A stretch of 64,000 nt of DNA from Betaproteobacteria bacterium RIFCSPLOWO2_02_FULL_67_26 (GTDB lineage Bacteria; Pseudomonadota; Gammaproteobacteria; Burkholderiales; SG8-41), in NCBI GenBank assembly GCA_001771935.1, contig MERD01000069.1:6111-70110 (forward strand), written 5' to 3'. How positions within the stretch are numbered: the first letter of the stretch is position 1; every line of letters begins with the position of its first letter. The position numbers were made by a program, and so were the translations under genes. Shown here in pieces: positions 1 through 64,000 of the stretch. The notes beneath the pieces were generated by a model. That model was not told the DNA's origin. It ran no database searches and saw only the letters and a list, made by a program, of their open reading frames with translations.

Positions 1-2
1 GA

Positions 3-422
3 TTGCTCACGCCGTTCTACTTCATACGGGCTGGCGCCTTCGTCTCGATTCCGGCGTTGATTGCGGCCCCGGTGGCGTTTCTGATCCTGCTGCTGTCCAA
101 GCTGGCCGCGAAGAGCGCGGGGGTCTATCCCGTCACCAAGCTCTTCGGTTCGGCCAATCCCGAGGCGATGTACACGACCTTGCTCATGTCTACCGGGCTT
201 ACCTTCGGCAGCATATCCGCGCTCTACGGCCTGAGCCATGGCATCGTCGACCAGTCGCAGTACACGCTGTTGATCCTCGCGGTGATTGCGAGCGCAGTGG
301 TGCCGACGCTCATCGCGAACGCGTACTACCTGCCGCACCACCTGTTGCCGGCGGCGGATGAAGGCAGCGAGGCTACTCCGGTTCCCACGGCCGTCGTGGG
401 ACGGGCGCCCAGGAGCAGGTAG
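3..422 (+). CDS. Cation:proton antiporter-family membrane protein, C-terminal fragment (5' end outside window)
   Basis: ORF open at the window edge. Hydrophobic TM-rich sequence (FYFIRAGAFVS, LLMSTGLTFGSISALYGL) resembles the C-terminal helices of CPA-type exchangers. Recognised by eye only. Confidence 0.45.
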   Translation: MLTPFYFIRAGAFVSIPALIAAPVAFLILLLSKLAAKSAGVYPVTKLFGSANPEAMYTTLLMSTGLTFGSISALYGLSHGIVDQSQYTLLILAVIASAVVPTLIANAYYLPHHLLPAADEGSEATPVPTAVVGRAPRSR

Positions 423-515
423 GGGGAGCACCTGCAGCCGGAGTCCTCGGCGGCTGCCATTGGATTAGAATGGGTTTTCCCTTTCACGGCATGCCTCACA
501 TTTCTCGAGATCATC

Positions 516-2189
<1,674 letters not shown>

Positions 2190-2214
2190 TCCTCATCCCT
2201 CATCGTCAGGCGCG

Positions 2215-2544
2215 ATGGCGGTCGCCTACAATGTTCTGACGCTCTGGGGCCCGCTCACTTTGCTGGCGGGCGTCGTCGGTGCAATCGGCATCTACCTCTT
2301 GTACCGACCGGTTCTCGAACCGGAGCGGCGTTCGTTTCTTCGTTACATCGCTATTTCCGCCGGCGCCGGCTTCGTGGGCTACTGGATAGGAACGGCCATC
2401 GGCATCGGCATTGCCTGCATGCCGGAGAATGCCGGCAATTTGTGCGGCCTCATAGGCGTTTTCGGAGTCGGACCGCTGGTGGCAGGCGTTGCGATATTCG
2501 CGTATGCCTGCTACTGGGCCAGCCAGGCGCGTTCCGGCGCCTGA
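2215..2544 (+). CDS. Small hypothetical integral membrane protein (about 3 TM)
   Basis: 109-aa ORF that is the only sensible frame in the gap between ilvD and nnr. Gly/Ala/Ile-rich predicted helices. No recognisable family. Confidence 0.4.
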   Translation: MAVAYNVLTLWGPLTLLAGVVGAIGIYLLYRPVLEPERRSFLRYIAISAGAGFVGYWIGTAIGIGIACMPENAGNLCGLIGVFGVGPLVAGVAIFAYACYWASQARSGA

Positions 2545-2555
2545 GGCCCGCCGGT

Positions 2556-4043
2556 TCAGGACCGGTTGAGCAAGCAGCGCGCGGATTCTGCCGTCTCACT
2601 TGCCGTAAGGCCGACCGGTCCCACGCCGCCAGCGACCGCAAGATCGGCCGCGGCGCCGTGCAGGTGGACAGCGGAGAGCAGGGCGGTTTCCGGCTCTGCA
2701 CCCTGCGCCAGCAGCGCCGCAATCATTCCGGTCAGCACATCCCCCTGGCCGGCGCTCGCCATGCCGGGGTTTCCCGACGTATTGATGTGCCACGTGCCAT
2801 CCGGCGCAGCGCAGACGCTGCCGGCGCCCTTGAGGACCACCAATGCGTTGAACTTCGTCGCAAGCCGGGTCGCCGCTCGCACGCGGTCGGCCTGTATTTC
2901 GCGCGTGGTGGTACCGAGCAGTCGTGCGGCCTCGGCGGGATGGGGCGTCAGCAGTTTCGGCGACTTGCGCTTGCCGAGCAGCGCCGCGAGAGGGGAGTCC
3001 ATCGCGACGAGGTTCAGCGCGTCGGCGTCGAGCACGAGCGGCAAGGACGATTCGAGCGCCACGCCCAGGTAAAACGCGGCATCGGGCATCTGGCCGAGGC
3101 CAGGACCGACAGCCAGGCAGGACAGGTGGCCGAGCTTCAGCACCTCGTCGGCAGTGCGCAGCATGAGTTCCGGCTGGACCGGATCCACCAGCGGCGCATC
3201 GTGCGCGATCAGCCCCACGTAAACCCGCCCGCTGCCCAGCTTCAACGCGGCCCGCCCCGCGAGCAGGGCGGCACCGACCATCCCGTGATCTCCCCCGATG
3301 ATACCCACGCTGCCGTAGTCGCCCTTGTGCGTGTTGCGTGAACGCGGCTTGAGCGCTGCTGCCAGCACCTCTGGCCCGATCAAATGGCCCTGAGCCGGCC
3401 GCAGGGCGTGCGCGTCGAGATCCAGCGTGCGCAGGTGAAGCTCACCGCTGTAGTCGGGACCGTCGAGCGTCAGCAGCCCGGGCTTGAGCGCAATGAAGGT
3501 GACCGTATGAGTTGCGCGCACCGCGCAACCCATTACGAAACCGGTGTCGGACTGCAGCCCGCTTGGAACGTCGATCGCCAGCACCGGTGCGCGGCAGGCA
3601 TTGATCGCCGCGATCCACTCCGCGTAGATTCCCGTCACCGCACGATCCAGCCCGATGCCGAAGATACCGTCCACCACCAGTCCCCAATTCTGGGCCTCTG
3701 GCAAGGCCCGGGAAACGCCGCCGCCCGCCGCGCGCCAGCCGCGGAACGCGGCCTTGGCGTCCGTCGAAAGTTTTTTCTCGTCACCGGCAAAGACAACGAC
3801 GGGATTGAAATACCACTGCTTGAGGTGGCGCGCCAGCACGAAGGCGTCGCCGCCATTGTTGCCGGGGCCGGCCAGCACCAGCACCGGCTTGCCGGTTCCA
3901 CCCGATATGTCCCGTGCAATTTCGGCGGCAACAAGTCCCGCGCGTTCCATGAGAGGCGGCGGGTCTTTCGTCGCCGCAGCCTCGATGGCGCGGACGTCCA
4001 CCGTGAGATAAACAGGCGTGTCGTGAGCGGCGTGGACCTTCAT
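2556..4043 (-). CDS. nnr: Bifunctional NAD(P)H-hydrate repair enzyme (epimerase / ADP-dependent dehydratase)
   Basis: 495 aa. N-terminal YjeF-N motif (LAGPGNNGGDAFV) is fused to a carbohydrate-kinase-like C-terminal domain (KGDYGSVGIIGG, GNPGMASAGQGDVLTG). Confidence 0.85.
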   Translation of the reverse strand: MKVHAAHDTPVYLTVDVRAIEAAATKDPPPLMERAGLVAAEIARDISGGTGKPVLVLAGPGNNGGDAFVLARHLKQWYFNPVVVFAGDEKKLSTDAKAAFRGWRAAGGGVSRALPEAQNWGLVVDGIFGIGLDRAVTGIYAEWIAAINACRAPVLAIDVPSGLQSDTGFVMGCAVRATHTVTFIALKPGLLTLDGPDYSGELHLRTLDLDAHALRPAQGHLIGPEVLAAALKPRSRNTHKGDYGSVGIIGGDHGMVGAALLAGRAALKLGSGRVYVGLIAHDAPLVDPVQPELMLRTADEVLKLGHLSCLAVGPGLGQMPDAAFYLGVALESSLPLVLDADALNLVAMDSPLAALLGKRKSPKLLTPHPAEAARLLGTTTREIQADRVRAATRLATKFNALVVLKGAGSVCAAPDGTWHINTSGNPGMASAGQGDVLTGMIAALLAQGAEPETALLSAVHLHGAAADLAVAGGVGPVGLTASETAESARCLLNRS

Positions 4044-4105
4044 AAGTGCGTGTAGTTTAACGTGTATCCGTGTAAAATACGTTTTTAGCGACTCCGATTT
4101 CCGAC

Positions 4106-7100
4106 ATGTCGCCGATCACGAGGCTCAGAGGTCGCAGCGCGCTCTCGGCCTTCCGCTCCAGCAGGCTCCTCGGTTCCCTCAGCACCATCGTCCCGCGCGT
4201 CACTGCAGTACGCGCCGAGTTCTGGCATTTCGTGCAGCTCGCGCGGGCACTGTCGGAAACGGAAACGCAGCGGCTCGAGCGCATCCTGACGTACGGCCCG
4301 GCGGAATCCGCGGGTGCTGCGGAAGGAGAGTTGATGCTGGTCGTGCCACGCTTCGGCACGATTTCTCCCTGGTCATCCAAGGCGACCGACATCGTCCGCC
4401 ATTGCGGGCTCGATGCCGTGCAACGCGTGGAGCGGGGGGTGGCGTACTGGGTCCGGTCGCGCGACGGTGCGGCGCTTACTGCGAGCGAGCGCGCGGCATT
4501 GGCGCCCTCGGTGCACGATCGCATGACGGAAACGGTGCTCAACGCCTTTGACGGCGCCGCCCGGTCGTTCGAGCATTTCCCGCCCGCGCCGCTGGCCGCG
4601 GTGGACCTCCTCGGCGGGGGGGTCGCGGCACTGGAGCGCGCCAACCGGGAAATGGGCCTCGCGCTGTCGCCGGACGAGATCGAATACCTCTTCGAGCATT
4701 TCCGGCGCGTCGCGCGCAACCCCACCGACGTCGAGTTGATGATGTTCGCGCAGGCGAACTCCGAGCATTGTCGCCACAAGATTTTCAATGCCGACTGGAT
4801 AATCGACGGCCGGCCACAGCCGATGTCGCTGTTCGGCATGATCCGCACCACCCACGAGAAGCATCCGCGCGGCACCGTTGTCGCTTATGCCGACAATGCG
4901 GCGGTCATGGAAGGGGCTCGTGTTTCACGTTTTTTCCCGGTCCGGGACGGCGCGTACGCCTACACCGAAGAGCTCACGCACACCGTGATGAAGGTGGAAA
5001 CGCACAACCACCCGACGGCGATCTCGCCGTTTCCCGGCGCGGCAACCGGGGCGGGCGGGGAAATTCGCGACGAGGGTGCGACCGGGCGCGGCGCCAGGCC
5101 CAAGGCCGGGCTGACCGGCTTCAGCGTATCCAATCTCTACATACCGGACTTTGTCCAGCCCTGGGAGCTGTATGCGGACGGCAACCACGGAATTGGCCGG
5201 CCGCGGCGCATCGCCTCGGCGCTCCAGATCATGCTCGAAGGCCCGATCGGCGGAGCGTCCTTCAACAACGAGTTCGGGCGGCCCATCCTCGCGGGCTATT
5301 TCCGGACCTTCGAGCAGCCGGTCGCGGGCGAGGTGCGCGGCTATCACAAGCCGATCATGATCGCCGGCGGCATCGGCAACCTCGCGGCAGGCCACGCCAC
5401 GAAGCAGGATCTGGAATCCGGCGCCCTGCTGATCCAGCTCGGCGGGCCGGGCATGCTGATCGGGCTCGGCGGCGGGGCGGCATCCAGCATGGATACCGGC
5501 TCCAACCAGGAGGGCCTCGATTTCGACTCGGTGCAGCGCGGCAACGCGGAAATCCAGCGCCGCGCGCAGGAGGTCATAGACCGCTGCTGGGCGCTGGGGG
5601 AGGGCAACCCGATCCGGACCATCCACGATGTCGGCGCCGGCGGGTTGTCGAACGCCCTGCCGGAGCTGGTGCACTCGGCGCGCCGCGGCGGGCGTTTCGA
5701 ATTGCGCAAGATCCCGAACGAGGAGCCCGGCATGTCGCCGCTTCAGATCTGGTGCAACGAGGCGCAGGAACGCTACGTGCTGGCGATCGCCCCGGGGGCG
5801 CTCGATCGCTTCCGCGCGATCTGCGAGCGCGAGCGTTGCCCGTTCGCGGTGGTCGGCGAGGCGACGGGCGACGGCCGGCTCACTGTCGACGATTCCCTGT
5901 TCGGCAACAAGCCGGTGGACATGGAGCTGGCCGTGTTGCTCGGGAAGCCGCCGAAGATGACGCGGGACGTGACGCACGCGCGCCACGAATTGCCCCCGTT
6001 CGATCTCGCCGGCGTGGACCTACGGGAGGCGGCATACCGCGTGCTGCGGTTGCCGGCGGTCGCGGACAAGACCTTTCTCATCACCATCGGCGACCGCACG
6101 GTCGGGGGGCTTACCGCGCGCGACCAGATGGTCGGTCCGTGGCAAGTCCCGGTGGCGGATGTCGCGGTGACGCTAATGGGGTACGACACCTTCCGCGGCG
6201 AGGCCTTTGCCATGGGCGAGCGCACGCCGCTGGCGACGGTCAGCCCCGAGTCCTCGGGGCGAATGGCGGTGGGCGAGGCGATCACCAACATCGCGGCCGC
6301 GCCGATTGCCGACATCGGCGACGTCAAGCTCTCCGCTAACTGGATGGCCGCGGCGGGGCATCCCGGCGAGGACGCCGCGCTGTTCGATACCGTCCGCGCT
6401 GTCGCGATGGACCTGTGCCCTGAGCTCGGCGTGAGCGTGCCGGTCGGCAAGGACAGCCTGTCCATGAAGACCGCGTGGGAGGAGAACGGTGCCCGGAAGG
6501 AAGTCACTGCGCCGCTGTCGCTGATCGTCTCGGCGTTTGCGCCCGTATCCGACGTGCGCGGCACGCTCACGCCCCAGTTGCGGACCGATTGCGGGAATAC
6601 CGTTCTGCTGCTGGTGGACCTCGGCTCCGGTCTGTGCCGCATGGGCGGCTCTGCCCTGGCCCAGGTTTACGGGCGGACCGGGAACGTCGCGCCCGACGTC
6701 GACGCGCCCCGGCTCAAGGCTTTTTTCCAGGCGGTGCAGGAGCTCAACCGGGATGGAAAGTTGCTGGCCTACCACGATCGCTCCGATGGCGGCGTCTTCG
6801 CCGCCGTGTGCGAGATGATGTTTGCCGGTCATAGCGGCGCAAAGCTCGATATCGGCGATCTCATACGCGGCAAGTCGGCCCTCGAGGTGCTGTTCAACGA
6901 GGAACTGGGGGCGGTCCTGCAGGTGCGGGAAGGGAATGACGCGCGGTCTGCACAGGTCAGGTTCGCGCTGGCGGGCATCGCTTGCCAGCGGATCGGCGCG
7001 CTTGCCGGAGGCCTGCGGCTGTCCATCCGGCGCGGGAAGGGGGAGATTTTCAGCGCCAGCCTGATCGATCTGCGGCGGGCGTGGTCGGAGACGACGTACC

Positions 7101-8011
7101 GGATGCAGCAGCTGCGCGACCACCCCGAGTGCGCCCGGCAGGAATACGACCGCATCCTCGACGCCGATGACCCGGGACTGAACGCGAAGCTGACGTTCGA
7201 CCCGGTCGAGAACGTCGCCGCCCCATACCTCAATCGTGGCGCCCGCCCGCGGGTTGCGATCCTGCGCGAGCAGGGGGTGAATGGCCAGGTCGAGATGGCG
7301 GCTGCCTTCGACCGTGCCGGTTTCGCGGCGTGCGACGTGCACATGAGCGACCTCATCGCGGGGCGCATCCGCCTCGGGGACTTCAAGGGTTACGCCGCAT
7401 GCGGCGGGTTCTCCTACGGGGACGTCCTCGGAGCCGGCGAGGGGTGGGCGAAGTCCATTCTCTTCAACACCCGGGCGCGGGAAGAATTCGAGGCGTTTTT
7501 CGGCCGCGAGGATACGTTCGCGCTCGGTGTGTGCAACGGGTGCCAGATGATGAGCAACCTGCACGAGCTGATACCGGGCACGGAAGCCTGGCCGCATTTC
7601 GTGCGCAACCGGTCCGAGCAGTTCGAGGCGCGCTTCGTGCTGCTGGAGGTGCAGCGCTCGCCGTCGCTCTTCTTCGAGGGCATGGCGGGGAGCCGCCTGC
7701 CGGTCGCGGTCGCCCACGGTGAGGGTTACGCGGAATTCAGGGATCCGGCGGCGCGCAAGGCGGCGGAGGCGCTGATCACGGCGCGCTTCGTGGATAACCG
7801 GGGCGCGGTGACCGAGGCCTATCCGTTCAATCCCAACGGGTCCGCGGCGGGGATAACCGGCCTGACCACGCCCGACGGCCGCTTCACGATCCTGATGCCG
7901 CATCCCGAGCGGGTGTTCCGCACCGTGCAGAACGCCTGGCACCCCGCGGGCTGGGGCGAGGACGGGCCGTGGCTGAGGATGTTCAGGAACGCCCGCCGCT
8001 GGGTCGGCTGA
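4106..8011 (+). CDS. purL: Phosphoribosylformylglycinamidine synthase, single-chain large type
   Basis: 1301 aa. Motif [24 protein letters not shown], and a C-terminal glutaminase domain with GVCNGCQM and MPHPER. Confidence 0.95.
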
Positions 8012-8797
8012 TCACTCGATCTTGGCCTTGGCGCGCAGGTCCGAGATGATCTTCTGGTATGACAGCTTCTGCTGCTGCTGCTGCATCTGCTGCTGCAGGT
8101 TGGGCTTGACCTGGTCGTAGGGCGGGACCTTCAGGGCCCGTTCGTCGTCGAGCCGGATCACGTGCCACCCGAAATTGGTCTGCACCGGCGTCTCCGTCAT
8201 CTGGCCCTTCTTCAGCCTGGTCAGCGCGTCGCCGAACGGCTTGACGTAGCCGCTCGGGGCGCTCCAGTCGAGCTCGCCGCCCCGCACCTTCGTGCCCTGG
8301 TCCTTCGACCGGTCAGCGGCCAGCTTCTCGAAGCTCCCGCCGCCCTTGATCTGGGAAATGATGTCCTTCGCCTCGTCCTCGTTCTCCACGAGAATGTGGC
8401 GCGCCTTGTATTCGCGAGAGCCCAACTGCCCCTTGATGCGCTCGTATTCCTTCTTGATGGCGTCCTCGCTGACGGGGGCCGAGCGGGCCGCGTCGCTGAG
8501 GACGGCGCGCACCAGGACGCTCTGCCGCGCCAGATCGATCTGCGCGGCGACCTCGGGCTTCTTGTGAAGGCCGCGACGCGCGGCCTCCTGGGCCAGCAGC
8601 TCGCGGTCGATCAGCTCCTGCTTGACCGCGTTTCTCAGTTCCGGTGAATCGGCCCGGCCCTGGCTGGAAAGATCCTTTATGAATAGATCCATGCGTTGCT
8701 GGGGTATGGTCACGCCGTTGACCCTGGCGACCCCGTTTTGCGCGTGCGCCGCGGTGGCCAGGAGCAGGCCGGCAAGGAATAGCGTGCATGACTTCAT
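8012..8797 (-). CDS. Periplasmic parvulin-type peptidyl-prolyl cis-trans isomerase
   Basis: Signal peptide MKSCTLFLAGLLLATAAHA. PpiC/parvulin domain (YKARHILVENEDEA, GGELDW, FGWHVIRLDD). Gln-rich C-terminus. Confidence 0.8.
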   Translation of the reverse strand: MKSCTLFLAGLLLATAAHAQNGVARVNGVTIPQQRMDLFIKDLSSQGRADSPELRNAVKQELIDRELLAQEAARRGLHKKPEVAAQIDLARQSVLVRAVLSDAARSAPVSEDAIKKEYERIKGQLGSREYKARHILVENEDEAKDIISQIKGGGSFEKLAADRSKDQGTKVRGGELDWSAPSGYVKPFGDALTRLKKGQMTETPVQTNFGWHVIRLDDERALKVPPYDQVKPNLQQQMQQQQQKLSYQKIISDLRAKAKIE

Positions 8798-8820
8798 CGG
8801 GTTTCCTTTTCGCTTGATTG

Positions 8821-9084
8821 TCAGATTTCGCCCGGCGCGTAGGCCTTGATCGCGAGCGCGTGGATTTCACCCGCCATCATCGAGCCCAGGGCGTCGTAGA
8901 CCATGCGGTGGCGCGACTGCACCGGCTTCCCGGCGAATTCCCGGGAAACGATGATAAGCCGGTAATGCCCGCCGCCGGCCCGCGCGCCCTCGTGTCCCGC
9001 GTGCTCGGCGGATTCGTCGAGGACCTCGATCGACTCCGGCGCGAGGGCCGCGAGCTTCTGCTGGATGCGCTCGGCGACGCTCAT
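8821..9084 (-). CDS. BolA family protein
   Basis: 87 aa. BolA-like core ([27 protein letters not shown]). Located downstream of yciB with a 4-nt overlap. Confidence 0.85.
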
Positions 9085-9620
9085 TCGGCCTTCTTCTCCT
9101 CGACGTAACGCGCGAGCAGCAGCCCCTGCAGCAACACGAATGCCACCATCAGCCCGATGCCGCCGAACAGCTTGAAGTTGACCCAGGTGTCGGTCGAGAA
9201 ATTAAAGGCAACGATCAGGTTCAGCGCGCCCATCACCGCGAAGAACCCGACCCAGCTCGCGAGCAGCCTGGTCCAGACCATATCGGGGAGGGCGATCTGC
9301 GCTTCCATCATGGCGCGGATCAGGTTCTTCCTGAACCCCAGCCCCGCCACGGCCAGCGTGACGCTGAACAGCCAGTAGAGCACCGTCGGCTTCCACTTGA
9401 TGAACGTCTCGTCCTGGAGCACCAGCGTCGCACCGCCGAACACCACGATCACCGCGAGGCTGACCCACAGCATGTTCTCGACCTTGCGGCGGCGCATCCA
9501 CAACCAGCCGATCTGCAGGAAGGTCGCGGCCATGGCGACAGCCGTCGCGACGTAAATGCCGTAGAACTTGAAAGCGACGAAAAACAGGACGACCGGAAAG
9601 ATGTCGAACAGGAATTTCAT
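9081..9620 (-). CDS. yciB: Intracellular septation protein A (YciB/IspZ)
   Basis: 179 aa with multiple TM segments. N-terminus [18 protein letters not shown] is typical of YciB. The yciB-bolA-ppiC order is conserved. Confidence 0.85.
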
Positions 9621-9661
9621 GGGCGCCTATTATGCCGCTTCGCGAGTGACCCGTCACGCCG

Positions 9662-11107
9662 TCAATCCGGCAGAACCTTGCCGGGATTCATGATGTTGTT
9701 CGGATCGAAGGTGTGTTTGAGCGCGCGCATCATCGCAAGTTCCACGCCGCTCTTGTAGCGCGCGATTTCGGCAAGCTTGGACTGCCCGATGCCATGCTCG
9801 GCGCTGAAGCTCCCGTGGTGGCGGAGCGCGATGTCGTAGACGAGTCGCGTGACGTCGCCCGCATCGCGCGCCGCGGCATCGTCACGGCGGCGCCCCGGGA
9901 CGAAGACGTTATAGTGCAGGTTGCCGTCACCCAGGTGCCCGAAGCAGATGATATTCACACCCGGGAAGCGCGCGTCCAGCGCAGCCCGGGCCTCCCCGAT
10001 GAAAGCGGGAACACTGCTGACCGCCACCGCGATGTCGTGGCGGTAGAGCATCTCCGGCTCCGCGCGCGCGGCTTCCGGGATGGACTCGCGCAGCTTCCAC
10101 AACGCCTGCGACTGGCCCTGGCTTTCGGCGATGACGGCATCCCGCGCGGGGCCGCGCTCCATCGCCGCCCCAAGCGCCTGCTCGAGTTCCCCGCGGATGG
10201 CGCCACCCTCGCGCGCGTCACCGAGATCCGTCAGAACATACCAGCCATGCGGCGCGGGGAGGGGGTCCCGGGCGCCCGGAATGTGGCGCACCACCAGATC
10301 GAGGCAGTTGCGCGAAATCAGCTCGAAAGCCGAAATCTTGTCGCCGCAATGCTGCCGCAGCAGGGCCAGCAATTCCAGCGCGGATTCCGGAGACGCCACG
10401 GCGATCCACGCCGTGGCGCTGGAGCGGGGCAGGGGGAAGAGCTTGAGCACCGCCGCGGTAATCACGCCCAGAGTGCCTTCCGCGCCGATGAAAACCTGCT
10501 TGAGGTCGTAGCCGGTGTTGTCCTTGCGCAGGCCCCGCATGCCGTCCCAGACGCGCCCGTCCGGCAACACGACCTCGAGGCCCAGCACGAGCTCGCGCGT
10601 GTTCCCGTAGCGCAACACGTTGACGCCGCCGGCGTTGGTCGACAGATTGCCCCCGATCTGGCAACTGCCTTCCGCGCCCAGGCTCAATGGGAACAGCCGG
10701 CCCGCCTCGCGCGCGGCCTGCTGCACGTTGGCGAGGATGCAGCCGGCCTCCACGCTGATCGTGTTGTTCAGGGCATCCACTTCCTGGATCCGGTTCATGC
10801 GCCCCAGGTTGAGCACGATTGCCCCGCCGCCCGCGTCGGGTACCGAGGCGCCGCACATGCCGGTGTTGCCGCCCTGCGGCACGACGGCCGTGCGCGTTTC
10901 CGCGCAGATCTTCACCACCGAGGCAACCTGCCCCACGTTTGCGGGCCGCGCCACGGCCAGCGCCCGCCCGTGGAAGAGGCCGCGCCAATCCACCACGTGG
11001 GGCGCCATTTCGCGTGGGTCGGTGAGCAGGCCCTGCGCGCCGACCGCATCGCGAATGCGGTCGATCGCGCCTGGACGCTTCCGGGATGATTTGGCGTTGT
11101 CGGGCAT
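9662..11107 (-). CDS. FAD-binding oxidoreductase, GlcD / D-2-hydroxyacid dehydrogenase family
   Basis: FAD-binding PCMH-type motifs (VVPQGGNTGMCGASVP, IGGNLSTNAGG) and a C-terminal FAD-linked oxidase region (EHGIGQSK). Start placed at MPDNAK. The upstream start at 11194 cannot be excluded. Confidence 0.8.
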   Translation of the reverse strand: MPDNAKSSRKRPGAIDRIRDAVGAQGLLTDPREMAPHVVDWRGLFHGRALAVARPANVGQVASVVKICAETRTAVVPQGGNTGMCGASVPDAGGGAIVLNLGRMNRIQEVDALNNTISVEAGCILANVQQAAREAGRLFPLSLGAEGSCQIGGNLSTNAGGVNVLRYGNTRELVLGLEVVLPDGRVWDGMRGLRKDNTGYDLKQVFIGAEGTLGVITAAVLKLFPLPRSSATAWIAVASPESALELLALLRQHCGDKISAFELISRNCLDLVVRHIPGARDPLPAPHGWYVLTDLGDAREGGAIRGELEQALGAAMERGPARDAVIAESQGQSQALWKLRESIPEAARAEPEMLYRHDIAVAVSSVPAFIGEARAALDARFPGVNIICFGHLGDGNLHYNVFVPGRRRDDAAARDAGDVTRLVYDIALRHHGSFSAEHGIGQSKLAEIARYKSGVELAMMRALKHTFDPNNIMNPGKVLPD

Positions 11108-11233
11108 GATCAAGCTTCCGCCGCCATTGTAGCGTGACCGCAATGCGGCTGGCGCCGCGGGTCGCGTGCTCTTTTCAAATCCGCGGTTCTGCAACTAGAA
11201 TTGGGGCGGACGGACTCACGCACCCGTGATGTG

Positions 11234-12010
11234 ATGGATTTCGCCGCCACCATTCGAACCGGATTCACGCGCTGGCAGGCGTCGGGGCTGCACCTGCTGA
11301 TCAGCGCGATCATCGCCGCAGCCGTGCTTACGGTCATGCTCGGCGTGTGGTATCCGCGCCCGCTGTTCGAGGCGCAGGGTGGCATGGGCCTGGTGTTCAT
11401 CCTCGTCGGGGTGGACGTGGTGATCGGGCCGTTGATCACGCTCGTCATTTTCAAGTCCGGCAAGCCCGGCCTCAAATTTGACCTGGCGGTGATCGCGGCA
11501 TTGCAGCTCGCCGCCCTGATCTACGGCGGCACCGTCGTGTTCGCGGCGCGGCCGGTTTTCCTCGTGCTGGTCAAGGACCAGTTCGAGGTGGTGACGGCGG
11601 CGGAGCTGCATCCGAAGTGGCTGGAAGAGGCACGGCGGCCCGAGTTCCGCGCGCTGCCGGTGAGCGGCCCGGTCCTGGTGATGCTGGAGCAGCCGGGCGA
11701 CGAAACGGAACGCCAGGCCATCATCCAATCCGCCCTGGCCGGGGAGCGGGACGCGCAGCATTTCACGAAGTACTACGTTCCGTATCCGGAGCGTGCGCGC
11801 GCAGCGCTCTCCAACGCGCTCCCGGTCGAGACGGTGCGGCGGCGCTATGCGGAGACGGCACGGGTGATCGACGCCTATCTCGCGAGCTCCGGGAGGAAGG
11901 ACACGGATGTGCGCTATTTCGCCATGCGCACGCGCTACGAATGGATTGCGGTGCTGGTGGATGCAAGAACCGGCGACATCGTGAATATGCTGCTGGTCCC
12001 CGACTCGTGA
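11234..12010 (+). CDS. TfpX/TfpZ-like type IV pilin accessory membrane protein
   Basis: About 258 aa. The N-terminal region (WQASGLHLLISAIIAAAVL..WYPRPLFEAQGG..VDVVIGPLITLVIFKSGKPGLKFDL) matches my memory of the TfpX/TfpZ/FimB family. Alternative starts at 11201 (TTG) and 11231 (GTG). Confidence 0.5.
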   Translation: MDFAATIRTGFTRWQASGLHLLISAIIAAAVLTVMLGVWYPRPLFEAQGGMGLVFILVGVDVVIGPLITLVIFKSGKPGLKFDLAVIAALQLAALIYGGTVVFAARPVFLVLVKDQFEVVTAAELHPKWLEEARRPEFRALPVSGPVLVMLEQPGDETERQAIIQSALAGERDAQHFTKYYVPYPERARAALSNALPVETVRRRYAETARVIDAYLASSGRKDTDVRYFAMRTRYEWIAVLVDARTGDIVNMLLVPDS

Positions 12011-12017
12011 CCGGCCG

Positions 12018-14702
<2,685 letters not shown>

Positions 14703-14843
14703 GGTGGCTCCGTCAGCGCGGGACGAAAATTATATCTTGCGCCGGGTCAGTGGGATAGCGCTTGCCTGGATGCGGGCGATTCGGGAGCCGGAGGACGCCC
14801 GATGGGGGTGTGCTACCATCCGTCGCCGGAGGAGAAACGAACC

Positions 14844-15308
14844 ATGATGACCGATCGGGTCATCTTCGTCTGCACGATCGTCGTGGCGGCGGTCTATCTC
14901 TATGCCACGACCCTGATCCCCACGCTCGAGATCGGCGACCCGCTGGGGCCGAAGGCGTTCCCGCGCCTGCTCGGTTTCTGCCTGCTGCTCGCGGCCGCGA
15001 TGCTGTTTGTCGAGATGTGGAAGGATCGCCAGACAGCGGCGGCGGCGCCGGCCCCTTCCGGCCCGCGAGACGTGCGTCATCTCTGGATCCTGGCCGGCGT
15101 GGTCGTGTGGAGCGGCCTGTTCTACGCCGTCCTGGAGAGGCTGGGATACGTGGTTGCCTCGGCCATCTACCTGCTGGCACTGATGGCATGGTTCAACCGG
15201 GGCAAGTGGCGGGCGAACGTCGTGACCGCGGTGCTGTTCAGCGTGTCGAGCTACGCCCTGTTCGCCAAGCTCGAGGTCAATCTGCCCAAGGGCATCCTCC
15301 CGTTTTGA
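14844..15308 (+). CDS. tctB: Tripartite tricarboxylate transporter small membrane subunit TctB (set 1)
   Basis: 154-aa, 4-TM protein immediately upstream of tctA. It is the last part of track ORF 13956..15308. The ATG at 14844 follows GGAGGAGAAA. Confidence 0.7.
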   Translation: MMTDRVIFVCTIVVAAVYLYATTLIPTLEIGDPLGPKAFPRLLGFCLLLAAAMLFVEMWKDRQTAAAAPAPSGPRDVRHLWILAGVVVWSGLFYAVLERLGYVVASAIYLLALMAWFNRGKWRANVVTAVLFSVSSYALFAKLEVNLPKGILPF

Positions 15309-15333
15309 GGGCGCGGCGGCGCGGAATTGATCG

Positions 15334-16848
15334 ATGGACACGCTGACGCACATCCTCAACGGCTTCTCGGTCTGCCTGCAGCCGATCAACCTGTGGTACA
15401 CGTTCGTCGGGGTTTTTCTCGGCACGATCATCGGCGTGCTGCCGGGCATCGGGCCGTCGGCCGGGATCGCGCTGCTGATCCCGGTGACCTACGGCATGAA
15501 TCCGACGTCCGCCCTGATCATGATGGCGGGCATCTACTACGGCACGAAGTACGGCGGATCAACGACGGCGATCCTCATCAATACGCCGGGCGAGTCCGCG
15601 TCGGTCATGACGGCGATCGACGGCTACCAGATGGCAAAAAAAGGCCGTGGCGGCGCGGCGCTCGCCATCTCGGCCGTCGGTTCGTTCATTGCCGGCACGC
15701 TGGGCGTCGTGGGACTCACGCTGTTCGCGATTCCACTCACCAGCATGGCCTTGAAATTCGGCCCGGCCGAATACTTCATGCTCATGTTCTTCGCGATGAC
15801 GGCGGTTTCCACGCTCGCCGGCAAATCGCCCGCGAAGGCGGTGATCGCGACCCTGATCGGCCTGATGATCTCCACCATCGGCATCGACCTGCAGAGCGGC
15901 CAGCCGCGCTACACGATGGGCGTCCCCGAACTGCAGGACGGCGTCGGCTTCGTGATCGCGGTGGTGGGCCTGTTCGCCATCGCCGAGGTCTTTTCGCAGA
16001 TGGAGGACATGACCAAGGGCGTGCGGCCGGAAATCATCAAGCTGCAGGGCAGGCTCTGGTTTACCCGCGAGGAATGGAATCTTTCCGTGCGTCCCATCCT
16101 GCGCGGCGGCGTGATCGGATTCATCATCGGCGTGCTGCCCGGCGCCGGCGGCACGATCGCCTCGATCATGAGCTACGTTTGGGAGAAGCGCCTGTCCAAG
16201 CACCCGGAGCGGTTCGGCCACGGCGCCATCGAGGGGGTGGCCGGTCCCGAGGCCGCCAACAACTCCGATACGGCCGGAGCGCTGGTGCCTTTGCTGACGC
16301 TCGGCATCCCCGGCGGCGGGGCGACGGCCGTCATGCTGGGCGCTTTCATCATGTACGGCATACAGCCCGGGCCGCTCCTGTTCCAGAACCGGCCGGACCT
16401 GGTGTGGGGCCTGGTGGACAGCATGTATGTCGGCAACATCATGCTGCTGATCCTGAATCTGCCGCTCATCGGGCTGTTCGTGCGGCTGCTCTACATTCCG
16501 GGCGGCATGCTGATGGCGCTCATCATGGCGATATCCACCATCGGCATCTACGCCATCAACGGCAATCCCGTGGAGCTCTATTTCGGGCTGCTGTTCGGAG
16601 TCATGGGCTACGTGTTCCGCAAGGTCGACATACCGGTCGCGCCGCTGGTGCTGTCGCTGGTGCTGGGCGGCATCATGGAGCAGTCGTTCCGGCAGGCGAT
16701 GACGATTTCCGGGGCGAATCCCGGGATCTTCGTCGGCAGCACGATCTGCATCGTGCTGCTGGCCCTGTCCGTGCTTTCGGTGCTGCTGCCGTTCATGCTG
16801 CCGCGGCTGAAGTCCTGGCGCGAAGGTTCGGCGAACGCCGAGGCATAG
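15334..16848 (+). CDS. tctA: Tripartite tricarboxylate transporter large permease TctA (set 1)
   Basis: 504 aa. N-terminus MDTLTHILNGFSVCLQPINLWYTFVGVFLGTIIGVLPGIGP and the GEEYPG-type region PGESASV are typical of the TctA family. Confidence 0.9.
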   Translation: MDTLTHILNGFSVCLQPINLWYTFVGVFLGTIIGVLPGIGPSAGIALLIPVTYGMNPTSALIMMAGIYYGTKYGGSTTAILINTPGESASVMTAIDGYQMAKKGRGGAALAISAVGSFIAGTLGVVGLTLFAIPLTSMALKFGPAEYFMLMFFAMTAVSTLAGKSPAKAVIATLIGLMISTIGIDLQSGQPRYTMGVPELQDGVGFVIAVVGLFAIAEVFSQMEDMTKGVRPEIIKLQGRLWFTREEWNLSVRPILRGGVIGFIIGVLPGAGGTIASIMSYVWEKRLSKHPERFGHGAIEGVAGPEAANNSDTAGALVPLLTLGIPGGGATAVMLGAFIMYGIQPGPLLFQNRPDLVWGLVDSMYVGNIMLLILNLPLIGLFVRLLYIPGGMLMALIMAISTIGIYAINGNPVELYFGLLFGVMGYVFRKVDIPVAPLVLSLVLGGIMEQSFRQAMTISGANPGIFVGSTICIVLLALSVLSVLLPFMLPRLKSWREGSANAEA

Positions 16849-16942
16849 CGCCGGTGATGCGTGACCGGCGACCGGGGAGCCTGAACCGGGATTCGCGCGC
16901 TACACGCGATGGCTTGCAGAGAATGGTGAATGGAGAGAACGA

Positions 16943-17995
16943 ATGGGCAAGCGGGTTGCATATTTGGGGGTGGGGGCGGTCGGCGGCTACGTTGCCGGCC
17001 ATCTGACGCGCGCGGGCCATGACGTGACGCTGATCGATCCGTGGCCGGAGCATGTCGAGGCCATGCGCGGGAACGGGATCGAGCTCTCCGGCACGACGCC
17101 GGCGGAGCGCCACACGGTGCCGGTCAGCGCGATGCACGTCACCGACGTGCAAAACCTCGTGAAGCAGAAGCCGATCGATATTGCGTTCGTGAGCGTCAAA
17201 TCGTACGACACCGAGTGGGCAACGCTCCTGCTGCGCCCGTACCTCGCGCCCGACGGTTTCATCGTCTCGCTCCAGAACTGCATCAACGAGGAGCGCATCG
17301 CCTCGCACGTGGGATGGGGCCGCACCGTGGGCTGCATCGCCAGCCTGATCGCCGTGGAGCTCTACGCGCCCGGCAAGATCAAGCGCACCGTGCCGATGGG
17401 CGGCGACCGGCACACCGTGTTTCGCGTCGGTGAGCCGCACGGACGGGTCACGCGGCGCGCGGAGGAGGTCGCGGAGATGCTGCGCGCGGTGGACAGCGCC
17501 AAGGTCACCACCAACCTGTGGGGCGAGCGCTGGTCCAAGCTCGTGATCAACTCGATGCGCAACGGCCTGTCCGCGGCGACCGGCCTCTACGGCAACCAGC
17601 GCGACACGACGGAGGGCCCGCGCGGGTTGTCGATCCGGCTGGGGAGCGAGGCGGTGCGGGTGGGCCAGGCCCTGGGCTTCCCGCTCGAGAGAATGCTGGG
17701 GATGGACGCCGAGACGCTCGCGCGTGCCGGCGAAGGGCACCCGGACGCGTTGACCGAGATCACCAACGTCTTGATCGAAGGCGCGAAAAAGCGCTCGGAC
17801 GACCAGCGCCCGTCGATGGCGCAGGACATCGCCAAGGGGCGCCGCACCGAAACCGACTTCATCAACGGCTTCGTCGCCGCGCAGGGTGCCGGGATCGGCG
17901 TGCCCGCGCCGACGCACGTCCGGATGAACGAGGCCGTAAAGCGCGTCGAGCGGGGGGACGCGAAGCCCTCGCCGGAACTGATCTGCGGCTGGTGA
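16943..17995 (+). CDS. ApbA/PanE-family 2-dehydropantoate (2-oxoacid) reductase-like oxidoreductase
   Basis: 350 aa. N-terminal Rossmann motif YLGVGAVGGYVAGHL. C-terminal PanE-like region (KLVINSMRNG, SMAQDIAKGRRTETDFINGFV). Confidence 0.75.
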   Translation: MGKRVAYLGVGAVGGYVAGHLTRAGHDVTLIDPWPEHVEAMRGNGIELSGTTPAERHTVPVSAMHVTDVQNLVKQKPIDIAFVSVKSYDTEWATLLLRPYLAPDGFIVSLQNCINEERIASHVGWGRTVGCIASLIAVELYAPGKIKRTVPMGGDRHTVFRVGEPHGRVTRRAEEVAEMLRAVDSAKVTTNLWGERWSKLVINSMRNGLSAATGLYGNQRDTTEGPRGLSIRLGSEAVRVGQALGFPLERMLGMDAETLARAGEGHPDALTEITNVLIEGAKKRSDDQRPSMAQDIAKGRRTETDFINGFVAAQGAGIGVPAPTHVRMNEAVKRVERGDAKPSPELICGW

Positions 17996-18099
17996 TATCA
18001 TTGATCCGCCGCGCCTGAACGGTGCTCGAACAAGCCGCCGGCCGGCCGGCACGCCAGTACGGAAGTCCGGAACAACGACTTGAAAACCAGGAGGAAACC

Positions 18100-19110
18100 A
18101 TGAGAAATGCGCTCGCGTTCATTGCGGCCTTCACGCTGTTGGCTGTCGCACCACGGGCAGGGGTGGCGCAGCCTTTGTCGTTCGAAGGCAAGACGATCAC
18201 GATCGTGTGCGGGTTCAAGGCCGGCGGCGGCTACGATCGCACCGCCCGCATCCTGGCCCGGCACCTCCCGAAGTACCTGCCGGGCACGCCCAATGTCATC
18301 GTGCAGAACATGCCGGGCGCCAACAGCATCACCGCGGCCAACCACGTCTACAACGTGGCGAAGCCGGACGGCCTGACCATCGGCACCTTCAACCGCAACC
18401 TGGTGCTCGCGCAGCTCACCAACGTGAGGGGGGTGAAATTCGACCAGACCAAGTTCGCGTGGATCGGATCGGCGGCGAGCGAGTCGACGGTCCTCGCGAT
18501 CCGCAGCGACCTGCCGTACAAGACCTTCGACGACCTGAAGAAATCGGGCAAGACCCTGGTGATCGGAGCGACCGGGCCGGGGGCCAATACCTACGACTTT
18601 CCGCTGCTGCTGAAGGAGCTGCTCGGGGTCGACCTCAAGATCGTGAGCGGCTATTCCAGCAGCTCGGACATCATGCTGGCGATCGAGCGCAAGGAGGTGG
18701 ACGCGCGGGCCGGCTCCTACACGTCGCTGCGCCCCTTCATCGACCGCAACCTGGTGCATCCGGTGATTCGGGCCAAGGCCATCGAGGCCGGGATCGAGCA
18801 GCTGCCGGTCGACGAGAATCTCGCGCCCAATGCCCGCGCCAGGGCGGTCATGGCGCTGCGCTCCGCGCCCGAAGTGGTCGGCCGGCCGTACGTGATGACG
18901 CCGGGCACGCCCGATGACATCGTCAAGGCGATGCGGGACGCGTTCAGCAAGGCCATCAAGGATCCGGAGCTCGTCGCCGAGGCGAAGAAGGGCAAGATGG
19001 AGCTCGAGTTCATGCCCGGGGACGAGGCGCTCAGGATCGTGAAAGAGGTCCTGGCGCAGCCGAAGGAAATCGTGGACGACTTCCGCAAGTACATCAAGTT
19101 CGGCGAATGA
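18100..19110 (+). CDS. tctC: TctC/Bug-like periplasmic substrate-binding protein (divergent)
   Basis: Signal peptide MRNALAFIAAFTLLAVAPRAGVA. Bug-like layout (TIVCGFKAGGGYDRTARILARHL, VIVQNMPGANSITAANHV, AKPDGLTIG). Sits next to tctA/tctB set 2. Start preceded by AGGAGGAAA. Confidence 0.55.
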   Translation: MRNALAFIAAFTLLAVAPRAGVAQPLSFEGKTITIVCGFKAGGGYDRTARILARHLPKYLPGTPNVIVQNMPGANSITAANHVYNVAKPDGLTIGTFNRNLVLAQLTNVRGVKFDQTKFAWIGSAASESTVLAIRSDLPYKTFDDLKKSGKTLVIGATGPGANTYDFPLLLKELLGVDLKIVSGYSSSSDIMLAIERKEVDARAGSYTSLRPFIDRNLVHPVIRAKAIEAGIEQLPVDENLAPNARARAVMALRSAPEVVGRPYVMTPGTPDDIVKAMRDAFSKAIKDPELVAEAKKGKMELEFMPGDEALRIVKEVLAQPKEIVDDFRKYIKFGE

Positions 19111-19154
19111 GCGGCGCGCCGGAGTGGTTTCGACGCCTTCCGGGCCAGTCGGCG

Positions 19155-19181
19155 AAAAAGGGGGCCTTGCCCCCTTTTTTT
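19155..19181 (+). terminator. Rho-independent (potentially bidirectional) terminator between tctC-like and tctA2
   Basis: AAAAAGGGGGC-CTT-GCCCCCTTTTTTT. A perfect GC stem is flanked by A and T runs, 45 nt after the tctC-like stop. Confidence 0.6.
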
Positions 19182-19198
19182 GAGCCTCCACCGGCCGC

Positions 19199-20710
19199 AT
19201 GATCGACGCCCTGCTCGAAGGCCTGCTCCTCGTCCTGCAGTGGAAGGCGTTCGCCTTCATGCTGCTCGGGATCGCGCTCGGCTTCTGGGTCGGCCTGCTG
19301 CCCGGGCTGGGCGGCGTCACCACGCTGGCGCTGATGCTTCCCTTCATCTACGCGATGAGCCCGGTCGAGGGGTTCGCGTTCCTGCTGGGGATGCATTCGG
19401 TGGTCGCCACGACCGGGGACATCACGTCGGTGCTCTTCGGCATCCCCGGAGAAGGCACCACCGCGGCGACGATCCTCGACGGGCACGCCATGGCGAAGAA
19501 AGGGCAGGCCGGGCGGGCGCTGGGCGCGGCGCTCGCCAGCTCGCTCGTCGGCGCGCTGGTCGGCGCGCTCGCGCTGGCGCTCGCGATCCCGGTGGTGCGT
19601 CCTCTGGTCCTCGCCTTCGGCTCGCCCGAGCTCTTCATGATCGCCATCGTCGGCATTGCGTTCATCGCGTCGCTCAGCGCGCAGGGCGCGCGCGGAATGC
19701 TGCGCGGGTTCCTCGCGGGCGGGCTCGGCCTGATGGTCGCCACGATCGGGCAGGACCCGCAGGCCGGTGTCGCGCGCTATACCTTCGACTCCCTTTACCT
19801 CTGGAGCGGCCTCGACCTCGTGCCGGTGCTGATCGGCATCTTCGCCATCCCCGAGATCGTCGACCTCATCGTGCGCGGCGGCTCCATCGCGGGGGAGATG
19901 CCCGGGGGCCGCCTGAACCAGGGCGCGCTGGAAGGCGTCAAGGACACGTTCCGCCACTTCTGGCTCACGATCCGCTGCAGCCTGATCGGCACCTTCATCG
20001 GCATCATGCCGGGGCTCGGTGGCGCGGTGGCCCAGTGGCTCGCGTACGGACACGCCGTGCAAAGCGCGCGCACCGTGGAAGAGCGGGAGGGATTCGGCAA
20101 GGGAGACGTGCGCGGCGTCCTCGGCCCGGGCGCGGCCAACAACTCCAAGGAGGGCGGCGCGCTCATCCCGACCGTCGCATTCGGCGTGCCCGGCAGTTCC
20201 TCCATGGCGATCCTGCTCGGCGGCTTCTTCCTGCTCGGGCTGGTGCCCGGTCCCGACATGCTGACCACGCACCTGGCGGTCACGTTCTCGATGGTGTGGA
20301 CGATCGTGCTGTCGAACGTCATCACGGTCGTCGCGTGCTTCCTGTTCCTCAACCATCTCGCCCGGCTGACCGTCGTGCGCGGCCATTTCCTGGTCCCGGT
20401 GATCCTGGTGCTGGTCTTCATCGGGAGCTATACGGCCAATAATCACTACGGCGACGTGGTCCTGATGCTGTTCTTCGGCGTGGTCGGCTACCTGATGGTC
20501 GCCGGCGGCTGGCCGCGGGCGCCGTTCGTGCTCGGCCTGGTCCTGGGCAAGATCGTCGAGAACAACCTTTACATCTCGGTTGCGCGCTACGAATTCGCCT
20601 GGCTGACCCGGCCCATCGTGCTGGTCCTCCTGGCGCTGGCGGTCGCGGTGATTCTCTACCCCCTGATCCAGGCGCGGCGTTCACGGTCGAGGAGCAACGC
20701 GCATGCATAG
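19199..20710 (+). CDS. tctA: Tripartite tricarboxylate transporter large permease TctA (set 2)
   Basis: 503 aa. TctA-family N-terminus (MIDALLEGLLLVLQWKAFAFMLLGIALGFWVGLLPGLGG) and motif FGIPGEGTTAA. Confidence 0.9.
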   Translation: MIDALLEGLLLVLQWKAFAFMLLGIALGFWVGLLPGLGGVTTLALMLPFIYAMSPVEGFAFLLGMHSVVATTGDITSVLFGIPGEGTTAATILDGHAMAKKGQAGRALGAALASSLVGALVGALALALAIPVVRPLVLAFGSPELFMIAIVGIAFIASLSAQGARGMLRGFLAGGLGLMVATIGQDPQAGVARYTFDSLYLWSGLDLVPVLIGIFAIPEIVDLIVRGGSIAGEMPGGRLNQGALEGVKDTFRHFWLTIRCSLIGTFIGIMPGLGGAVAQWLAYGHAVQSARTVEEREGFGKGDVRGVLGPGAANNSKEGGALIPTVAFGVPGSSSMAILLGGFFLLGLVPGPDMLTTHLAVTFSMVWTIVLSNVITVVACFLFLNHLARLTVVRGHFLVPVILVLVFIGSYTANNHYGDVVLMLFFGVVGYLMVAGGWPRAPFVLGLVLGKIVENNLYISVARYEFAWLTRPIVLVLLALAVAVILYPLIQARRSRSRSNAHA

Positions 20711-21176
20711 CAAGGCTTCGCTGATCCTCGGCGCCGGCATCGTGCTCGTCTCGGGAGCGGCCATCGTCATCGCGCTGGACTGGCCGTTGAAGGCCAGGCT
20801 GTTTCCGCTGGCGATCGGAATTCCGGTCTTCTGCATGGCCATGGCCGAGGTCCTGTGGGGGCTGCTCGACCCCGCGGCCCGAAGCGAGGCGATGGAATTC
20901 CGCCTCTCCGACGAGGCGCAGGGTGGGGTCGCGGTGCGGCGAACGCTGCTCGCCGTCGCCTGGATGGCCGGGTTCTCCGCAGCGATCGTCCTGCTGGGAT
21001 TCCCGTCCGCCATTGCGTTGCTCGTATTGTGCTATCTGCGGCTCCAGGGGCGGGAAGGCTGGATCGTTTCTGGTATCTTTACCCTCGTGGTCTGGGCGCT
21101 CTTCTACACGGTCTTCGACCGGCTCCTCCACCTGCCGTTTCCCGCGGGGCTGGTTCAGGGGTGGCTTGGCCTTTAA
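20703..21176 (+). CDS. tctB: TctB-like small membrane subunit (set 2), encoded after tctA
   Basis: 157 aa, about 4 TM. Overlaps the tctA2 stop by 8 nt. Assigned mainly from size, topology and context. Confidence 0.55.
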   Translation: MHSKASLILGAGIVLVSGAAIVIALDWPLKARLFPLAIGIPVFCMAMAEVLWGLLDPAARSEAMEFRLSDEAQGGVAVRRTLLAVAWMAGFSAAIVLLGFPSAIALLVLCYLRLQGREGWIVSGIFTLVVWALFYTVFDRLLHLPFPAGLVQGWLGL

Positions 21177-21182
21177 GCCGAC

Positions 21183-22055
21183 ATGATTCCCGCGAAGCGC
21201 CTGCGCTATTCCGCCATCGTTGACCGACCGCCGCTCGTGCTGCCGGAAAAAGCCCGCGTCGTGATCTGGCCGGTGGTGAACGTCGAGGTGTGGGACATAT
21301 CGCGCCCGATGCCGCGGCAGGCGCTGCCGCCGCCCACCGGCATCCCGCATCAGCCGGACGTGCCGAACTGGGGCTGGCACGAGTACGGCATGCGCGTTGG
21401 CTTCTGGCGCCAGAAGGCGCTGCTCGACGAGCTGAAGATCGTGCCTTCACTCTCGATCAATGCGCGCGTCTGTCTCGACTACCCGCGCGTGGCCCGGGCG
21501 GCGCGCGACGCCGGCTGGGAATTCATGGGCCACTCCTACGACCAGCGCCCGGTCCACACCGAGCCCGACCAGGCGGGGATGATCCGCCAGTCGGTGAAGG
21601 TGATACGGGAGTTCACCGGCAAGCGACCGGTGGGCTGGATGGGCCCGGGGCTGACCGAGACACTCGATACCCCCGAGCTGCTGGCGGGCGCCGGCATCCG
21701 GTACATCGCCGACTGGGTGATCGATGACGAGCCGTGCACGATACGCACCCGGGGCGGCAACCTCGTGACGATGCCTTATTCGATGGAGCTGAACGACATC
21801 GCGATGATGGTGGTGCAGCACCATCCGGCCCGGGAGTGGGAAACGCGGTGCATGGACTACTTCGACCGCGTCTACCGCGAGGGGAGGCAACGCGCCAAGG
21901 TGATGGCGATCGCCGTGCACCCCTACATCACGGGCGTCCCGCACCGGATCAAGTATCTCGAAAACGTGTTCCGGCGGCTGAGGAAGCGGAAAGACGTGCT
22001 GTTCTGGACCGGCGAGAGGATTCTCGACTGGTATCTCGGGAGCCGCAAGCGGTGA
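21183..22055 (+). CDS. Polysaccharide deacetylase-fold protein (PuuE/allantoinase-like subgroup)
   Basis: 290 aa. The pattern VVIWPVVNVEVWD..HEYGMRVGFWR..WEFMGHSYDQ resembles the PuuE-like divergent deacetylase family. Recognised by eye. Confidence 0.6.
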   Translation: MIPAKRLRYSAIVDRPPLVLPEKARVVIWPVVNVEVWDISRPMPRQALPPPTGIPHQPDVPNWGWHEYGMRVGFWRQKALLDELKIVPSLSINARVCLDYPRVARAARDAGWEFMGHSYDQRPVHTEPDQAGMIRQSVKVIREFTGKRPVGWMGPGLTETLDTPELLAGAGIRYIADWVIDDEPCTIRTRGGNLVTMPYSMELNDIAMMVVQHHPAREWETRCMDYFDRVYREGRQRAKVMAIAVHPYITGVPHRIKYLENVFRRLRKRKDVLFWTGERILDWYLGSRKR

Positions 22056-22140
22056 GCCCCGGCGGATCGGATGGAAGTGCCGGAAAGTTACCCTGCGTTG
22101 ATCCAGATCAATCCGGCGCGCCGTCGTTTCCTGCGTTGCC

Positions 22141-22169
22141 TTGACAGCGCCCTGAATTTTTTTGAGAAT
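22141..22169 (+). promoter_or_regulatory. Candidate sigma70 promoter for the synthase / binding-protein-fold gene pair
   Basis: TTGACA (22141-22146), a 17-nt spacer, then GAGAAT (22164-22169). It lies about 45 nt upstream of the 22214 start in a 158-bp gap. Confidence 0.35.
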
Positions 22170-22213
22170 TAACGCCTTACCGCCCCGGTTCACCTAACAC
22201 GCGAGGAGCGCCC

Positions 22214-23449
22214 ATGGCCAAGCAACCCTGGAAAACCGACAACTGGTTCGTGAGCCAGTGGAATTACGCGGACGAAGTGCGCAAGGATTTCAAGTTCGCC
22301 AAGCAGATCAAGATCCACGACATCACCTTGCGCGACGGCGAGCAGCAAACCGGGATCATCCTCAGCAAGGACGACAAGATCCGCATCGCCGAAGCGCTGG
22401 CGGAAGCCGGAGTGCATCGCATCGAGGCCGGCATGCCGATCGTTTCGCCCTCGGATGCCGAGGCCATCAAGGAGATCGCCCGGCGCAATCTCGGCCCGCA
22501 GATCTTTGCGTTTTCGCGCTGCATGAAAGAGGACGTCCAGCGCGCGATCGACACCGGCGTCAACGGCGTGGTGATGGAGATCCCGTCCAGCCAGCACATG
22601 GTGGACCTCGCCTACAAGTGGCCGATGGAGAAGGCGATAGAGACCTCGATCGAGGCAACCTTGTTTGCCAAGAAGAACGGGCTGGAAGTCGTGTTCTTCC
22701 CCATCGATTTCTCCCGCTCGGAAATGAACTGGGTGCTGAACCTGATCAACCGGGTCGCGACCGAGGGCCACATGGACGCGCTGGCCCTGGTGGACACGTT
22801 CGGGGTGGTGTCGCCCCACGCGATGCAGTACTTCGTGCGCGAGGTCAAGAAGCGCATCAACAAGCGCCTCGAGGCGCACTTCCACCAGGACTTCGGGATG
22901 GGTGTCGCGAACACCATCATGGCCGCCGCCGAAGGCGTCGAGGTGCTGCACACGACCGTGCTCGGCGTCGGCGAGCGTGCCGGCAATACGCCGATGGAAG
23001 AAACCGTCATGGCATTGCTGACGATGTACGGCGTGGACGTCGGGCTCAACTACAGCAAGCTCACGCCGCTCGCCAACCTGGTGCAGAAGCTCACCGGGGT
23101 GGACGTGCCTTCGAACAAGCCCGTCGTGGGCAGGCAGCTCTATCAGATCGAGTCCGGGATCATCGCGAGCTGGTACAAGAACTGCGGCGAGGAAAACGCG
23201 ACCGAACTGTTTCCCGTGCGCGCGCAGTTCGTCGGGCAGCCGCCCGCCGAGGTGGTGATGGGCAAGGGCAGCGGCATCGATTCGGTCAAGGCCTGGCTCG
23301 CGCAGATGGGTATCGAGGCGAGCGACGACGAGGCGCTCAAGATGACCGCTGCGGTCAAGGGCTACTCGCTGAAGAACAAGCGGCTGCTGACCGAAACCGA
23401 GTTCAGCAAGATCGCCAGGGACGTCATCGCGGAGCGCGCGGCGGCGTAA
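22214..23449 (+). CDS. DRE-TIM metallolyase of the LeuA/NifV/CimA clade (2-alkylmalate / homocitrate / Re-citrate synthase-like), short form
   Basis: 411 aa. Signature IHDITLRDGEQQTG followed by AEAGVHRIEAGMP. HxH-type region EAHFHQDFGMGVANT. No LeuA-type C-terminal regulatory domain. Confidence 0.75.
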   Translation: MAKQPWKTDNWFVSQWNYADEVRKDFKFAKQIKIHDITLRDGEQQTGIILSKDDKIRIAEALAEAGVHRIEAGMPIVSPSDAEAIKEIARRNLGPQIFAFSRCMKEDVQRAIDTGVNGVVMEIPSSQHMVDLAYKWPMEKAIETSIEATLFAKKNGLEVVFFPIDFSRSEMNWVLNLINRVATEGHMDALALVDTFGVVSPHAMQYFVREVKKRINKRLEAHFHQDFGMGVANTIMAAAEGVEVLHTTVLGVGERAGNTPMEETVMALLTMYGVDVGLNYSKLTPLANLVQKLTGVDVPSNKPVVGRQLYQIESGIIASWYKNCGEENATELFPVRAQFVGQPPAEVVMGKGSGIDSVKAWLAQMGIEASDDEALKMTAAVKGYSLKNKRLLTETEFSKIARDVIAERAAA

Positions 23450-23484
23450 CGCGGATCTTTTGGAATGTGGAGGAGAACACTGCC

Positions 23485-24357
23485 ATGACGCTTGTCATCA
23501 AGCCGGTTGTAAGGATCGCCCCGAATAACCAGGTATTCGATCTGCCGGTGATCGTCGGCATCGAGGAAGGATTGTTCGCCAGGGCCGGGCTCGACGTCAG
23601 TTTTTCGGCGAGCCATGCGGACCGGGAGCGGGACAGCGCCGAGAAGCCGATCCTGTCGCGGCTCAAGGAGCAGCTGTTCGAATGCGGCTCGGCCGACAGC
23701 TACAACGTCTGCGAGTGGGCGAGCATCGACCGGCTGGAGCGCGGCCAGCGCGGCGGCAGCATCGCGGCCCTGCGCGCCGCGGTCGCGGCCCAGGCGATCC
23801 TGACGTTCGACGAGCGGCTCCAGACGCCGCGCGACATGGCCGATGTTCCCGTCGTGGTGCAGGAGCTCACCGGCTCGCACTACACGACGCTGCAGATGCT
23901 GGAGAGCGCGGTTGGCCGCGAGCACGTCAATATCGTGAATGGCGGATTGCCGCAGATGCGCTGGGCGGGCCTCAAGAGCGGCGCTTACCGCGCGGTGACG
24001 GTGATGGAGCCGTTCATCAGCCTCGGGCTCAAGGAAGGCGCTCACATCATCGCCTCCTCGTTTTACCGGGGCGGCGAAGTGGTGGCGCCGGAACTGACGC
24101 CGGAGCAGCGCAAGGCCTATTACGACGCCGAGAACCAGGCCGTGGATCTCATCAACGCGGACTTCTACAAGTACGCGCATCACGTCACCGCGCACGCCAA
24201 GGACGCGTTGAAGCCCAACGAGCTGCTGCGCGCATTCGTCCGCTACAAGCACGTTGACTACTACGATCCCGCCCTGTTCGGCCGGGCCTACGACTGGATG
24301 AAGGCGCGGGGAATGACCGAGGGCCAGAGCCAGCACGCCGCCCTGGTGGTGGGCTGA
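23485..24357 (+). CDS. Leaderless periplasmic-binding-protein-fold (NMT1/THI5/SsuA-like) protein, function unknown
   Basis: 290 aa from the last part of track ORF 22258..24357. The ATG at 23485 follows GGAGGAGAA. No signal peptide. The N-terminus VRIAPNNQVFDLPVIVGIEEGLFARAGLDV resembles NMT1-like domains (eye only). Confidence 0.45.
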   Translation: MTLVIKPVVRIAPNNQVFDLPVIVGIEEGLFARAGLDVSFSASHADRERDSAEKPILSRLKEQLFECGSADSYNVCEWASIDRLERGQRGGSIAALRAAVAAQAILTFDERLQTPRDMADVPVVVQELTGSHYTTLQMLESAVGREHVNIVNGGLPQMRWAGLKSGAYRAVTVMEPFISLGLKEGAHIIASSFYRGGEVVAPELTPEQRKAYYDAENQAVDLINADFYKYAHHVTAHAKDALKPNELLRAFVRYKHVDYYDPALFGRAYDWMKARGMTEGQSQHAALVVG

Positions 24358-24361
24358 GCGC

Positions 24362-25465
24362 TCAATCGGGCCGCTGCAAGTCCGCGATTACCGCGTTCAG
24401 GAAGCGCCCGGCCTCGCCGCCCGTCACCGCGCGGTGGTCGAAGGTGAGCGACAGCGGCAGCACGCGGCGCACCGCCGGCTTGTCGTCCACCACCACCACC
24501 TGCTTCGCGATCCGCCCGGCGCCGACTATCGCCACCGTGGGGGGCAGGACGACCGGGGAAGCGTAGCGCCCCGCGATCGAGCCGTAATTGGAGAGCGTGA
24601 TGCTGTTCGCGCGCAGCTCTTCCGGCGGCACCTTGCGCGCGCGGGCAGCGGCGATCAGTTTCTCCAGTGCGCCCTTCAGCTCGTCCGCGCCGCGCTCGCC
24701 GCAGTTGCGCAGCACCGGGACGAGCAGGCCGTCCGGCGTATCCACTGCAATGCCGATGTCGATCCGTTTCAGCACCCAGCGGCCGATTTTCTCGCTGTCG
24801 TACCAGGCGTTCAGCGCCGGCTCGGCCCCGCAGCCCGCCACCAGGGCCCGGATCAGCCGGAGCATGGTGAAGCTGCCCGCCGGCCACGACTCGATGTCGG
24901 CATCGTCCATGATGGTCGCGGACGCCACCTCGGCGGTCGCGAGCTCCATGTTCTGCGCCATCGCGCGCCGCACGCCCCGCATGAGCTCGATCGGCCCGAT
25001 TTCGGCGAGGATGCGCGCGGCGCGCTGAACGTCGCTCGCGGTGATCAGCCCGTCGGCGCCGGTGGGCGTGACCATCGCGAGGTCCACGGTGAGCTTGCGC
25101 GCGAGCGCGCGCACCGCCGGCGTCGCCTTGATCCCGCCGCTCACCGGCGCGGGTCCGGCGGGCGCCTCCGCCACCACCTTCTGGCCGACCTCCACCTTGC
25201 CCACTACCGTGCCCGAGTCCTGGCTGTCGCTTTCCCCCTCGTAGGCGACGAGGGGCGCGCCGATGTGCGCGATGTCCCCGGCCTTGCCGTAGAGCCTGGC
25301 GATCTTCCCGGCATAGGGGGCGGGAATATCCACCACCGCCTTGGCGGTTTCCACCGATACCATCGGCTGGTCGGACTTCACTTCATCGCCCACCGCGACG
25401 TGCCACTTCACGATCTCGGCCTCCTGCAGCCCTTCACCCAGATCCGGCAGCTTGAATATCTTCAT
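24362..25465 (-). CDS. Dihydrolipoamide acyltransferase (E2) of a 2-oxoacid dehydrogenase complex
   Basis: 367 aa. One lipoyl domain (VSVETAKAVVDIPAP), an E3/E1-binding domain (ATPAVRALARKL) and a catalytic domain (LSLTFDHRAVTGGEAGRFL). Confidence 0.9.
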   Translation of the reverse strand: MKIFKLPDLGEGLQEAEIVKWHVAVGDEVKSDQPMVSVETAKAVVDIPAPYAGKIARLYGKAGDIAHIGAPLVAYEGESDSQDSGTVVGKVEVGQKVVAEAPAGPAPVSGGIKATPAVRALARKLTVDLAMVTPTGADGLITASDVQRAARILAEIGPIELMRGVRRAMAQNMELATAEVASATIMDDADIESWPAGSFTMLRLIRALVAGCGAEPALNAWYDSEKIGRWVLKRIDIGIAVDTPDGLLVPVLRNCGERGADELKGALEKLIAAARARKVPPEELRANSITLSNYGSIAGRYASPVVLPPTVAIVGAGRIAKQVVVVDDKPAVRRVLPLSLTFDHRAVTGGEAGRFLNAVIADLQRPD

Positions 25466-25471
25466 AAGAAA

Positions 25472-25572
25472 TAGACAGGATTAACAAGATTTACAGGATG
25501 AGTTCAATACGAAAACAGCTCGGTTGGTCCTGGTATCGGTTTCAATCCTGTTAATCATGTTAATCCTGTCCA
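25472..25572. repeat. MITE-like AT-rich element with terminal inverted repeats between the E1beta and E2 genes
   Basis: GACAGGATTAACAAGATT (25474-25491) matches the reverse complement of AATCATGTTAATCCTGTC (25553-25570) at 17 of 18 positions. A nested ACAGGAT / ATCCTGT pair lies at 25493-25499 and 25545-25551. Composition is strikingly AT-rich against GC-rich flanks. Confidence 0.5.
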
Positions 25573-25577
25573 TTTTT

Positions 25578-26561
25578 TCAGGCGAAGGCGAGCGCCTTCT
25601 TCACCGCGGCAATGATCCGCGCCTTGCCCGGCATGTACCGATGCTCGAGTCGGGAATACGGCACCACCACGTCGTAGCCGGTGACGCGCTGCACCGGCGC
25701 CAGCAGGTTGAGCAGCGCTTCCTCCGCGAGACCGGCGGCGATCTCGGACGCATAGCTGCAGGTGCGCGCCGCCTCCGTCACAACCACGCAGCGCCCGGTC
25801 CTGGCAACGGAGCCCAGTATCGTGTCGAGGTCGAGCGGCTTCAGCGTCGCGACGTCGACCACCTCCGCAGACACGCCTTGCTCGGCGAGTTCGTCCGCCG
25901 CCGCCAGCGTTTCGGGCACCATCGGGCCCCAGGTGACCAGGGTGACGTCGGCGCCCTCGCGCAGCGTGAAGCAGGCATCCAATGGCGCCGCCTCGCCGTT
26001 GTCCGCGACCTCTTCCTTGAACAGGCGGTAGAGGCGGGTCGGCTCCAGGAACACCACGGGGTCGGGATCGCGGATCGCCGCCAGCAGCAGCCCGTAGGCG
26101 CGCCGCGGGGAGGACGGATAGACCACGCGGATGCCCGGGATGTGGGCGAACATGGATTCGGGGCTTTCGGAATGGTGCTCCGGTGCATGGATACCCGCTC
26201 CGCACGGCGTCCTCACTACCATCGGGCAGGAGAGCCGGCCGCGCGTGCGGTGCCGCATGCGGCCGGCATGATTGAGGATCTGGTCGATCGTGGAGTAGGC
26301 GAAGCCGGCGAACTGGATCTCGGCAACCGGTTTCAGGCCCTCGGCGGCCATCCCGATCGCCATCCCGGCGATCAGCGCCTCGGCGAGCGGGGTATCGAGA
26401 ACCCGGCCCGGCCCGAAGCGCCCGGCGAGCCCCAGCGTCGCGCGAAACACGCCGCCGTCCACGCCCACGTCCTCGCCCAGCACGACGACGCTCTCGTCGC
26501 GCTCCATTTCGCGCGCCAGGGCGAGGTTGATGGCTTCAACGAGGGTGATTTGAGCCATCAC
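25578..26561 (-). CDS. 2-oxoacid dehydrogenase E1 component beta subunit
   Basis: 327 aa. MAQITLVEAINLALAREMERDESVVVLGEDVG and FAGFAYSTIDQILNHA are typical of the transketolase-like E1beta. Overlaps the E1alpha stop by 4 nt. Confidence 0.9.
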   Translation of the reverse strand: MMAQITLVEAINLALAREMERDESVVVLGEDVGVDGGVFRATLGLAGRFGPGRVLDTPLAEALIAGMAIGMAAEGLKPVAEIQFAGFAYSTIDQILNHAGRMRHRTRGRLSCPMVVRTPCGAGIHAPEHHSESPESMFAHIPGIRVVYPSSPRRAYGLLLAAIRDPDPVVFLEPTRLYRLFKEEVADNGEAAPLDACFTLREGADVTLVTWGPMVPETLAAADELAEQGVSAEVVDVATLKPLDLDTILGSVARTGRCVVVTEAARTCSYASEIAAGLAEEALLNLLAPVQRVTGYDVVVPYSRLEHRYMPGKARIIAAVKKALAFA

Positions 26562-27622
26562 TCATCACCTAGCGCCGCTGCGCGCTGGCGCACGAATGCC
26601 GCTGGCAGTTGCGCGTAGAGGTGGTCGAACATCTGTTCCGCGGTCGGCGGCGGCGTGTCGAGGTAGGCCTGCGCCGCGGCCTGCACCTGCTCGTTGCATT
26701 CCCGGAGCAGCGCGTCTTCCTTTGCCTTGTCCCAGGCACTGTCGGCCATGAGGTAGCTGCGCAGGCGCAGGATGGGCTCGAGCTTCCACGCCTCGGCGAC
26801 TTCATCCGGGCCGCGGTAGCGCGAGGCGTCGTCCGCGGTGGTGTGGTCGGAGAGGCGGTAGGTGAGGGCCTCGATCAGCGTCGGGCCGCCGCCCGCCCGC
26901 GCTTTCGCCAGCGCCCGGTCCATGGCGTGCCGCACGGCGACTACGTCGTTGCCGTCGACCTGGATGCCCTCCATTCCGGCCGCGATGGCTTTCTGCGCCA
27001 GCGTCTGCGCTGCGCTCTGCGTTTTGCGCGGCACGGAGATCGCCCACTGATTGTTGGTGACGGCGAACACGAGCGGGAGGCGCCAGCCGCCGGCGGCGTT
27101 GAGGCCCTCGTAGAAATCGCCCTTGGATGTCGCGCCATCGCCCAGCGCGCAGACGGCGACGCGCCTCTCGCGGCGCAGCGTCATGGCATAAGCGACGCCG
27201 ACGGCATGGGTGACGTGCGCGGCAATCGTGACGCAGATGGGGAAATCCCGGCGCGGTCCGGCGTAGTCGCATCCGCGCTCGTCGCCGCCCCAATAGAGGA
27301 ACAGCTCCTTGAGGCTCACGCCGCGCATCAGCTGCACGCCGTTCTCGCGGTAGGTTGGGAGGAAAACGTCGTCCCGCTCCATGGCGGAGCCGACCCCCGC
27401 ATTGACCGCCTCGTGCCCGAGCAGCGAGGCGAACGTGCCGAGCTGCCCGGTGCGCTGCAGCGCGATGGCCTTGGCGTCGTAGGCGCGCATCAGCACCATC
27501 CAGCGGTACAGCGCCACGAGGTTGCCCGGGTCGCGCGCGAACTCCGGCAGCGGCTCGACGGCCTTGCCGTGCGGGTCGAGAAACTGCGAGTAGTGGACTT
27601 CGAATTTCGCGACGATGGACAC
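26558..27622 (-). CDS. 2-oxoacid dehydrogenase E1 component alpha subunit (TPP-dependent)
   Basis: 354 aa with a GTG start. TPP motif GDGATSKGDFYEGLNAAG..NNQWAIS. PdhA/BCKDH E1alpha-like. Confidence 0.9.
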   Translation of the reverse strand: MSIVAKFEVHYSQFLDPHGKAVEPLPEFARDPGNLVALYRWMVLMRAYDAKAIALQRTGQLGTFASLLGHEAVNAGVGSAMERDDVFLPTYRENGVQLMRGVSLKELFLYWGGDERGCDYAGPRRDFPICVTIAAHVTHAVGVAYAMTLRRERRVAVCALGDGATSKGDFYEGLNAAGGWRLPLVFAVTNNQWAISVPRKTQSAAQTLAQKAIAAGMEGIQVDGNDVVAVRHAMDRALAKARAGGGPTLIEALTYRLSDHTTADDASRYRGPDEVAEAWKLEPILRLRSYLMADSAWDKAKEDALLRECNEQVQAAAQAYLDTPPPTAEQMFDHLYAQLPAAFVRQRAAALGDE

Positions 27623-27643
27623 GCGGGCCGAAGAGGAGTTTGT

Positions 27644-27656
27644 GCTAGATTCTAGC
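27644..27656. promoter_or_regulatory. Perfect 13-bp palindrome in a divergent promoter region (candidate operator)
   Basis: GCTAGAtTCTAGC lies in the 94-bp gap between the E1alpha start (27622, minus) and the LLM oxidoreductase start (27717, plus). Confidence 0.3.
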
Positions 27657-27716
27657 CGTTATTCCCAAGACTGCCATGTCCGGCCGACCGCTGACAACTG
27701 ATTCAGGCAAGCTCCA

Positions 27717-28820
27717 ATGAAGCTCGGCTTCTTCACCATGCCCATCCACCCCGTCGAGCGCAACTATACGCAGACGCTCAAGGAGGATCGCGAAGCCGTG
27801 CTGTTGGCCGACCGGCTCGGCTACTGCGAGGCCTACATCGGCGAACACATCACCGATTCATGCGAGACGATCCCTTCGTGCCTGACCTTCATCGCAAGCG
27901 TCGCGCATGACACCAGGCAGATCCGGCTGGGCAGCGGAACCGTCAACCTTCCGAACAACCATCCCGTGCAGGTGGCCTCGCACGTGGCAATGGTGGACCA
28001 CATGCTGGAGGGACGCTTCATCTTCGGCATCGGGCCCGGCGGATTGCGTTCAGACATGGAGGTGTGCGGCAATCTCGATGCCGACCGCAATGCGATGTTC
28101 GTGGAGTCGATAGACCAGATACTGGCGATCTGGGCGGGCGACGCCCCGTACAATCTGAAGGGGCAATTCTGGAACATATCCACGGAGCGCACGCTGATCC
28201 GGGAGGTCGGCCAGGGCCTGATCCTGAAGCCGTACCAGAAGCCGCACCCCCCGATCGTCGTGACGGTCGTGGTGCCTCATTCCAAGGGACTCATGGCCGC
28301 CGCCGCGCGCGGCTGGCAGCCGATCACGGCAAACTTCCTGCCGCCGGTGTGGGCGGCGACGCACTGGCCGATGCACGTGAAGGGGTGCGCGCAGGCGGGG
28401 CGGCGAGCCGACCCGGCCGACTGGCGCGTTTGCCGCAGCATTTTCGTGGCCGACGACGACGCCGCGGCGCGCCGCTACGGCAAGAGCGTCAATGGCCCGT
28501 ACGGCAAGTACTTTCTGAACCTGCGGACCAAGCGTCTCTCGCGCGGGGCGGCCGACGTGTTCAAGCACGATCTCGCGGTGACGGACGAAGCAGTCACCAT
28601 AGACTACATGCTGGAGCACATGGCGATTGCGGGTAGCGTCAACAGCGTGGTGGACCAGCTGCTCGCTTTCCGCGAGACCGTGGGTGATTTCGGCACGCTG
28701 CTCTACTGCGGCCACGACTGGGCGGATCCGCAGCTCGCGCGCCGCTCGATGGAGTTGATGGCGGAACAAGTCATGCCCGCCGTCAACGCGGCCATCGGCT
28801 CTTCCTCCCGCGCCGCGTGA
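27717..28820 (+). CDS. Luciferase-like (LLM class) flavin-dependent oxidoreductase/monooxygenase
   Basis: 367 aa. MKLGFFTMPIHP..EAYIGEHIT..RLGSGTVNLPNNHPVQVA is typical of the LLM family (LimB-like subgroup by eye). Confidence 0.8.
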   Translation: MKLGFFTMPIHPVERNYTQTLKEDREAVLLADRLGYCEAYIGEHITDSCETIPSCLTFIASVAHDTRQIRLGSGTVNLPNNHPVQVASHVAMVDHMLEGRFIFGIGPGGLRSDMEVCGNLDADRNAMFVESIDQILAIWAGDAPYNLKGQFWNISTERTLIREVGQGLILKPYQKPHPPIVVTVVVPHSKGLMAAAARGWQPITANFLPPVWAATHWPMHVKGCAQAGRRADPADWRVCRSIFVADDDAAARRYGKSVNGPYGKYFLNLRTKRLSRGAADVFKHDLAVTDEAVTIDYMLEHMAIAGSVNSVVDQLLAFRETVGDFGTLLYCGHDWADPQLARRSMELMAEQVMPAVNAAIGSSSRAA

Positions 28821-28827
28821 CTGCGTT

Positions 28828-31533
28828 TTACGCCGCTAGCAATCCGCGTAATACGTAAGGCAGGATGCCGCCGTGCTTGAGGTAATCGACCTCGATGCCG
28901 GTATCGATCCTGAGCGTCAGCGGCACGCGCTGCTTCGCCCCGTCCTTGCGGGTGATCACGAGCGACACGTCCTGCAGCGGCTTCACGTTGCCCCCGGCTA
29001 TGCCCTCGATGTCGAAGTTCTCGGTGCCGTCGATCTTGAGCGACTGCACGCTGTCGCCCGGCTTGAATTGCAGCGGCACCACGCCCATGCCGATCAGGTT
29101 CGCGCGGTGGATGCGCTCGAAGCTCCTCACGATCACGGCTTTCACGCCCAGCAGCTGCACGCCCTTGGCCGCCCAGTCGCGCGAGGAGCCCATGCCGTAG
29201 TCCTCGCCGCCGAAGATGACGAGCGGCGTGCCCGACGCGTGGTAGAGCTCGGACGCCTCGAAAATGGTCATCTGGGCGCCATCGGGCTGGTGCTTGGTGA
29301 TCGGGCCCTCGGTGCCGGGCGCGACGGCGTTGCGCAGGCGCACGTTGGCGAAGGTGCCGCGCACCATCAGCTCGTGGTTACAGCGGCGCACGCCGAAATG
29401 GCCCCATTCCGAGGGCGGGGTGCCGAAGGGTTCGAGCCATTTGCCGGCCGGCGTGCCGGGACGGATCTTGGTCGACGGGCTGATGTGGTCCGTGGTGATG
29501 GAGTCGCCGAGGATCGCCAGCGCGCGCGCGCCCTTGATGTCGGTGACCTTGCCCGGCTCGCGGGTGACGCCGTCGAAGAACGGCGGCTCCTTGATGAAGG
29601 TGGATTTCGCATCCCACTGGTATACCGCGCCTTCGACGGTGGGGATGGCTTCCCACAGCGCCTTGGCACCCGACAGGTCGCCGTACTCGCGGCGGAAGTG
29701 CTCCGCGTTGGCGGCGAATTTCATCAGCGAGGCGACTTCCGCATCGGTGGGCCACACGTCCTTGAGATAGACAGGCCTGCCATCCGAACCGGTGCCCAGC
29801 GGATCCTTCGTGAGGTCGATGCGCACGGTGCCGGCAATGCCATAGGCCACGACCAGCGCGGGGCTGGCCAGGTAGTTGGCGCGCAGGTTGGCGTGCACGC
29901 GCGCCTCGAAATTGCGGTTGCCGGAGAGGACGGCGGCGGTGACGAGATCCTTCGACACCACGGCTTCCTCGATCCCGGCATCCAGCGGGCCGGCCGCGCC
30001 CATGCAGGTGGTGCAGCCGTAGGCGACGACGCCGTAGCCGAGCTTTTCGAGGTAGGGCAACAGGCCGGTATCGCGCAGGTAGGCGGTGACGACCTTGGAG
30101 CCCGGTGCCAGCGAGGTCTTGACGCGCGGGCTGACTTTGAGGCCGCGTTCCACCGCGCGCTTGGCCAGCAGGCCGGCCGCGATCAGCAGCGCGGGGTTGG
30201 ACGTGTTGGTGCAAGAGGTAATCGACGAGATCAGCACGTCGCCGTGTCCCACGTCGAACTCCGCATGTCCGCTGGGCACGCGGCGCGTCAGGTCGGCGGC
30301 GGGGCGGCCGTACCCGTTCTTGTCGGTGGGGGCGGAGAACAGCGCGTCGAAGCCGCGGCCGAGATCGGGCAGGTTGACGCGGTCCTGCGGGCGTTTCGGG
30401 CCCGACAGGCTCGGCACGATGCTGTCCAGGTCGAGACTGATCAGTTCGCTGTAGTCGATCTCGCCGGACTTCGGCATGCCGAACATCCCCTGGGCCTTGT
30501 AGTAAGCCTCGATGGCGGAAATCTGGGCCGGCTCGCGGCCCGTGATGCGGAAATAGTCGACGGTCTTCCCGTCAACCGGGAAGTAACCCATGGTCGCGCC
30601 GTACTCGGGTGCCATGTTGGCCACCGTGCAGCGGTCGGCGGCGGTCAGTGCGGAGGCGCCTTCGCCAAAAAACTCCACGAACTTGCCCACGACCTTGGCC
30701 TTGCGCATGAGTTCGGTGACGGTAAGCGCGAGATCGGTCGCGGTGACGCCTTCGCGCAGCTTGCCGGTCATGTGACAGCCGACCACGTCCGGGGTGAGGA
30801 AAGCGTTGGGCTGGCCCAGCATGCCGGCTTCGGCTTCGATGCCGCCCACGCCCCAGCCCACTATGCCGATGCCGTTGACCATCGTCGTGTGCGAGTCGGT
30901 CCCGAAAACGGTATCCGGGAACCAGACGCCGTCCTTCTCCCATACGCCGCGGGAGAGGTACTCCATGTTGATCTGGTGGATGATGCCGTTGCCGGGCGGC
31001 ACCACGCGCACGGTCTTGAACGCGCCCTGCGCCCACTTGACGAAGGCGTAGCGCTCGGCGTTGCGCTTGAACTCGATCTGCTGGTTGCGTTGCACCGCGT
31101 CCGGCGCGTTGTGCACGTCGATTTCCACCGAGTGGTCGACCACCACGTCCACCGGCACCAGCGGCTCGATGCGGCTCGGTGACACGCCCAGCCGGCCCGC
31201 CGCGGCGCGCATCGCGGAAAGATCGTTCAGCGTGCCGAAGCCGATCAGGTCCTGCAGCACGATGCGCACGACGATGAACGGGATTTCCGAGGTGCGCTTG
31301 CCCTTTGCCTCCCACGCCGCGAGATTGCGCACGTGTTCTTCTGTGATCATCTTGCCGTCGCAGTGGCGCACCAGCGCCTCCAGCACCACGCGGATGGAGC
31401 GCGGCAGCCGCGAGATCTTGCCGAGGCCCGCCGCCTCGAGAGCGGCGAGGGAGTGGTAGCGCCCGGTCTTGCCCGCCGTCTTGTCCAATGAGGGGCTGAA
31501 CTCGCGCAGGGTCTTGAACGCGTCTTGTGCCAT
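28828..31533 (-). CDS. acnA: Aconitate hydratase, AcnA/IRP type (paralog 2)
   Basis: 901 aa. [49 protein letters not shown] and [10 protein letters not shown] are all present. Confidence 0.9.
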   Translation of the reverse strand: MAQDAFKTLREFSPSLDKTAGKTGRYHSLAALEAAGLGKISRLPRSIRVVLEALVRHCDGKMITEEHVRNLAAWEAKGKRTSEIPFIVVRIVLQDLIGFGTLNDLSAMRAAAGRLGVSPSRIEPLVPVDVVVDHSVEIDVHNAPDAVQRNQQIEFKRNAERYAFVKWAQGAFKTVRVVPPGNGIIHQINMEYLSRGVWEKDGVWFPDTVFGTDSHTTMVNGIGIVGWGVGGIEAEAGMLGQPNAFLTPDVVGCHMTGKLREGVTATDLALTVTELMRKAKVVGKFVEFFGEGASALTAADRCTVANMAPEYGATMGYFPVDGKTVDYFRITGREPAQISAIEAYYKAQGMFGMPKSGEIDYSELISLDLDSIVPSLSGPKRPQDRVNLPDLGRGFDALFSAPTDKNGYGRPAADLTRRVPSGHAEFDVGHGDVLISSITSCTNTSNPALLIAAGLLAKRAVERGLKVSPRVKTSLAPGSKVVTAYLRDTGLLPYLEKLGYGVVAYGCTTCMGAAGPLDAGIEEAVVSKDLVTAAVLSGNRNFEARVHANLRANYLASPALVVAYGIAGTVRIDLTKDPLGTGSDGRPVYLKDVWPTDAEVASLMKFAANAEHFRREYGDLSGAKALWEAIPTVEGAVYQWDAKSTFIKEPPFFDGVTREPGKVTDIKGARALAILGDSITTDHISPSTKIRPGTPAGKWLEPFGTPPSEWGHFGVRRCNHELMVRGTFANVRLRNAVAPGTEGPITKHQPDGAQMTIFEASELYHASGTPLVIFGGEDYGMGSSRDWAAKGVQLLGVKAVIVRSFERIHRANLIGMGVVPLQFKPGDSVQSLKIDGTENFDIEGIAGGNVKPLQDVSLVITRKDGAKQRVPLTLRIDTGIEVDYLKHGGILPYVLRGLLAA

Positions 31534-31556
31534 GTCGTCTTCTCTCTATTTCGTGA

Positions 31557-34244
31557 TCAGGCGGCCATCAGCTCGCGCAGCACGTAAGGGAGAATCCCGC
31601 CGTGCTTGAGATACTCCACTTCGATCGGGGAATCCACGCGCAGCGTGACCGTGACGTTCTGCGTGGAGCCGTCCTGGCGGTGGATCATCAGCGTCACGTC
31701 CTGCAGCGGCTTCACGTTGCCGCCGGCGACGCCGGTGAGGTCGAAGGTCTCGCTGCCGTCGATCTTCAGCGACTGCACGCTGTCGGTTCCCTTGAACTGG
31801 CAGGGCAGCACGCCCATGCCGACGAGGTTCGAGCGATGGATGCGCTCGTAGCCGCGCGCCACGACCACCTTGATGCCGAGCATCTGCGTGCCCTTCGCCG
31901 CCCAGTCGCGCGAGGAGCCGGTGCCGTACTCCTCGCCGCCGAACACGAACAGCGGGATCTTGTCCTTCTGGTAGCGCATGGAGGCATCGAAGATCGTCAT
32001 CTTGTCGCCGCTCGGCTGGTGGATCGTCACGCCGCCCTCGGTGCCCGGCGCGAGCAGGTTCTTGATGCGCGGATTGGCGAACGCGCCGCGCACCATCACT
32101 TCGTGGTTGGTGCGGCGCGAGCCGAAGCTCGACAGGTCCTTGCTGCCGGCCGCGATCAACCAGTCGCCGGCCAGCGTGCCCTTGCGGATGGGCGCCACCG
32201 GGCTGATGTGGTCGGTGGTCAGCTTGTTGCCGAATATGCCCAGCGCGCGCCCCCCCTTGATATCGGTGACTTTGGGCAACTCACGCTTGAATCCTTCGAA
32301 CAGCGGTGGCTCGAGCATGTAGGTTGATTTCGGGTCCCACTGGAACAGCGCGCCTTTGGTTTCGGGAATGGCGTCCCACAGGTCTTTCGCGCCGGAGAGG
32401 TCGCCGTACTCGCGGCGGAAGTTTTCGCTGTTGGTCGCAAATTTCATCAATGCTTCCACTTCGGCCGGCGTGGGCCACAGGTCCTTCAGGAATACCGGCT
32501 GGCCGTTCTTGTCATTGCCGATGGGGTCGGTGTCGACGTTCTTCAGCACCGTCCCGGCGAGCGCAAACGCGACGACCAGCGGCGGGCTCATCAGGAAGTT
32601 GGCCTTCAGGCTCTGGTGCACCCGCGCCTCGAAGTTGCGGTTGCCCGAGAGCACGGCGGCGGAGATCACGTCGTTCTTGACGATGGCTTCCTCGAGATCC
32701 TTGTCCAGCGGGCCTGCCAGGCCCATACAGGTGGTGCAACCGTAGGCGACGACGTGGAAGCCGAGCTGTTCCAGGTAGGGCAGCAGCCCGGCCTGCTTCA
32801 GGTACGCGGTGACGACCTTGGAGCCGGGGGCCATCGACGTTTTGACGCGGGGATGCGGCTTCATGCCTCTCTCGACGGCCTTCTTGGCGATGAGGCCGGC
32901 GGCCAGCAACACCCAGGGGTTGGAGGTGTTCGTGCAGGACGTGATGGCGGCGATGCTGACATCACCATGTCCGACGTCACCGATGGCCGCATTGGCGACC
33001 GGGACGCGCTTGGCCAGGTCCGCGGCGGGCTTGTTGTAGCCGCTTTCGGCCACGGGCTTTGAGAACAGCTCGGTGAATCGGCTCTTGATGCCCTCGAGAT
33101 TGATGCGGTCCTCCGGCTGCTTCGGACCCGACACGCTGGGCCGCACCGTCGAGAGGTCGAGCTCGACGACCTGCGAGTAGTCGATCTCGCCTTTTTTCGG
33201 GATGCCGTACAGGCCCTGCACTTTAAGATAGCTCTCGATGGCATCGCAGTGCTGTTCGCGGCCCGACATGCGGTAGTAATCGAGCGTCTTGTCGTCGATC
33301 GCGAAAAAGCCGCAGGTCGCGCCGTAGTCGGGCGACATGTTGGCGACGGTCGCGCGGTCGGTGGGGGAGAGCGACGCGGCGCCTTCGCCGAGGTACTCGA
33401 CGAACTTGTTGACCACCTTGGTCTTGCGCAGCAGCTCGGTGACGGTGAGCACGAGGTCGGTCGCGGTGACGCCATCGCGCAGCTTGCCCGTCATGTGCAC
33501 GCCCACGACATCGGGCGTCAGGAAGTAGTAGGGCTGTCCCAGCATGCCGGCTTCGGCCTCGATGCCGCCCACGCCCCAGGCCAGCACGCCGATGGCGTTG
33601 ACCATCGTGGTATGCGAGTCGGTGCCGACGGCGGAATCGGGGTAATACACGCCGTCTTTCTCCCATACGCCGCGCGACAGGTACTCGAGGTTGACCTGGT
33701 GGCAGATGCCGTTGCCGGGCGGCACGACGCGGATGCCCGAGAACGCGGCCTTGGCCCACTTGAGGAAGGTGTAGCGCTCGCCGTTACGCTCGAACTCGAT
33801 TTCCATGTTCCTGCGCAGCGCGTCGGTCGAGTTGTGCACGTCGACGACGACGGAGTGGTCCACCACGAGATCCACCGGCACCAGCGGCTCGATGCGCTTC
33901 GGGTCGAATTTCTGGCGCTGCGCCTCGGCGCGCATGGCGGCGAAATCGTTCAACGCGGGGAAGCCCGCCATGTCCTGCAGCATGATGCGCGCGAGGACGA
34001 AAGGCAGCTCCTCGGTGCGCGGGGCGTTCGGCTTCCAGCCGGCGAGCTTGCGCACGGCGTCTTCCGTGATGCGCTTGCCGTCGCAGTTGCGGAGGATGGA
34101 CTCGAGCACCACGCGCAGGCTCACCGGCATGCGCGATACCCTGCCGAGTCCGGCTTCCTCGAGGGCGGCGAGCGAGTAATACTTTCCGGTATTGCCGGAC
34201 TTGAGCTTGAATTCCCTGCGGGCATGGAACGGGTCGTATGCCAT
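31557..34244 (-). CDS. acnA: Aconitate hydratase, AcnA/IRP type (paralog 3)
   Basis: 895 aa. [49 protein letters not shown] and [10 protein letters not shown] are all present. Confidence 0.9.
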
Positions 34245-34280
34245 GTTGCTTCCTTAACTGTTTGATATGGAAAAAGCTTG

Positions 34281-35723
34281 TCAGGTTGCGAAGCGATCGA
34301 CGAACTCGTTGACCGGCGTCGCTTCGAGCCGCGCCTGGTCACGCGTGAGGTCAAGGATAGCCCGCTGCTGCTTCGGCGCGAAGCGGCGCGCCAGGTTGGT
34401 CCTGAACTTCGCTTCCAGCAGCGGCACCCCCTCCCGCCGGCGGCGGCGATGGCCAACGGGGTATTCGACCTCGATCCTGGCGGACTTCGAGCCATCGTTG
34501 AAGAACACCTGAATGGCGTTGGCGATCGAGCGCTTGGCGGGGTTGAGATAGTCCCGGCTCCAGGGCTGGTGCTCGACGCACGTCATTTTCGAGCGCAGAC
34601 GGTCGATGCGCGGATCGGCGGCGACAGCGTCCTCGTAGTCGGCGGCGGTGAGGTTGCCCTTGATGAGCCCGATCGCCGTCATGTACTGGATGCAGTGGTC
34701 CCGGTCCGCCGGGTTGTTCAGGGGACCCCTCTTGTCGATGATGCGGATCGCGGACTCGTGGGTGGTGATGACGATCTTCCTCACCGCGTCGAGCCGGTCT
34801 TTCACCTGGGGGTGCAGCTGGATGGCGGCTTCCACCGCGGTCTGCGCGTGAAATTCGGCCGGAAAGGAGATCTTGAACAGAACATTTTCCATCACGTACG
34901 ACCCGAACGGCCGCTTGAAGCGGAACGGCCGGCCCTTGAACAGCACGTCGTAGAAACCCCAGTTCTTCGCCGTCAGGGCCGAGGGGTAGCCCATCTCTCC
35001 CTTCAACGCCATCAGCGCGAGCCGGACCGCGCGGCTGGTGGCATCGCCGGCGGCCCACGACTTGCGCGAGCCGGTGTTGGGCGCGTGGCGGTAGGCGCGC
35101 AGCGATTGACCGTCGATCCAGGCGTTGGAAACCGCGTTCACGATCTCGTCGCGGGTGCCGCCCATCATGTGCGTGACGACAGCCGTGGAGGCGACCTTGA
35201 CCAGCACGACGTGATCGAGACCGACGCGGTTGAAGCTGTTCTCGAGCGCGATGATGCCCTGGATCTCGTGGGCCTTGATCATGCCCGTCAGCACGTCGCG
35301 CATGACCAGGGGCTTCCCGCCCTTCGCGAGGCGGGTGCGGGACAGCCAGTCCGCGGTGGCGAGTATGCCGCCCAGATTGTCGGAGGGATGGCCCCACTCG
35401 GCGGCGAGCCAGGTATCGTTGAAGTCGAGCCAGCGGATCATCGCCCCGAGGTTGAAGGCCGCCGTCACGGGATCGAGCTGGTACGGCGTGCCCGGCACCT
35501 TCGCTCCGTTCGCCAGAACGGCGCCGGGGACGATGGGTCCCAGCAGCTTGGTGCAGGCCGGATATTCGAGAGCCTCCAGCCCGCAGCCCAACGTGTCCAT
35601 CAGGCACAGGCGGGCCGTGTTGTAGCCTTCCGCGCTCCTGATTTCGTAGCCGGCAACGTAATCGGCAATATCCGTCAGGACCGTGTCCGGCTTCCGGCGG
35701 ACATTGGTGATGGGGCCGCTCAT
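34281..35723 (-). CDS. prpD: 2-methylcitrate dehydratase
   Basis: 480 aa. Long stretches match E. coli PrpD as I recall it ([85 protein letters not shown]). Confidence 0.9.
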
Positions 35724-35745
35724 CGGCTCGGTGGCGAACGATGCG

Positions 35746-36735
35746 TCAGCCGAGGAGGTGCTTGATCGAATCGCGCTCTTCGTGCAGCTCCTTGAGCGTC
35801 GCCATCATGCGGGTGCGGCTGAAGTCGCTGACGTCGATGCCCTTCACGACCTGGTATTTCCCGTTGCGGCACACGCAGGGGTAGCCGTAAATCACGCCAT
35901 CCGGGATGCCGTAGCTGCCGTCCGAGGGGATGCCCATGCTGATCCAGTCGCCGGCCCTGGTGCCCTTGACCCAGTCGCGCACGTGGTCGATCGCGGCGTT
36001 GGCCGCGCTCGCGGCGGAGGAGAGCCCCCGCGCCTCGATGATCGCCGCGCCGCGCTTCTGGATAACCGGGATGAAAGTACCCTCCAGCCACGCCTGGTCG
36101 TTGATCAGCGGCCACACTTTCTTGCCGCCGGCGGTGGCCTGGAACAGGTCGGGGTATTGCGTTGCCGAGTGATTGCCCCAGACCGTCATCTTCCTGACGG
36201 CCGTGACCGGGGCGCCGATCTTCTGCGCGACTTGCGAGACGGAGCGGTTGTGGTCGAGCCGCATCATGCCGGTGAAATTGGACGGCTTGAGCCCCGGGGC
36301 GTTCTTCATGGCGATCAGGCAATTCGTATTGGCGGGATTGCCGACCACGAGCACCTTGACCTTGCGGCTGGCGACCTCGGACAGGGCCTTGCCCTGGGGC
36401 GCGAAAATCTTGCCGTTGGCCTCGAGCAGGTCCTTGCGCTCCATCCCGGGGCCCCGGGGCCGCGCCCCCACCAGCAGCGCGATTTCGACGTCCTTGAACG
36501 CGACCACGGGGTCGGCGGTGGGGACCATGCCGTGCAGCAGCGGGAACGCGCAGTCGTCGAGCTCCATCATGACGCCCCGCAATGCCTTCTGCGCCTTCTC
36601 GTCGGGGATTTCGAGGAGCTGGAGGATGACCGGCTGGTCTTTCCCGAGCATCTCGCCGCTCGCGATTCGGATGAGCAGGCTGTATCCGATCTGGCCGGCA
36701 GCGCCGGTCACGGCGACGCGGATGGGGCGTTTCAT
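35746..36735 (-). CDS. mdh: Malate dehydrogenase (LDH-like, NAD-dependent)
   Basis: 329 aa from [21 protein letters not shown]. The track ORF extends to 37173, but that extension crosses the sdhC promoter region and has no homology. Confidence 0.9.
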
Positions 36736-36912
36736 GTCTTGGACTCCTGAATTGCGGTAGGGTTTATTGTAAAGCCGATTGCAGCGCAGCAACGCCCCCC
36801 GTCTGCGGGGTGCGCGCGGCAGGCCCGGCCGTGGCTTATGCGGTGCAGCGAAAACTGCTAAGATTTCAATTCTCAAGCGCTGTGGATAACTTTCCCTCCT
36901 GAATGACGTTCG

Positions 36913-37287
36913 ATGGTTAAGCCGCGCCCGAAATATCTCAACCTGTTTCAGATCCGGCTGCCGATACCCGGCATCGTTTCGATCATGCACCGGGTGAGCG
37001 GCGGGGTGCTGTTCCTGTTCATCCCGTTCCTGTTGACGCTGTTCGAAATGAGCCTTGAATCGGCCCAGACGTTCGCGCGGTTCAAGACGGTGATGTCGCA
37101 CTGGATGTTCAAGCTGATCGTGATCGGGCTGGTGTGGGCCTACCTGCACCACCTGTGCGCCGGCATCCGCCACCTGGCGCTCGACCTGGACTACGGCACG
37201 GAGCTTGCGTCCGCCCGGGCCAGCAGCAACCTGGTGCTCGTGGTCAGTATCGTTCTGACGGCCGTCGCCGGGGTGCTGATATGGTGA
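36913..37287 (+). CDS. sdhC: Succinate dehydrogenase cytochrome b556 subunit
   Basis: 124 aa, 3 [10 protein letters not shown] motif. First gene of the sdhCDAB order. Confidence 0.85.
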
Positions 37288-37628
37288 AGCGCGAGGTCGT
37301 CGGCGCCCACTACGGTCTGCGCGACTGGCTCGCGCAGCGGATCACCGCCGTGGTCATGGTGGTCTACACCGCGGTCATCCTGTCGGTGGTGGCGGGCCTG
37401 CCGCGCATGGATTACTGGCAGTGGAAGGTGCTGTGGCAGACCCCGGTCGTGCGCTACGCGACGGTCCTGGTCATCCTCTGCCTCCTGTTTCACACCTGGA
37501 TCGGCGTGCGCAATATCTTCATGGACTACATCAAGGACCCGGCGCTGCGGTTGGCGCTGTACGTGCTCACGATCGGGGCCCTGGTCTGGTACGGCGTCTG
37601 GTCGTTCCGGATACTGTGGAGCGCGTGA
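37281..37628 (+). CDS. sdhD: Succinate dehydrogenase hydrophobic membrane anchor subunit
   Basis: 115 aa from the ATG at 37281, overlapping sdhC by 7 nt. [13 protein letters not shown] and [13 protein letters not shown] are typical of SdhD. Confidence 0.8.
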
Positions 37629-39395
37629 ATGGGACTGCCGGTCCGGCTTTTTGATGCGGTGATCGTCGGCGGCGGCGGCTCGGGCATGCGCGCGGCGCTC
37701 GAGCTTGCGCGCGCTGATCTCAAGGTCGCGGTGCTGTCCAAGGTGTTCCCGACGCGTTCGCACACGGTGGCGGCGCAGGGGGGCGTGGCGGCCTCGCTCG
37801 GCAACATCGACGAGGACAACTGGCACTGGCACATGTACGACACCGTCAAGGGTTCCGACTATCTCGGCGACCAGGACGCGATCGAGTTCATGTGCCGCAA
37901 GGCCAACGAGGTGGTCTACGAGCTCGAGCATCTGGGGATGCCGTTCGACCGTCTCGCCGGAGGCAAGATCTACCAGCGGCCGTTCGGCGGCCACATGCGG
38001 GACTACGGCGTATCTCCGGTGCCCCGCGCCTGCGCCGCGGCGGACCGCACGGGCCATGCCCTCTTGCACACGCTCTACCAGGCGAACCTCAAGGCGCGCA
38101 CGCAGTTCTTCGTCGAGTGGATGGCGCTCGACCTGATCCGCGCCCAGGACGGCTCCGTGCTGGGCGTCACGGCGCTCGAAATGGAGACCGGCGAGGTGAT
38201 GATCCTGCAGGCGAAGGCGACGGTCTTCGCCACCGGCGGGGCGGGGCGCATCTTTGCCGCCAGCACCAACGCCTTCATCAACACCGGCGATGGGCTCGGC
38301 ATGGCGGCGCGCGCCGGGATTCCGCTGCAGGACCTGGAGTTCTGGCAATTCCATCCGACCGGCGTGGCGGGTGCGGGGGTCCTGATCACCGAGGGCGTGC
38401 GGGGAGAAGGCGGCTATCTCCTCAACAAGAACGGCGAGCGCTTCATGGAGCGCTACGCGCCGAACGCCAAGGACCTGGCGTCGCGCGACGTGGTCGCGCG
38501 CGCGATGGCGACCGAGATCAAGGAAGGGCGGGGCGCGGGCAAGGACGGCGACTGCATCCTGCTCAAGCTCGACCACCTTGGCGAGGAAACGATCAGCAAG
38601 CGCCTTCCCGGCATCCGCGAGATCGCCAAGAAATTCGCCAACGTGGACCCGGTCAAGGACCCGATCCCGGTAGTGCCCACTTGCCATTACCAGATGGGCG
38701 GCATACCCACCAACTACCACGGCCAGGTCGTGGTGCCGAAGAACGGCAACCCGGAATCGGTCGTGCCCGGCTTCTACGCGGCCGGCGAATGCTCCTGTGT
38801 CTCGGTGCACGGCGCCAACCGCCTGGGCTGCAACTCGTTGCTCGATCTGCTGGTGTTCGGCAAGTCCGCCGGCGAAAAAGTGATCCAGGACTTGAAGCAG
38901 GATGGAAAGTCGCACCGTGCGCTGCCCAACGACGCCGGCGAACTCACGCTCTCGCGCCTCGCGCGCCTCGACGGTCAGAAAAGCGGCGAGCGCGTCGCCG
39001 AGGTGAGTGCCGACATGCGGCGCACCATGCAGCAGCACTGCGGCGTGTTCCGCTTCCCGGATCTGCTCACGGAGGGCGTCAGGAAGATCAAGGACGTGGC
39101 CGAGCGCGTGTCCCGCACCGGAATCAGCGACAAGAGCCGGACCTTCAATACGGCGCGCGTCGAGGCGCTCGAGCTCGACAATCTCGTCGAAACCGCCGTC
39201 GCCTCGCTGGTCTCCGCCGAAGCGCGCAAGGAGAGCCGGGGCTCGCACGACCGCGCGGATTTCCACCAGCGCGACGACGCGAACTGGATGAAGCACACGC
39301 TGTGGTTCAAGCAGGGCAGCCGCCTCGAGTACAAGCCGGTGCACACCCAGCCGCTTTCGGTCGAGACGTTCGAGCCCAAAGCGCGCGTCTACTAG
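37629..39395 (+). CDS. sdhA: Succinate dehydrogenase flavoprotein subunit
   Basis: 588 aa. [26 protein letters not shown] (FAD-linking His) and HGANRLG. Confidence 0.95.
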
Positions 39396-39407
39396 GAATC
39401 AGCGCCC

Positions 39408-40103
39408 ATGCGATTTTCCATCTACCGCTACAACCCCGAGGCCGACGACAAGCCGCGTATGCAGGCGTACGACGTCGCGCTCGAGCCGACGGACCGCATG
39501 CTGCTGGACGCGCTGGTGCGCATCAAGGCGCACGACGACACGTTGTCGTTCCGCCGTTCCTGCCGCGAAGGCGTGTGCGGGTCGGACGCGATGAACATCA
39601 ACGGCAAGAATGGCCTCGCCTGCATCACCCGGATCGCGGACCTCAGGGAGCCGGTGCAGATCCGGCCGCTGCCCGGGCTGCCGGTGGTCCGCGACCTGAT
39701 CGTGGACATGTCCCAGTTCTTCAAACAATACGACTCGGTGAAACCGTACCTCGTCAACAACGATCCGCCGCCGGAAAAAGAGCGGCTGCAGTCGCCGCAG
39801 GATCGCGAGGAGCTGGACGGCCTCTACGAATGCATACTGTGCGCCTGCTGCTCCACGTCCTGCCCTTCGTTCTGGTGGAACCCCGACAAGTTCGTCGGCC
39901 CGGCGGGGCTGCTGCAGGCCTACCGCTTCATCGCCGACACGCGCGACCAGGCGACCAACGAGCGGCTGGACAATCTGGAAGACCCGTACCGGCTGTTTCG
40001 CTGCCACTCGATCATGAACTGCGTCGACGTCTGCCCGAAGGGGCTCAACCCGACGCGGGCGATCGGCAAGATCAAAGACCTGCTGGTCAAGCGCACGGTC
40101 TGA
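39408..40103 (+). CDS. sdhB: Succinate dehydrogenase iron-sulfur subunit
   Basis: 231 aa. [27 protein letters not shown] and [14 protein letters not shown] cluster motifs. Confidence 0.95.
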
Positions 40104-40118
40104 GGCGCCGGTTGCCAT

Positions 40119-40367
40119 ATGGGTGACGTGGACCGCGTGCGCTGGCGTTGCCGACGGGGCCTGCTCGAGCTCGATCTCGTCCTGGGGGAGTTCCTCGAGC
40201 GCTGCTACGGCGGGCTGGATGCCGACGGGCGGCGGCTGTTCGACGAGCTGCTCGAGCAGCCGGACAACGATTTGCTGGACCTGGCGATGGGGCGCAGCGA
40301 GCCGCCCCCGCGCTACCGGGCACTGGTGGCAATGCTGCGCGGTGCCGGGGAGCCGGCGCCGATGTAA
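40119..40367 (+). CDS. sdhE: Succinate dehydrogenase assembly factor 2 (FAD assembly factor SdhE)
   Basis: 82 aa. [15 protein letters not shown] and DNDLLDL are typical of SdhE/YgfY. Located between sdhB and gltA. Confidence 0.8.
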
Positions 40368-40420
40368 GGTGTGGGGACGGCGCGAGCCGCGTGAACGACC
40401 ACTCGAACGGAGAGATCCAC

Positions 40421-41719
<1,299 letters not shown>

Positions 41720-41741
41720 GCTTCACCGCCCGGGTGAAATC

Positions 41742-44594
41742 ATGATGAAGCAGATGCTCGGCAATTCCTACCTCTTCGGCGCGAACGCGCCGTTCATCGA
41801 GGCGCTCTACGACGCCTGGCTCAGGGACCCGGCGGCGGTCGAGCCGCGCTGGCGCGATTATTTCGATGAGCTGCAGCGGCTCGACCAGGGCCCCGCGGAC
41901 GTCTCTCACTTCGACGTCCAGGACCGCTTCGCCGATCTTGCGAAGAGCCGCCCCGCGGCAGGCGCGACGGTCGTCATCAACCGCCCGCAGCTCGGCGAGA
42001 AGCAGCTCGGCGTGCTGCAGCTCGTCTCGGCCCACCGCATCCTCGGCGTGCGGCACGCCGACATGGATCCGCTGAAGCGCCAGGAGAAGCCGCATCTTCC
42101 CGAGCTCGAGCCCGCCCACTACGGGCTCACCGACGCCGACCTGGAGATGGCGTTCAGCACCGGCACGCTGGTGGGGCCGCGGGAAATGAAATTGAAGGAC
42201 CTCCTGCAGTTCCTGCGGGACACCTACTGCCGCACCATCGGCACCGAGTACATGCACATCAGCGACATGACGCAGAAGCGCTGGGTGCAGGAGCGGCTGG
42301 AGTCCATCCGCGCCACGCCGTCCTACGATGCCGACTACAGGATGCACATCCTCGAGCGCCTGACCGCGGGCGAGACGCTGGAGAAGTACCTGCACACCAA
42401 GTACGTCGGCCAGAAGCGCTTTTCCCTGGAAGGCGGCGAATCGCTGATCCCGCAGCTCGACCACCTGCTGCAGCACGCCGGCAAGGCCGGGGTGCAGGAA
42501 CTGGTGATCGGCATGGCGCACCGCGGCCGCATCAACGTGCTGGTCAATACCATGGGCAAGATGCCCAAGGACCTGTTCGCCGAGTTCGAGGGCAAGCACC
42601 ACGACGATCTCCTCGCCGGCGACGTCAAGTATCACCAGGGCTTCTCGTCCAACGTCATGACGCCGGGCGGGCCGATGCACGTCACGCTCGCGTTCAATCC
42701 CTCCCACCTCGAGATCGTCAACCCGGTCGTGGAGGGCTCGGTGCGGGCGCGCCAGCACCGCCGCCGGGATTTCAAGGGCGACCAGGTGCTGCCGGTGCTG
42801 ATCCACGGCGATGCCGCGTTCGCGGGGCAGGGCGTCAACATGGAAACGTTCGAGCTGGCGCAGACGCGGGGCTACGGCACCGGCGGCACGGTGCACCTCA
42901 TCGTCAACAACCAGGTCGGGTTCACCTGCTCGGACCTGCGCGATTCGCGCTCGACGCTGTACTGCACCGACATCGCGAAGATGCTGGAAATCCCGATCTT
43001 CCACGTCAACGGCGATGACCCCGAGGCGGTGTGCCTGGTGACGGAAATCGCGCTCGAGTACCGCATGAAGTTCCACAAGGACGTGGTGGTGGACCTCGTC
43101 TGCTACCGGCGGCTCGGGCACAACGAGCAGGACGAGCCGATGGTCACGCAGCCCCTGATGTACAAGACCATCGCCCGGCTGCCGACGACGCGCCAGCTCT
43201 ACGCCGAGCGCCTGGAGAAGGAGGGCACGGTCCCGCCGAAGGGCGGCGACGAGATGGTGGCGACGTTTCGCAAGGCGCTCGACGGCGGCCACCACACCAA
43301 CAAGACCGTGCTGTCGAACTACAAGCCGCCGTTCGAGATCGACTGGGGCCAGTACAAGGGCGGCAAGTGGAACGAGCGCGACGACACGCGGCTGCCGATC
43401 GAGACGCTGAAACGGCTCGGCGAGCGCATCACCACCATACCGGAGAATTTCAAGCTTCACTCCGCGGTGCAGCGGATTGTCGACAACCGGCGGCTGATGG
43501 CGCAGGGAAAGCTGCCGCTCGACTGGGGCATGGCCGAGCACCTCGCCTTCGCCACGCTGCTCGACGAGGGCTACTCGATCCGGCTCTCGGGGCAGGACAG
43601 CGGGCGCGGCACGTTTTTCCACCGCCACGCGGTGCTGCACGACCAGAACCGGGAGAAGTGGGACCAGGGCACCTACGTGCCGCTGCAGCACGTGAGCGAC
43701 AAGCAGGGCGATTTCGTGGTGATCGACTCGGTCCTCTCGGAGGAGGCGGTGATGGGCTTCGAGTTCGGCTACTCGACCTCGGCGCCCCACGAGCTGGTAA
43801 TCTGGGAGGGGCAGTTCGGGGACTTCGCCAATGGCGCGCAGGTCGTGATCGACCAGTTCATCGCCTCGGGCGAGGCCAAGTGGGGCCGGCTGTGCGGCCT
43901 GGTGCTGATGCTGCCCCACGGCTACGAGGGGCAGGGCCCCGAGCATTCCTCGGCGCGCATCGAGCGCTACCTGCAGCTTTGCGCCGACTACAACATGCAG
44001 GTCTGCATGCCGGCGACCCCGGTGCAGCTCTACTACCTGCTGCGGCGCCAGATGATCCGCCCGTTCCGCAAGCCGCTCATCCTGTTCACGCCCAAGAGCC
44101 TGCTGCGCCACAAGGAATCGGTCTCGCCGCTCGAGGAGTTCGCGACCGACAAGTTCAATCCGGTCAACGAGGACTGGGAGTCGAAGGACATCAATCCCGA
44201 CAACGTGAAGCGCGTGGTGTTCTGCAGCGGCAAGGTCTACTACGACCTCCGGGCGGAGCGCAAGGCGAGGGGGCTCCAGGACCTGCCGCTGGCGCGCATC
44301 GCGCAGCTCTACCCGTTCGCTCACGACGAGTTCCACGCGCAGATCGAGCGCTACCGCAAGGCGGCCGAGATCGTGTGGTGCCAGGAAGAGCCGCGCAACC
44401 AGGGTGCCTGGCACCGCATCCAGCACTACCTGGAGCGCCACCTGCTGCCGCACCAGAAGCTGATCTACGCCGGCCGCGATTCGTCGGCCTCGCCCGCGGC
44501 GGGGTACAAGTCATTGCACGACCGGCAGCAGAAGGAGCTGGTCGACCTGGCGCTTTCGGTGGGCGCCGCGTCGCGGGCGGACGGAGAACGGTAA
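41742..44594 (+). CDS. sucA: 2-oxoglutarate dehydrogenase E1 component
   Basis: About 950 aa from MMKQMLGNSYLFGANAPFIEALYD. MAHRGRINVL, HGDAAFAGQGV and LPHGYEGQGPEHSSAR. Confidence 0.95.
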   Translation: MMKQMLGNSYLFGANAPFIEALYDAWLRDPAAVEPRWRDYFDELQRLDQGPADVSHFDVQDRFADLAKSRPAAGATVVINRPQLGEKQLGVLQLVSAHRILGVRHADMDPLKRQEKPHLPELEPAHYGLTDADLEMAFSTGTLVGPREMKLKDLLQFLRDTYCRTIGTEYMHISDMTQKRWVQERLESIRATPSYDADYRMHILERLTAGETLEKYLHTKYVGQKRFSLEGGESLIPQLDHLLQHAGKAGVQELVIGMAHRGRINVLVNTMGKMPKDLFAEFEGKHHDDLLAGDVKYHQGFSSNVMTPGGPMHVTLAFNPSHLEIVNPVVEGSVRARQHRRRDFKGDQVLPVLIHGDAAFAGQGVNMETFELAQTRGYGTGGTVHLIVNNQVGFTCSDLRDSRSTLYCTDIAKMLEIPIFHVNGDDPEAVCLVTEIALEYRMKFHKDVVVDLVCYRRLGHNEQDEPMVTQPLMYKTIARLPTTRQLYAERLEKEGTVPPKGGDEMVATFRKALDGGHHTNKTVLSNYKPPFEIDWGQYKGGKWNERDDTRLPIETLKRLGERITTIPENFKLHSAVQRIVDNRRLMAQGKLPLDWGMAEHLAFATLLDEGYSIRLSGQDSGRGTFFHRHAVLHDQNREKWDQGTYVPLQHVSDKQGDFVVIDSVLSEEAVMGFEFGYSTSAPHELVIWEGQFGDFANGAQVVIDQFIASGEAKWGRLCGLVLMLPHGYEGQGPEHSSARIERYLQLCADYNMQVCMPATPVQLYYLLRRQMIRPFRKPLILFTPKSLLRHKESVSPLEEFATDKFNPVNEDWESKDINPDNVKRVVFCSGKVYYDLRAERKARGLQDLPLARIAQLYPFAHDEFHAQIERYRKAAEIVWCQEEPRNQGAWHRIQHYLERHLLPHQKLIYAGRDSSASPAAGYKSLHDRQQKELVDLALSVGAASRADGER

Positions 44595-44603
44595 GGAGTT
44601 CCC

Positions 44604-45839
<1,236 letters not shown>

Positions 45840-47261
45840 ATGAAGTCATTCGACGTAGTCGTCATTGGCGGCGGGCCCGGCGGCTATATCGCCGCGATCC
45901 GCGCCGCCCAGCTGGGCCTGGCCACGGCGTGCATCGACGAATGGAAGACCGCCGACGGCAAGCCGGCCCCGGGCGGCACCTGCACCAACGTCGGCTGCAT
46001 ACCGTCCAAGGCGCTGCTGCAATCGTCGGAGAATTACGAGCACGCGGGCCATGCCTTCTCCGAGCACGGGATACAGGTGAAGGGGCTGTCGCTCGACCTC
46101 GCGCAGATGCTCAAGCGCAAGGACAAGGTCGTCCGGCAGAACAACGAAGGCATCCTGTACCTGTTCAAGAAGAACAAGATCGCGTTTTTCCACGGCCACG
46201 GCCGCTTCGCCGGCGGAAGCGCGGGGGCCTGGACGATCAAGGTCGACGGCAAGCCGGAGGAGACGCTGACCGCCAAGCACGTCATCGTCGCCACCGGCTC
46301 GGTCCCGCGAGCGTTGCCCGGCGCCGCGTTCGACAACAAGCTCATTCTCGACAACGACGGCGCGCTGGCGATACCCGAGGTGCCGAAGCGCCTGGGCGTG
46401 ATCGGCGCCGGCGTGATCGGCCTCGAAATGGGCAGTGTGTGGCGGCGGCTGGGCGCCGAAGTCGTCATCCTCGAGGCGCTACCGGCGTTTCTCGGAGCGG
46501 CGGACGAGCAGGTCGCCAGGGAAGCGCTCAAGGTGTTCACCAAGCAGGGCCTCGCCATGCATATGGGCGTGAAGGTCGGCAAGGTGACGACCGCCAGGGA
46601 CGTCAAGGTCGAATACGCCGACAGCGCGGGCAAGGCGCAAGCGCTGACCGTGGACAAGCTGATCGTCTCCATCGGGCGCGTGCCCAATACCGGGGGACTC
46701 GATGCCGCGGCGGTCGGCCTCAAGCTGGACGAGCGCGGCTTCGTGGCGGTGGACGACCAGTGCCGCACCAACCTTCCCAACGTGTGGGCCGTGGGCGACG
46801 TGGTGCGAGGCCCGATGCTGGCGCACAAGGCGGAAGAAGAAGGCGTGGCCGTGGCCGAGACCATCGCGGGCAAGCACGGCCACGTCGACTTCAACACCAT
46901 CCCGTGGGTGATCTATACCTCGCCCGAAATCGCGTGGGTGGGCAAGACCGAGCAGCAACTGAAGAGCGAAGGCGTGCGCTACAAGGCCGGGCAGTTCCCG
47001 TTCATGGCCAATGGCCGCGCCCGCGCGCTCGGTGACACCACCGGCTTCGTGAAATTCCTGGCCGACGAGAAGACCGACCGCATCCTCGGCGTGCACATCA
47101 TCGGGCCCATGGCCTCGGAGATGATCGCCGAAGCGGTGGTGGCGATGGAGTTCCGCGCGTCGGCCGAGGATATCGCGCTGATCTGCCACGCCCATCCCTC
47201 GCTCTCCGAGGCGATGAAAGAGGCCGCGCTCGCGGTCGACAAGCGCACCTTGAATTTGTGA
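45840..47261 (+). CDS. lpdA: Dihydrolipoyl dehydrogenase (E3)
   Basis: 473 aa. [24 protein letters not shown] redox disulfide and HAHPSLSEA. Confidence 0.95.
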
Positions 47262-48430
47262 GCGAAGGCGCTTTCGACTCGGCCGAGTATACCGAGCCGG
47301 CCCGGGCGCTTCCCGTCACCGTCCTCGAGCTCTACCAGGAAGCGCTCAGGAAAAGGGGCTTTCAGCCGGACGACTCGCAGTACGCGGCCGTGCTGCGCCT
47401 GCAGAATCTGTACGAGGCGTGGACCGACTACAAGCGCCGGCGCCGCACCGCGCTGCAGCGCCTGGTGGTGCGTCCGCCGTTGCCGCGGGGCGTTTACCTG
47501 TGGGGCGCCGTGGGGCGCGGCAAGACCTTCCTCATGGACAGCTTCTACCGGTGCCTGCCGCTGGTGCGCCGCCGGCGCGTGCATTTCCACCATTTCATGC
47601 GCGACGTGCACCGCGAGCTCGAGACCCTGAAGGGCACGGTCGACCCGCTCGATGCGCTCGCCGCGCGCATCGAGCGGCGCTACCGGCTGATCTGCTTCGA
47701 CGAGATCGCGCTGTCGGATGTGGCGGACGCCATGATCCTCGGGCGCCTGCTGACGCGCACGCTGGAGAAGGGCGTGGTCTACTGCATGACTTCGAACTAC
47801 CCCCCCGACGAGCTCTACAAGGACGGACTCAAGCGCGAGGATTTCCTGCCGACGATCGATTTGATCAAGGACCGCCTCGACGTGATCCGCGTGGACGGGG
47901 GCGTCGATTACCGGCGGCGCGCGCTGCAGCAGGTCAGGGTCTACCACGCGCCGCTCACGCCCGAGACCGACCGCGCATTGATGGAGGCGTTCCGGAGACT
48001 CGCCGAAGTCGAGGAGGAGACTCACGAGCTCGACGTCGAGGGGCGCGTGATCCCCTACCGCCACCGGGCCGGCGGCGTGGTATGGTTCGACTTCAAGGTG
48101 ATCTGCGGCTGGGGCCGCTCGCAGAACGACTATATCGATCTCGCCAAGCGCTTTCATGCGCTCGTGGTCTCCGGGGTGCCGCGCATGTCGCTCGAGCAGG
48201 CCGACGCCGCGCGGCGCTTCACGCTGCTCGTTGACGTGCTCTACGACCAGCGGGTAAAACTGATCGTGTCGGCGGCCTGTCCGCCCGAGGCGCTGCTCGA
48301 CCGCGGCGCCGGCACGGGCGACTCGCAGTTGCAGGCGATGGTGTTCCAGTTCGACCGCACCGCAAGCCGGCTCACCGAGATGCAAACGCTCGAGTACTTG
48401 AACCAGCCCCGGGTCAGGCAGGAAACATGA
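47258..48430 (+). CDS. zapE: Cell division protein ZapE (AFG1-like ATPase)
   Basis: 390 aa. GTG start overlaps the lpd stop (GTGA). Walker [13 protein letters not shown] and Walker B LICFDE. Confidence 0.85.
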
Positions 48431-49413
48431 ATCCATTCCAGGCGTTACGGGTATTCGACGAAAACGGCAAGGCGACCGCCCGCGTGGTGGAGGTGGCGCT
48501 CGCCGAACTGTCCCCGGGGGAGGTCGTGTTGCAAGCGGCCTACTCGAGCGTCAACTACAAGGACGCGCTGGCGGCGACCGGGGTCGGCAAGATCATCCGC
48601 AGCTTTCCCCGCATCGCCGGCATCGATGCGACGGGGACCGTCATCTCGTCCGCCGACGCGCGCTTCAAGGCCGGCGACGAGGTGATCTGCACCAGCTACG
48701 AATTCGGCGTCGGCCACGACGGCGGCTATTCGCAGGTGTGCCGCGTTCCGGCGGACTGGGTGGTGCCGCTGCCGAAAGGGCTCACCTTGTTCGACGCGGC
48801 CGCGCTCGGGGTCGCCGGCTACACCGCCGGGCTGGCGGTGGAACTGCTCGAGCTGAACGGAATGGCGCCGACCAACGGGAAGGTCCTGGTAAACGGCGCG
48901 ACCGGCGGCGTGGCAACCCTCGCCATAGACATGCTGGCTGCGCTCGGCTACCCCGTCGTCGCGGTGACCGGGAAGGACGCCGAGCATGATTTCCTGAGGA
49001 AGCTCGGCGCGCAGGAAGTGCTGTCGCGGCAAGGACTGGAGATGGGAAACCGCCCGCTGGAGAAGGCGCTGTGGGCGGCGGCGTTCGATTCGGTCGGCGG
49101 AGAGCAGCTCGCGTGGCTGACGCGCACCATGCGGCAGGACGGCCTCATTGCCAGCTTCGGCAACGCCGGGGGCATCGAGCTCAAGACCACGGTGCTGCCG
49201 TTCATCCTGCGCGGCGTGCGCCTGATCGGGGTGAACTCCGGCGATACGCCGATGCCGCTGCGGCGCGAGGTCTGGGGGCGGCTCGCGACCGATCTCAGGC
49301 CCCGGCATCTCGGCGACATCGCGCACATCATCAAGCTCGAAGACCTGCCTGCCTATTTCGACAGCATGCTCAAGGGGCAGATACGGGGCAGGGCGGTCGT
49401 CCAACTATCATGA
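48427..49413 (+). CDS. YhdH/YhfP (AcuI-like) family NADPH:quinone/acrylyl-CoA reductase
   Basis: 328 aa. The ATG overlaps the zapE stop (ATGA). AAYSSVNYKDALA, GHDGGYSQ and VNGATGGV are typical of the MDR YhdH subgroup. Confidence 0.8.
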   Translation: MNPFQALRVFDENGKATARVVEVALAELSPGEVVLQAAYSSVNYKDALAATGVGKIIRSFPRIAGIDATGTVISSADARFKAGDEVICTSYEFGVGHDGGYSQVCRVPADWVVPLPKGLTLFDAAALGVAGYTAGLAVELLELNGMAPTNGKVLVNGATGGVATLAIDMLAALGYPVVAVTGKDAEHDFLRKLGAQEVLSRQGLEMGNRPLEKALWAAAFDSVGGEQLAWLTRTMRQDGLIASFGNAGGIELKTTVLPFILRGVRLIGVNSGDTPMPLRREVWGRLATDLRPRHLGDIAHIIKLEDLPAYFDSMLKGQIRGRAVVQLS

Positions 49414-49450
49414 TGCCATCCACATTGTGTCTATTTGGAGCGGGCCGGGC

Positions 49451-50629
49451 ATGACGACCGACCGCCGCACCGGGGAGCTATTCCTCAACATCGGGCACAC
49501 CCTCGACCACCTGTTCCTGCTGATCTACCCGACCGTGGTGCTGGCCATGGCGCCGGAGTTCGGCCGCCCGTACAGCGAGATGCTGCCGCTCGCGCTGGGC
49601 GGGTTCATCGCGTTCGGCGCGGGCTCTCTGCCCGCCGGCTGGATCGCCGACCGCTGGAGCCGGCGCGGCATGATGGTCGTGTTCTTCGTCGGCATCGGAG
49701 CCGCATCCATACTGACCGGGCTCACCCAGGCGCCGTGGCAGATTGCCGCCGCGCTCACCGTGATGGGGCTGTTCGGCGCCATTTACCATCCCGTCGGCAT
49801 CGCGATGCTGGTGAGCGGGCGCGACAAGGTGGGCAAGGTGCTCGGCGTGAACGGCGTATTCGGCAATCTCGGGCTCGCCTTCGCCGCGCTCATTGCCGGG
49901 GCGCTGGCCCACTGGATCAACTGGCGCGCAGCGTTCATCGTCCCGGGGCTGGTGTCAATTGCCGTCGGAATCGCCTTCGCGGTCCTGGTGCCCGACATGC
50001 AGACCGCGGGCCGGCGCTCCGCCGCCGGGGGGCGCGCCGGATTCTCGCGCGGCCTGCTGGTGCGCGTATTCACGATCCTTACGGTCACCACGATCTTCGG
50101 CGGCGTCGTATTCAATTCCACGACCATCGCCATGCCCAAGGTATTCGACGAGCGCCTCGGCGCGCTGGTCAGCACCACGCTCGGCATCGGTATCCTGGTG
50201 TCGCTGGTCTACGCGTTCGCCGCCGTGGCCCAGCTGGTGGTCGGTCATTTCCTGGACCGCGGCTCGATCAAGCCGGTGCTGATGTCCGTGGTCGGCATCC
50301 AGGTGCCGCTGCTCATCGGCGCGGCCTTCTTCGACAATCACCTGATGCTGGTCGCGGCACTCGGCATGATGTTCTTCATTTTCGGTCAGGTGCCGATCAA
50401 CGACGCCATGGTCGCCGCCTATACCGACGAGGCGTGGCGCTCGCGCGTGTTCGCGGTGCGTTACGTCGTCTCCTTCGGGGCGAGCGCCTGCGCGGTGCCG
50501 CTGGTGGCGCTGATGCACCGCTACAGCAGCGACTTCAAGTACCTGTTCTTCGCGCTGGCGGCGATGGCGGCCGTCATGTTCGCCGCGGCCTCCCTCATGC
50601 CCGCCCGCGCCGCGAACGTCACGGCCTGA
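49451..50629 (+). CDS. MFS transporter
   Basis: About 392 aa, roughly 12 TM. MFS loop motif GWIADRWSRRG. Start placed at MTTDRRTGE. The upstream start at 49427 is possible. Confidence 0.75.
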   Translation: MTTDRRTGELFLNIGHTLDHLFLLIYPTVVLAMAPEFGRPYSEMLPLALGGFIAFGAGSLPAGWIADRWSRRGMMVVFFVGIGAASILTGLTQAPWQIAAALTVMGLFGAIYHPVGIAMLVSGRDKVGKVLGVNGVFGNLGLAFAALIAGALAHWINWRAAFIVPGLVSIAVGIAFAVLVPDMQTAGRRSAAGGRAGFSRGLLVRVFTILTVTTIFGGVVFNSTTIAMPKVFDERLGALVSTTLGIGILVSLVYAFAAVAQLVVGHFLDRGSIKPVLMSVVGIQVPLLIGAAFFDNHLMLVAALGMMFFIFGQVPINDAMVAAYTDEAWRSRVFAVRYVVSFGASACAVPLVALMHRYSSDFKYLFFALAAMAAVMFAAASLMPARAANVTA

Positions 50630-50647
50630 CAGCGCAACCGTGGGTGG

Positions 50648-51403
50648 TCAGAACGCGAACCGGCTCATGCCGCCGTCCACCGGCGTTACCGTTCCCGTGA
50701 TGTATCCGGCACGTGGCGAAGCCAGGAACACGGCGAGGTTCGCCAGCTCTTCGGGCTCGCCGAAACGGCCCATGGGGATGTTTTCCTCGGCGAATTTCCG
50801 GCGATCCGCCGCCGTGGGGTGGAAGCGCACGATCTGCTCGCTCATGATGCGGCCGGGCTGGATCGAGTTGATGGTGATGCCGTGCGCCGCCATCTCGCGC
50901 GACAGCCCCTTCGCCCACGCGTGCACCGCGGCCTTCGCGGAGTTCGCCGCATTGAGCCCGCGCGGCTCGGACGTCCCCGTGATGTTGACGATGCGGCCCC
51001 AGCGCCGCGCCTTCATGCCCGGGATCACCGCGTGGGACAACTCGCGCAGGCGGATGAAGTTGACCAGTATCCCTTCCGCCCACTGCTCCTTGGTCGCCTC
51101 GAACGGGTAGGGCCGGCTGCCGCCGGCGGCATTGACCAGGATATCGATGTGCCCGAGGCCCTGCGCCGCCTCCTGCGCGAGCTTCTCGGCCGATCCTTCC
51201 TGATACAGGTCGGCGGCGATCACCAGCGGCTCGGCCGCGCGCGCTGACACGATTTCCCGCGCGAGCTCTTCGAGCAAGTTGACTCGGCGCGCGGCGATGG
51301 CGATCTTCACGCCTTCATTGGCCAAGCCCAGGGCGATGGCGCGCCCGATGCCGCGCGAGGCACCGGTGACAAGCGCGGTCTTGCCGGATAGTTGGAGGTC
51401 CAT
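50648..51403 (-). CDS. SDR family oxidoreductase (FabG-like)
   Basis: 251 aa. TGASRGIGRAIA cofactor motif, NAAG, and a catalytic region with SAKAAVHAWAKGL. Confidence 0.85.
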   Translation of the reverse strand: MDLQLSGKTALVTGASRGIGRAIALGLANEGVKIAIAARRVNLLEELAREIVSARAAEPLVIAADLYQEGSAEKLAQEAAQGLGHIDILVNAAGGSRPYPFEATKEQWAEGILVNFIRLRELSHAVIPGMKARRWGRIVNITGTSEPRGLNAANSAKAAVHAWAKGLSREMAAHGITINSIQPGRIMSEQIVRFHPTAADRRKFAEENIPMGRFGEPEELANLAVFLASPRAGYITGTVTPVDGGMSRFAF

Positions 51404-51553
51404 TGCGACGTCCTATGAAAGAATAGTTGTCAGAATAGCAGAGGGCGGGATAGTGTTCGCCACCGCACAGAAAAACCCCCGGGAGAGGGCGACATTGGGT
51501 AAGCTCCTGGATAGCCCCAAGCACGCTGGGCCGGTAGCGAAGTCGATTCAGGA

Positions 51554-53890
51554 ATGAGCACCGAAAACACAATCAGCATCAATCTCGATGCCATCGCCGC
51601 CAGGATTCAGGCGTCGCGCGACGTCGACGCGGTTTTGCGCGAGCTCGGCCAGGACATTTGCGCCGTGTTCGAGGCGGATCGCCTGACGGTTTATCTGATC
51701 AACGAGGACCGGACGCTGCTGGTCTCGAAGATCAAGACCGGCCTCGATTCGTTTGACGACTTGAAACTCCCGATGTCGGCGGAATTCAGCATCGCGGGGT
51801 ACGTGGCGCTCAATGGCCGGTTGGTCAACATCCAGGATGCCTACAGCGTGGAAGAGCTCAATACCTTCGATCCCCCGGTCTATTTTTACCGGGCGGTGGA
51901 CCGGTCCACGGGGTACAAGACCAAACAAGTGCTGGCGGCCCCCATTCTCGATGGCCCGGATTCCAAAGAGGCGATCGGCGTAGTGGAATTCATCAATACC
52001 TTATCCGGGAATCCGTTTCCGAAGCACGCTGAAAGAAGGGCCGGCGTGCTCTGCAAGGCCCTGGCGACAGGCTATCGGCAGCGGGAAAAGGCCAAGCCGG
52101 CCGGCGCCAAGACCAAGTACGACCATCTGGTCATCGACGGGGTGATCACTCCCGCCGAACTGGAGCTCGCGATCCGCCTCGCGCGGGGGAAAGGCGTCAA
52201 CATCGAGCAGGTGTTGCGGGACGAGCTCAAGGTCAGCGATCCGGCGCTGGGGCTCGCCCTGTCGAAGTATTTCGGCCTGCCGTACGAGCCGTTTCGCCCC
52301 GACCGCGCCCGGCCGGCCGCTTTGCTGAGAAAGCTCAAACGCACGTTCGTGGTCAGCCAGGCGTGGATGCCCGTCGGCGAGGACGATCAGGGCATGATAG
52401 TAATGACCACCGATCCCGAGCGTTTCGCCGGCTCGCGCATCGTCAACCAGATCTTTCCCAACAAGAAGGTTTCCTACCGCGTTTGCACCGGCCGGGATTT
52501 TGCGGCGACGGTGGAGCAGTTCTTCGGGTCGGAGAGCGCCTCCGTTTCCGTGGACACGATCATCAGAAGGATGGAAGGGGAGATCTCGGAAGCGCGAAGC
52601 GGCGTGGTCGACGACAGGGTCGAGCCGGACAGCGCAACGGTGCAACTGGTCAACAAGATCGTTCTGGAAGCCCACAACCTGCGCGCTTCGGACATCCATG
52701 TCGAGCCGCGGCCGGGCAACGGGAAGACCAAGGTCCGGTTCCGCATCGATGGCTCGCTGACGGATTACATCGAGATACCGGCGATTTCCCATGCCAAGGT
52801 CGTGGCGCGGCTGAAGATCATGGCCGACCTGGACATCTCCAACAAGAGGGAACCGCAGGACGGCAAGATCACGTTCAAGCAGTTCGTGCCGTCGCTCGAC
52901 ATCGAGTTGCGCGTTGCGACCATCCCCACCGTCGGCGGGAAGGAAGATGTCGTCATGCGCGTTCTGACGGCCGGCCGTCCCGTGCCGCTCGAACAGCTGG
53001 GACTGAGTCCCCGCAACCTGCAGGTGCTGAAATCGATGGTGAGCAAGCCGTACGGCTTGTTCCTCGTGTGCGGCCCGACGGGTTCGGGCAAGACGACGAC
53101 CCTGCATTCGGTCCTGGGCTACATCAACACCCCGGAAACCAAGATCTGGACCGCGGAGGATCCCGTTGAAATCACCCATGAATCCCTGCGCCAGGTGCAG
53201 ATCAATCCGAGGGCCGATCTGACCTTTGCGCGCGCGATGCGCGCTTTCCTGCGCGCCGATCCGGACGTGATCATGGTGGGCGAGATGCGGGACAAGGAAA
53301 CCACCGCCATCGGCATCGAGGCTTCCCTCACCGGGCACCGGGTTCTCGCGACCATACACACCAACAGCGCGCCCGAGAGCATCGTTCGCCTGCTCGACAT
53401 GGGCATGGACCCGTTCAATTTCGCGGACGCCCTGCTGGGCATCATGGCGCAGCGCCTGGCAAAGCGCCTGTGCCCCAAGTGCAAGAAGCCCCACGTGGCT
53501 GCGAAGGACGAGATCCGCCTGATGCTCACCGAATACAGCCAGGACCTGAAAGACACCGACCCGTTCAAGGCCGACCCGAAGGCGGCGTTGCAGGCAATCT
53601 ACGCCGAGTGGATGAAGAGCTATGCCTATGACAAGGGGCGCTTCATTCTCTACGACCCGGCGGGCTGTGAGGCGTGCCGCGGCACGGGCTATAGCGGGCG
53701 GGTCGCCCTGCACGAGTTACTGGTGGCGACCGACGCGATCAAGCAGGCCATTCAGGAGCACGCGCGAGTCGCGGCGGTCCTTCGCGCCGCCGTAAACGAG
53801 GGCATGCGGACGCTCAAGCAGGATGGCATCGAAAAAGTCCTGCAGGGGACCATGAACCTGCACTCGGTGCGCGCGGTCTGCATCACCTGA
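51554..53890 (+). CDS. GAF-domain-containing GspE/PilB-family secretion/pilus ATPase
   Basis: 778 aa. N-terminal GAF-like region (RLTVYLINEDRTLL, IAGYVALNGRLVNIQDAY, VLAAPIL, GVVEFIN). A T2SSE_N-like segment (VITPAELELAIRLARGKGVNIEQVL, YFGLPYEPF). An ATPase core with Walker A CGPTGSGKTTT, DPDVIMVGEMRD, and tetracysteine CPKCK...CEACRGTGY. Confidence 0.8.
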   Translation: MSTENTISINLDAIAARIQASRDVDAVLRELGQDICAVFEADRLTVYLINEDRTLLVSKIKTGLDSFDDLKLPMSAEFSIAGYVALNGRLVNIQDAYSVEELNTFDPPVYFYRAVDRSTGYKTKQVLAAPILDGPDSKEAIGVVEFINTLSGNPFPKHAERRAGVLCKALATGYRQREKAKPAGAKTKYDHLVIDGVITPAELELAIRLARGKGVNIEQVLRDELKVSDPALGLALSKYFGLPYEPFRPDRARPAALLRKLKRTFVVSQAWMPVGEDDQGMIVMTTDPERFAGSRIVNQIFPNKKVSYRVCTGRDFAATVEQFFGSESASVSVDTIIRRMEGEISEARSGVVDDRVEPDSATVQLVNKIVLEAHNLRASDIHVEPRPGNGKTKVRFRIDGSLTDYIEIPAISHAKVVARLKIMADLDISNKREPQDGKITFKQFVPSLDIELRVATIPTVGGKEDVVMRVLTAGRPVPLEQLGLSPRNLQVLKSMVSKPYGLFLVCGPTGSGKTTTLHSVLGYINTPETKIWTAEDPVEITHESLRQVQINPRADLTFARAMRAFLRADPDVIMVGEMRDKETTAIGIEASLTGHRVLATIHTNSAPESIVRLLDMGMDPFNFADALLGIMAQRLAKRLCPKCKKPHVAAKDEIRLMLTEYSQDLKDTDPFKADPKAALQAIYAEWMKSYAYDKGRFILYDPAGCEACRGTGYSGRVALHELLVATDAIKQAIQEHARVAAVLRAAVNEGMRTLKQDGIEKVLQGTMNLHSVRAVCIT

Positions 53891-53896
53891 GGATAC

Positions 53897-53988
<92 letters not shown>

Positions 53989-54074
53989 GGACGCGGGAAT
54001 TTTATCAGATCGATGCGGGAATTCGGCTGACCGCGGACCAGTCAGGTAGGGCGGGATTGCGCGCGTCTCGCGTT

Positions 54075-56051
54075 TCAGTTGATGCTCTCGCGCAGCTGCT
54101 GCAGGATCGCGGGATTCTCGAGGGTCGTGACATCCTGCGTGATCTCCTCGCCCTTGGCGATCGAGCGCAGCAGCCGGCGCATGATCTTGCCGGAGCGCGT
54201 CTTGGGCAGGTTGTCGCCGAAGCGGATGTCCCTGGGCTTGGCGATGGGGCCGATCTCCTTGCCGACCCAGTCCTGCAGCTCCTTGACGATTCTCTTCGCT
54301 TCGCTGCCATTGGGCCGCGCCTGCTTGAGCACCACGAAAGCAACGATGGCTTCACCGGTCAGGTCGTCGGGACGGCCGACGACCGCCGCCTCGGCCACCA
54401 GCCTGGTATTCGCGACCAGGGCCGACTCGATTTCCATCGTGCCCAGGCGGTGCCCGGAGACGTTGAGCACGTCGTCGATGCGGCCCATGATGCGGATGTA
54501 GCCGTCCTCGTCGAACGAGGCGCCGTCCCCGGCGAGGTAGTACTGGCCCTTGTAGTCCTCGGGGTAGTAGGTCTTCTTGTAGCGCTCGGGATCGCCCCAG
54601 ATCGTGCGCAGCATCGCCGGCCACGGCTTCTTGATCACCAGCACGCCGCCCTTGCCCTTGCCCACCGAGCGCCCCGTTTCGTCCACGATGTCGGCAAAGA
54701 TACCGGGGAGCGCAAAGGTCGCGGATCCGGGTTTCGTCGGCGTCGCGCCCGGCAGCGGCGAGATCATGTGGCCCCCGGTCTCGGTCTGCCACCAGGTATC
54801 CACGATCGGGCAGCGGCCGCCGCCGACGGTTTCGTGGTACCACATCCAGGCCTCGGGATTGATCGGCTCGCCGACGGTGCCGAGGATGCGCAGCGACGAC
54901 AGGTCGTACTGCTTCGGCAGGGTCCCACCGGCCTTGATCAGCGAGCGGATCGCGGTGGGGGCGGTGTAGAACACCGTGGCCTTGTGGTCCTGGATCATTT
55001 TCCAGAAGCGCCCGGCGTCCGGGTAGACGGGAACGCCCTCGAACACGATCTCGGTCGCGCCGCAGGCGAGCGGGCCGTACGTGGTATACGAGTGCCCGGT
55101 GACCCAGCCGACGTCCGCCGTGCACCAGAAGACGTCGGCGGGCTTGTAATCGAACACCCATTTCATCGTCAGGATGGTCCACAGCAGGTAGCCGCCCGTG
55201 GAATGCTGGATGCCCTTCGGCTTGCCGGTCGAGCCGGAGGTGTAGAGGATGAAGAGCGGGTGCTCGGCGTCGACCCAGGTCGGCTCGCAGACTTCGGGCT
55301 GGCCGTTCAGCAGGTCGTGCAGCCAGACGTCCAGCTTCGCATTCCACTGCACCACGGTCCCGGTGCGCTTATAGACCACGACCGACTTGATCGTCTCGCA
55401 CCCGCCCATGGCGAGCGCCTCGTCGACAGCGGGCTTCAGCGGAATTTCGCGGCCGCCCCGGAACTGCCCGTCGGCGGTGAGCACCGCCACGGCGCCGGCG
55501 TCGATGATGCGCTCCTGCAGGCTCTTCGCCGAGAAGCCCCCGAATACCACGGAATGGATCGCTCCGATGCGCGCGCAGGCCTGCATCGCGACCACGACCT
55601 CGATCGACATCGGCATGTAGATGATGACCCGGTCGCTTTTCTTGATGCCCCGCGATTTCAGCCCGTTCGCCATCATGCAGACCCGGCGGTAGAGCGCCTT
55701 GTAGGTGATCTTCGTGACCTTGCCGTCGTCCGCCTCGAAGATGATGGCGACCTTGTCCGGCTGGCTCTTGAGGTGGGGGTCGAGGCAGTTGTAGGATGCG
55801 TTCAGTTCGCCGTCATGAAACCACTTGAAGAACGGCGCGTTGGATTCATCGAGGACCCGGGTGAACGGCCGGTGCCACAGCACGTGCTCGCGCGCGAGTC
55901 TCCCCCAGAACCCTTCGAAGTCCTGTTCCGCCTCGCCCGCCAGCTTCCGGTACGCCTCCATGCTCGGGATGGCCGCCTTCGCGGCGAATGACTTGCTCGG
56001 CGTGAAGACGCGGTTTTCCTGTAGAACGGATTCGATCGACTTGTTGGCCAT
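54075..56051 (-). CDS. acs: Acetyl-CoA synthetase (AMP-forming)
   Basis: 658 aa from [35 protein letters not shown] and the C-terminal [12 protein letters not shown]. The track ORF start at 56183 is an unsupported extension. Confidence 0.95.
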
Positions 56052-56228
56052 GCATTCCTCCGGTTGCAGTAGGAGCGGAATCCGGGAAAGTAAACGGCAG
56101 CGCGGATCGCTACCAGCGCGCAGTGCCCCGTGAATGGAAGCATTAAAATGGCCGCTTGTAAAGATTGCGGGGGATTGATTCACGGAAGCGATGGCCGCGC
56201 GCCCGCATAATGCTTACAATTTACTTAC

Positions 56229-56327
56229 GGCGGGCCTCCCCGCATTGCAGGGTAGTGAACCTGGTCAGGTCCGGAAGGAAGCAGCCACAGCTATTCCTTG
56301 CAAGTGCCGGGGGTAAGGCTCGCCACC
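56229..56327 (+). ncRNA. ffs: Signal recognition particle RNA (4.5S RNA)
   Basis: Contains the conserved domain IV sequence GGTGAACCTGGTCAGGTCCGGAAGGAAGCAGCC (here GTAGTGAAC...). The 5' GGCGGGCCT pairs with the 3' AGGCTCGCC. A T8 run follows at 56328-56335. Confidence 0.85.
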
Positions 56328-56353
56328 TTTTTTTTGGGTTATCATCACGCGTC

Positions 56354-56887
56354 ATGAAAAAAATCGTATCGATCGGGGTGCTGGCTGCGGTTTGCCTGCT
56401 GTGGGCATCCCGCGCAGTGGCGGTGGACGGGATCGCCGTTGAGGGCGGCAGCGGCGACAGCACGGACATGGGGCGAGTCGCCATCCAATGGGATTGGAGC
56501 AAGCGCTGGTTCCAGGGCCGGGAATGGCATGTCGGCGGCTATTGGGACCTGGGGCTCGGCTACTGGACCCGCGACGCGCTTCCCGGACAGAACGGGGATA
56601 TCACCGAGATCGGGCTGACCCCGGTATTCCGCCTGCAACGCAACAGCCTCCAGGGGCCCTACGCGGAGGCCGCCATCGGCTTCCACGTGCTGTCGAAGTC
56701 CACCCTCGGCGACAAGCGCTTCAGCACGCTGTTCCAGTTCGGCGATCACCTGGGTTTCGGCTACCGCTTCGGCGTCAAGAGCGCATGGGACGTGGGCTAC
56801 CGCTACCAGCACTTGTCCAACGCCAGCATCAAGAAGCCCAACAACGGCATCAATTTCCACCAGCTCCGGCTGCAATATCACTTCTGA
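56354..56887 (+). CDS. Outer-membrane acyloxyacyl hydrolase, PagL-like lipid A deacylase family
   Basis: 177 aa. Signal peptide MKKIVSIGVLAAVCLLWASRAVA. Beta-barrel-like alternating pattern. C-terminal YQHLSNASI (HxSN catalytic motif) and a terminal aromatic residue (QYHF). Confidence 0.7.
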   Translation: MKKIVSIGVLAAVCLLWASRAVAVDGIAVEGGSGDSTDMGRVAIQWDWSKRWFQGREWHVGGYWDLGLGYWTRDALPGQNGDITEIGLTPVFRLQRNSLQGPYAEAAIGFHVLSKSTLGDKRFSTLFQFGDHLGFGYRFGVKSAWDVGYRYQHLSNASIKKPNNGINFHQLRLQYHF

Positions 56888-56985
56888 GTGATTCGTGGTT
56901 CGCGGCTCGTGATTCGTGACGGGTGGCGGAGCCGTTGCAGTAGAATACGACCCACCATCCACGATTCACGATCCACGGCTCCCAA

Positions 56986-58533
56986 GTGACGCAGGTTCTC
57001 GCCCGCAAGTGGCGTCCCCGTACCTTCGCTGAGCTGGTGGGGCAGGAGCACGTGGTGCGCGCGCTCCAGAATGCGCTGGCGCAGCAGCGGCTGCACCACG
57101 CCTACCTTTTCACCGGGACGCGCGGCGTGGGCAAGACGACGCTCGCCCGCATCGTCGCCAAGGCGCTCAACTGCGAGTCCGGCGTGAGCGCGACGCCGTG
57201 CGGGCAATGCCCGGCGTGCGCGGAGATCGACGCCGGCCGCTTCGTCGACCTGATCGAGCTCGACGCCGCCTCCAACACCCAGGTCGACAACATGCGGGAA
57301 CTGCTGGAAAGCGCGCTCTATGCGCCGACCGCCGGGCGCTACAAGGTCTACATCATCGACGAAGTGCACATGCTGTCGCGCAATGCATTCAACGCGATGC
57401 TGAAGACGCTGGAAGAGCCGCCCGCGCACGTCACGTTCATCCTCGCCACCACGGATCCCCAGAAGATTCCGGTCACGGTGCTGTCGCGCTGCCTGCAGTT
57501 CAATCTCAAGCAGATCCCGCAGCAGCAGATCAGAGGCCGCCTGCAGCACATACTGGAAGCCGAGAGCATCCGCTACGAGGCTGCGGCGCTGCCGTTGCTC
57601 GCGCGCGCCGCCCAGGGCAGCCTGCGCGATGCGCTGAGCCTCCTCGACCAGGCGATTGCCCATGGCGCGGGCAGCGTCGGGGAAGAATCCGTGCACGCGA
57701 TGCTGGGCGTGGTGGGCCGGGATCCGCTCTATGCCGTCCTGCGCGCCCTGGCGCGGCAGGATGGCGCCGCCCTCGTGGCGGAAGCCGCGCGCATGGCGGA
57801 ACTCAGCCTCTCGTTCGAGGCCGCGCTCCAGGACCTGGCATCGCTGTTGCACCGGATCTCGCTCGCCCAGACGGTGCCGGATGCGCTCGGAGACGACCCC
57901 GAGCGCGCCGTGATCGAGGAGCTGTCCCGCCAGGTCTCCGCCGACGACCTTCAGCTGTACTACCAGATCGCCATTCAAGGCCGCGCGGATCTGGGACTGG
58001 CTCCGGACGAGCACGCCGGTTTCACCATGACGCTGCTGCGCATGCTGGCTTTCGCTCCCGCAGCGGAGGCCGCGGCGGGGACCGTTTCGACCCCGGCGGC
58101 GGCCCAGCGAGCCGCGCCCGCAGCACCCGCCGCGGAATCAAAAAAAAACCGCGGTGACGCGAGCTGGCAGGCGCTGGTGGCCGAGCTCAACCTCACCGGC
58201 ATGGCGCGCATGCTCGCCGAGCATTGCGAGCTGGTGGCGCGTGACGCCGCGCGGTTCGAGTTGCGGATCGCCCAGGCCCATCAGCGGCTGCTGGACGGGC
58301 CGTACCAGGACCGGCTCAAGGCGGCGCTGGAGAGCCGCCTCGGCGCGAAAGTGAGGCTCGTAATCCAGCTTGCGGACAGCGCCGGGGCTTCGCCTGCGGC
58401 CATCGCCGATCGCGAAAAACAGCAGCGGCAGGCACAGGCCATCGCCGCCATCGAGCAGGACCCGTTCGTGCGCGAGCTGGTCGAGAACTTCGACGGGCGC
58501 GTCGTGGAGTCCTCCATCAAACCGGTGCAGTAG
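56986..58533 (+). CDS. dnaX: DNA polymerase III subunit tau/gamma
   Basis: 515 aa with a GTG start. [23 protein letters not shown], Walker [10 protein letters not shown], zinc module [10 protein letters not shown], and SRC motif VLSRCLQF. See the finding on the A9 tract at 58140-58148. Confidence 0.95.
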
Positions 58534-58547
58534 AGAGGGGGCTGAGG

Positions 58548-58871
58548 ATGAAGGGCGGAATCGGAAACCTGATGAAGCAGGCGCAGCTCGTGCAGGAGAA
58601 CATGAAGAAGCTGCAGGAGCAGCTGGCCGCGATGGAAATCGAAGGGCAGGCGGGCTCGGGTCTGGTCAAGATCGTCATGACCGGCCGGCACGAGGTCAAG
58701 CGGGTGACCATAGCGCCCTCGCTGCTCGGCGACGACAAGGACATGCTGGAAGACCTGGTCGCCGCGGCGTTCAACGATGCCGCGCGGAAAGTGGATTCCA
58801 CGACGCAGGAAAGGATGGCCGCCGCCACGGCGGGACTGTCATTGCCGCCAGGGATGAAGCTGCCGTTCTAA
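58548..58871 (+). CDS. ybaB: Nucleoid-associated protein YbaB/EbfC
   Basis: 107 aa. [38 protein letters not shown]. Conserved dnaX-ybaB-recR order. Confidence 0.9.
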
Positions 58872-59468
58872 GTGAAAACACCATCATCGCTCGACGAGCT
58901 GATATCCGCCTTGCGCTGTTTGCCGGGCGTCGGGCCCAAATCGGCGCAGCGCATGGCCTATCACCTGTTGCAGCGCGACCGGGCAGGCGCAACGCGGCTG
59001 GCGGCGGCGCTGACCCAGGCGCTCGAGAGGATCCGGCACTGCGAGCTCTGCAACAGCTACTCCGAGGCGGCGCTATGCGAACTGTGCGATTCGCCGCGCC
59101 GCGATCGCGCCCTGCTGTGCGTGGTGGAGTCGCCGGCAGACCTGCTCATGATGGAGCAGGCGCAGTGCTATCAGGGCTTGTACTTCGTGCTGATGGGGGC
59201 GCTCTCGCCGCTCGACGGAATCGGGCCCAAGGAGATTCATGTCGAACGCCTGATTCGGCGCGCGACCGACGGCGAGGTGCATGAAGTGATACTGGCCACC
59301 AACTTCACGATGGAGGGCGAGGCCACCGCGCACTATGTCGGCGAGGCGTTGCGCGCGCGCGGCCTGAAGGTGACCCGCATCGCGCGCGGCCTGCCGGTGG
59401 GAGGGGAAATCGAGCACGTGGACAGCGGGACGCTCGCCCAGGCCGTGCTCGAGCGGCGCGAGGCGTAG
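58872..59468 (+). CDS. recR: Recombination protein RecR
   Basis: 198 aa. The GTG start abuts the ybaB stop. [13 protein letters not shown] helix-hairpin-helix, CxxC zinc finger (CELCNS...CELCDS) and a Toprim region. Confidence 0.95.
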
Positions 59469-59473
59469 CACCC

Positions 59474-60310
59474 ATGACGGGCGAACGGACTGCGTCTCCG
59501 CACGGCGCAACCTATAAGCTGCAAAAGGCGCTCGCCCAGGCCGGCCTGGGATCGCGGCGCGAAATGGAGCAGTGGATACAAGCCGGTCGCGTCACGGTCA
59601 ATGGCGTCAAGGCCCGGCTCGGCGCCAGGGTCGGCGCGCAAGACGTGGTCATGGTCGACGGGCGCATCCTGCGATCCGCGGCGCCGGAGCGGCTGCCGCA
59701 GGTGCTCATCTATCACAAGCCCGAGGGCGAGATCGCCAGTCGCGACGATCCCGCCGGGCGGCCGAGCGTGTTCGACAAGCTGCCGCGGCTGCGGGACGCG
59801 AAATGGGTGGCCGTCGGCCGTCTCGACTTCAATAGCAGCGGGCTGCTGCTGTTCACGACGTCCGGGGAGCTTGCCAATCGCATGATGCATCCGAGCCACG
59901 AGCTGGACCGGGAATACGCGGTGCGCGTGCGCGGCAGATTGACCGAGGAGCAGGGTGCCAGGCTGCTGTCCGGGATCCGGCTGGAGGACGGCATGGCGCG
60001 CTGCGAATCCGTGTCTACCGAAGGCGGGGAGGGCGCGAACCGGTGGTACCGCGTCGTGCTCAGGGAAGGCCGCAACCGCATCGTGCGCAGGCTGTTCGAC
60101 GCACTGGGGTTGAGCATCAGTCGCCTGATGCGGGTGCGCTTCGGGCCGGTTGTGCTGCCGCCGCGGTTGCGGCGCGGGCAGATTCTGGAACTGGCCCCGG
60201 CGGAAGTCCGGCAGCTGCTGACTACGCTCGGGTTGCCGGTGCCGCGGCCGCGAGCTGCTCGCGGGCCAGCAGAAACACATCGCCACCGCCGCCCGTATCG
60301 AGCCAGGTGA
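59474..60310 (+). CDS. rluB: 23S rRNA pseudouridine synthase, RluB-like (RsuA/RluB family)
   Basis: 278 aa. S4 domain (KLQKALAQAGLGSRREMEQWIQAGRVTVNG), catalytic GRLDFNSSGLLLFT, and an Arg-rich tail. The 3' end overlaps convergent prmB by 89 nt. Confidence 0.85.
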   Translation: MTGERTASPHGATYKLQKALAQAGLGSRREMEQWIQAGRVTVNGVKARLGARVGAQDVVMVDGRILRSAAPERLPQVLIYHKPEGEIASRDDPAGRPSVFDKLPRLRDAKWVAVGRLDFNSSGLLLFTTSGELANRMMHPSHELDREYAVRVRGRLTEEQGARLLSGIRLEDGMARCESVSTEGGEGANRWYRVVLREGRNRIVRRLFDALGLSISRLMRVRFGPVVLPPRLRRGQILELAPAEVRQLLTTLGLPVPRPRAARGPAETHRHRRPYRAR

Positions 60311-61142
60311 ACGGCAGGCGCGGGTAGGCCTTCTCGGCCCTGCGGCGCCCGTCGCCGACTTCCACGACCAGCAATCCTCCCGGTCTCAAGTGGCGCGCCG
60401 CCTGCGCCAGGATCACGCGCACGATGTCGAGTCCATCGCCGCCCCCGGCCAGCGCGATCCGGGGCTCGCAACGATACTCCCGCGGCAGCCGGTGCATGGC
60501 GGCGTCGGTGACGTACGGGGGATTGGAAACGATCAGGTCGTAGCGCTTCCCGCGCAACGCGGCAAACCCCCCGGACCGGATCAGGCGAACGCGATCACGC
60601 AACCGGTGCTGCCTGACGTTGATCCGGGCAACCGCGAGCGCTGCAGCGGAGATATCGGTGGCGTCGATCCGCGCGCGGGGAAAGGCGTGCGCCGCCAGGA
60701 TGGCGAGGCAACCGCTGCCAGTGCACAGATCCAGCGCCGTCCTCACCCGCCCGGCTTCCGGGACCCATGGTGCAAGCCGGCTGTGCAACAGGTCCGCGAT
60801 ATGGGAGCGGGGCACGATTGCCCGCTGGTCCACGTGGAAACGGAAATCGCCGAGCCACGCTTCCCCGGTCAGGTAGGCCGCGGGCTTGCGTTCCCGAATG
60901 CGGCGCTGGAACAGGCGCATCACGCGCGCTGCGTCACGCCGCGTCACGCGCCTCGCAAAAACCTGGGCAGGGGCATCCAGCGGGAGTTCGAGCGCGTGCA
61001 GGGTGAGGTACGCCGCCTCGTCCCTGGCATTGGAGGTGCCGTGGCCGTAGGCGAGGCGGGCGGCGCGGAAACTGCGCGCTCCGTGGTGGACCAATCCGCC
61101 TACCGTCGCGGGGCGGGCGGAAACCGGCCGCCGCGCCTTCAA
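60222..61142 (-). CDS. prmB: 50S ribosomal protein L3 N5-glutamine methyltransferase
   Basis: This is the 3' part of the 796-aa track ORF. GHGTSNARDEA, DLCTGSGCLAI, VSNPPYV and FTWLD..GGGDVFLL match PrmB. The only in-frame start candidate I found that gives the expected length is the TTG at 61142, which overlaps the pilU-like stop (TTGA). Confidence 0.75.
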   Translation of the reverse strand: MKARRPVSARPATVGGLVHHGARSFRAARLAYGHGTSNARDEAAYLTLHALELPLDAPAQVFARRVTRRDAARVMRLFQRRIRERKPAAYLTGEAWLGDFRFHVDQRAIVPRSHIADLLHSRLAPWVPEAGRVRTALDLCTGSGCLAILAAHAFPRARIDATDISAAALAVARINVRQHRLRDRVRLIRSGGFAALRGKRYDLIVSNPPYVTDAAMHRLPREYRCEPRIALAGGGDGLDIVRVILAQAARHLRPGGLLVVEVGDGRRRAEKAYPRLPFTWLDTGGGGDVFLLAREQLAAAAPATRA

Positions 61143-62299
61143 CCGAGCGCGTCGAGGTTCAGCTTGATGCTGGAGATGTCGTCGGGCTGCTTGGTGGCGC
61201 CGGAGGACTGCTGGGCGGTGGAACCCTGTATGCCCGTGGGCTTCGGCGCATTGTTGAGCAGCCAATGAAGGTTGGTGGGTGAGTCGGAGTGCGCCATCGC
61301 TTCCTCGACCGCCACTTTGCCGGTGGCGATATGGTGGAACAGCGCCTGCTCGAACGACTGGGAACCCGGGGACAGGCTCTGCTCCAGGGCGTCCTTGATC
61401 TGGCTGATCTCGCCTTTCGAGATCAGCTCCTGGATATGCTTGGTGTTGAGCAGCACCTCCACGGCCGGGACGCGCTTGCCGTCCACCGTGCGGATGAGGC
61501 GCTGGGAGATGACCGCGCGCAAGGCGATGGCCACGTCCGCCAGCAGGCTCTCGCGCGCTTCGCGCGGGAAAAAGTTGATGATGCGGTTCAGCGCGTTGTA
61601 GCTGTTGTTGGCATGGAGCGTGGACATGCACAGGTGCCCGGTCTGCGCGAACAGCAGGGCGTTCTGCAGCGTCGGCTGGTCGCGAATCTCGCCGATCATG
61701 ATCAGGTCGGGCGCTTCGCGCATCGCGCTGATCAGGGCGTTCGCGTAGCTCTGGGTATCCACGCGGACTTCGCGCTGGTTGACGATCGACTTCTTGTGCT
61801 TGAACAGGAATTCGATCGGGTCCTCGATGGTGAGGATGTGGCCGGTCTTGATGGTGTTGCGGTGGTCGATCATCGAGGCCATGGTGGTGGACTTGCCCGA
61901 GCCGGTGGATCCCACCACGAGGATCAGCCCCAGCTTCTCCATGATGACTTCCTTGAGGATAGCCGGCAGGCCCAGGGACTCGAACGACGGCACGTCGGGC
62001 TTGACGAAGCGGATCACCATCGCCACGGTGTTCTTCTGGCGGAAGATGTTGATGCGGAAATTGCCGAGCTCGCCGGCGCTTTGCGCGAAATTCATCTCGT
62101 GGATGGACTCGAATTCCTTGACCTGCACTTCGGTCATCAGCTCGTAGCAGATTTTCTTGCACTGCTCGGCGTCGAGCGCCTGGCTGTTGATCGGCATCAC
62201 CACGCCGTTGATCTTGATCTGGATCGGCGCCCCGGACGTGAAGTACATGTCGGAGGCCTGCTTGTCGGCCATCAGCTTGAACAGCGGCGTCACGAACAT
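61139..62299 (-). CDS. pilU: PilT/PilU-family type IV pilus retraction ATPase (PilU-like)
   Basis: 386 aa. ASDMYFTSGAPIQIKINGVVMPI (PilU-like N-terminus), Walker A GSTGSGKSTT, DLIMIGEIRD and HLCMSTLHANN. Has an unusual Gln/Ser-rich C-terminal tail of about 40 aa. Confidence 0.8.
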   Translation of the reverse strand: MFVTPLFKLMADKQASDMYFTSGAPIQIKINGVVMPINSQALDAEQCKKICYELMTEVQVKEFESIHEMNFAQSAGELGNFRINIFRQKNTVAMVIRFVKPDVPSFESLGLPAILKEVIMEKLGLILVVGSTGSGKSTTMASMIDHRNTIKTGHILTIEDPIEFLFKHKKSIVNQREVRVDTQSYANALISAMREAPDLIMIGEIRDQPTLQNALLFAQTGHLCMSTLHANNSYNALNRIINFFPREARESLLADVAIALRAVISQRLIRTVDGKRVPAVEVLLNTKHIQELISKGEISQIKDALEQSLSPGSQSFEQALFHHIATGKVAVEEAMAHSDSPTNLHWLLNNAPKPTGIQGSTAQQSSGATKQPDDISSIKLNLDALG

Positions 62300-62415
62300 G
62301 AACTTCCCCTGAAAATTGTTTTCGCTTTGAAATCAGCTTGTTGCGCGGACCCCCGGCGGTTCGCACGGTTCCATCGCAGCAGTCATTGTAACCCCGTGCG
62401 GCGCCACGCAGCGCG

Positions 62416-63237
62416 TCAATCGCCGCGCAGCAGCTCGTTGATGCTGGTTTTCGCCCGGGTCCTGGCGTCGACCTGCTTGACGATGACGGCGCAGTAAAGA
62501 CTGCAGTGGCCGTCGGCGTCCGGCAGGCTGCCCGGCACCACCACGGAACCCGCCGGCACCCGCCCGTAGAGGATCTCCTTGGTCTGACGGTGGTAGATGC
62601 GGGTGCTGGCACCGATGAACACGCCCATCGAGATCACGGCCCCTTCCTCGACCACCACGCCCTCCACGATCTCCGAGCGCGCCCCGATGAAGCAATTGTC
62701 CTCGATGATGGTGGGATTGGCCTGCACCGGCTCCAGCACCCCGCCGATGCCCACGCCGCCCGAGAGATGAACGTTCTTCCCGACCTGGGCGCAGGAGCCG
62801 ACCGTGGCCCACGTGTCCACCATGGTGCCCTCGTCCACGTAGGCGCCGATGTTGACGAAGGAGGGCATCAGCACCACGTTCTTCGCGATGTACGCGCCTT
62901 TGCGCGCGGCAGCCGGCGGCACCACGCGGAACCCGCCTTCCTGGAACGCGCGGGGCGTGTAGTCGGAGAACTTGGCGGCCACCTTGTCGTAGTACTGGGT
63001 GTAACCGTCCTTCATCACGAAATTGTCCTGCAGCCGGAACGACAGCAGCACCGCTTTCTTGACCCATTGATGGGTGACCCACTCGCCCTTCGATTTCTCC
63101 GCGACGCGCAGTTTTCCCGCGTCCAGCTGATCGATGGTCCGGGCGACCGCGTCCTTCAGCCGCGCATCGGCCGTCGCCGGGCCGACGTCGGCACGGCGCT
63201 CCCAGGCCTGCTCAATGATGGTCTGCAACTCGGTCAT
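62416..63237 (-). CDS. dapD: 2,3,4,5-tetrahydropyridine-2,6-dicarboxylate N-succinyltransferase
   Basis: 273 aa from [15 protein letters not shown]. Hexapeptide-repeat region ([40 protein letters not shown]). Confidence 0.9.
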
Positions 63238-63299
63238 GCGGCGATTGTACCTGAGTGAACGGGCCGCCCGCGCCCCGGCCGCGGACGACGGCGGGCAAG

Positions 63300-63719
63300 T
63301 CAACCTTGAGCGTCAGGGGCGCCGGGAAGATCGGATAGCTCGGCGCCCGGCCGGCGCTTCCAGCCCCGCTTGGCATGCTCGGCAACGATGGTTGTCGTGA
63401 TTCCCCCGCGGACGTTGAACCGCGCGGTGAGCCGCATGAAACGCGGACGCGTGGCGCGCACCAGGTCGTCAAGGATGCGATTCGTCACCGCCTCGTGGAA
63501 CGCGCCCTCATCGCGATACGACCAGACGTAGAGCTTGAGGCTCTTCAGCTCGACGCAGCGCCGGTCCGGCACGTAGTCGAGGAAGAGGGTCGCGAAGTCG
63601 GGCTGCCCGGTGCGCGGGCACAGGCAGGTAAACTCCGGTATTTCCATGTGAATCCGGTAGTCGCGGTCGGGATGGGGGTTGGCGAAGGTCTCCAGCCCCC
63701 TCTTCGGCGTGCTCGGCAT
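63300..63719 (-). CDS. queF: NADPH-dependent 7-cyano-7-deazaguanine reductase (type I QueF)
   Basis: 139 aa from [12 protein letters not shown]. Catalytic Cys context [14 protein letters not shown] and the QueF motif [13 protein letters not shown]. Confidence 0.9.
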
Positions 63720-63813
63720 GATGCAAGTATTTCTTCGAAAAATTCGGTAAAATACTCTTCCCAAATAGCCTGCGGATTATAACCATACACAAGCCACAAT
63801 AAAGACCGCTCAA

Positions 63814-64000
63814 TTGAGACTCAAGCAGATCAATCTCGCAGGCTTCAAGTCTTTCGTAGACCCCACTCACATCCCCGTCCCCGGACAACTGGTAGGCATC
63901 GTCGGCCCCAACGGCTGCGGCAAGTCGAACGTCATCGACGCCGTGCGCTGGGTGCTCGGCGAAACCTCCGCGAAGCACCTTCGCGGGGACACCATGCAGG
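63814..64000 (+). CDS. smc: Chromosome segregation protein SMC, N-terminal fragment (continues beyond window)
   Basis: Read directly from the DNA and absent from the ORF track. A TTG start is followed by [49 protein letters not shown], which carries Walker A. Confidence 0.8.

Follow-up and report, generated by a model that had tools for sequence, protein, structure and literature searches.

Our best explanation, which we offer tentatively, is that a block of 13 genes (positions 14844-28820) in a 64,000-nucleotide stretch of DNA (the window) represents one version of a catabolic island built from modules, which would carry out carboxylate import, hydrolysis, CoA-free C-C cleavage, and acyl-CoA formation. 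The DNA is from the MAG Betaproteobacteria bacterium RIFCSPLOWO2_02_FULL_67_26, an uncultured soil betaproteobacterium. In this uncultured Burkholderiales lineage, the site of the island is fixed: it lies between ispZ/glcD-like genes and a TCA cluster (acnA-prpD-mdh and sdh-gltA-suc). In our view, the functional core consists of a PuuE-like CE4 hydrolase and, after it, a LeuA-like DRE-TIM metalloenzyme of non-canonical type, which we will call SYN. SYN lacks the catalytic residues of the Claisen-condensing synthases that it resembles.

Gene content of the island

An earlier note on this DNA described the block. All of the genes it listed are present and are supported by codon-position GC, Pfam, and NCBIfam, but there are 13 of them, not twelve: nine on the + strand, then three on the - strand, then one on the + strand. 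As the note had stated, the block is regulator-less (we found no transcription-factor, sensor, or mobility domains in it). The view that it matches no nameable pathway also stands, in that the key proteins score below every NCBIfam equivalog cut-off, except for E1α (which is of the PDH type) and the AcnAs.

The block opens with the small and large membrane subunits of a first TTT transporter, tctB1 (14844-15308, + strand; Pfam TctB, 69.8 bits) and tctA1 (15334-16848, +; Pfam TctA, 546.8 bits). A GGAGGAG ribosome-binding site lies upstream of the ATG of tctB1 at 14844, and tctB1 also sits at the left margin in 12 related islands. The orthologs of tctA1 in related islands are 72-92% identical. 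Farther along are a divergent TctC-type periplasmic binding protein (18100-19110, +; Pfam TctC, 54 bits vs. a cut-off of 27) and the large and small subunits of a second TTT transporter, tctA2 (19199-20710, +; Pfam TctA, 406 bits) and tctB2 (20703-21176, +; Pfam TctB, 46 bits), which overlap by 8 nt. TctA2 is only about 31% identical to TctA1. (The true start of the TctC-type gene is the ATG at 18100, which is preceded by AGGAGGAAACC, with an AGGAGG ribosome-binding site; the N-terminus, MRNALAFIAAFTLLAVAPRAGVAQ, resembles a signal peptide, and the identical start is called on contig L001.) Like TctCBA, as in the citrate system of Salmonella or the systems with Bug/TphC-type binding proteins in Betaproteobacteria, the block has TctA and TctB, in two pairs, and a TctC-family binding protein with a signal peptide. 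Unlike TctCBA, the block provides no cognate TctC for its first TctBA pair, orders the genes B-A and C-A-B rather than C-B-A, encodes a TctC that has diverged strongly, and lacks a TctDE two-component regulator.

Between the two transporters is a PanE/ApbA-family NAD(P)H 2-oxoacid reductase (16943-17995, +; Pfam ApbA and ApbA_C). It exceeds the cut-off for the subfamily TIGR00745 (156 bits vs. 141), reaches no NCBIfam equivalog, and is most similar in PDB to 3hwr. In L003, L008, and L082, an Iso_dh gene replaces or accompanies the PanE-like gene.

The PuuE-like CE4-fold hydrolase (21183-22055, +) has the allantoinase PuuE, a metal-independent CE4-fold cyclic amidohydrolase, as its top match in both PDB (3cl6, E = 9e-18) and NCBIfam, with residues 65-276 aligned. 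But it scores just 93 bits against TIGR03212 (PuuE), whose cut-off is 424, so we rejected the idea that it is an allantoinase ortholog. (It also falls below the cut-off for Pfam's Polysacc_deac_1, with 21.9 bits.) In contrast to PuuE, it has no ureide-pathway genes nearby.

Three genes on the - strand encode most of a 2-oxoacid dehydrogenase complex. E2, the dihydrolipoyl acyltransferase (24362-25465; Pfam Biotin_lipoyl, E3_binding, and 2-oxoacid_dh), shows the lipoyl-lysine motif ETAKA and the active-site motif DHRAVTG. E1β (25578-26561; Pfam Transket_pyr and Transketolase_C) falls below the cut-off of the PDH E1β model NF006667 (300 bits vs. 321). E1α (26558-27622), which overlaps E1β by 4 nt, exceeds the cut-off of TIGR03181 (458 bits vs. 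411), and its top match in PDB is the PDH E1α of G. stearothermophilus (4e-63), ahead of branched-chain enzymes. The complex thus resembles the α2β2 E1/E2 PDH of Geobacillus and Bacillus: E1α passes the PDH model, E1β and E2 have full domain sets, and the top PDB matches are 1w85 and 3duf. It differs in that E1β and E2 are below the equivalog cut-offs, in that its operon has no E3 gene, and in being an accessory complex in a proteobacterial host with sucAB-lpdA also in the window. That lpdA (45840-47261, +), which lies downstream of sucA-sucB and matches Pfam Pyr_redox_2 and Pyr_redox_dim, is indeed the only E3 gene within the window. We presume that LpdA serves the island's E2 in trans; this E2 carries an E3-binding domain.

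The active site of the LeuA-like protein

SYN (22214-23449, +; GenBank OGA23331.1) matches Pfam's HMGL-like family (217 bits) and scores below every NCBIfam cut-off. Its best PDB matches are Claisen-condensing DRE-TIM enzymes, namely homocitrate and isopropylmalate synthases, at about 1e-47 (6ktq, 3rmj, 6e1j, 3ivs, and 2ztj). With LeuA, NifV/Lys20, CimA, and methylthioalkylmalate synthase, it shares the HMGL-like TIM barrel and post-barrel subdomain, the TLRDGEQ motif (Arg and the metal-binding Asp), an HxH motif and an Asn as metal ligands, and the 2-oxoacid-binding Thr. That is, the ligands of the metal and the 2-oxoacid (R40, D41, T195, H222, H224, and N258) are all retained.

In contrast, the catalytic Glu of these synthases is replaced by Ile164, and both histidines of their HxSGIH motif by Ile or Val (positions 312 and 317, both Ile in the window's SYN). 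These replacements hold in 80 of 80 genomes, which span at least four phyla. The stacking Tyr, at a position that is variable in SYN, is missing in every genome examined, as are the Glu and the general-base His. In a canonical synthase, alanine mutants of the Glu and the two His lose activity (PMC11532901, where H388A and E227A of MAMS are inactive). The earlier note's description of SYN as a Claisen-type synthase does not agree with this. SYN also has an additional conserved N-terminal motif (PWKTDNWFVSxWN), lacks the C-terminal regulatory domain, and lies in a separate clade of representatives. This clade is large and uncharacterized, and it too lacks the Glu/His/His.

Because SYN is missing the synthase residues, C-C cleavage is its probable activity, and this cleavage probably belongs to an undescribed pathway. 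A caveat is that some other residue (such as E122, H128, or E313, all of which are conserved) or the conserved N-terminal extension could provide a base, so Claisen activity is formally possible. F100, V160, and F162 are bulky hydrophobic residues at what we take to be the substrate-pocket positions of the canonical synthases, which suggests a small or hydrophobic substrate.

CoA-independent cleavage of a C-C bond, which we propose for SYN, is also the chemistry of the 4-hydroxy-2-oxovalerate aldolases DmpG, BphI, and MhpE, which share SYN's superfamily fold and the handling of a pyruvate enolate by metal and Arg. The pairing of a FAH-fold hydratase with an HMGL-fold pyruvate aldolase is known (MhpD or DmpE with DmpG or MhpE), and FAH-family genes are often neighbors of SYN. 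However, those genes are of the FAHD1/HpaG type rather than like MhpD of meta-cleavage, SYN's similarity to the aldolases is weak (73 bits against TIGR03217, cut-off 286), and SYN has no acylating aldehyde dehydrogenase as a partner. Also, the catalytic His that follows the RD motif in DmpG is a Gln in SYN.

With the canonical catalytic residues gone but the ligand and metal site kept, SYN might instead be a catalytically dead pseudoenzyme that acts as a ligand-binding or scaffolding subunit. (Its partner could be the E1E2 complex or, in Acidobacteria, a truncated PEP-synthase-like protein.) The lack of a regulator in the block would fit, as would 17 loci in which SYN is near a protein with PPDK_N and swivel domains that has no pyruvate/PEP-binding barrel of its own. 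We consider this very unlikely. SYN's conservation is extreme, with 66-96% identity across phyla and over 200 invariant positions in A1; a complete metal site is typical of an active enzyme; SYN has no DNA-binding domain; and its clade is large and has diversified in the manner of an enzyme family.

Variation among related islands

The 13-gene order recurs in L002, L003, L005, L007, and L010, which represent four or five further species of uncultured Burkholderiales. The earlier note's reading of the block as serving carboxylate uptake and conversion is thus supported, and the island is conserved. But these are species-level genomes of related lineages, so part of the conserved order is inherited synteny. 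(That co-localization is partly due to descent counts against our best explanation.) Across about 20 related islands, the only constant pair is CE4-then-SYN, and in Burkholderiales islands the CE4 gene is always paired with SYN. (Of 90 loci compared, 21 have CE4 adjoining SYN.) The second TTT, the PanE-like reductase, and E1αβ-E2 come and go as modules, and LeuCD with an isocitrate-dehydrogenase-like (ICDH-like) gene is found in relatives only. So rather than one 12-gene pathway block, as had been suggested, the island is a mosaic, and not one fixed 13-gene pathway.

The modules vary independently and so might not belong to a single pathway. The site could be a recombination-prone plasticity zone, with three or four unrelated operons side by side. 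(One unit would combine the TTT importers and PanE; the others would be CE4-SYN-orphan, an accessory pyruvate dehydrogenase, and an LLM gene.) In line with this, related genomes gain and lose modules independently: E1E2 is missing from L020, L082, and L087, while the second TTT (tctA2) and the orphan protein are limited to window-type islands. Other genes are inserted at the same site: in L088 these are toxin-antitoxin, Fic, and AbiEii genes, whereas L020, L023, and L089 have prfC there. E1α taken alone is a "plain" PDH-type subunit, and a consensus scan found promoter-like sites ahead of both SYN and E1α. (The former, TTGACA-17-GAGAAT at 22141-22169 on the + strand, lies in the 158-nt gap before SYN and matches at 10 of 12 positions, which is weak evidence.) But CE4 and SYN are kept together despite rearrangement, including an inversion in L012 and L014. 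Also, E1E2 adjoins SYN only where CE4 is present (11 loci), and is then always convergent and directly downstream. Furthermore, genes in the block are tightly spaced, with overlaps and gaps of 4-35 nt, and every module handles carboxylates or 2-oxoacids. Overall, we think that a set of unrelated operons is somewhat unlikely.

The earlier note had suggested that an imported, substituted di- or tricarboxylate is converted via an alkylmalate or alkylcitrate, with SYN as the Claisen synthase (or running in reverse) and the AcnAs as isomerases. There is precedent for an HCS-like synthase with an AcnA-type aconitase in the biosynthesis of FR-900098 and phosphinothricin. Also, in nine related loci, LeuC-LeuD and an isocitrate/homoisocitrate-dehydrogenase-like gene are beside SYN, and the LeuC and LeuD of these sister islands pass their cut-offs. 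This makes alkylmalate-type logic conceivable for the island family as a whole, and it suits such chemistry better than a simple aldolase, which counts against our preferred explanation. The window's variant, though, has no isomerase (LeuCD) and no LeuB-like or other beta-decarboxylating dehydrogenase inside the block, and SYN from Alphaproteobacteria and Acidobacteria (66-80% identical) has no such isomerase or dehydrogenase nearby.

As for the aconitases, they flank the block as had been described. AcnA paralog 1 is on the left (12018-14702, - strand; TIGR01341, 1290 bits), with Fe-S cysteines and catalytic motifs intact; on the right, paralogs 2 and 3 (28828-31533 and 31557-34244, together 28828-34244, -) both pass the AcnA cut-offs, are 65% identical to each other, and are followed by prpD and mdh. 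The three paralogs are intact and old (58-65% mutual identity), and their positions recur: acnA1 has an 86% identical ortholog at the same left border in L087 only, and the acnA2/3 tandem is found in L020. These features would fit a role as isomerases. But L003, L006, L082, and L087 have a single AcnA, and in L007 and L010 an identical block adjoins prpD with no AcnA alongside. L020 carries both LeuCD and the AcnA tandem, so AcnA is not a substitute for LeuCD. We conclude that the tandem belongs to the chromosomal backbone with prpD-mdh and that all three aconitases are neighbors of the island, not obligate members or partners. Together with SYN's missing residues, this makes the alkylmalate route improbable for the window's block.

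A possible pathway and the peripheral genes

SYN is near FAH-family hydrolases in 29 loci and D-2-hydroxyacid dehydrogenases in 35 loci, and a diverged non-canonical clade adjoins GntR/FCD regulators and TRAP/TAXI importers, a setting that is catabolic rather than biosynthetic. Under our preferred explanation, a catabolic island, an organic acid would be imported by one or both TTT systems, and the CE4 enzyme would open or deacylate an amide, lactam, or lactone. SYN would then chelate a small 2-oxoacid on its metal, with no enolization of acetyl-CoA, and cut a C-C bond without CoA, by a retro-aldol or decarboxylative reaction. The products would be pyruvate (probably) or another small 2-oxoacid and a second fragment. 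The PanE-like reductase may interconvert 2-oxo and 2-hydroxy acids. Finally, the PDH-type E1αβ/E2, with LpdA from 17 kb away, could convert the 2-oxoacid to an acyl-CoA, which would enter the TCA and methylcitrate steps encoded next to the island.

The last gene of the block encodes an LLM flavin- or F420-dependent oxidoreductase (27717-28820, +; Pfam Bac_luciferase, 145 bits) that reaches no NCBIfam cut-off. It had been thought to contribute an oxygenase to the pathway, but prfC separates it from the island in L020, L023, and L089, and it is absent from L088, where the toxin-antitoxin genes lie between E1α and prpD. It is probably a peripheral gene of the backbone.

The orphan protein (23485-24357, +) is leaderless, has 290 amino acids, and has no matches in Pfam, NCBIfam, or PDB. 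JGI labels it as a NitT/TauT substrate-binding protein, and the binding-protein fold that the earlier note gave it is putative. Its AF2 model is poor (pLDDT 48), and its family comprises over 120 clusters with 87-100% identity.

Gene content of the block

Raw lists of open reading frames were noisy because the window is about 66% G+C. We used third-position GC to choose one gene per stretch and then identified the gene products with Pfam and NCBIfam. All of the genes listed in the earlier note were recovered, and the block (14844-28820) contains 13 genes rather than the 12 that had been counted. On the forward strand, these encode TctB (14844-15308; Pfam TctB, 70 bits), TctA (15334-16848; Pfam TctA, 547 bits), a PanE/ApbA-like reductase with the N- and C-terminal ApbA domains (16943-17995), a weakly scoring TctC (starting at 18100; Pfam TctC, 54 bits), a second TctA (19199-20710; 406 bits), a second TctB (20703-21176; 46 bits), a PuuE-like CE4 protein (21183-22055), a LeuA-like protein of the HMGL family that we call SYN (22214-23449; GenBank OGA23331.1; Pfam PF00682, 217 bits), and an orphan protein of 290 amino acids (23485-24357). 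The genes for E2 (24362-25465), E1beta (25578-26561), and E1alpha (26558-27622) of a 2-oxoacid dehydrogenase are on the reverse strand, and an LLM oxidoreductase (27717-28820) is again on the forward strand.

The genes are tightly packed, with overlaps of 8 and 4 nt and gaps of 6-35 nt. A larger gap of 158 nt precedes the gene for SYN and contains a candidate promoter (TTGACA-17-GAGAAT). The true start of tctC, at 18100, is preceded by an AGGAGG site, and its product has a signal peptide. Where genes converge, the spacing is just 4 nt (the 290-residue protein and E2, 24357-24362) or 7 nt (the LLM gene and acnA2, 28820-28828), so there is no space for separate terminators, and we found no terminator-like hairpin at either junction.

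The block lies in core chromosome (ilvD, purL, ispZ, TCA-cycle genes, dnaX, and recR). Its flanks are as previously described: AcnA on the left and AcnA-AcnA-PrpD-Mdh on the right, followed by sdhCDAB-gltA-sucAB-lpdA. No domain for a regulator, a sensor, or a mobility function was found in the block, which agrees with the earlier note. Scans with Rfam and for tRNAs found no RNA elements within the block; the only RNA genes in the window are an SRP RNA (56229-56327, forward strand, 81.6 bits) and a tRNA-Ser(GGA) (53897-53988, reverse strand). The window also encodes a 791-residue GAF-MshEN-T2SSE (PilB-like) ATPase (51515-53890). A TfpX/TfpZ-type pilin accessory gene (11201-12010) lies between a glcD-like gene and acnA1, and is not at that position in relatives. 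Several proteins of the block are identical to GenBank entries OGA23326-OGA23336, which are annotated as pyruvate carboxyltransferase, polysaccharide deacetylase, hypothetical protein, or luciferase.

No protein of the block appears to have a new fold, and there is nothing unusual in the transporter, the dehydrogenase complex, or the aconitases. The domain scores bear out the proposal of two tripartite tricarboxylate transporters (TTT): all of the subunits are present, with one periplasmic TctC for two membrane pairs. E1alpha passes the pyruvate dehydrogenase equivalog TIGR03181, and its nearest relative is the pyruvate dehydrogenase of Geobacillus, with branched-chain enzymes behind it. E2 has lipoyl, E3-binding, and catalytic domains, including the lipoyl lysine and the DHR motif. 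As had been noticed, the block has no E3, and the only one in the window is lpdA (45840-47261), behind sucAB. The PanE-like protein passes the subfamily model TIGR00745 (156 vs. 141 bits) and is far below the cut-offs of all equivalog models. The LLM protein matched no specific family. The CE4 protein is only distantly PuuE-like: it scores 93 bits against TIGR03212 (PuuE), whose cut-off is 424, and its closest structure is PDB:3cl6 (E = 9e-18).

The 290-residue protein had no match in Pfam or NCBIfam (both at E up to 5) or in the PDB (phmmer and profile search), and hhalign comparisons to a TAXI binding protein and to the block's own TctC were both negative. Its AF2 model, from a shallow alignment, has a pLDDT of 48. 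For the binding-protein fold that the earlier note gave it, the one support is thus a JGI label, which reads NitT/TauT-type substrate-binding protein. The protein lacks a signal peptide, and its family has over 120 clusters at 87-100% identity and 2845 matches at E ≤ 1e-3.

The LeuA-like protein and its relatives

We then examined SYN, which had been read as a Claisen-type synthase or lyase. Its best matches in the PDB are homocitrate and isopropylmalate synthases (6ktq, 3rmj, 6e1j, 3ivs, and 2ztj; E ~ 1e-47). Nevertheless, SYN is under every NCBIfam cut-off for LeuA, CimA, NifV, and homocitrate synthase. The top model is TIGR02090 (314 bits vs. a cut-off of 485), and the scores for nifV (282 vs. 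463) and leuA_bact (192 vs. 599) are also too low.

In methylthioalkylmalate synthase (MAMS; PDB:6e1j), His388 of the HxSGIH motif is the general base that enolizes acetyl-CoA, and activity is undetectable once this residue, Glu227, or Tyr399 is mutated (H388A/D/E/Q, E227A/D, and Y399S; PMC11532901). (The chain numbering of 6e1j agrees with the published R89, D90, Q93, H388, and Y399.) In a scan of one genome per species, a relative of SYN was present in over 500 genomes, and we compared these positions in the best 80. The barrel and the metal site are present: R40 and D41 (the Arg-Asp of LRDGEQ) and H222, H224, and N258 (the His-x-His/Asn metal site) are invariant in all 80 genomes, and SYN also retains Q44 and T195. 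But the Claisen residues are gone. Ile164 takes the place of the xED glutamate (Glu227 in MAMS) in 80 of 80 genomes, and both histidines of HxSGIH are replaced by isoleucine or valine, again in 80 of 80 (Ile312 and Ile317 in SYN). The position of the stacking tyrosine (328 in SYN; Tyr399 in MAMS) is variable, with N, H, Y, or F. Alignments of SYN to 6e1j, 3rmj, and 6ktq have high posterior probabilities at the columns of the HxSGIH histidines.

These replacements, at positions where mutants of MAMS are inactive, argue against the model of the earlier note, in which a Claisen-type synthase forms an alkylmalate or alkylcitrate and the flanking AcnA paralogs are the isomerases. In principle, another base could replace the lost histidine. 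Also, nine sister islands in other genomes contain LeuCD and a gene similar to isocitrate dehydrogenase (ICDH), so that alkylmalate-type chemistry stays in play for the island family. We consider the Claisen/aconitase model improbable for this block. That SYN is a pseudoenzyme, with its metal site invariant in the 80 genomes, seems very improbable.

The substrate pocket of SYN is probably small or hydrophobic, because hydrophobic residues occupy substrate-binding positions: Phe100 and Val160 correspond to His72 and Arg133, which bind the distal carboxylate in Thermus homocitrate synthase, and Phe162 is equivalent to Tyr144 of CimA.

When 1.84 billion cluster representatives were searched exhaustively for relatives, SYN proved to be no isolated oddity; it belongs to a large clade that appears to lack the synthase machinery. 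Among the best 150 representatives (50%-identity clusters), 114 are full-length. All three Claisen residues are missing from 83 of these, most of which share a W-rich N-terminal extension (PWKTDxWxVSPxN), and at least two of the three are present in 24. In a neighbor-joining tree, one split holds all 24 of these canonical sequences and a single non-canonical one. A diverged non-canonical group (P0289-like, 37% identical) has members in spirochaete MAGs as well as in cultured Rhodobacterales and in Pararhizobium, including the cultured Pararhizobium sp. IMCC21322; its genes adjoin GntR/FCD regulators and TRAP/TAXI importers. In a tblastn search of 72,556 plasmids with SYN, we found only canonical relatives of nifV, leuA, and cimA, at 35% identity or less, so the clade is on no annotated catabolic plasmid.

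Databases label members of the clade as 2-isopropylmalate, homocitrate, or citramalate synthase, as "LeuA family protein", or as pyruvate carboxyltransferase. We found no characterized member, and nothing on the clade in the literature on DRE-TIM members, on isopropylmalate-synthase-like aldolases, or on HMGL-like proteins with TctA and a deacetylase. What is new here is the pairing of a CE4 protein with a non-canonical LeuA-like protein and the apparent mis-annotation of its clade. If the clade lacks synthase chemistry, then its annotations are mistaken in thousands of cases, and so are metabolic models that rely on them for abundant soil Burkholderiales, Xanthobacteraceae, and Acidobacteria. 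Because it is very strongly conserved, the clade offers enzyme discovery a clean target.

The island in other genomes

Besides the best 80 genomes, we compared 9 metagenomic loci. The complete gene order of the window is found in five other species of Burkholderiales (loci L002, L003, L005, L007, and L010), with proteins that are 79-96% identical. The earlier note had reasoned that genes never found together elsewhere would be a chance juxtaposition. That unrelated operons are simply juxtaposed here seems to us possible but doubtful. The content of the island is a mosaic, and a CE4 gene followed by the gene for SYN is its constant element.

The other modules are optional. At the left end, these are an acetolactate-synthase-like TPP enzyme and tctB-tctA. 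Others are a gene similar to ICDH or homoisocitrate dehydrogenase; PanE or an FAH-family gene; LeuC-LeuD (both above the respective NCBIfam cut-offs); TctC on the reverse strand or an amidohydrolase_2 gene; in the slot after SYN, the orphan 290-residue protein, an MBL-rhodanese fusion, or an enolase-superfamily dehydratase; a convergent E2-E1beta-E1alpha; and, further right, the LLM gene. The chromosomal site is always the same, with ispZ/msrB/glcD-like genes on one side and (acnA)-prpD-(prpC)-mdh and then sdhC on the other. (The window, unlike its relatives L082 and L087, lacks a prpC between prpD and mdh.) The site acts like a plasticity zone: beside TCA-cycle genes, it gathers interchangeable modules for what would be carboxylate catabolism. 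In L088, for example, the stretch from the E1alpha gene to prpD, which in the window holds the LLM gene and two acnA paralogs, is occupied by toxin-antitoxin or defense-type genes (15920-19937; HigB/HTH, Fic, AbiEii, and ParE/Phd).

The three AcnA paralogs (12018-14702, 28828-31533, and 31557-34244) lie within 22 kb, next to prpD, and are apparently functional. They are full-length and 58-65% identical to each other, score 1185-1291 bits against TIGR01341 (cut-off 945), and keep the three Fe-S cysteines and the catalytic Ser/Arg motifs; a 12-residue stretch followed by (I/M)G and a 10-residue motif are present in all three. But they are not fixed parts of the island. In L007 and L010, an identical block abuts prpD directly, without an aconitase, and an ortholog of acnA1 (86% identical) is at the left border in L087 only. 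Because LeuCD occurs together with the AcnA tandem in L020, and neither is beside the block in L007 or L010, we rejected the idea that AcnA stands in for LeuCD. Similarly, we downgraded the LLM gene as a pathway member, as prfC separates it from the island in L020, L023, and L089, and it is missing from L088. We therefore regard the LLM gene, like the aconitases, as a neighbor of the island and not as a fixed part.

In more distant genomes (Xanthobacteraceae, Bryobacteraceae, other Acidobacteria, and Anaerolineae), SYN is 66-80% identical and the neighbors differ. One cultured carrier is Rhodoplanes elegans DSM 11907. FAH-family genes flank it in Alphaproteobacteria. In Acidobacteria, it is preceded by an M24 gene and/or a protein with PPDK_N and swivel domains, and by a D-2-hydroxyacid dehydrogenase. 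Across 90 loci, the immediate partners of SYN are 2-Hacid_dh (35), FAH (29), and CE4 (21); E1E2 is found in 11 of the 90, all of which have CE4.

About ten loci have a fusion of a metallo-beta-lactamase fold (MBL) and rhodanese after SYN (L082:11320-12360, L087:11506-12546, and L088:11238-12311; also in L002, L005, L006, L008, L009, and L016). The fusion has weak similarity to persulfide dioxygenase and to the sulfurtransferase/dioxygenase Blh, a hint that the substrate or a by-product of these variants contains sulfur.

A possible catabolic route

In meta-cleavage pathways, an FAH-fold enzyme pairs with an HMGL-fold pyruvate aldolase. As SYN has FAH partners in many genomes, the idea that it is a lyase is a natural one. 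A modular catabolic island, with SYN as the lyase, would be the most economical explanation, and we propose this tentatively, at somewhat less than an even chance of being correct. The proposal builds on which genes are present, on how they are conserved, and on the Claisen residues that SYN has lost; we infer the steps after uptake. An organic acid would be taken up through the TTT. The CE4 enzyme may then open or deacylate the substrate by hydrolysis. SYN could cleave a C-C bond without CoA, by way of a metal-bound 2-oxoacid, to give pyruvate or another small 2-oxoacid. The PanE-like enzyme might perform redox trimming, and the pyruvate-dehydrogenase-type E1E2 would carry out an oxidative decarboxylation, with LpdA acting in trans. 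Among specific substrates, we considered those of maleate hydratase and D-malate dehydrogenase, and the cleavage of homocitrate or of a protocatechuate-derived tricarboxylate (CHA). We could support none of these: the relatives' LeuCD are bona fide LeuCD-type, and the pocket of SYN is hydrophobic.

A bolder proposal, which is possible but doubtful, is that SYN represents a new reaction class of DRE-TIM metallolyases and that, with its PuuE-like partner, it forms an undescribed route for a ring- or amide-containing carboxylate. A clade that spans phyla would then derive from Claisen synthases whose Glu, His, and Tyr gave way to hydrophobic residues, and it would carry out CoA-independent cleavage or decarboxylative condensation. 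If so, bacteria of soil and groundwater would commonly have this catabolic route. Handles on the substrate are offered by the constant CE4 partner, the TTT or TRAP importers, and the GntR/FCD regulators of the relatives.

Another possible partner is a 428-residue protein encoded one gene upstream of a 2-Hacid_dh-SYN pair (L076:12627-13913, reverse strand). Of the domains of PEP synthase/PPDK, this protein contains the ATP-binding PPDK_N and the phospho-histidine swivel but not the pyruvate/PEP-binding barrel. It is pure speculation that SYN, a metal-dependent barrel that binds 2-oxoacids, acts as its missing substrate domain. Equivalents of this protein are encoded at 17 loci from Acidobacteria and other groups (e.g., L041-L046 and L054).
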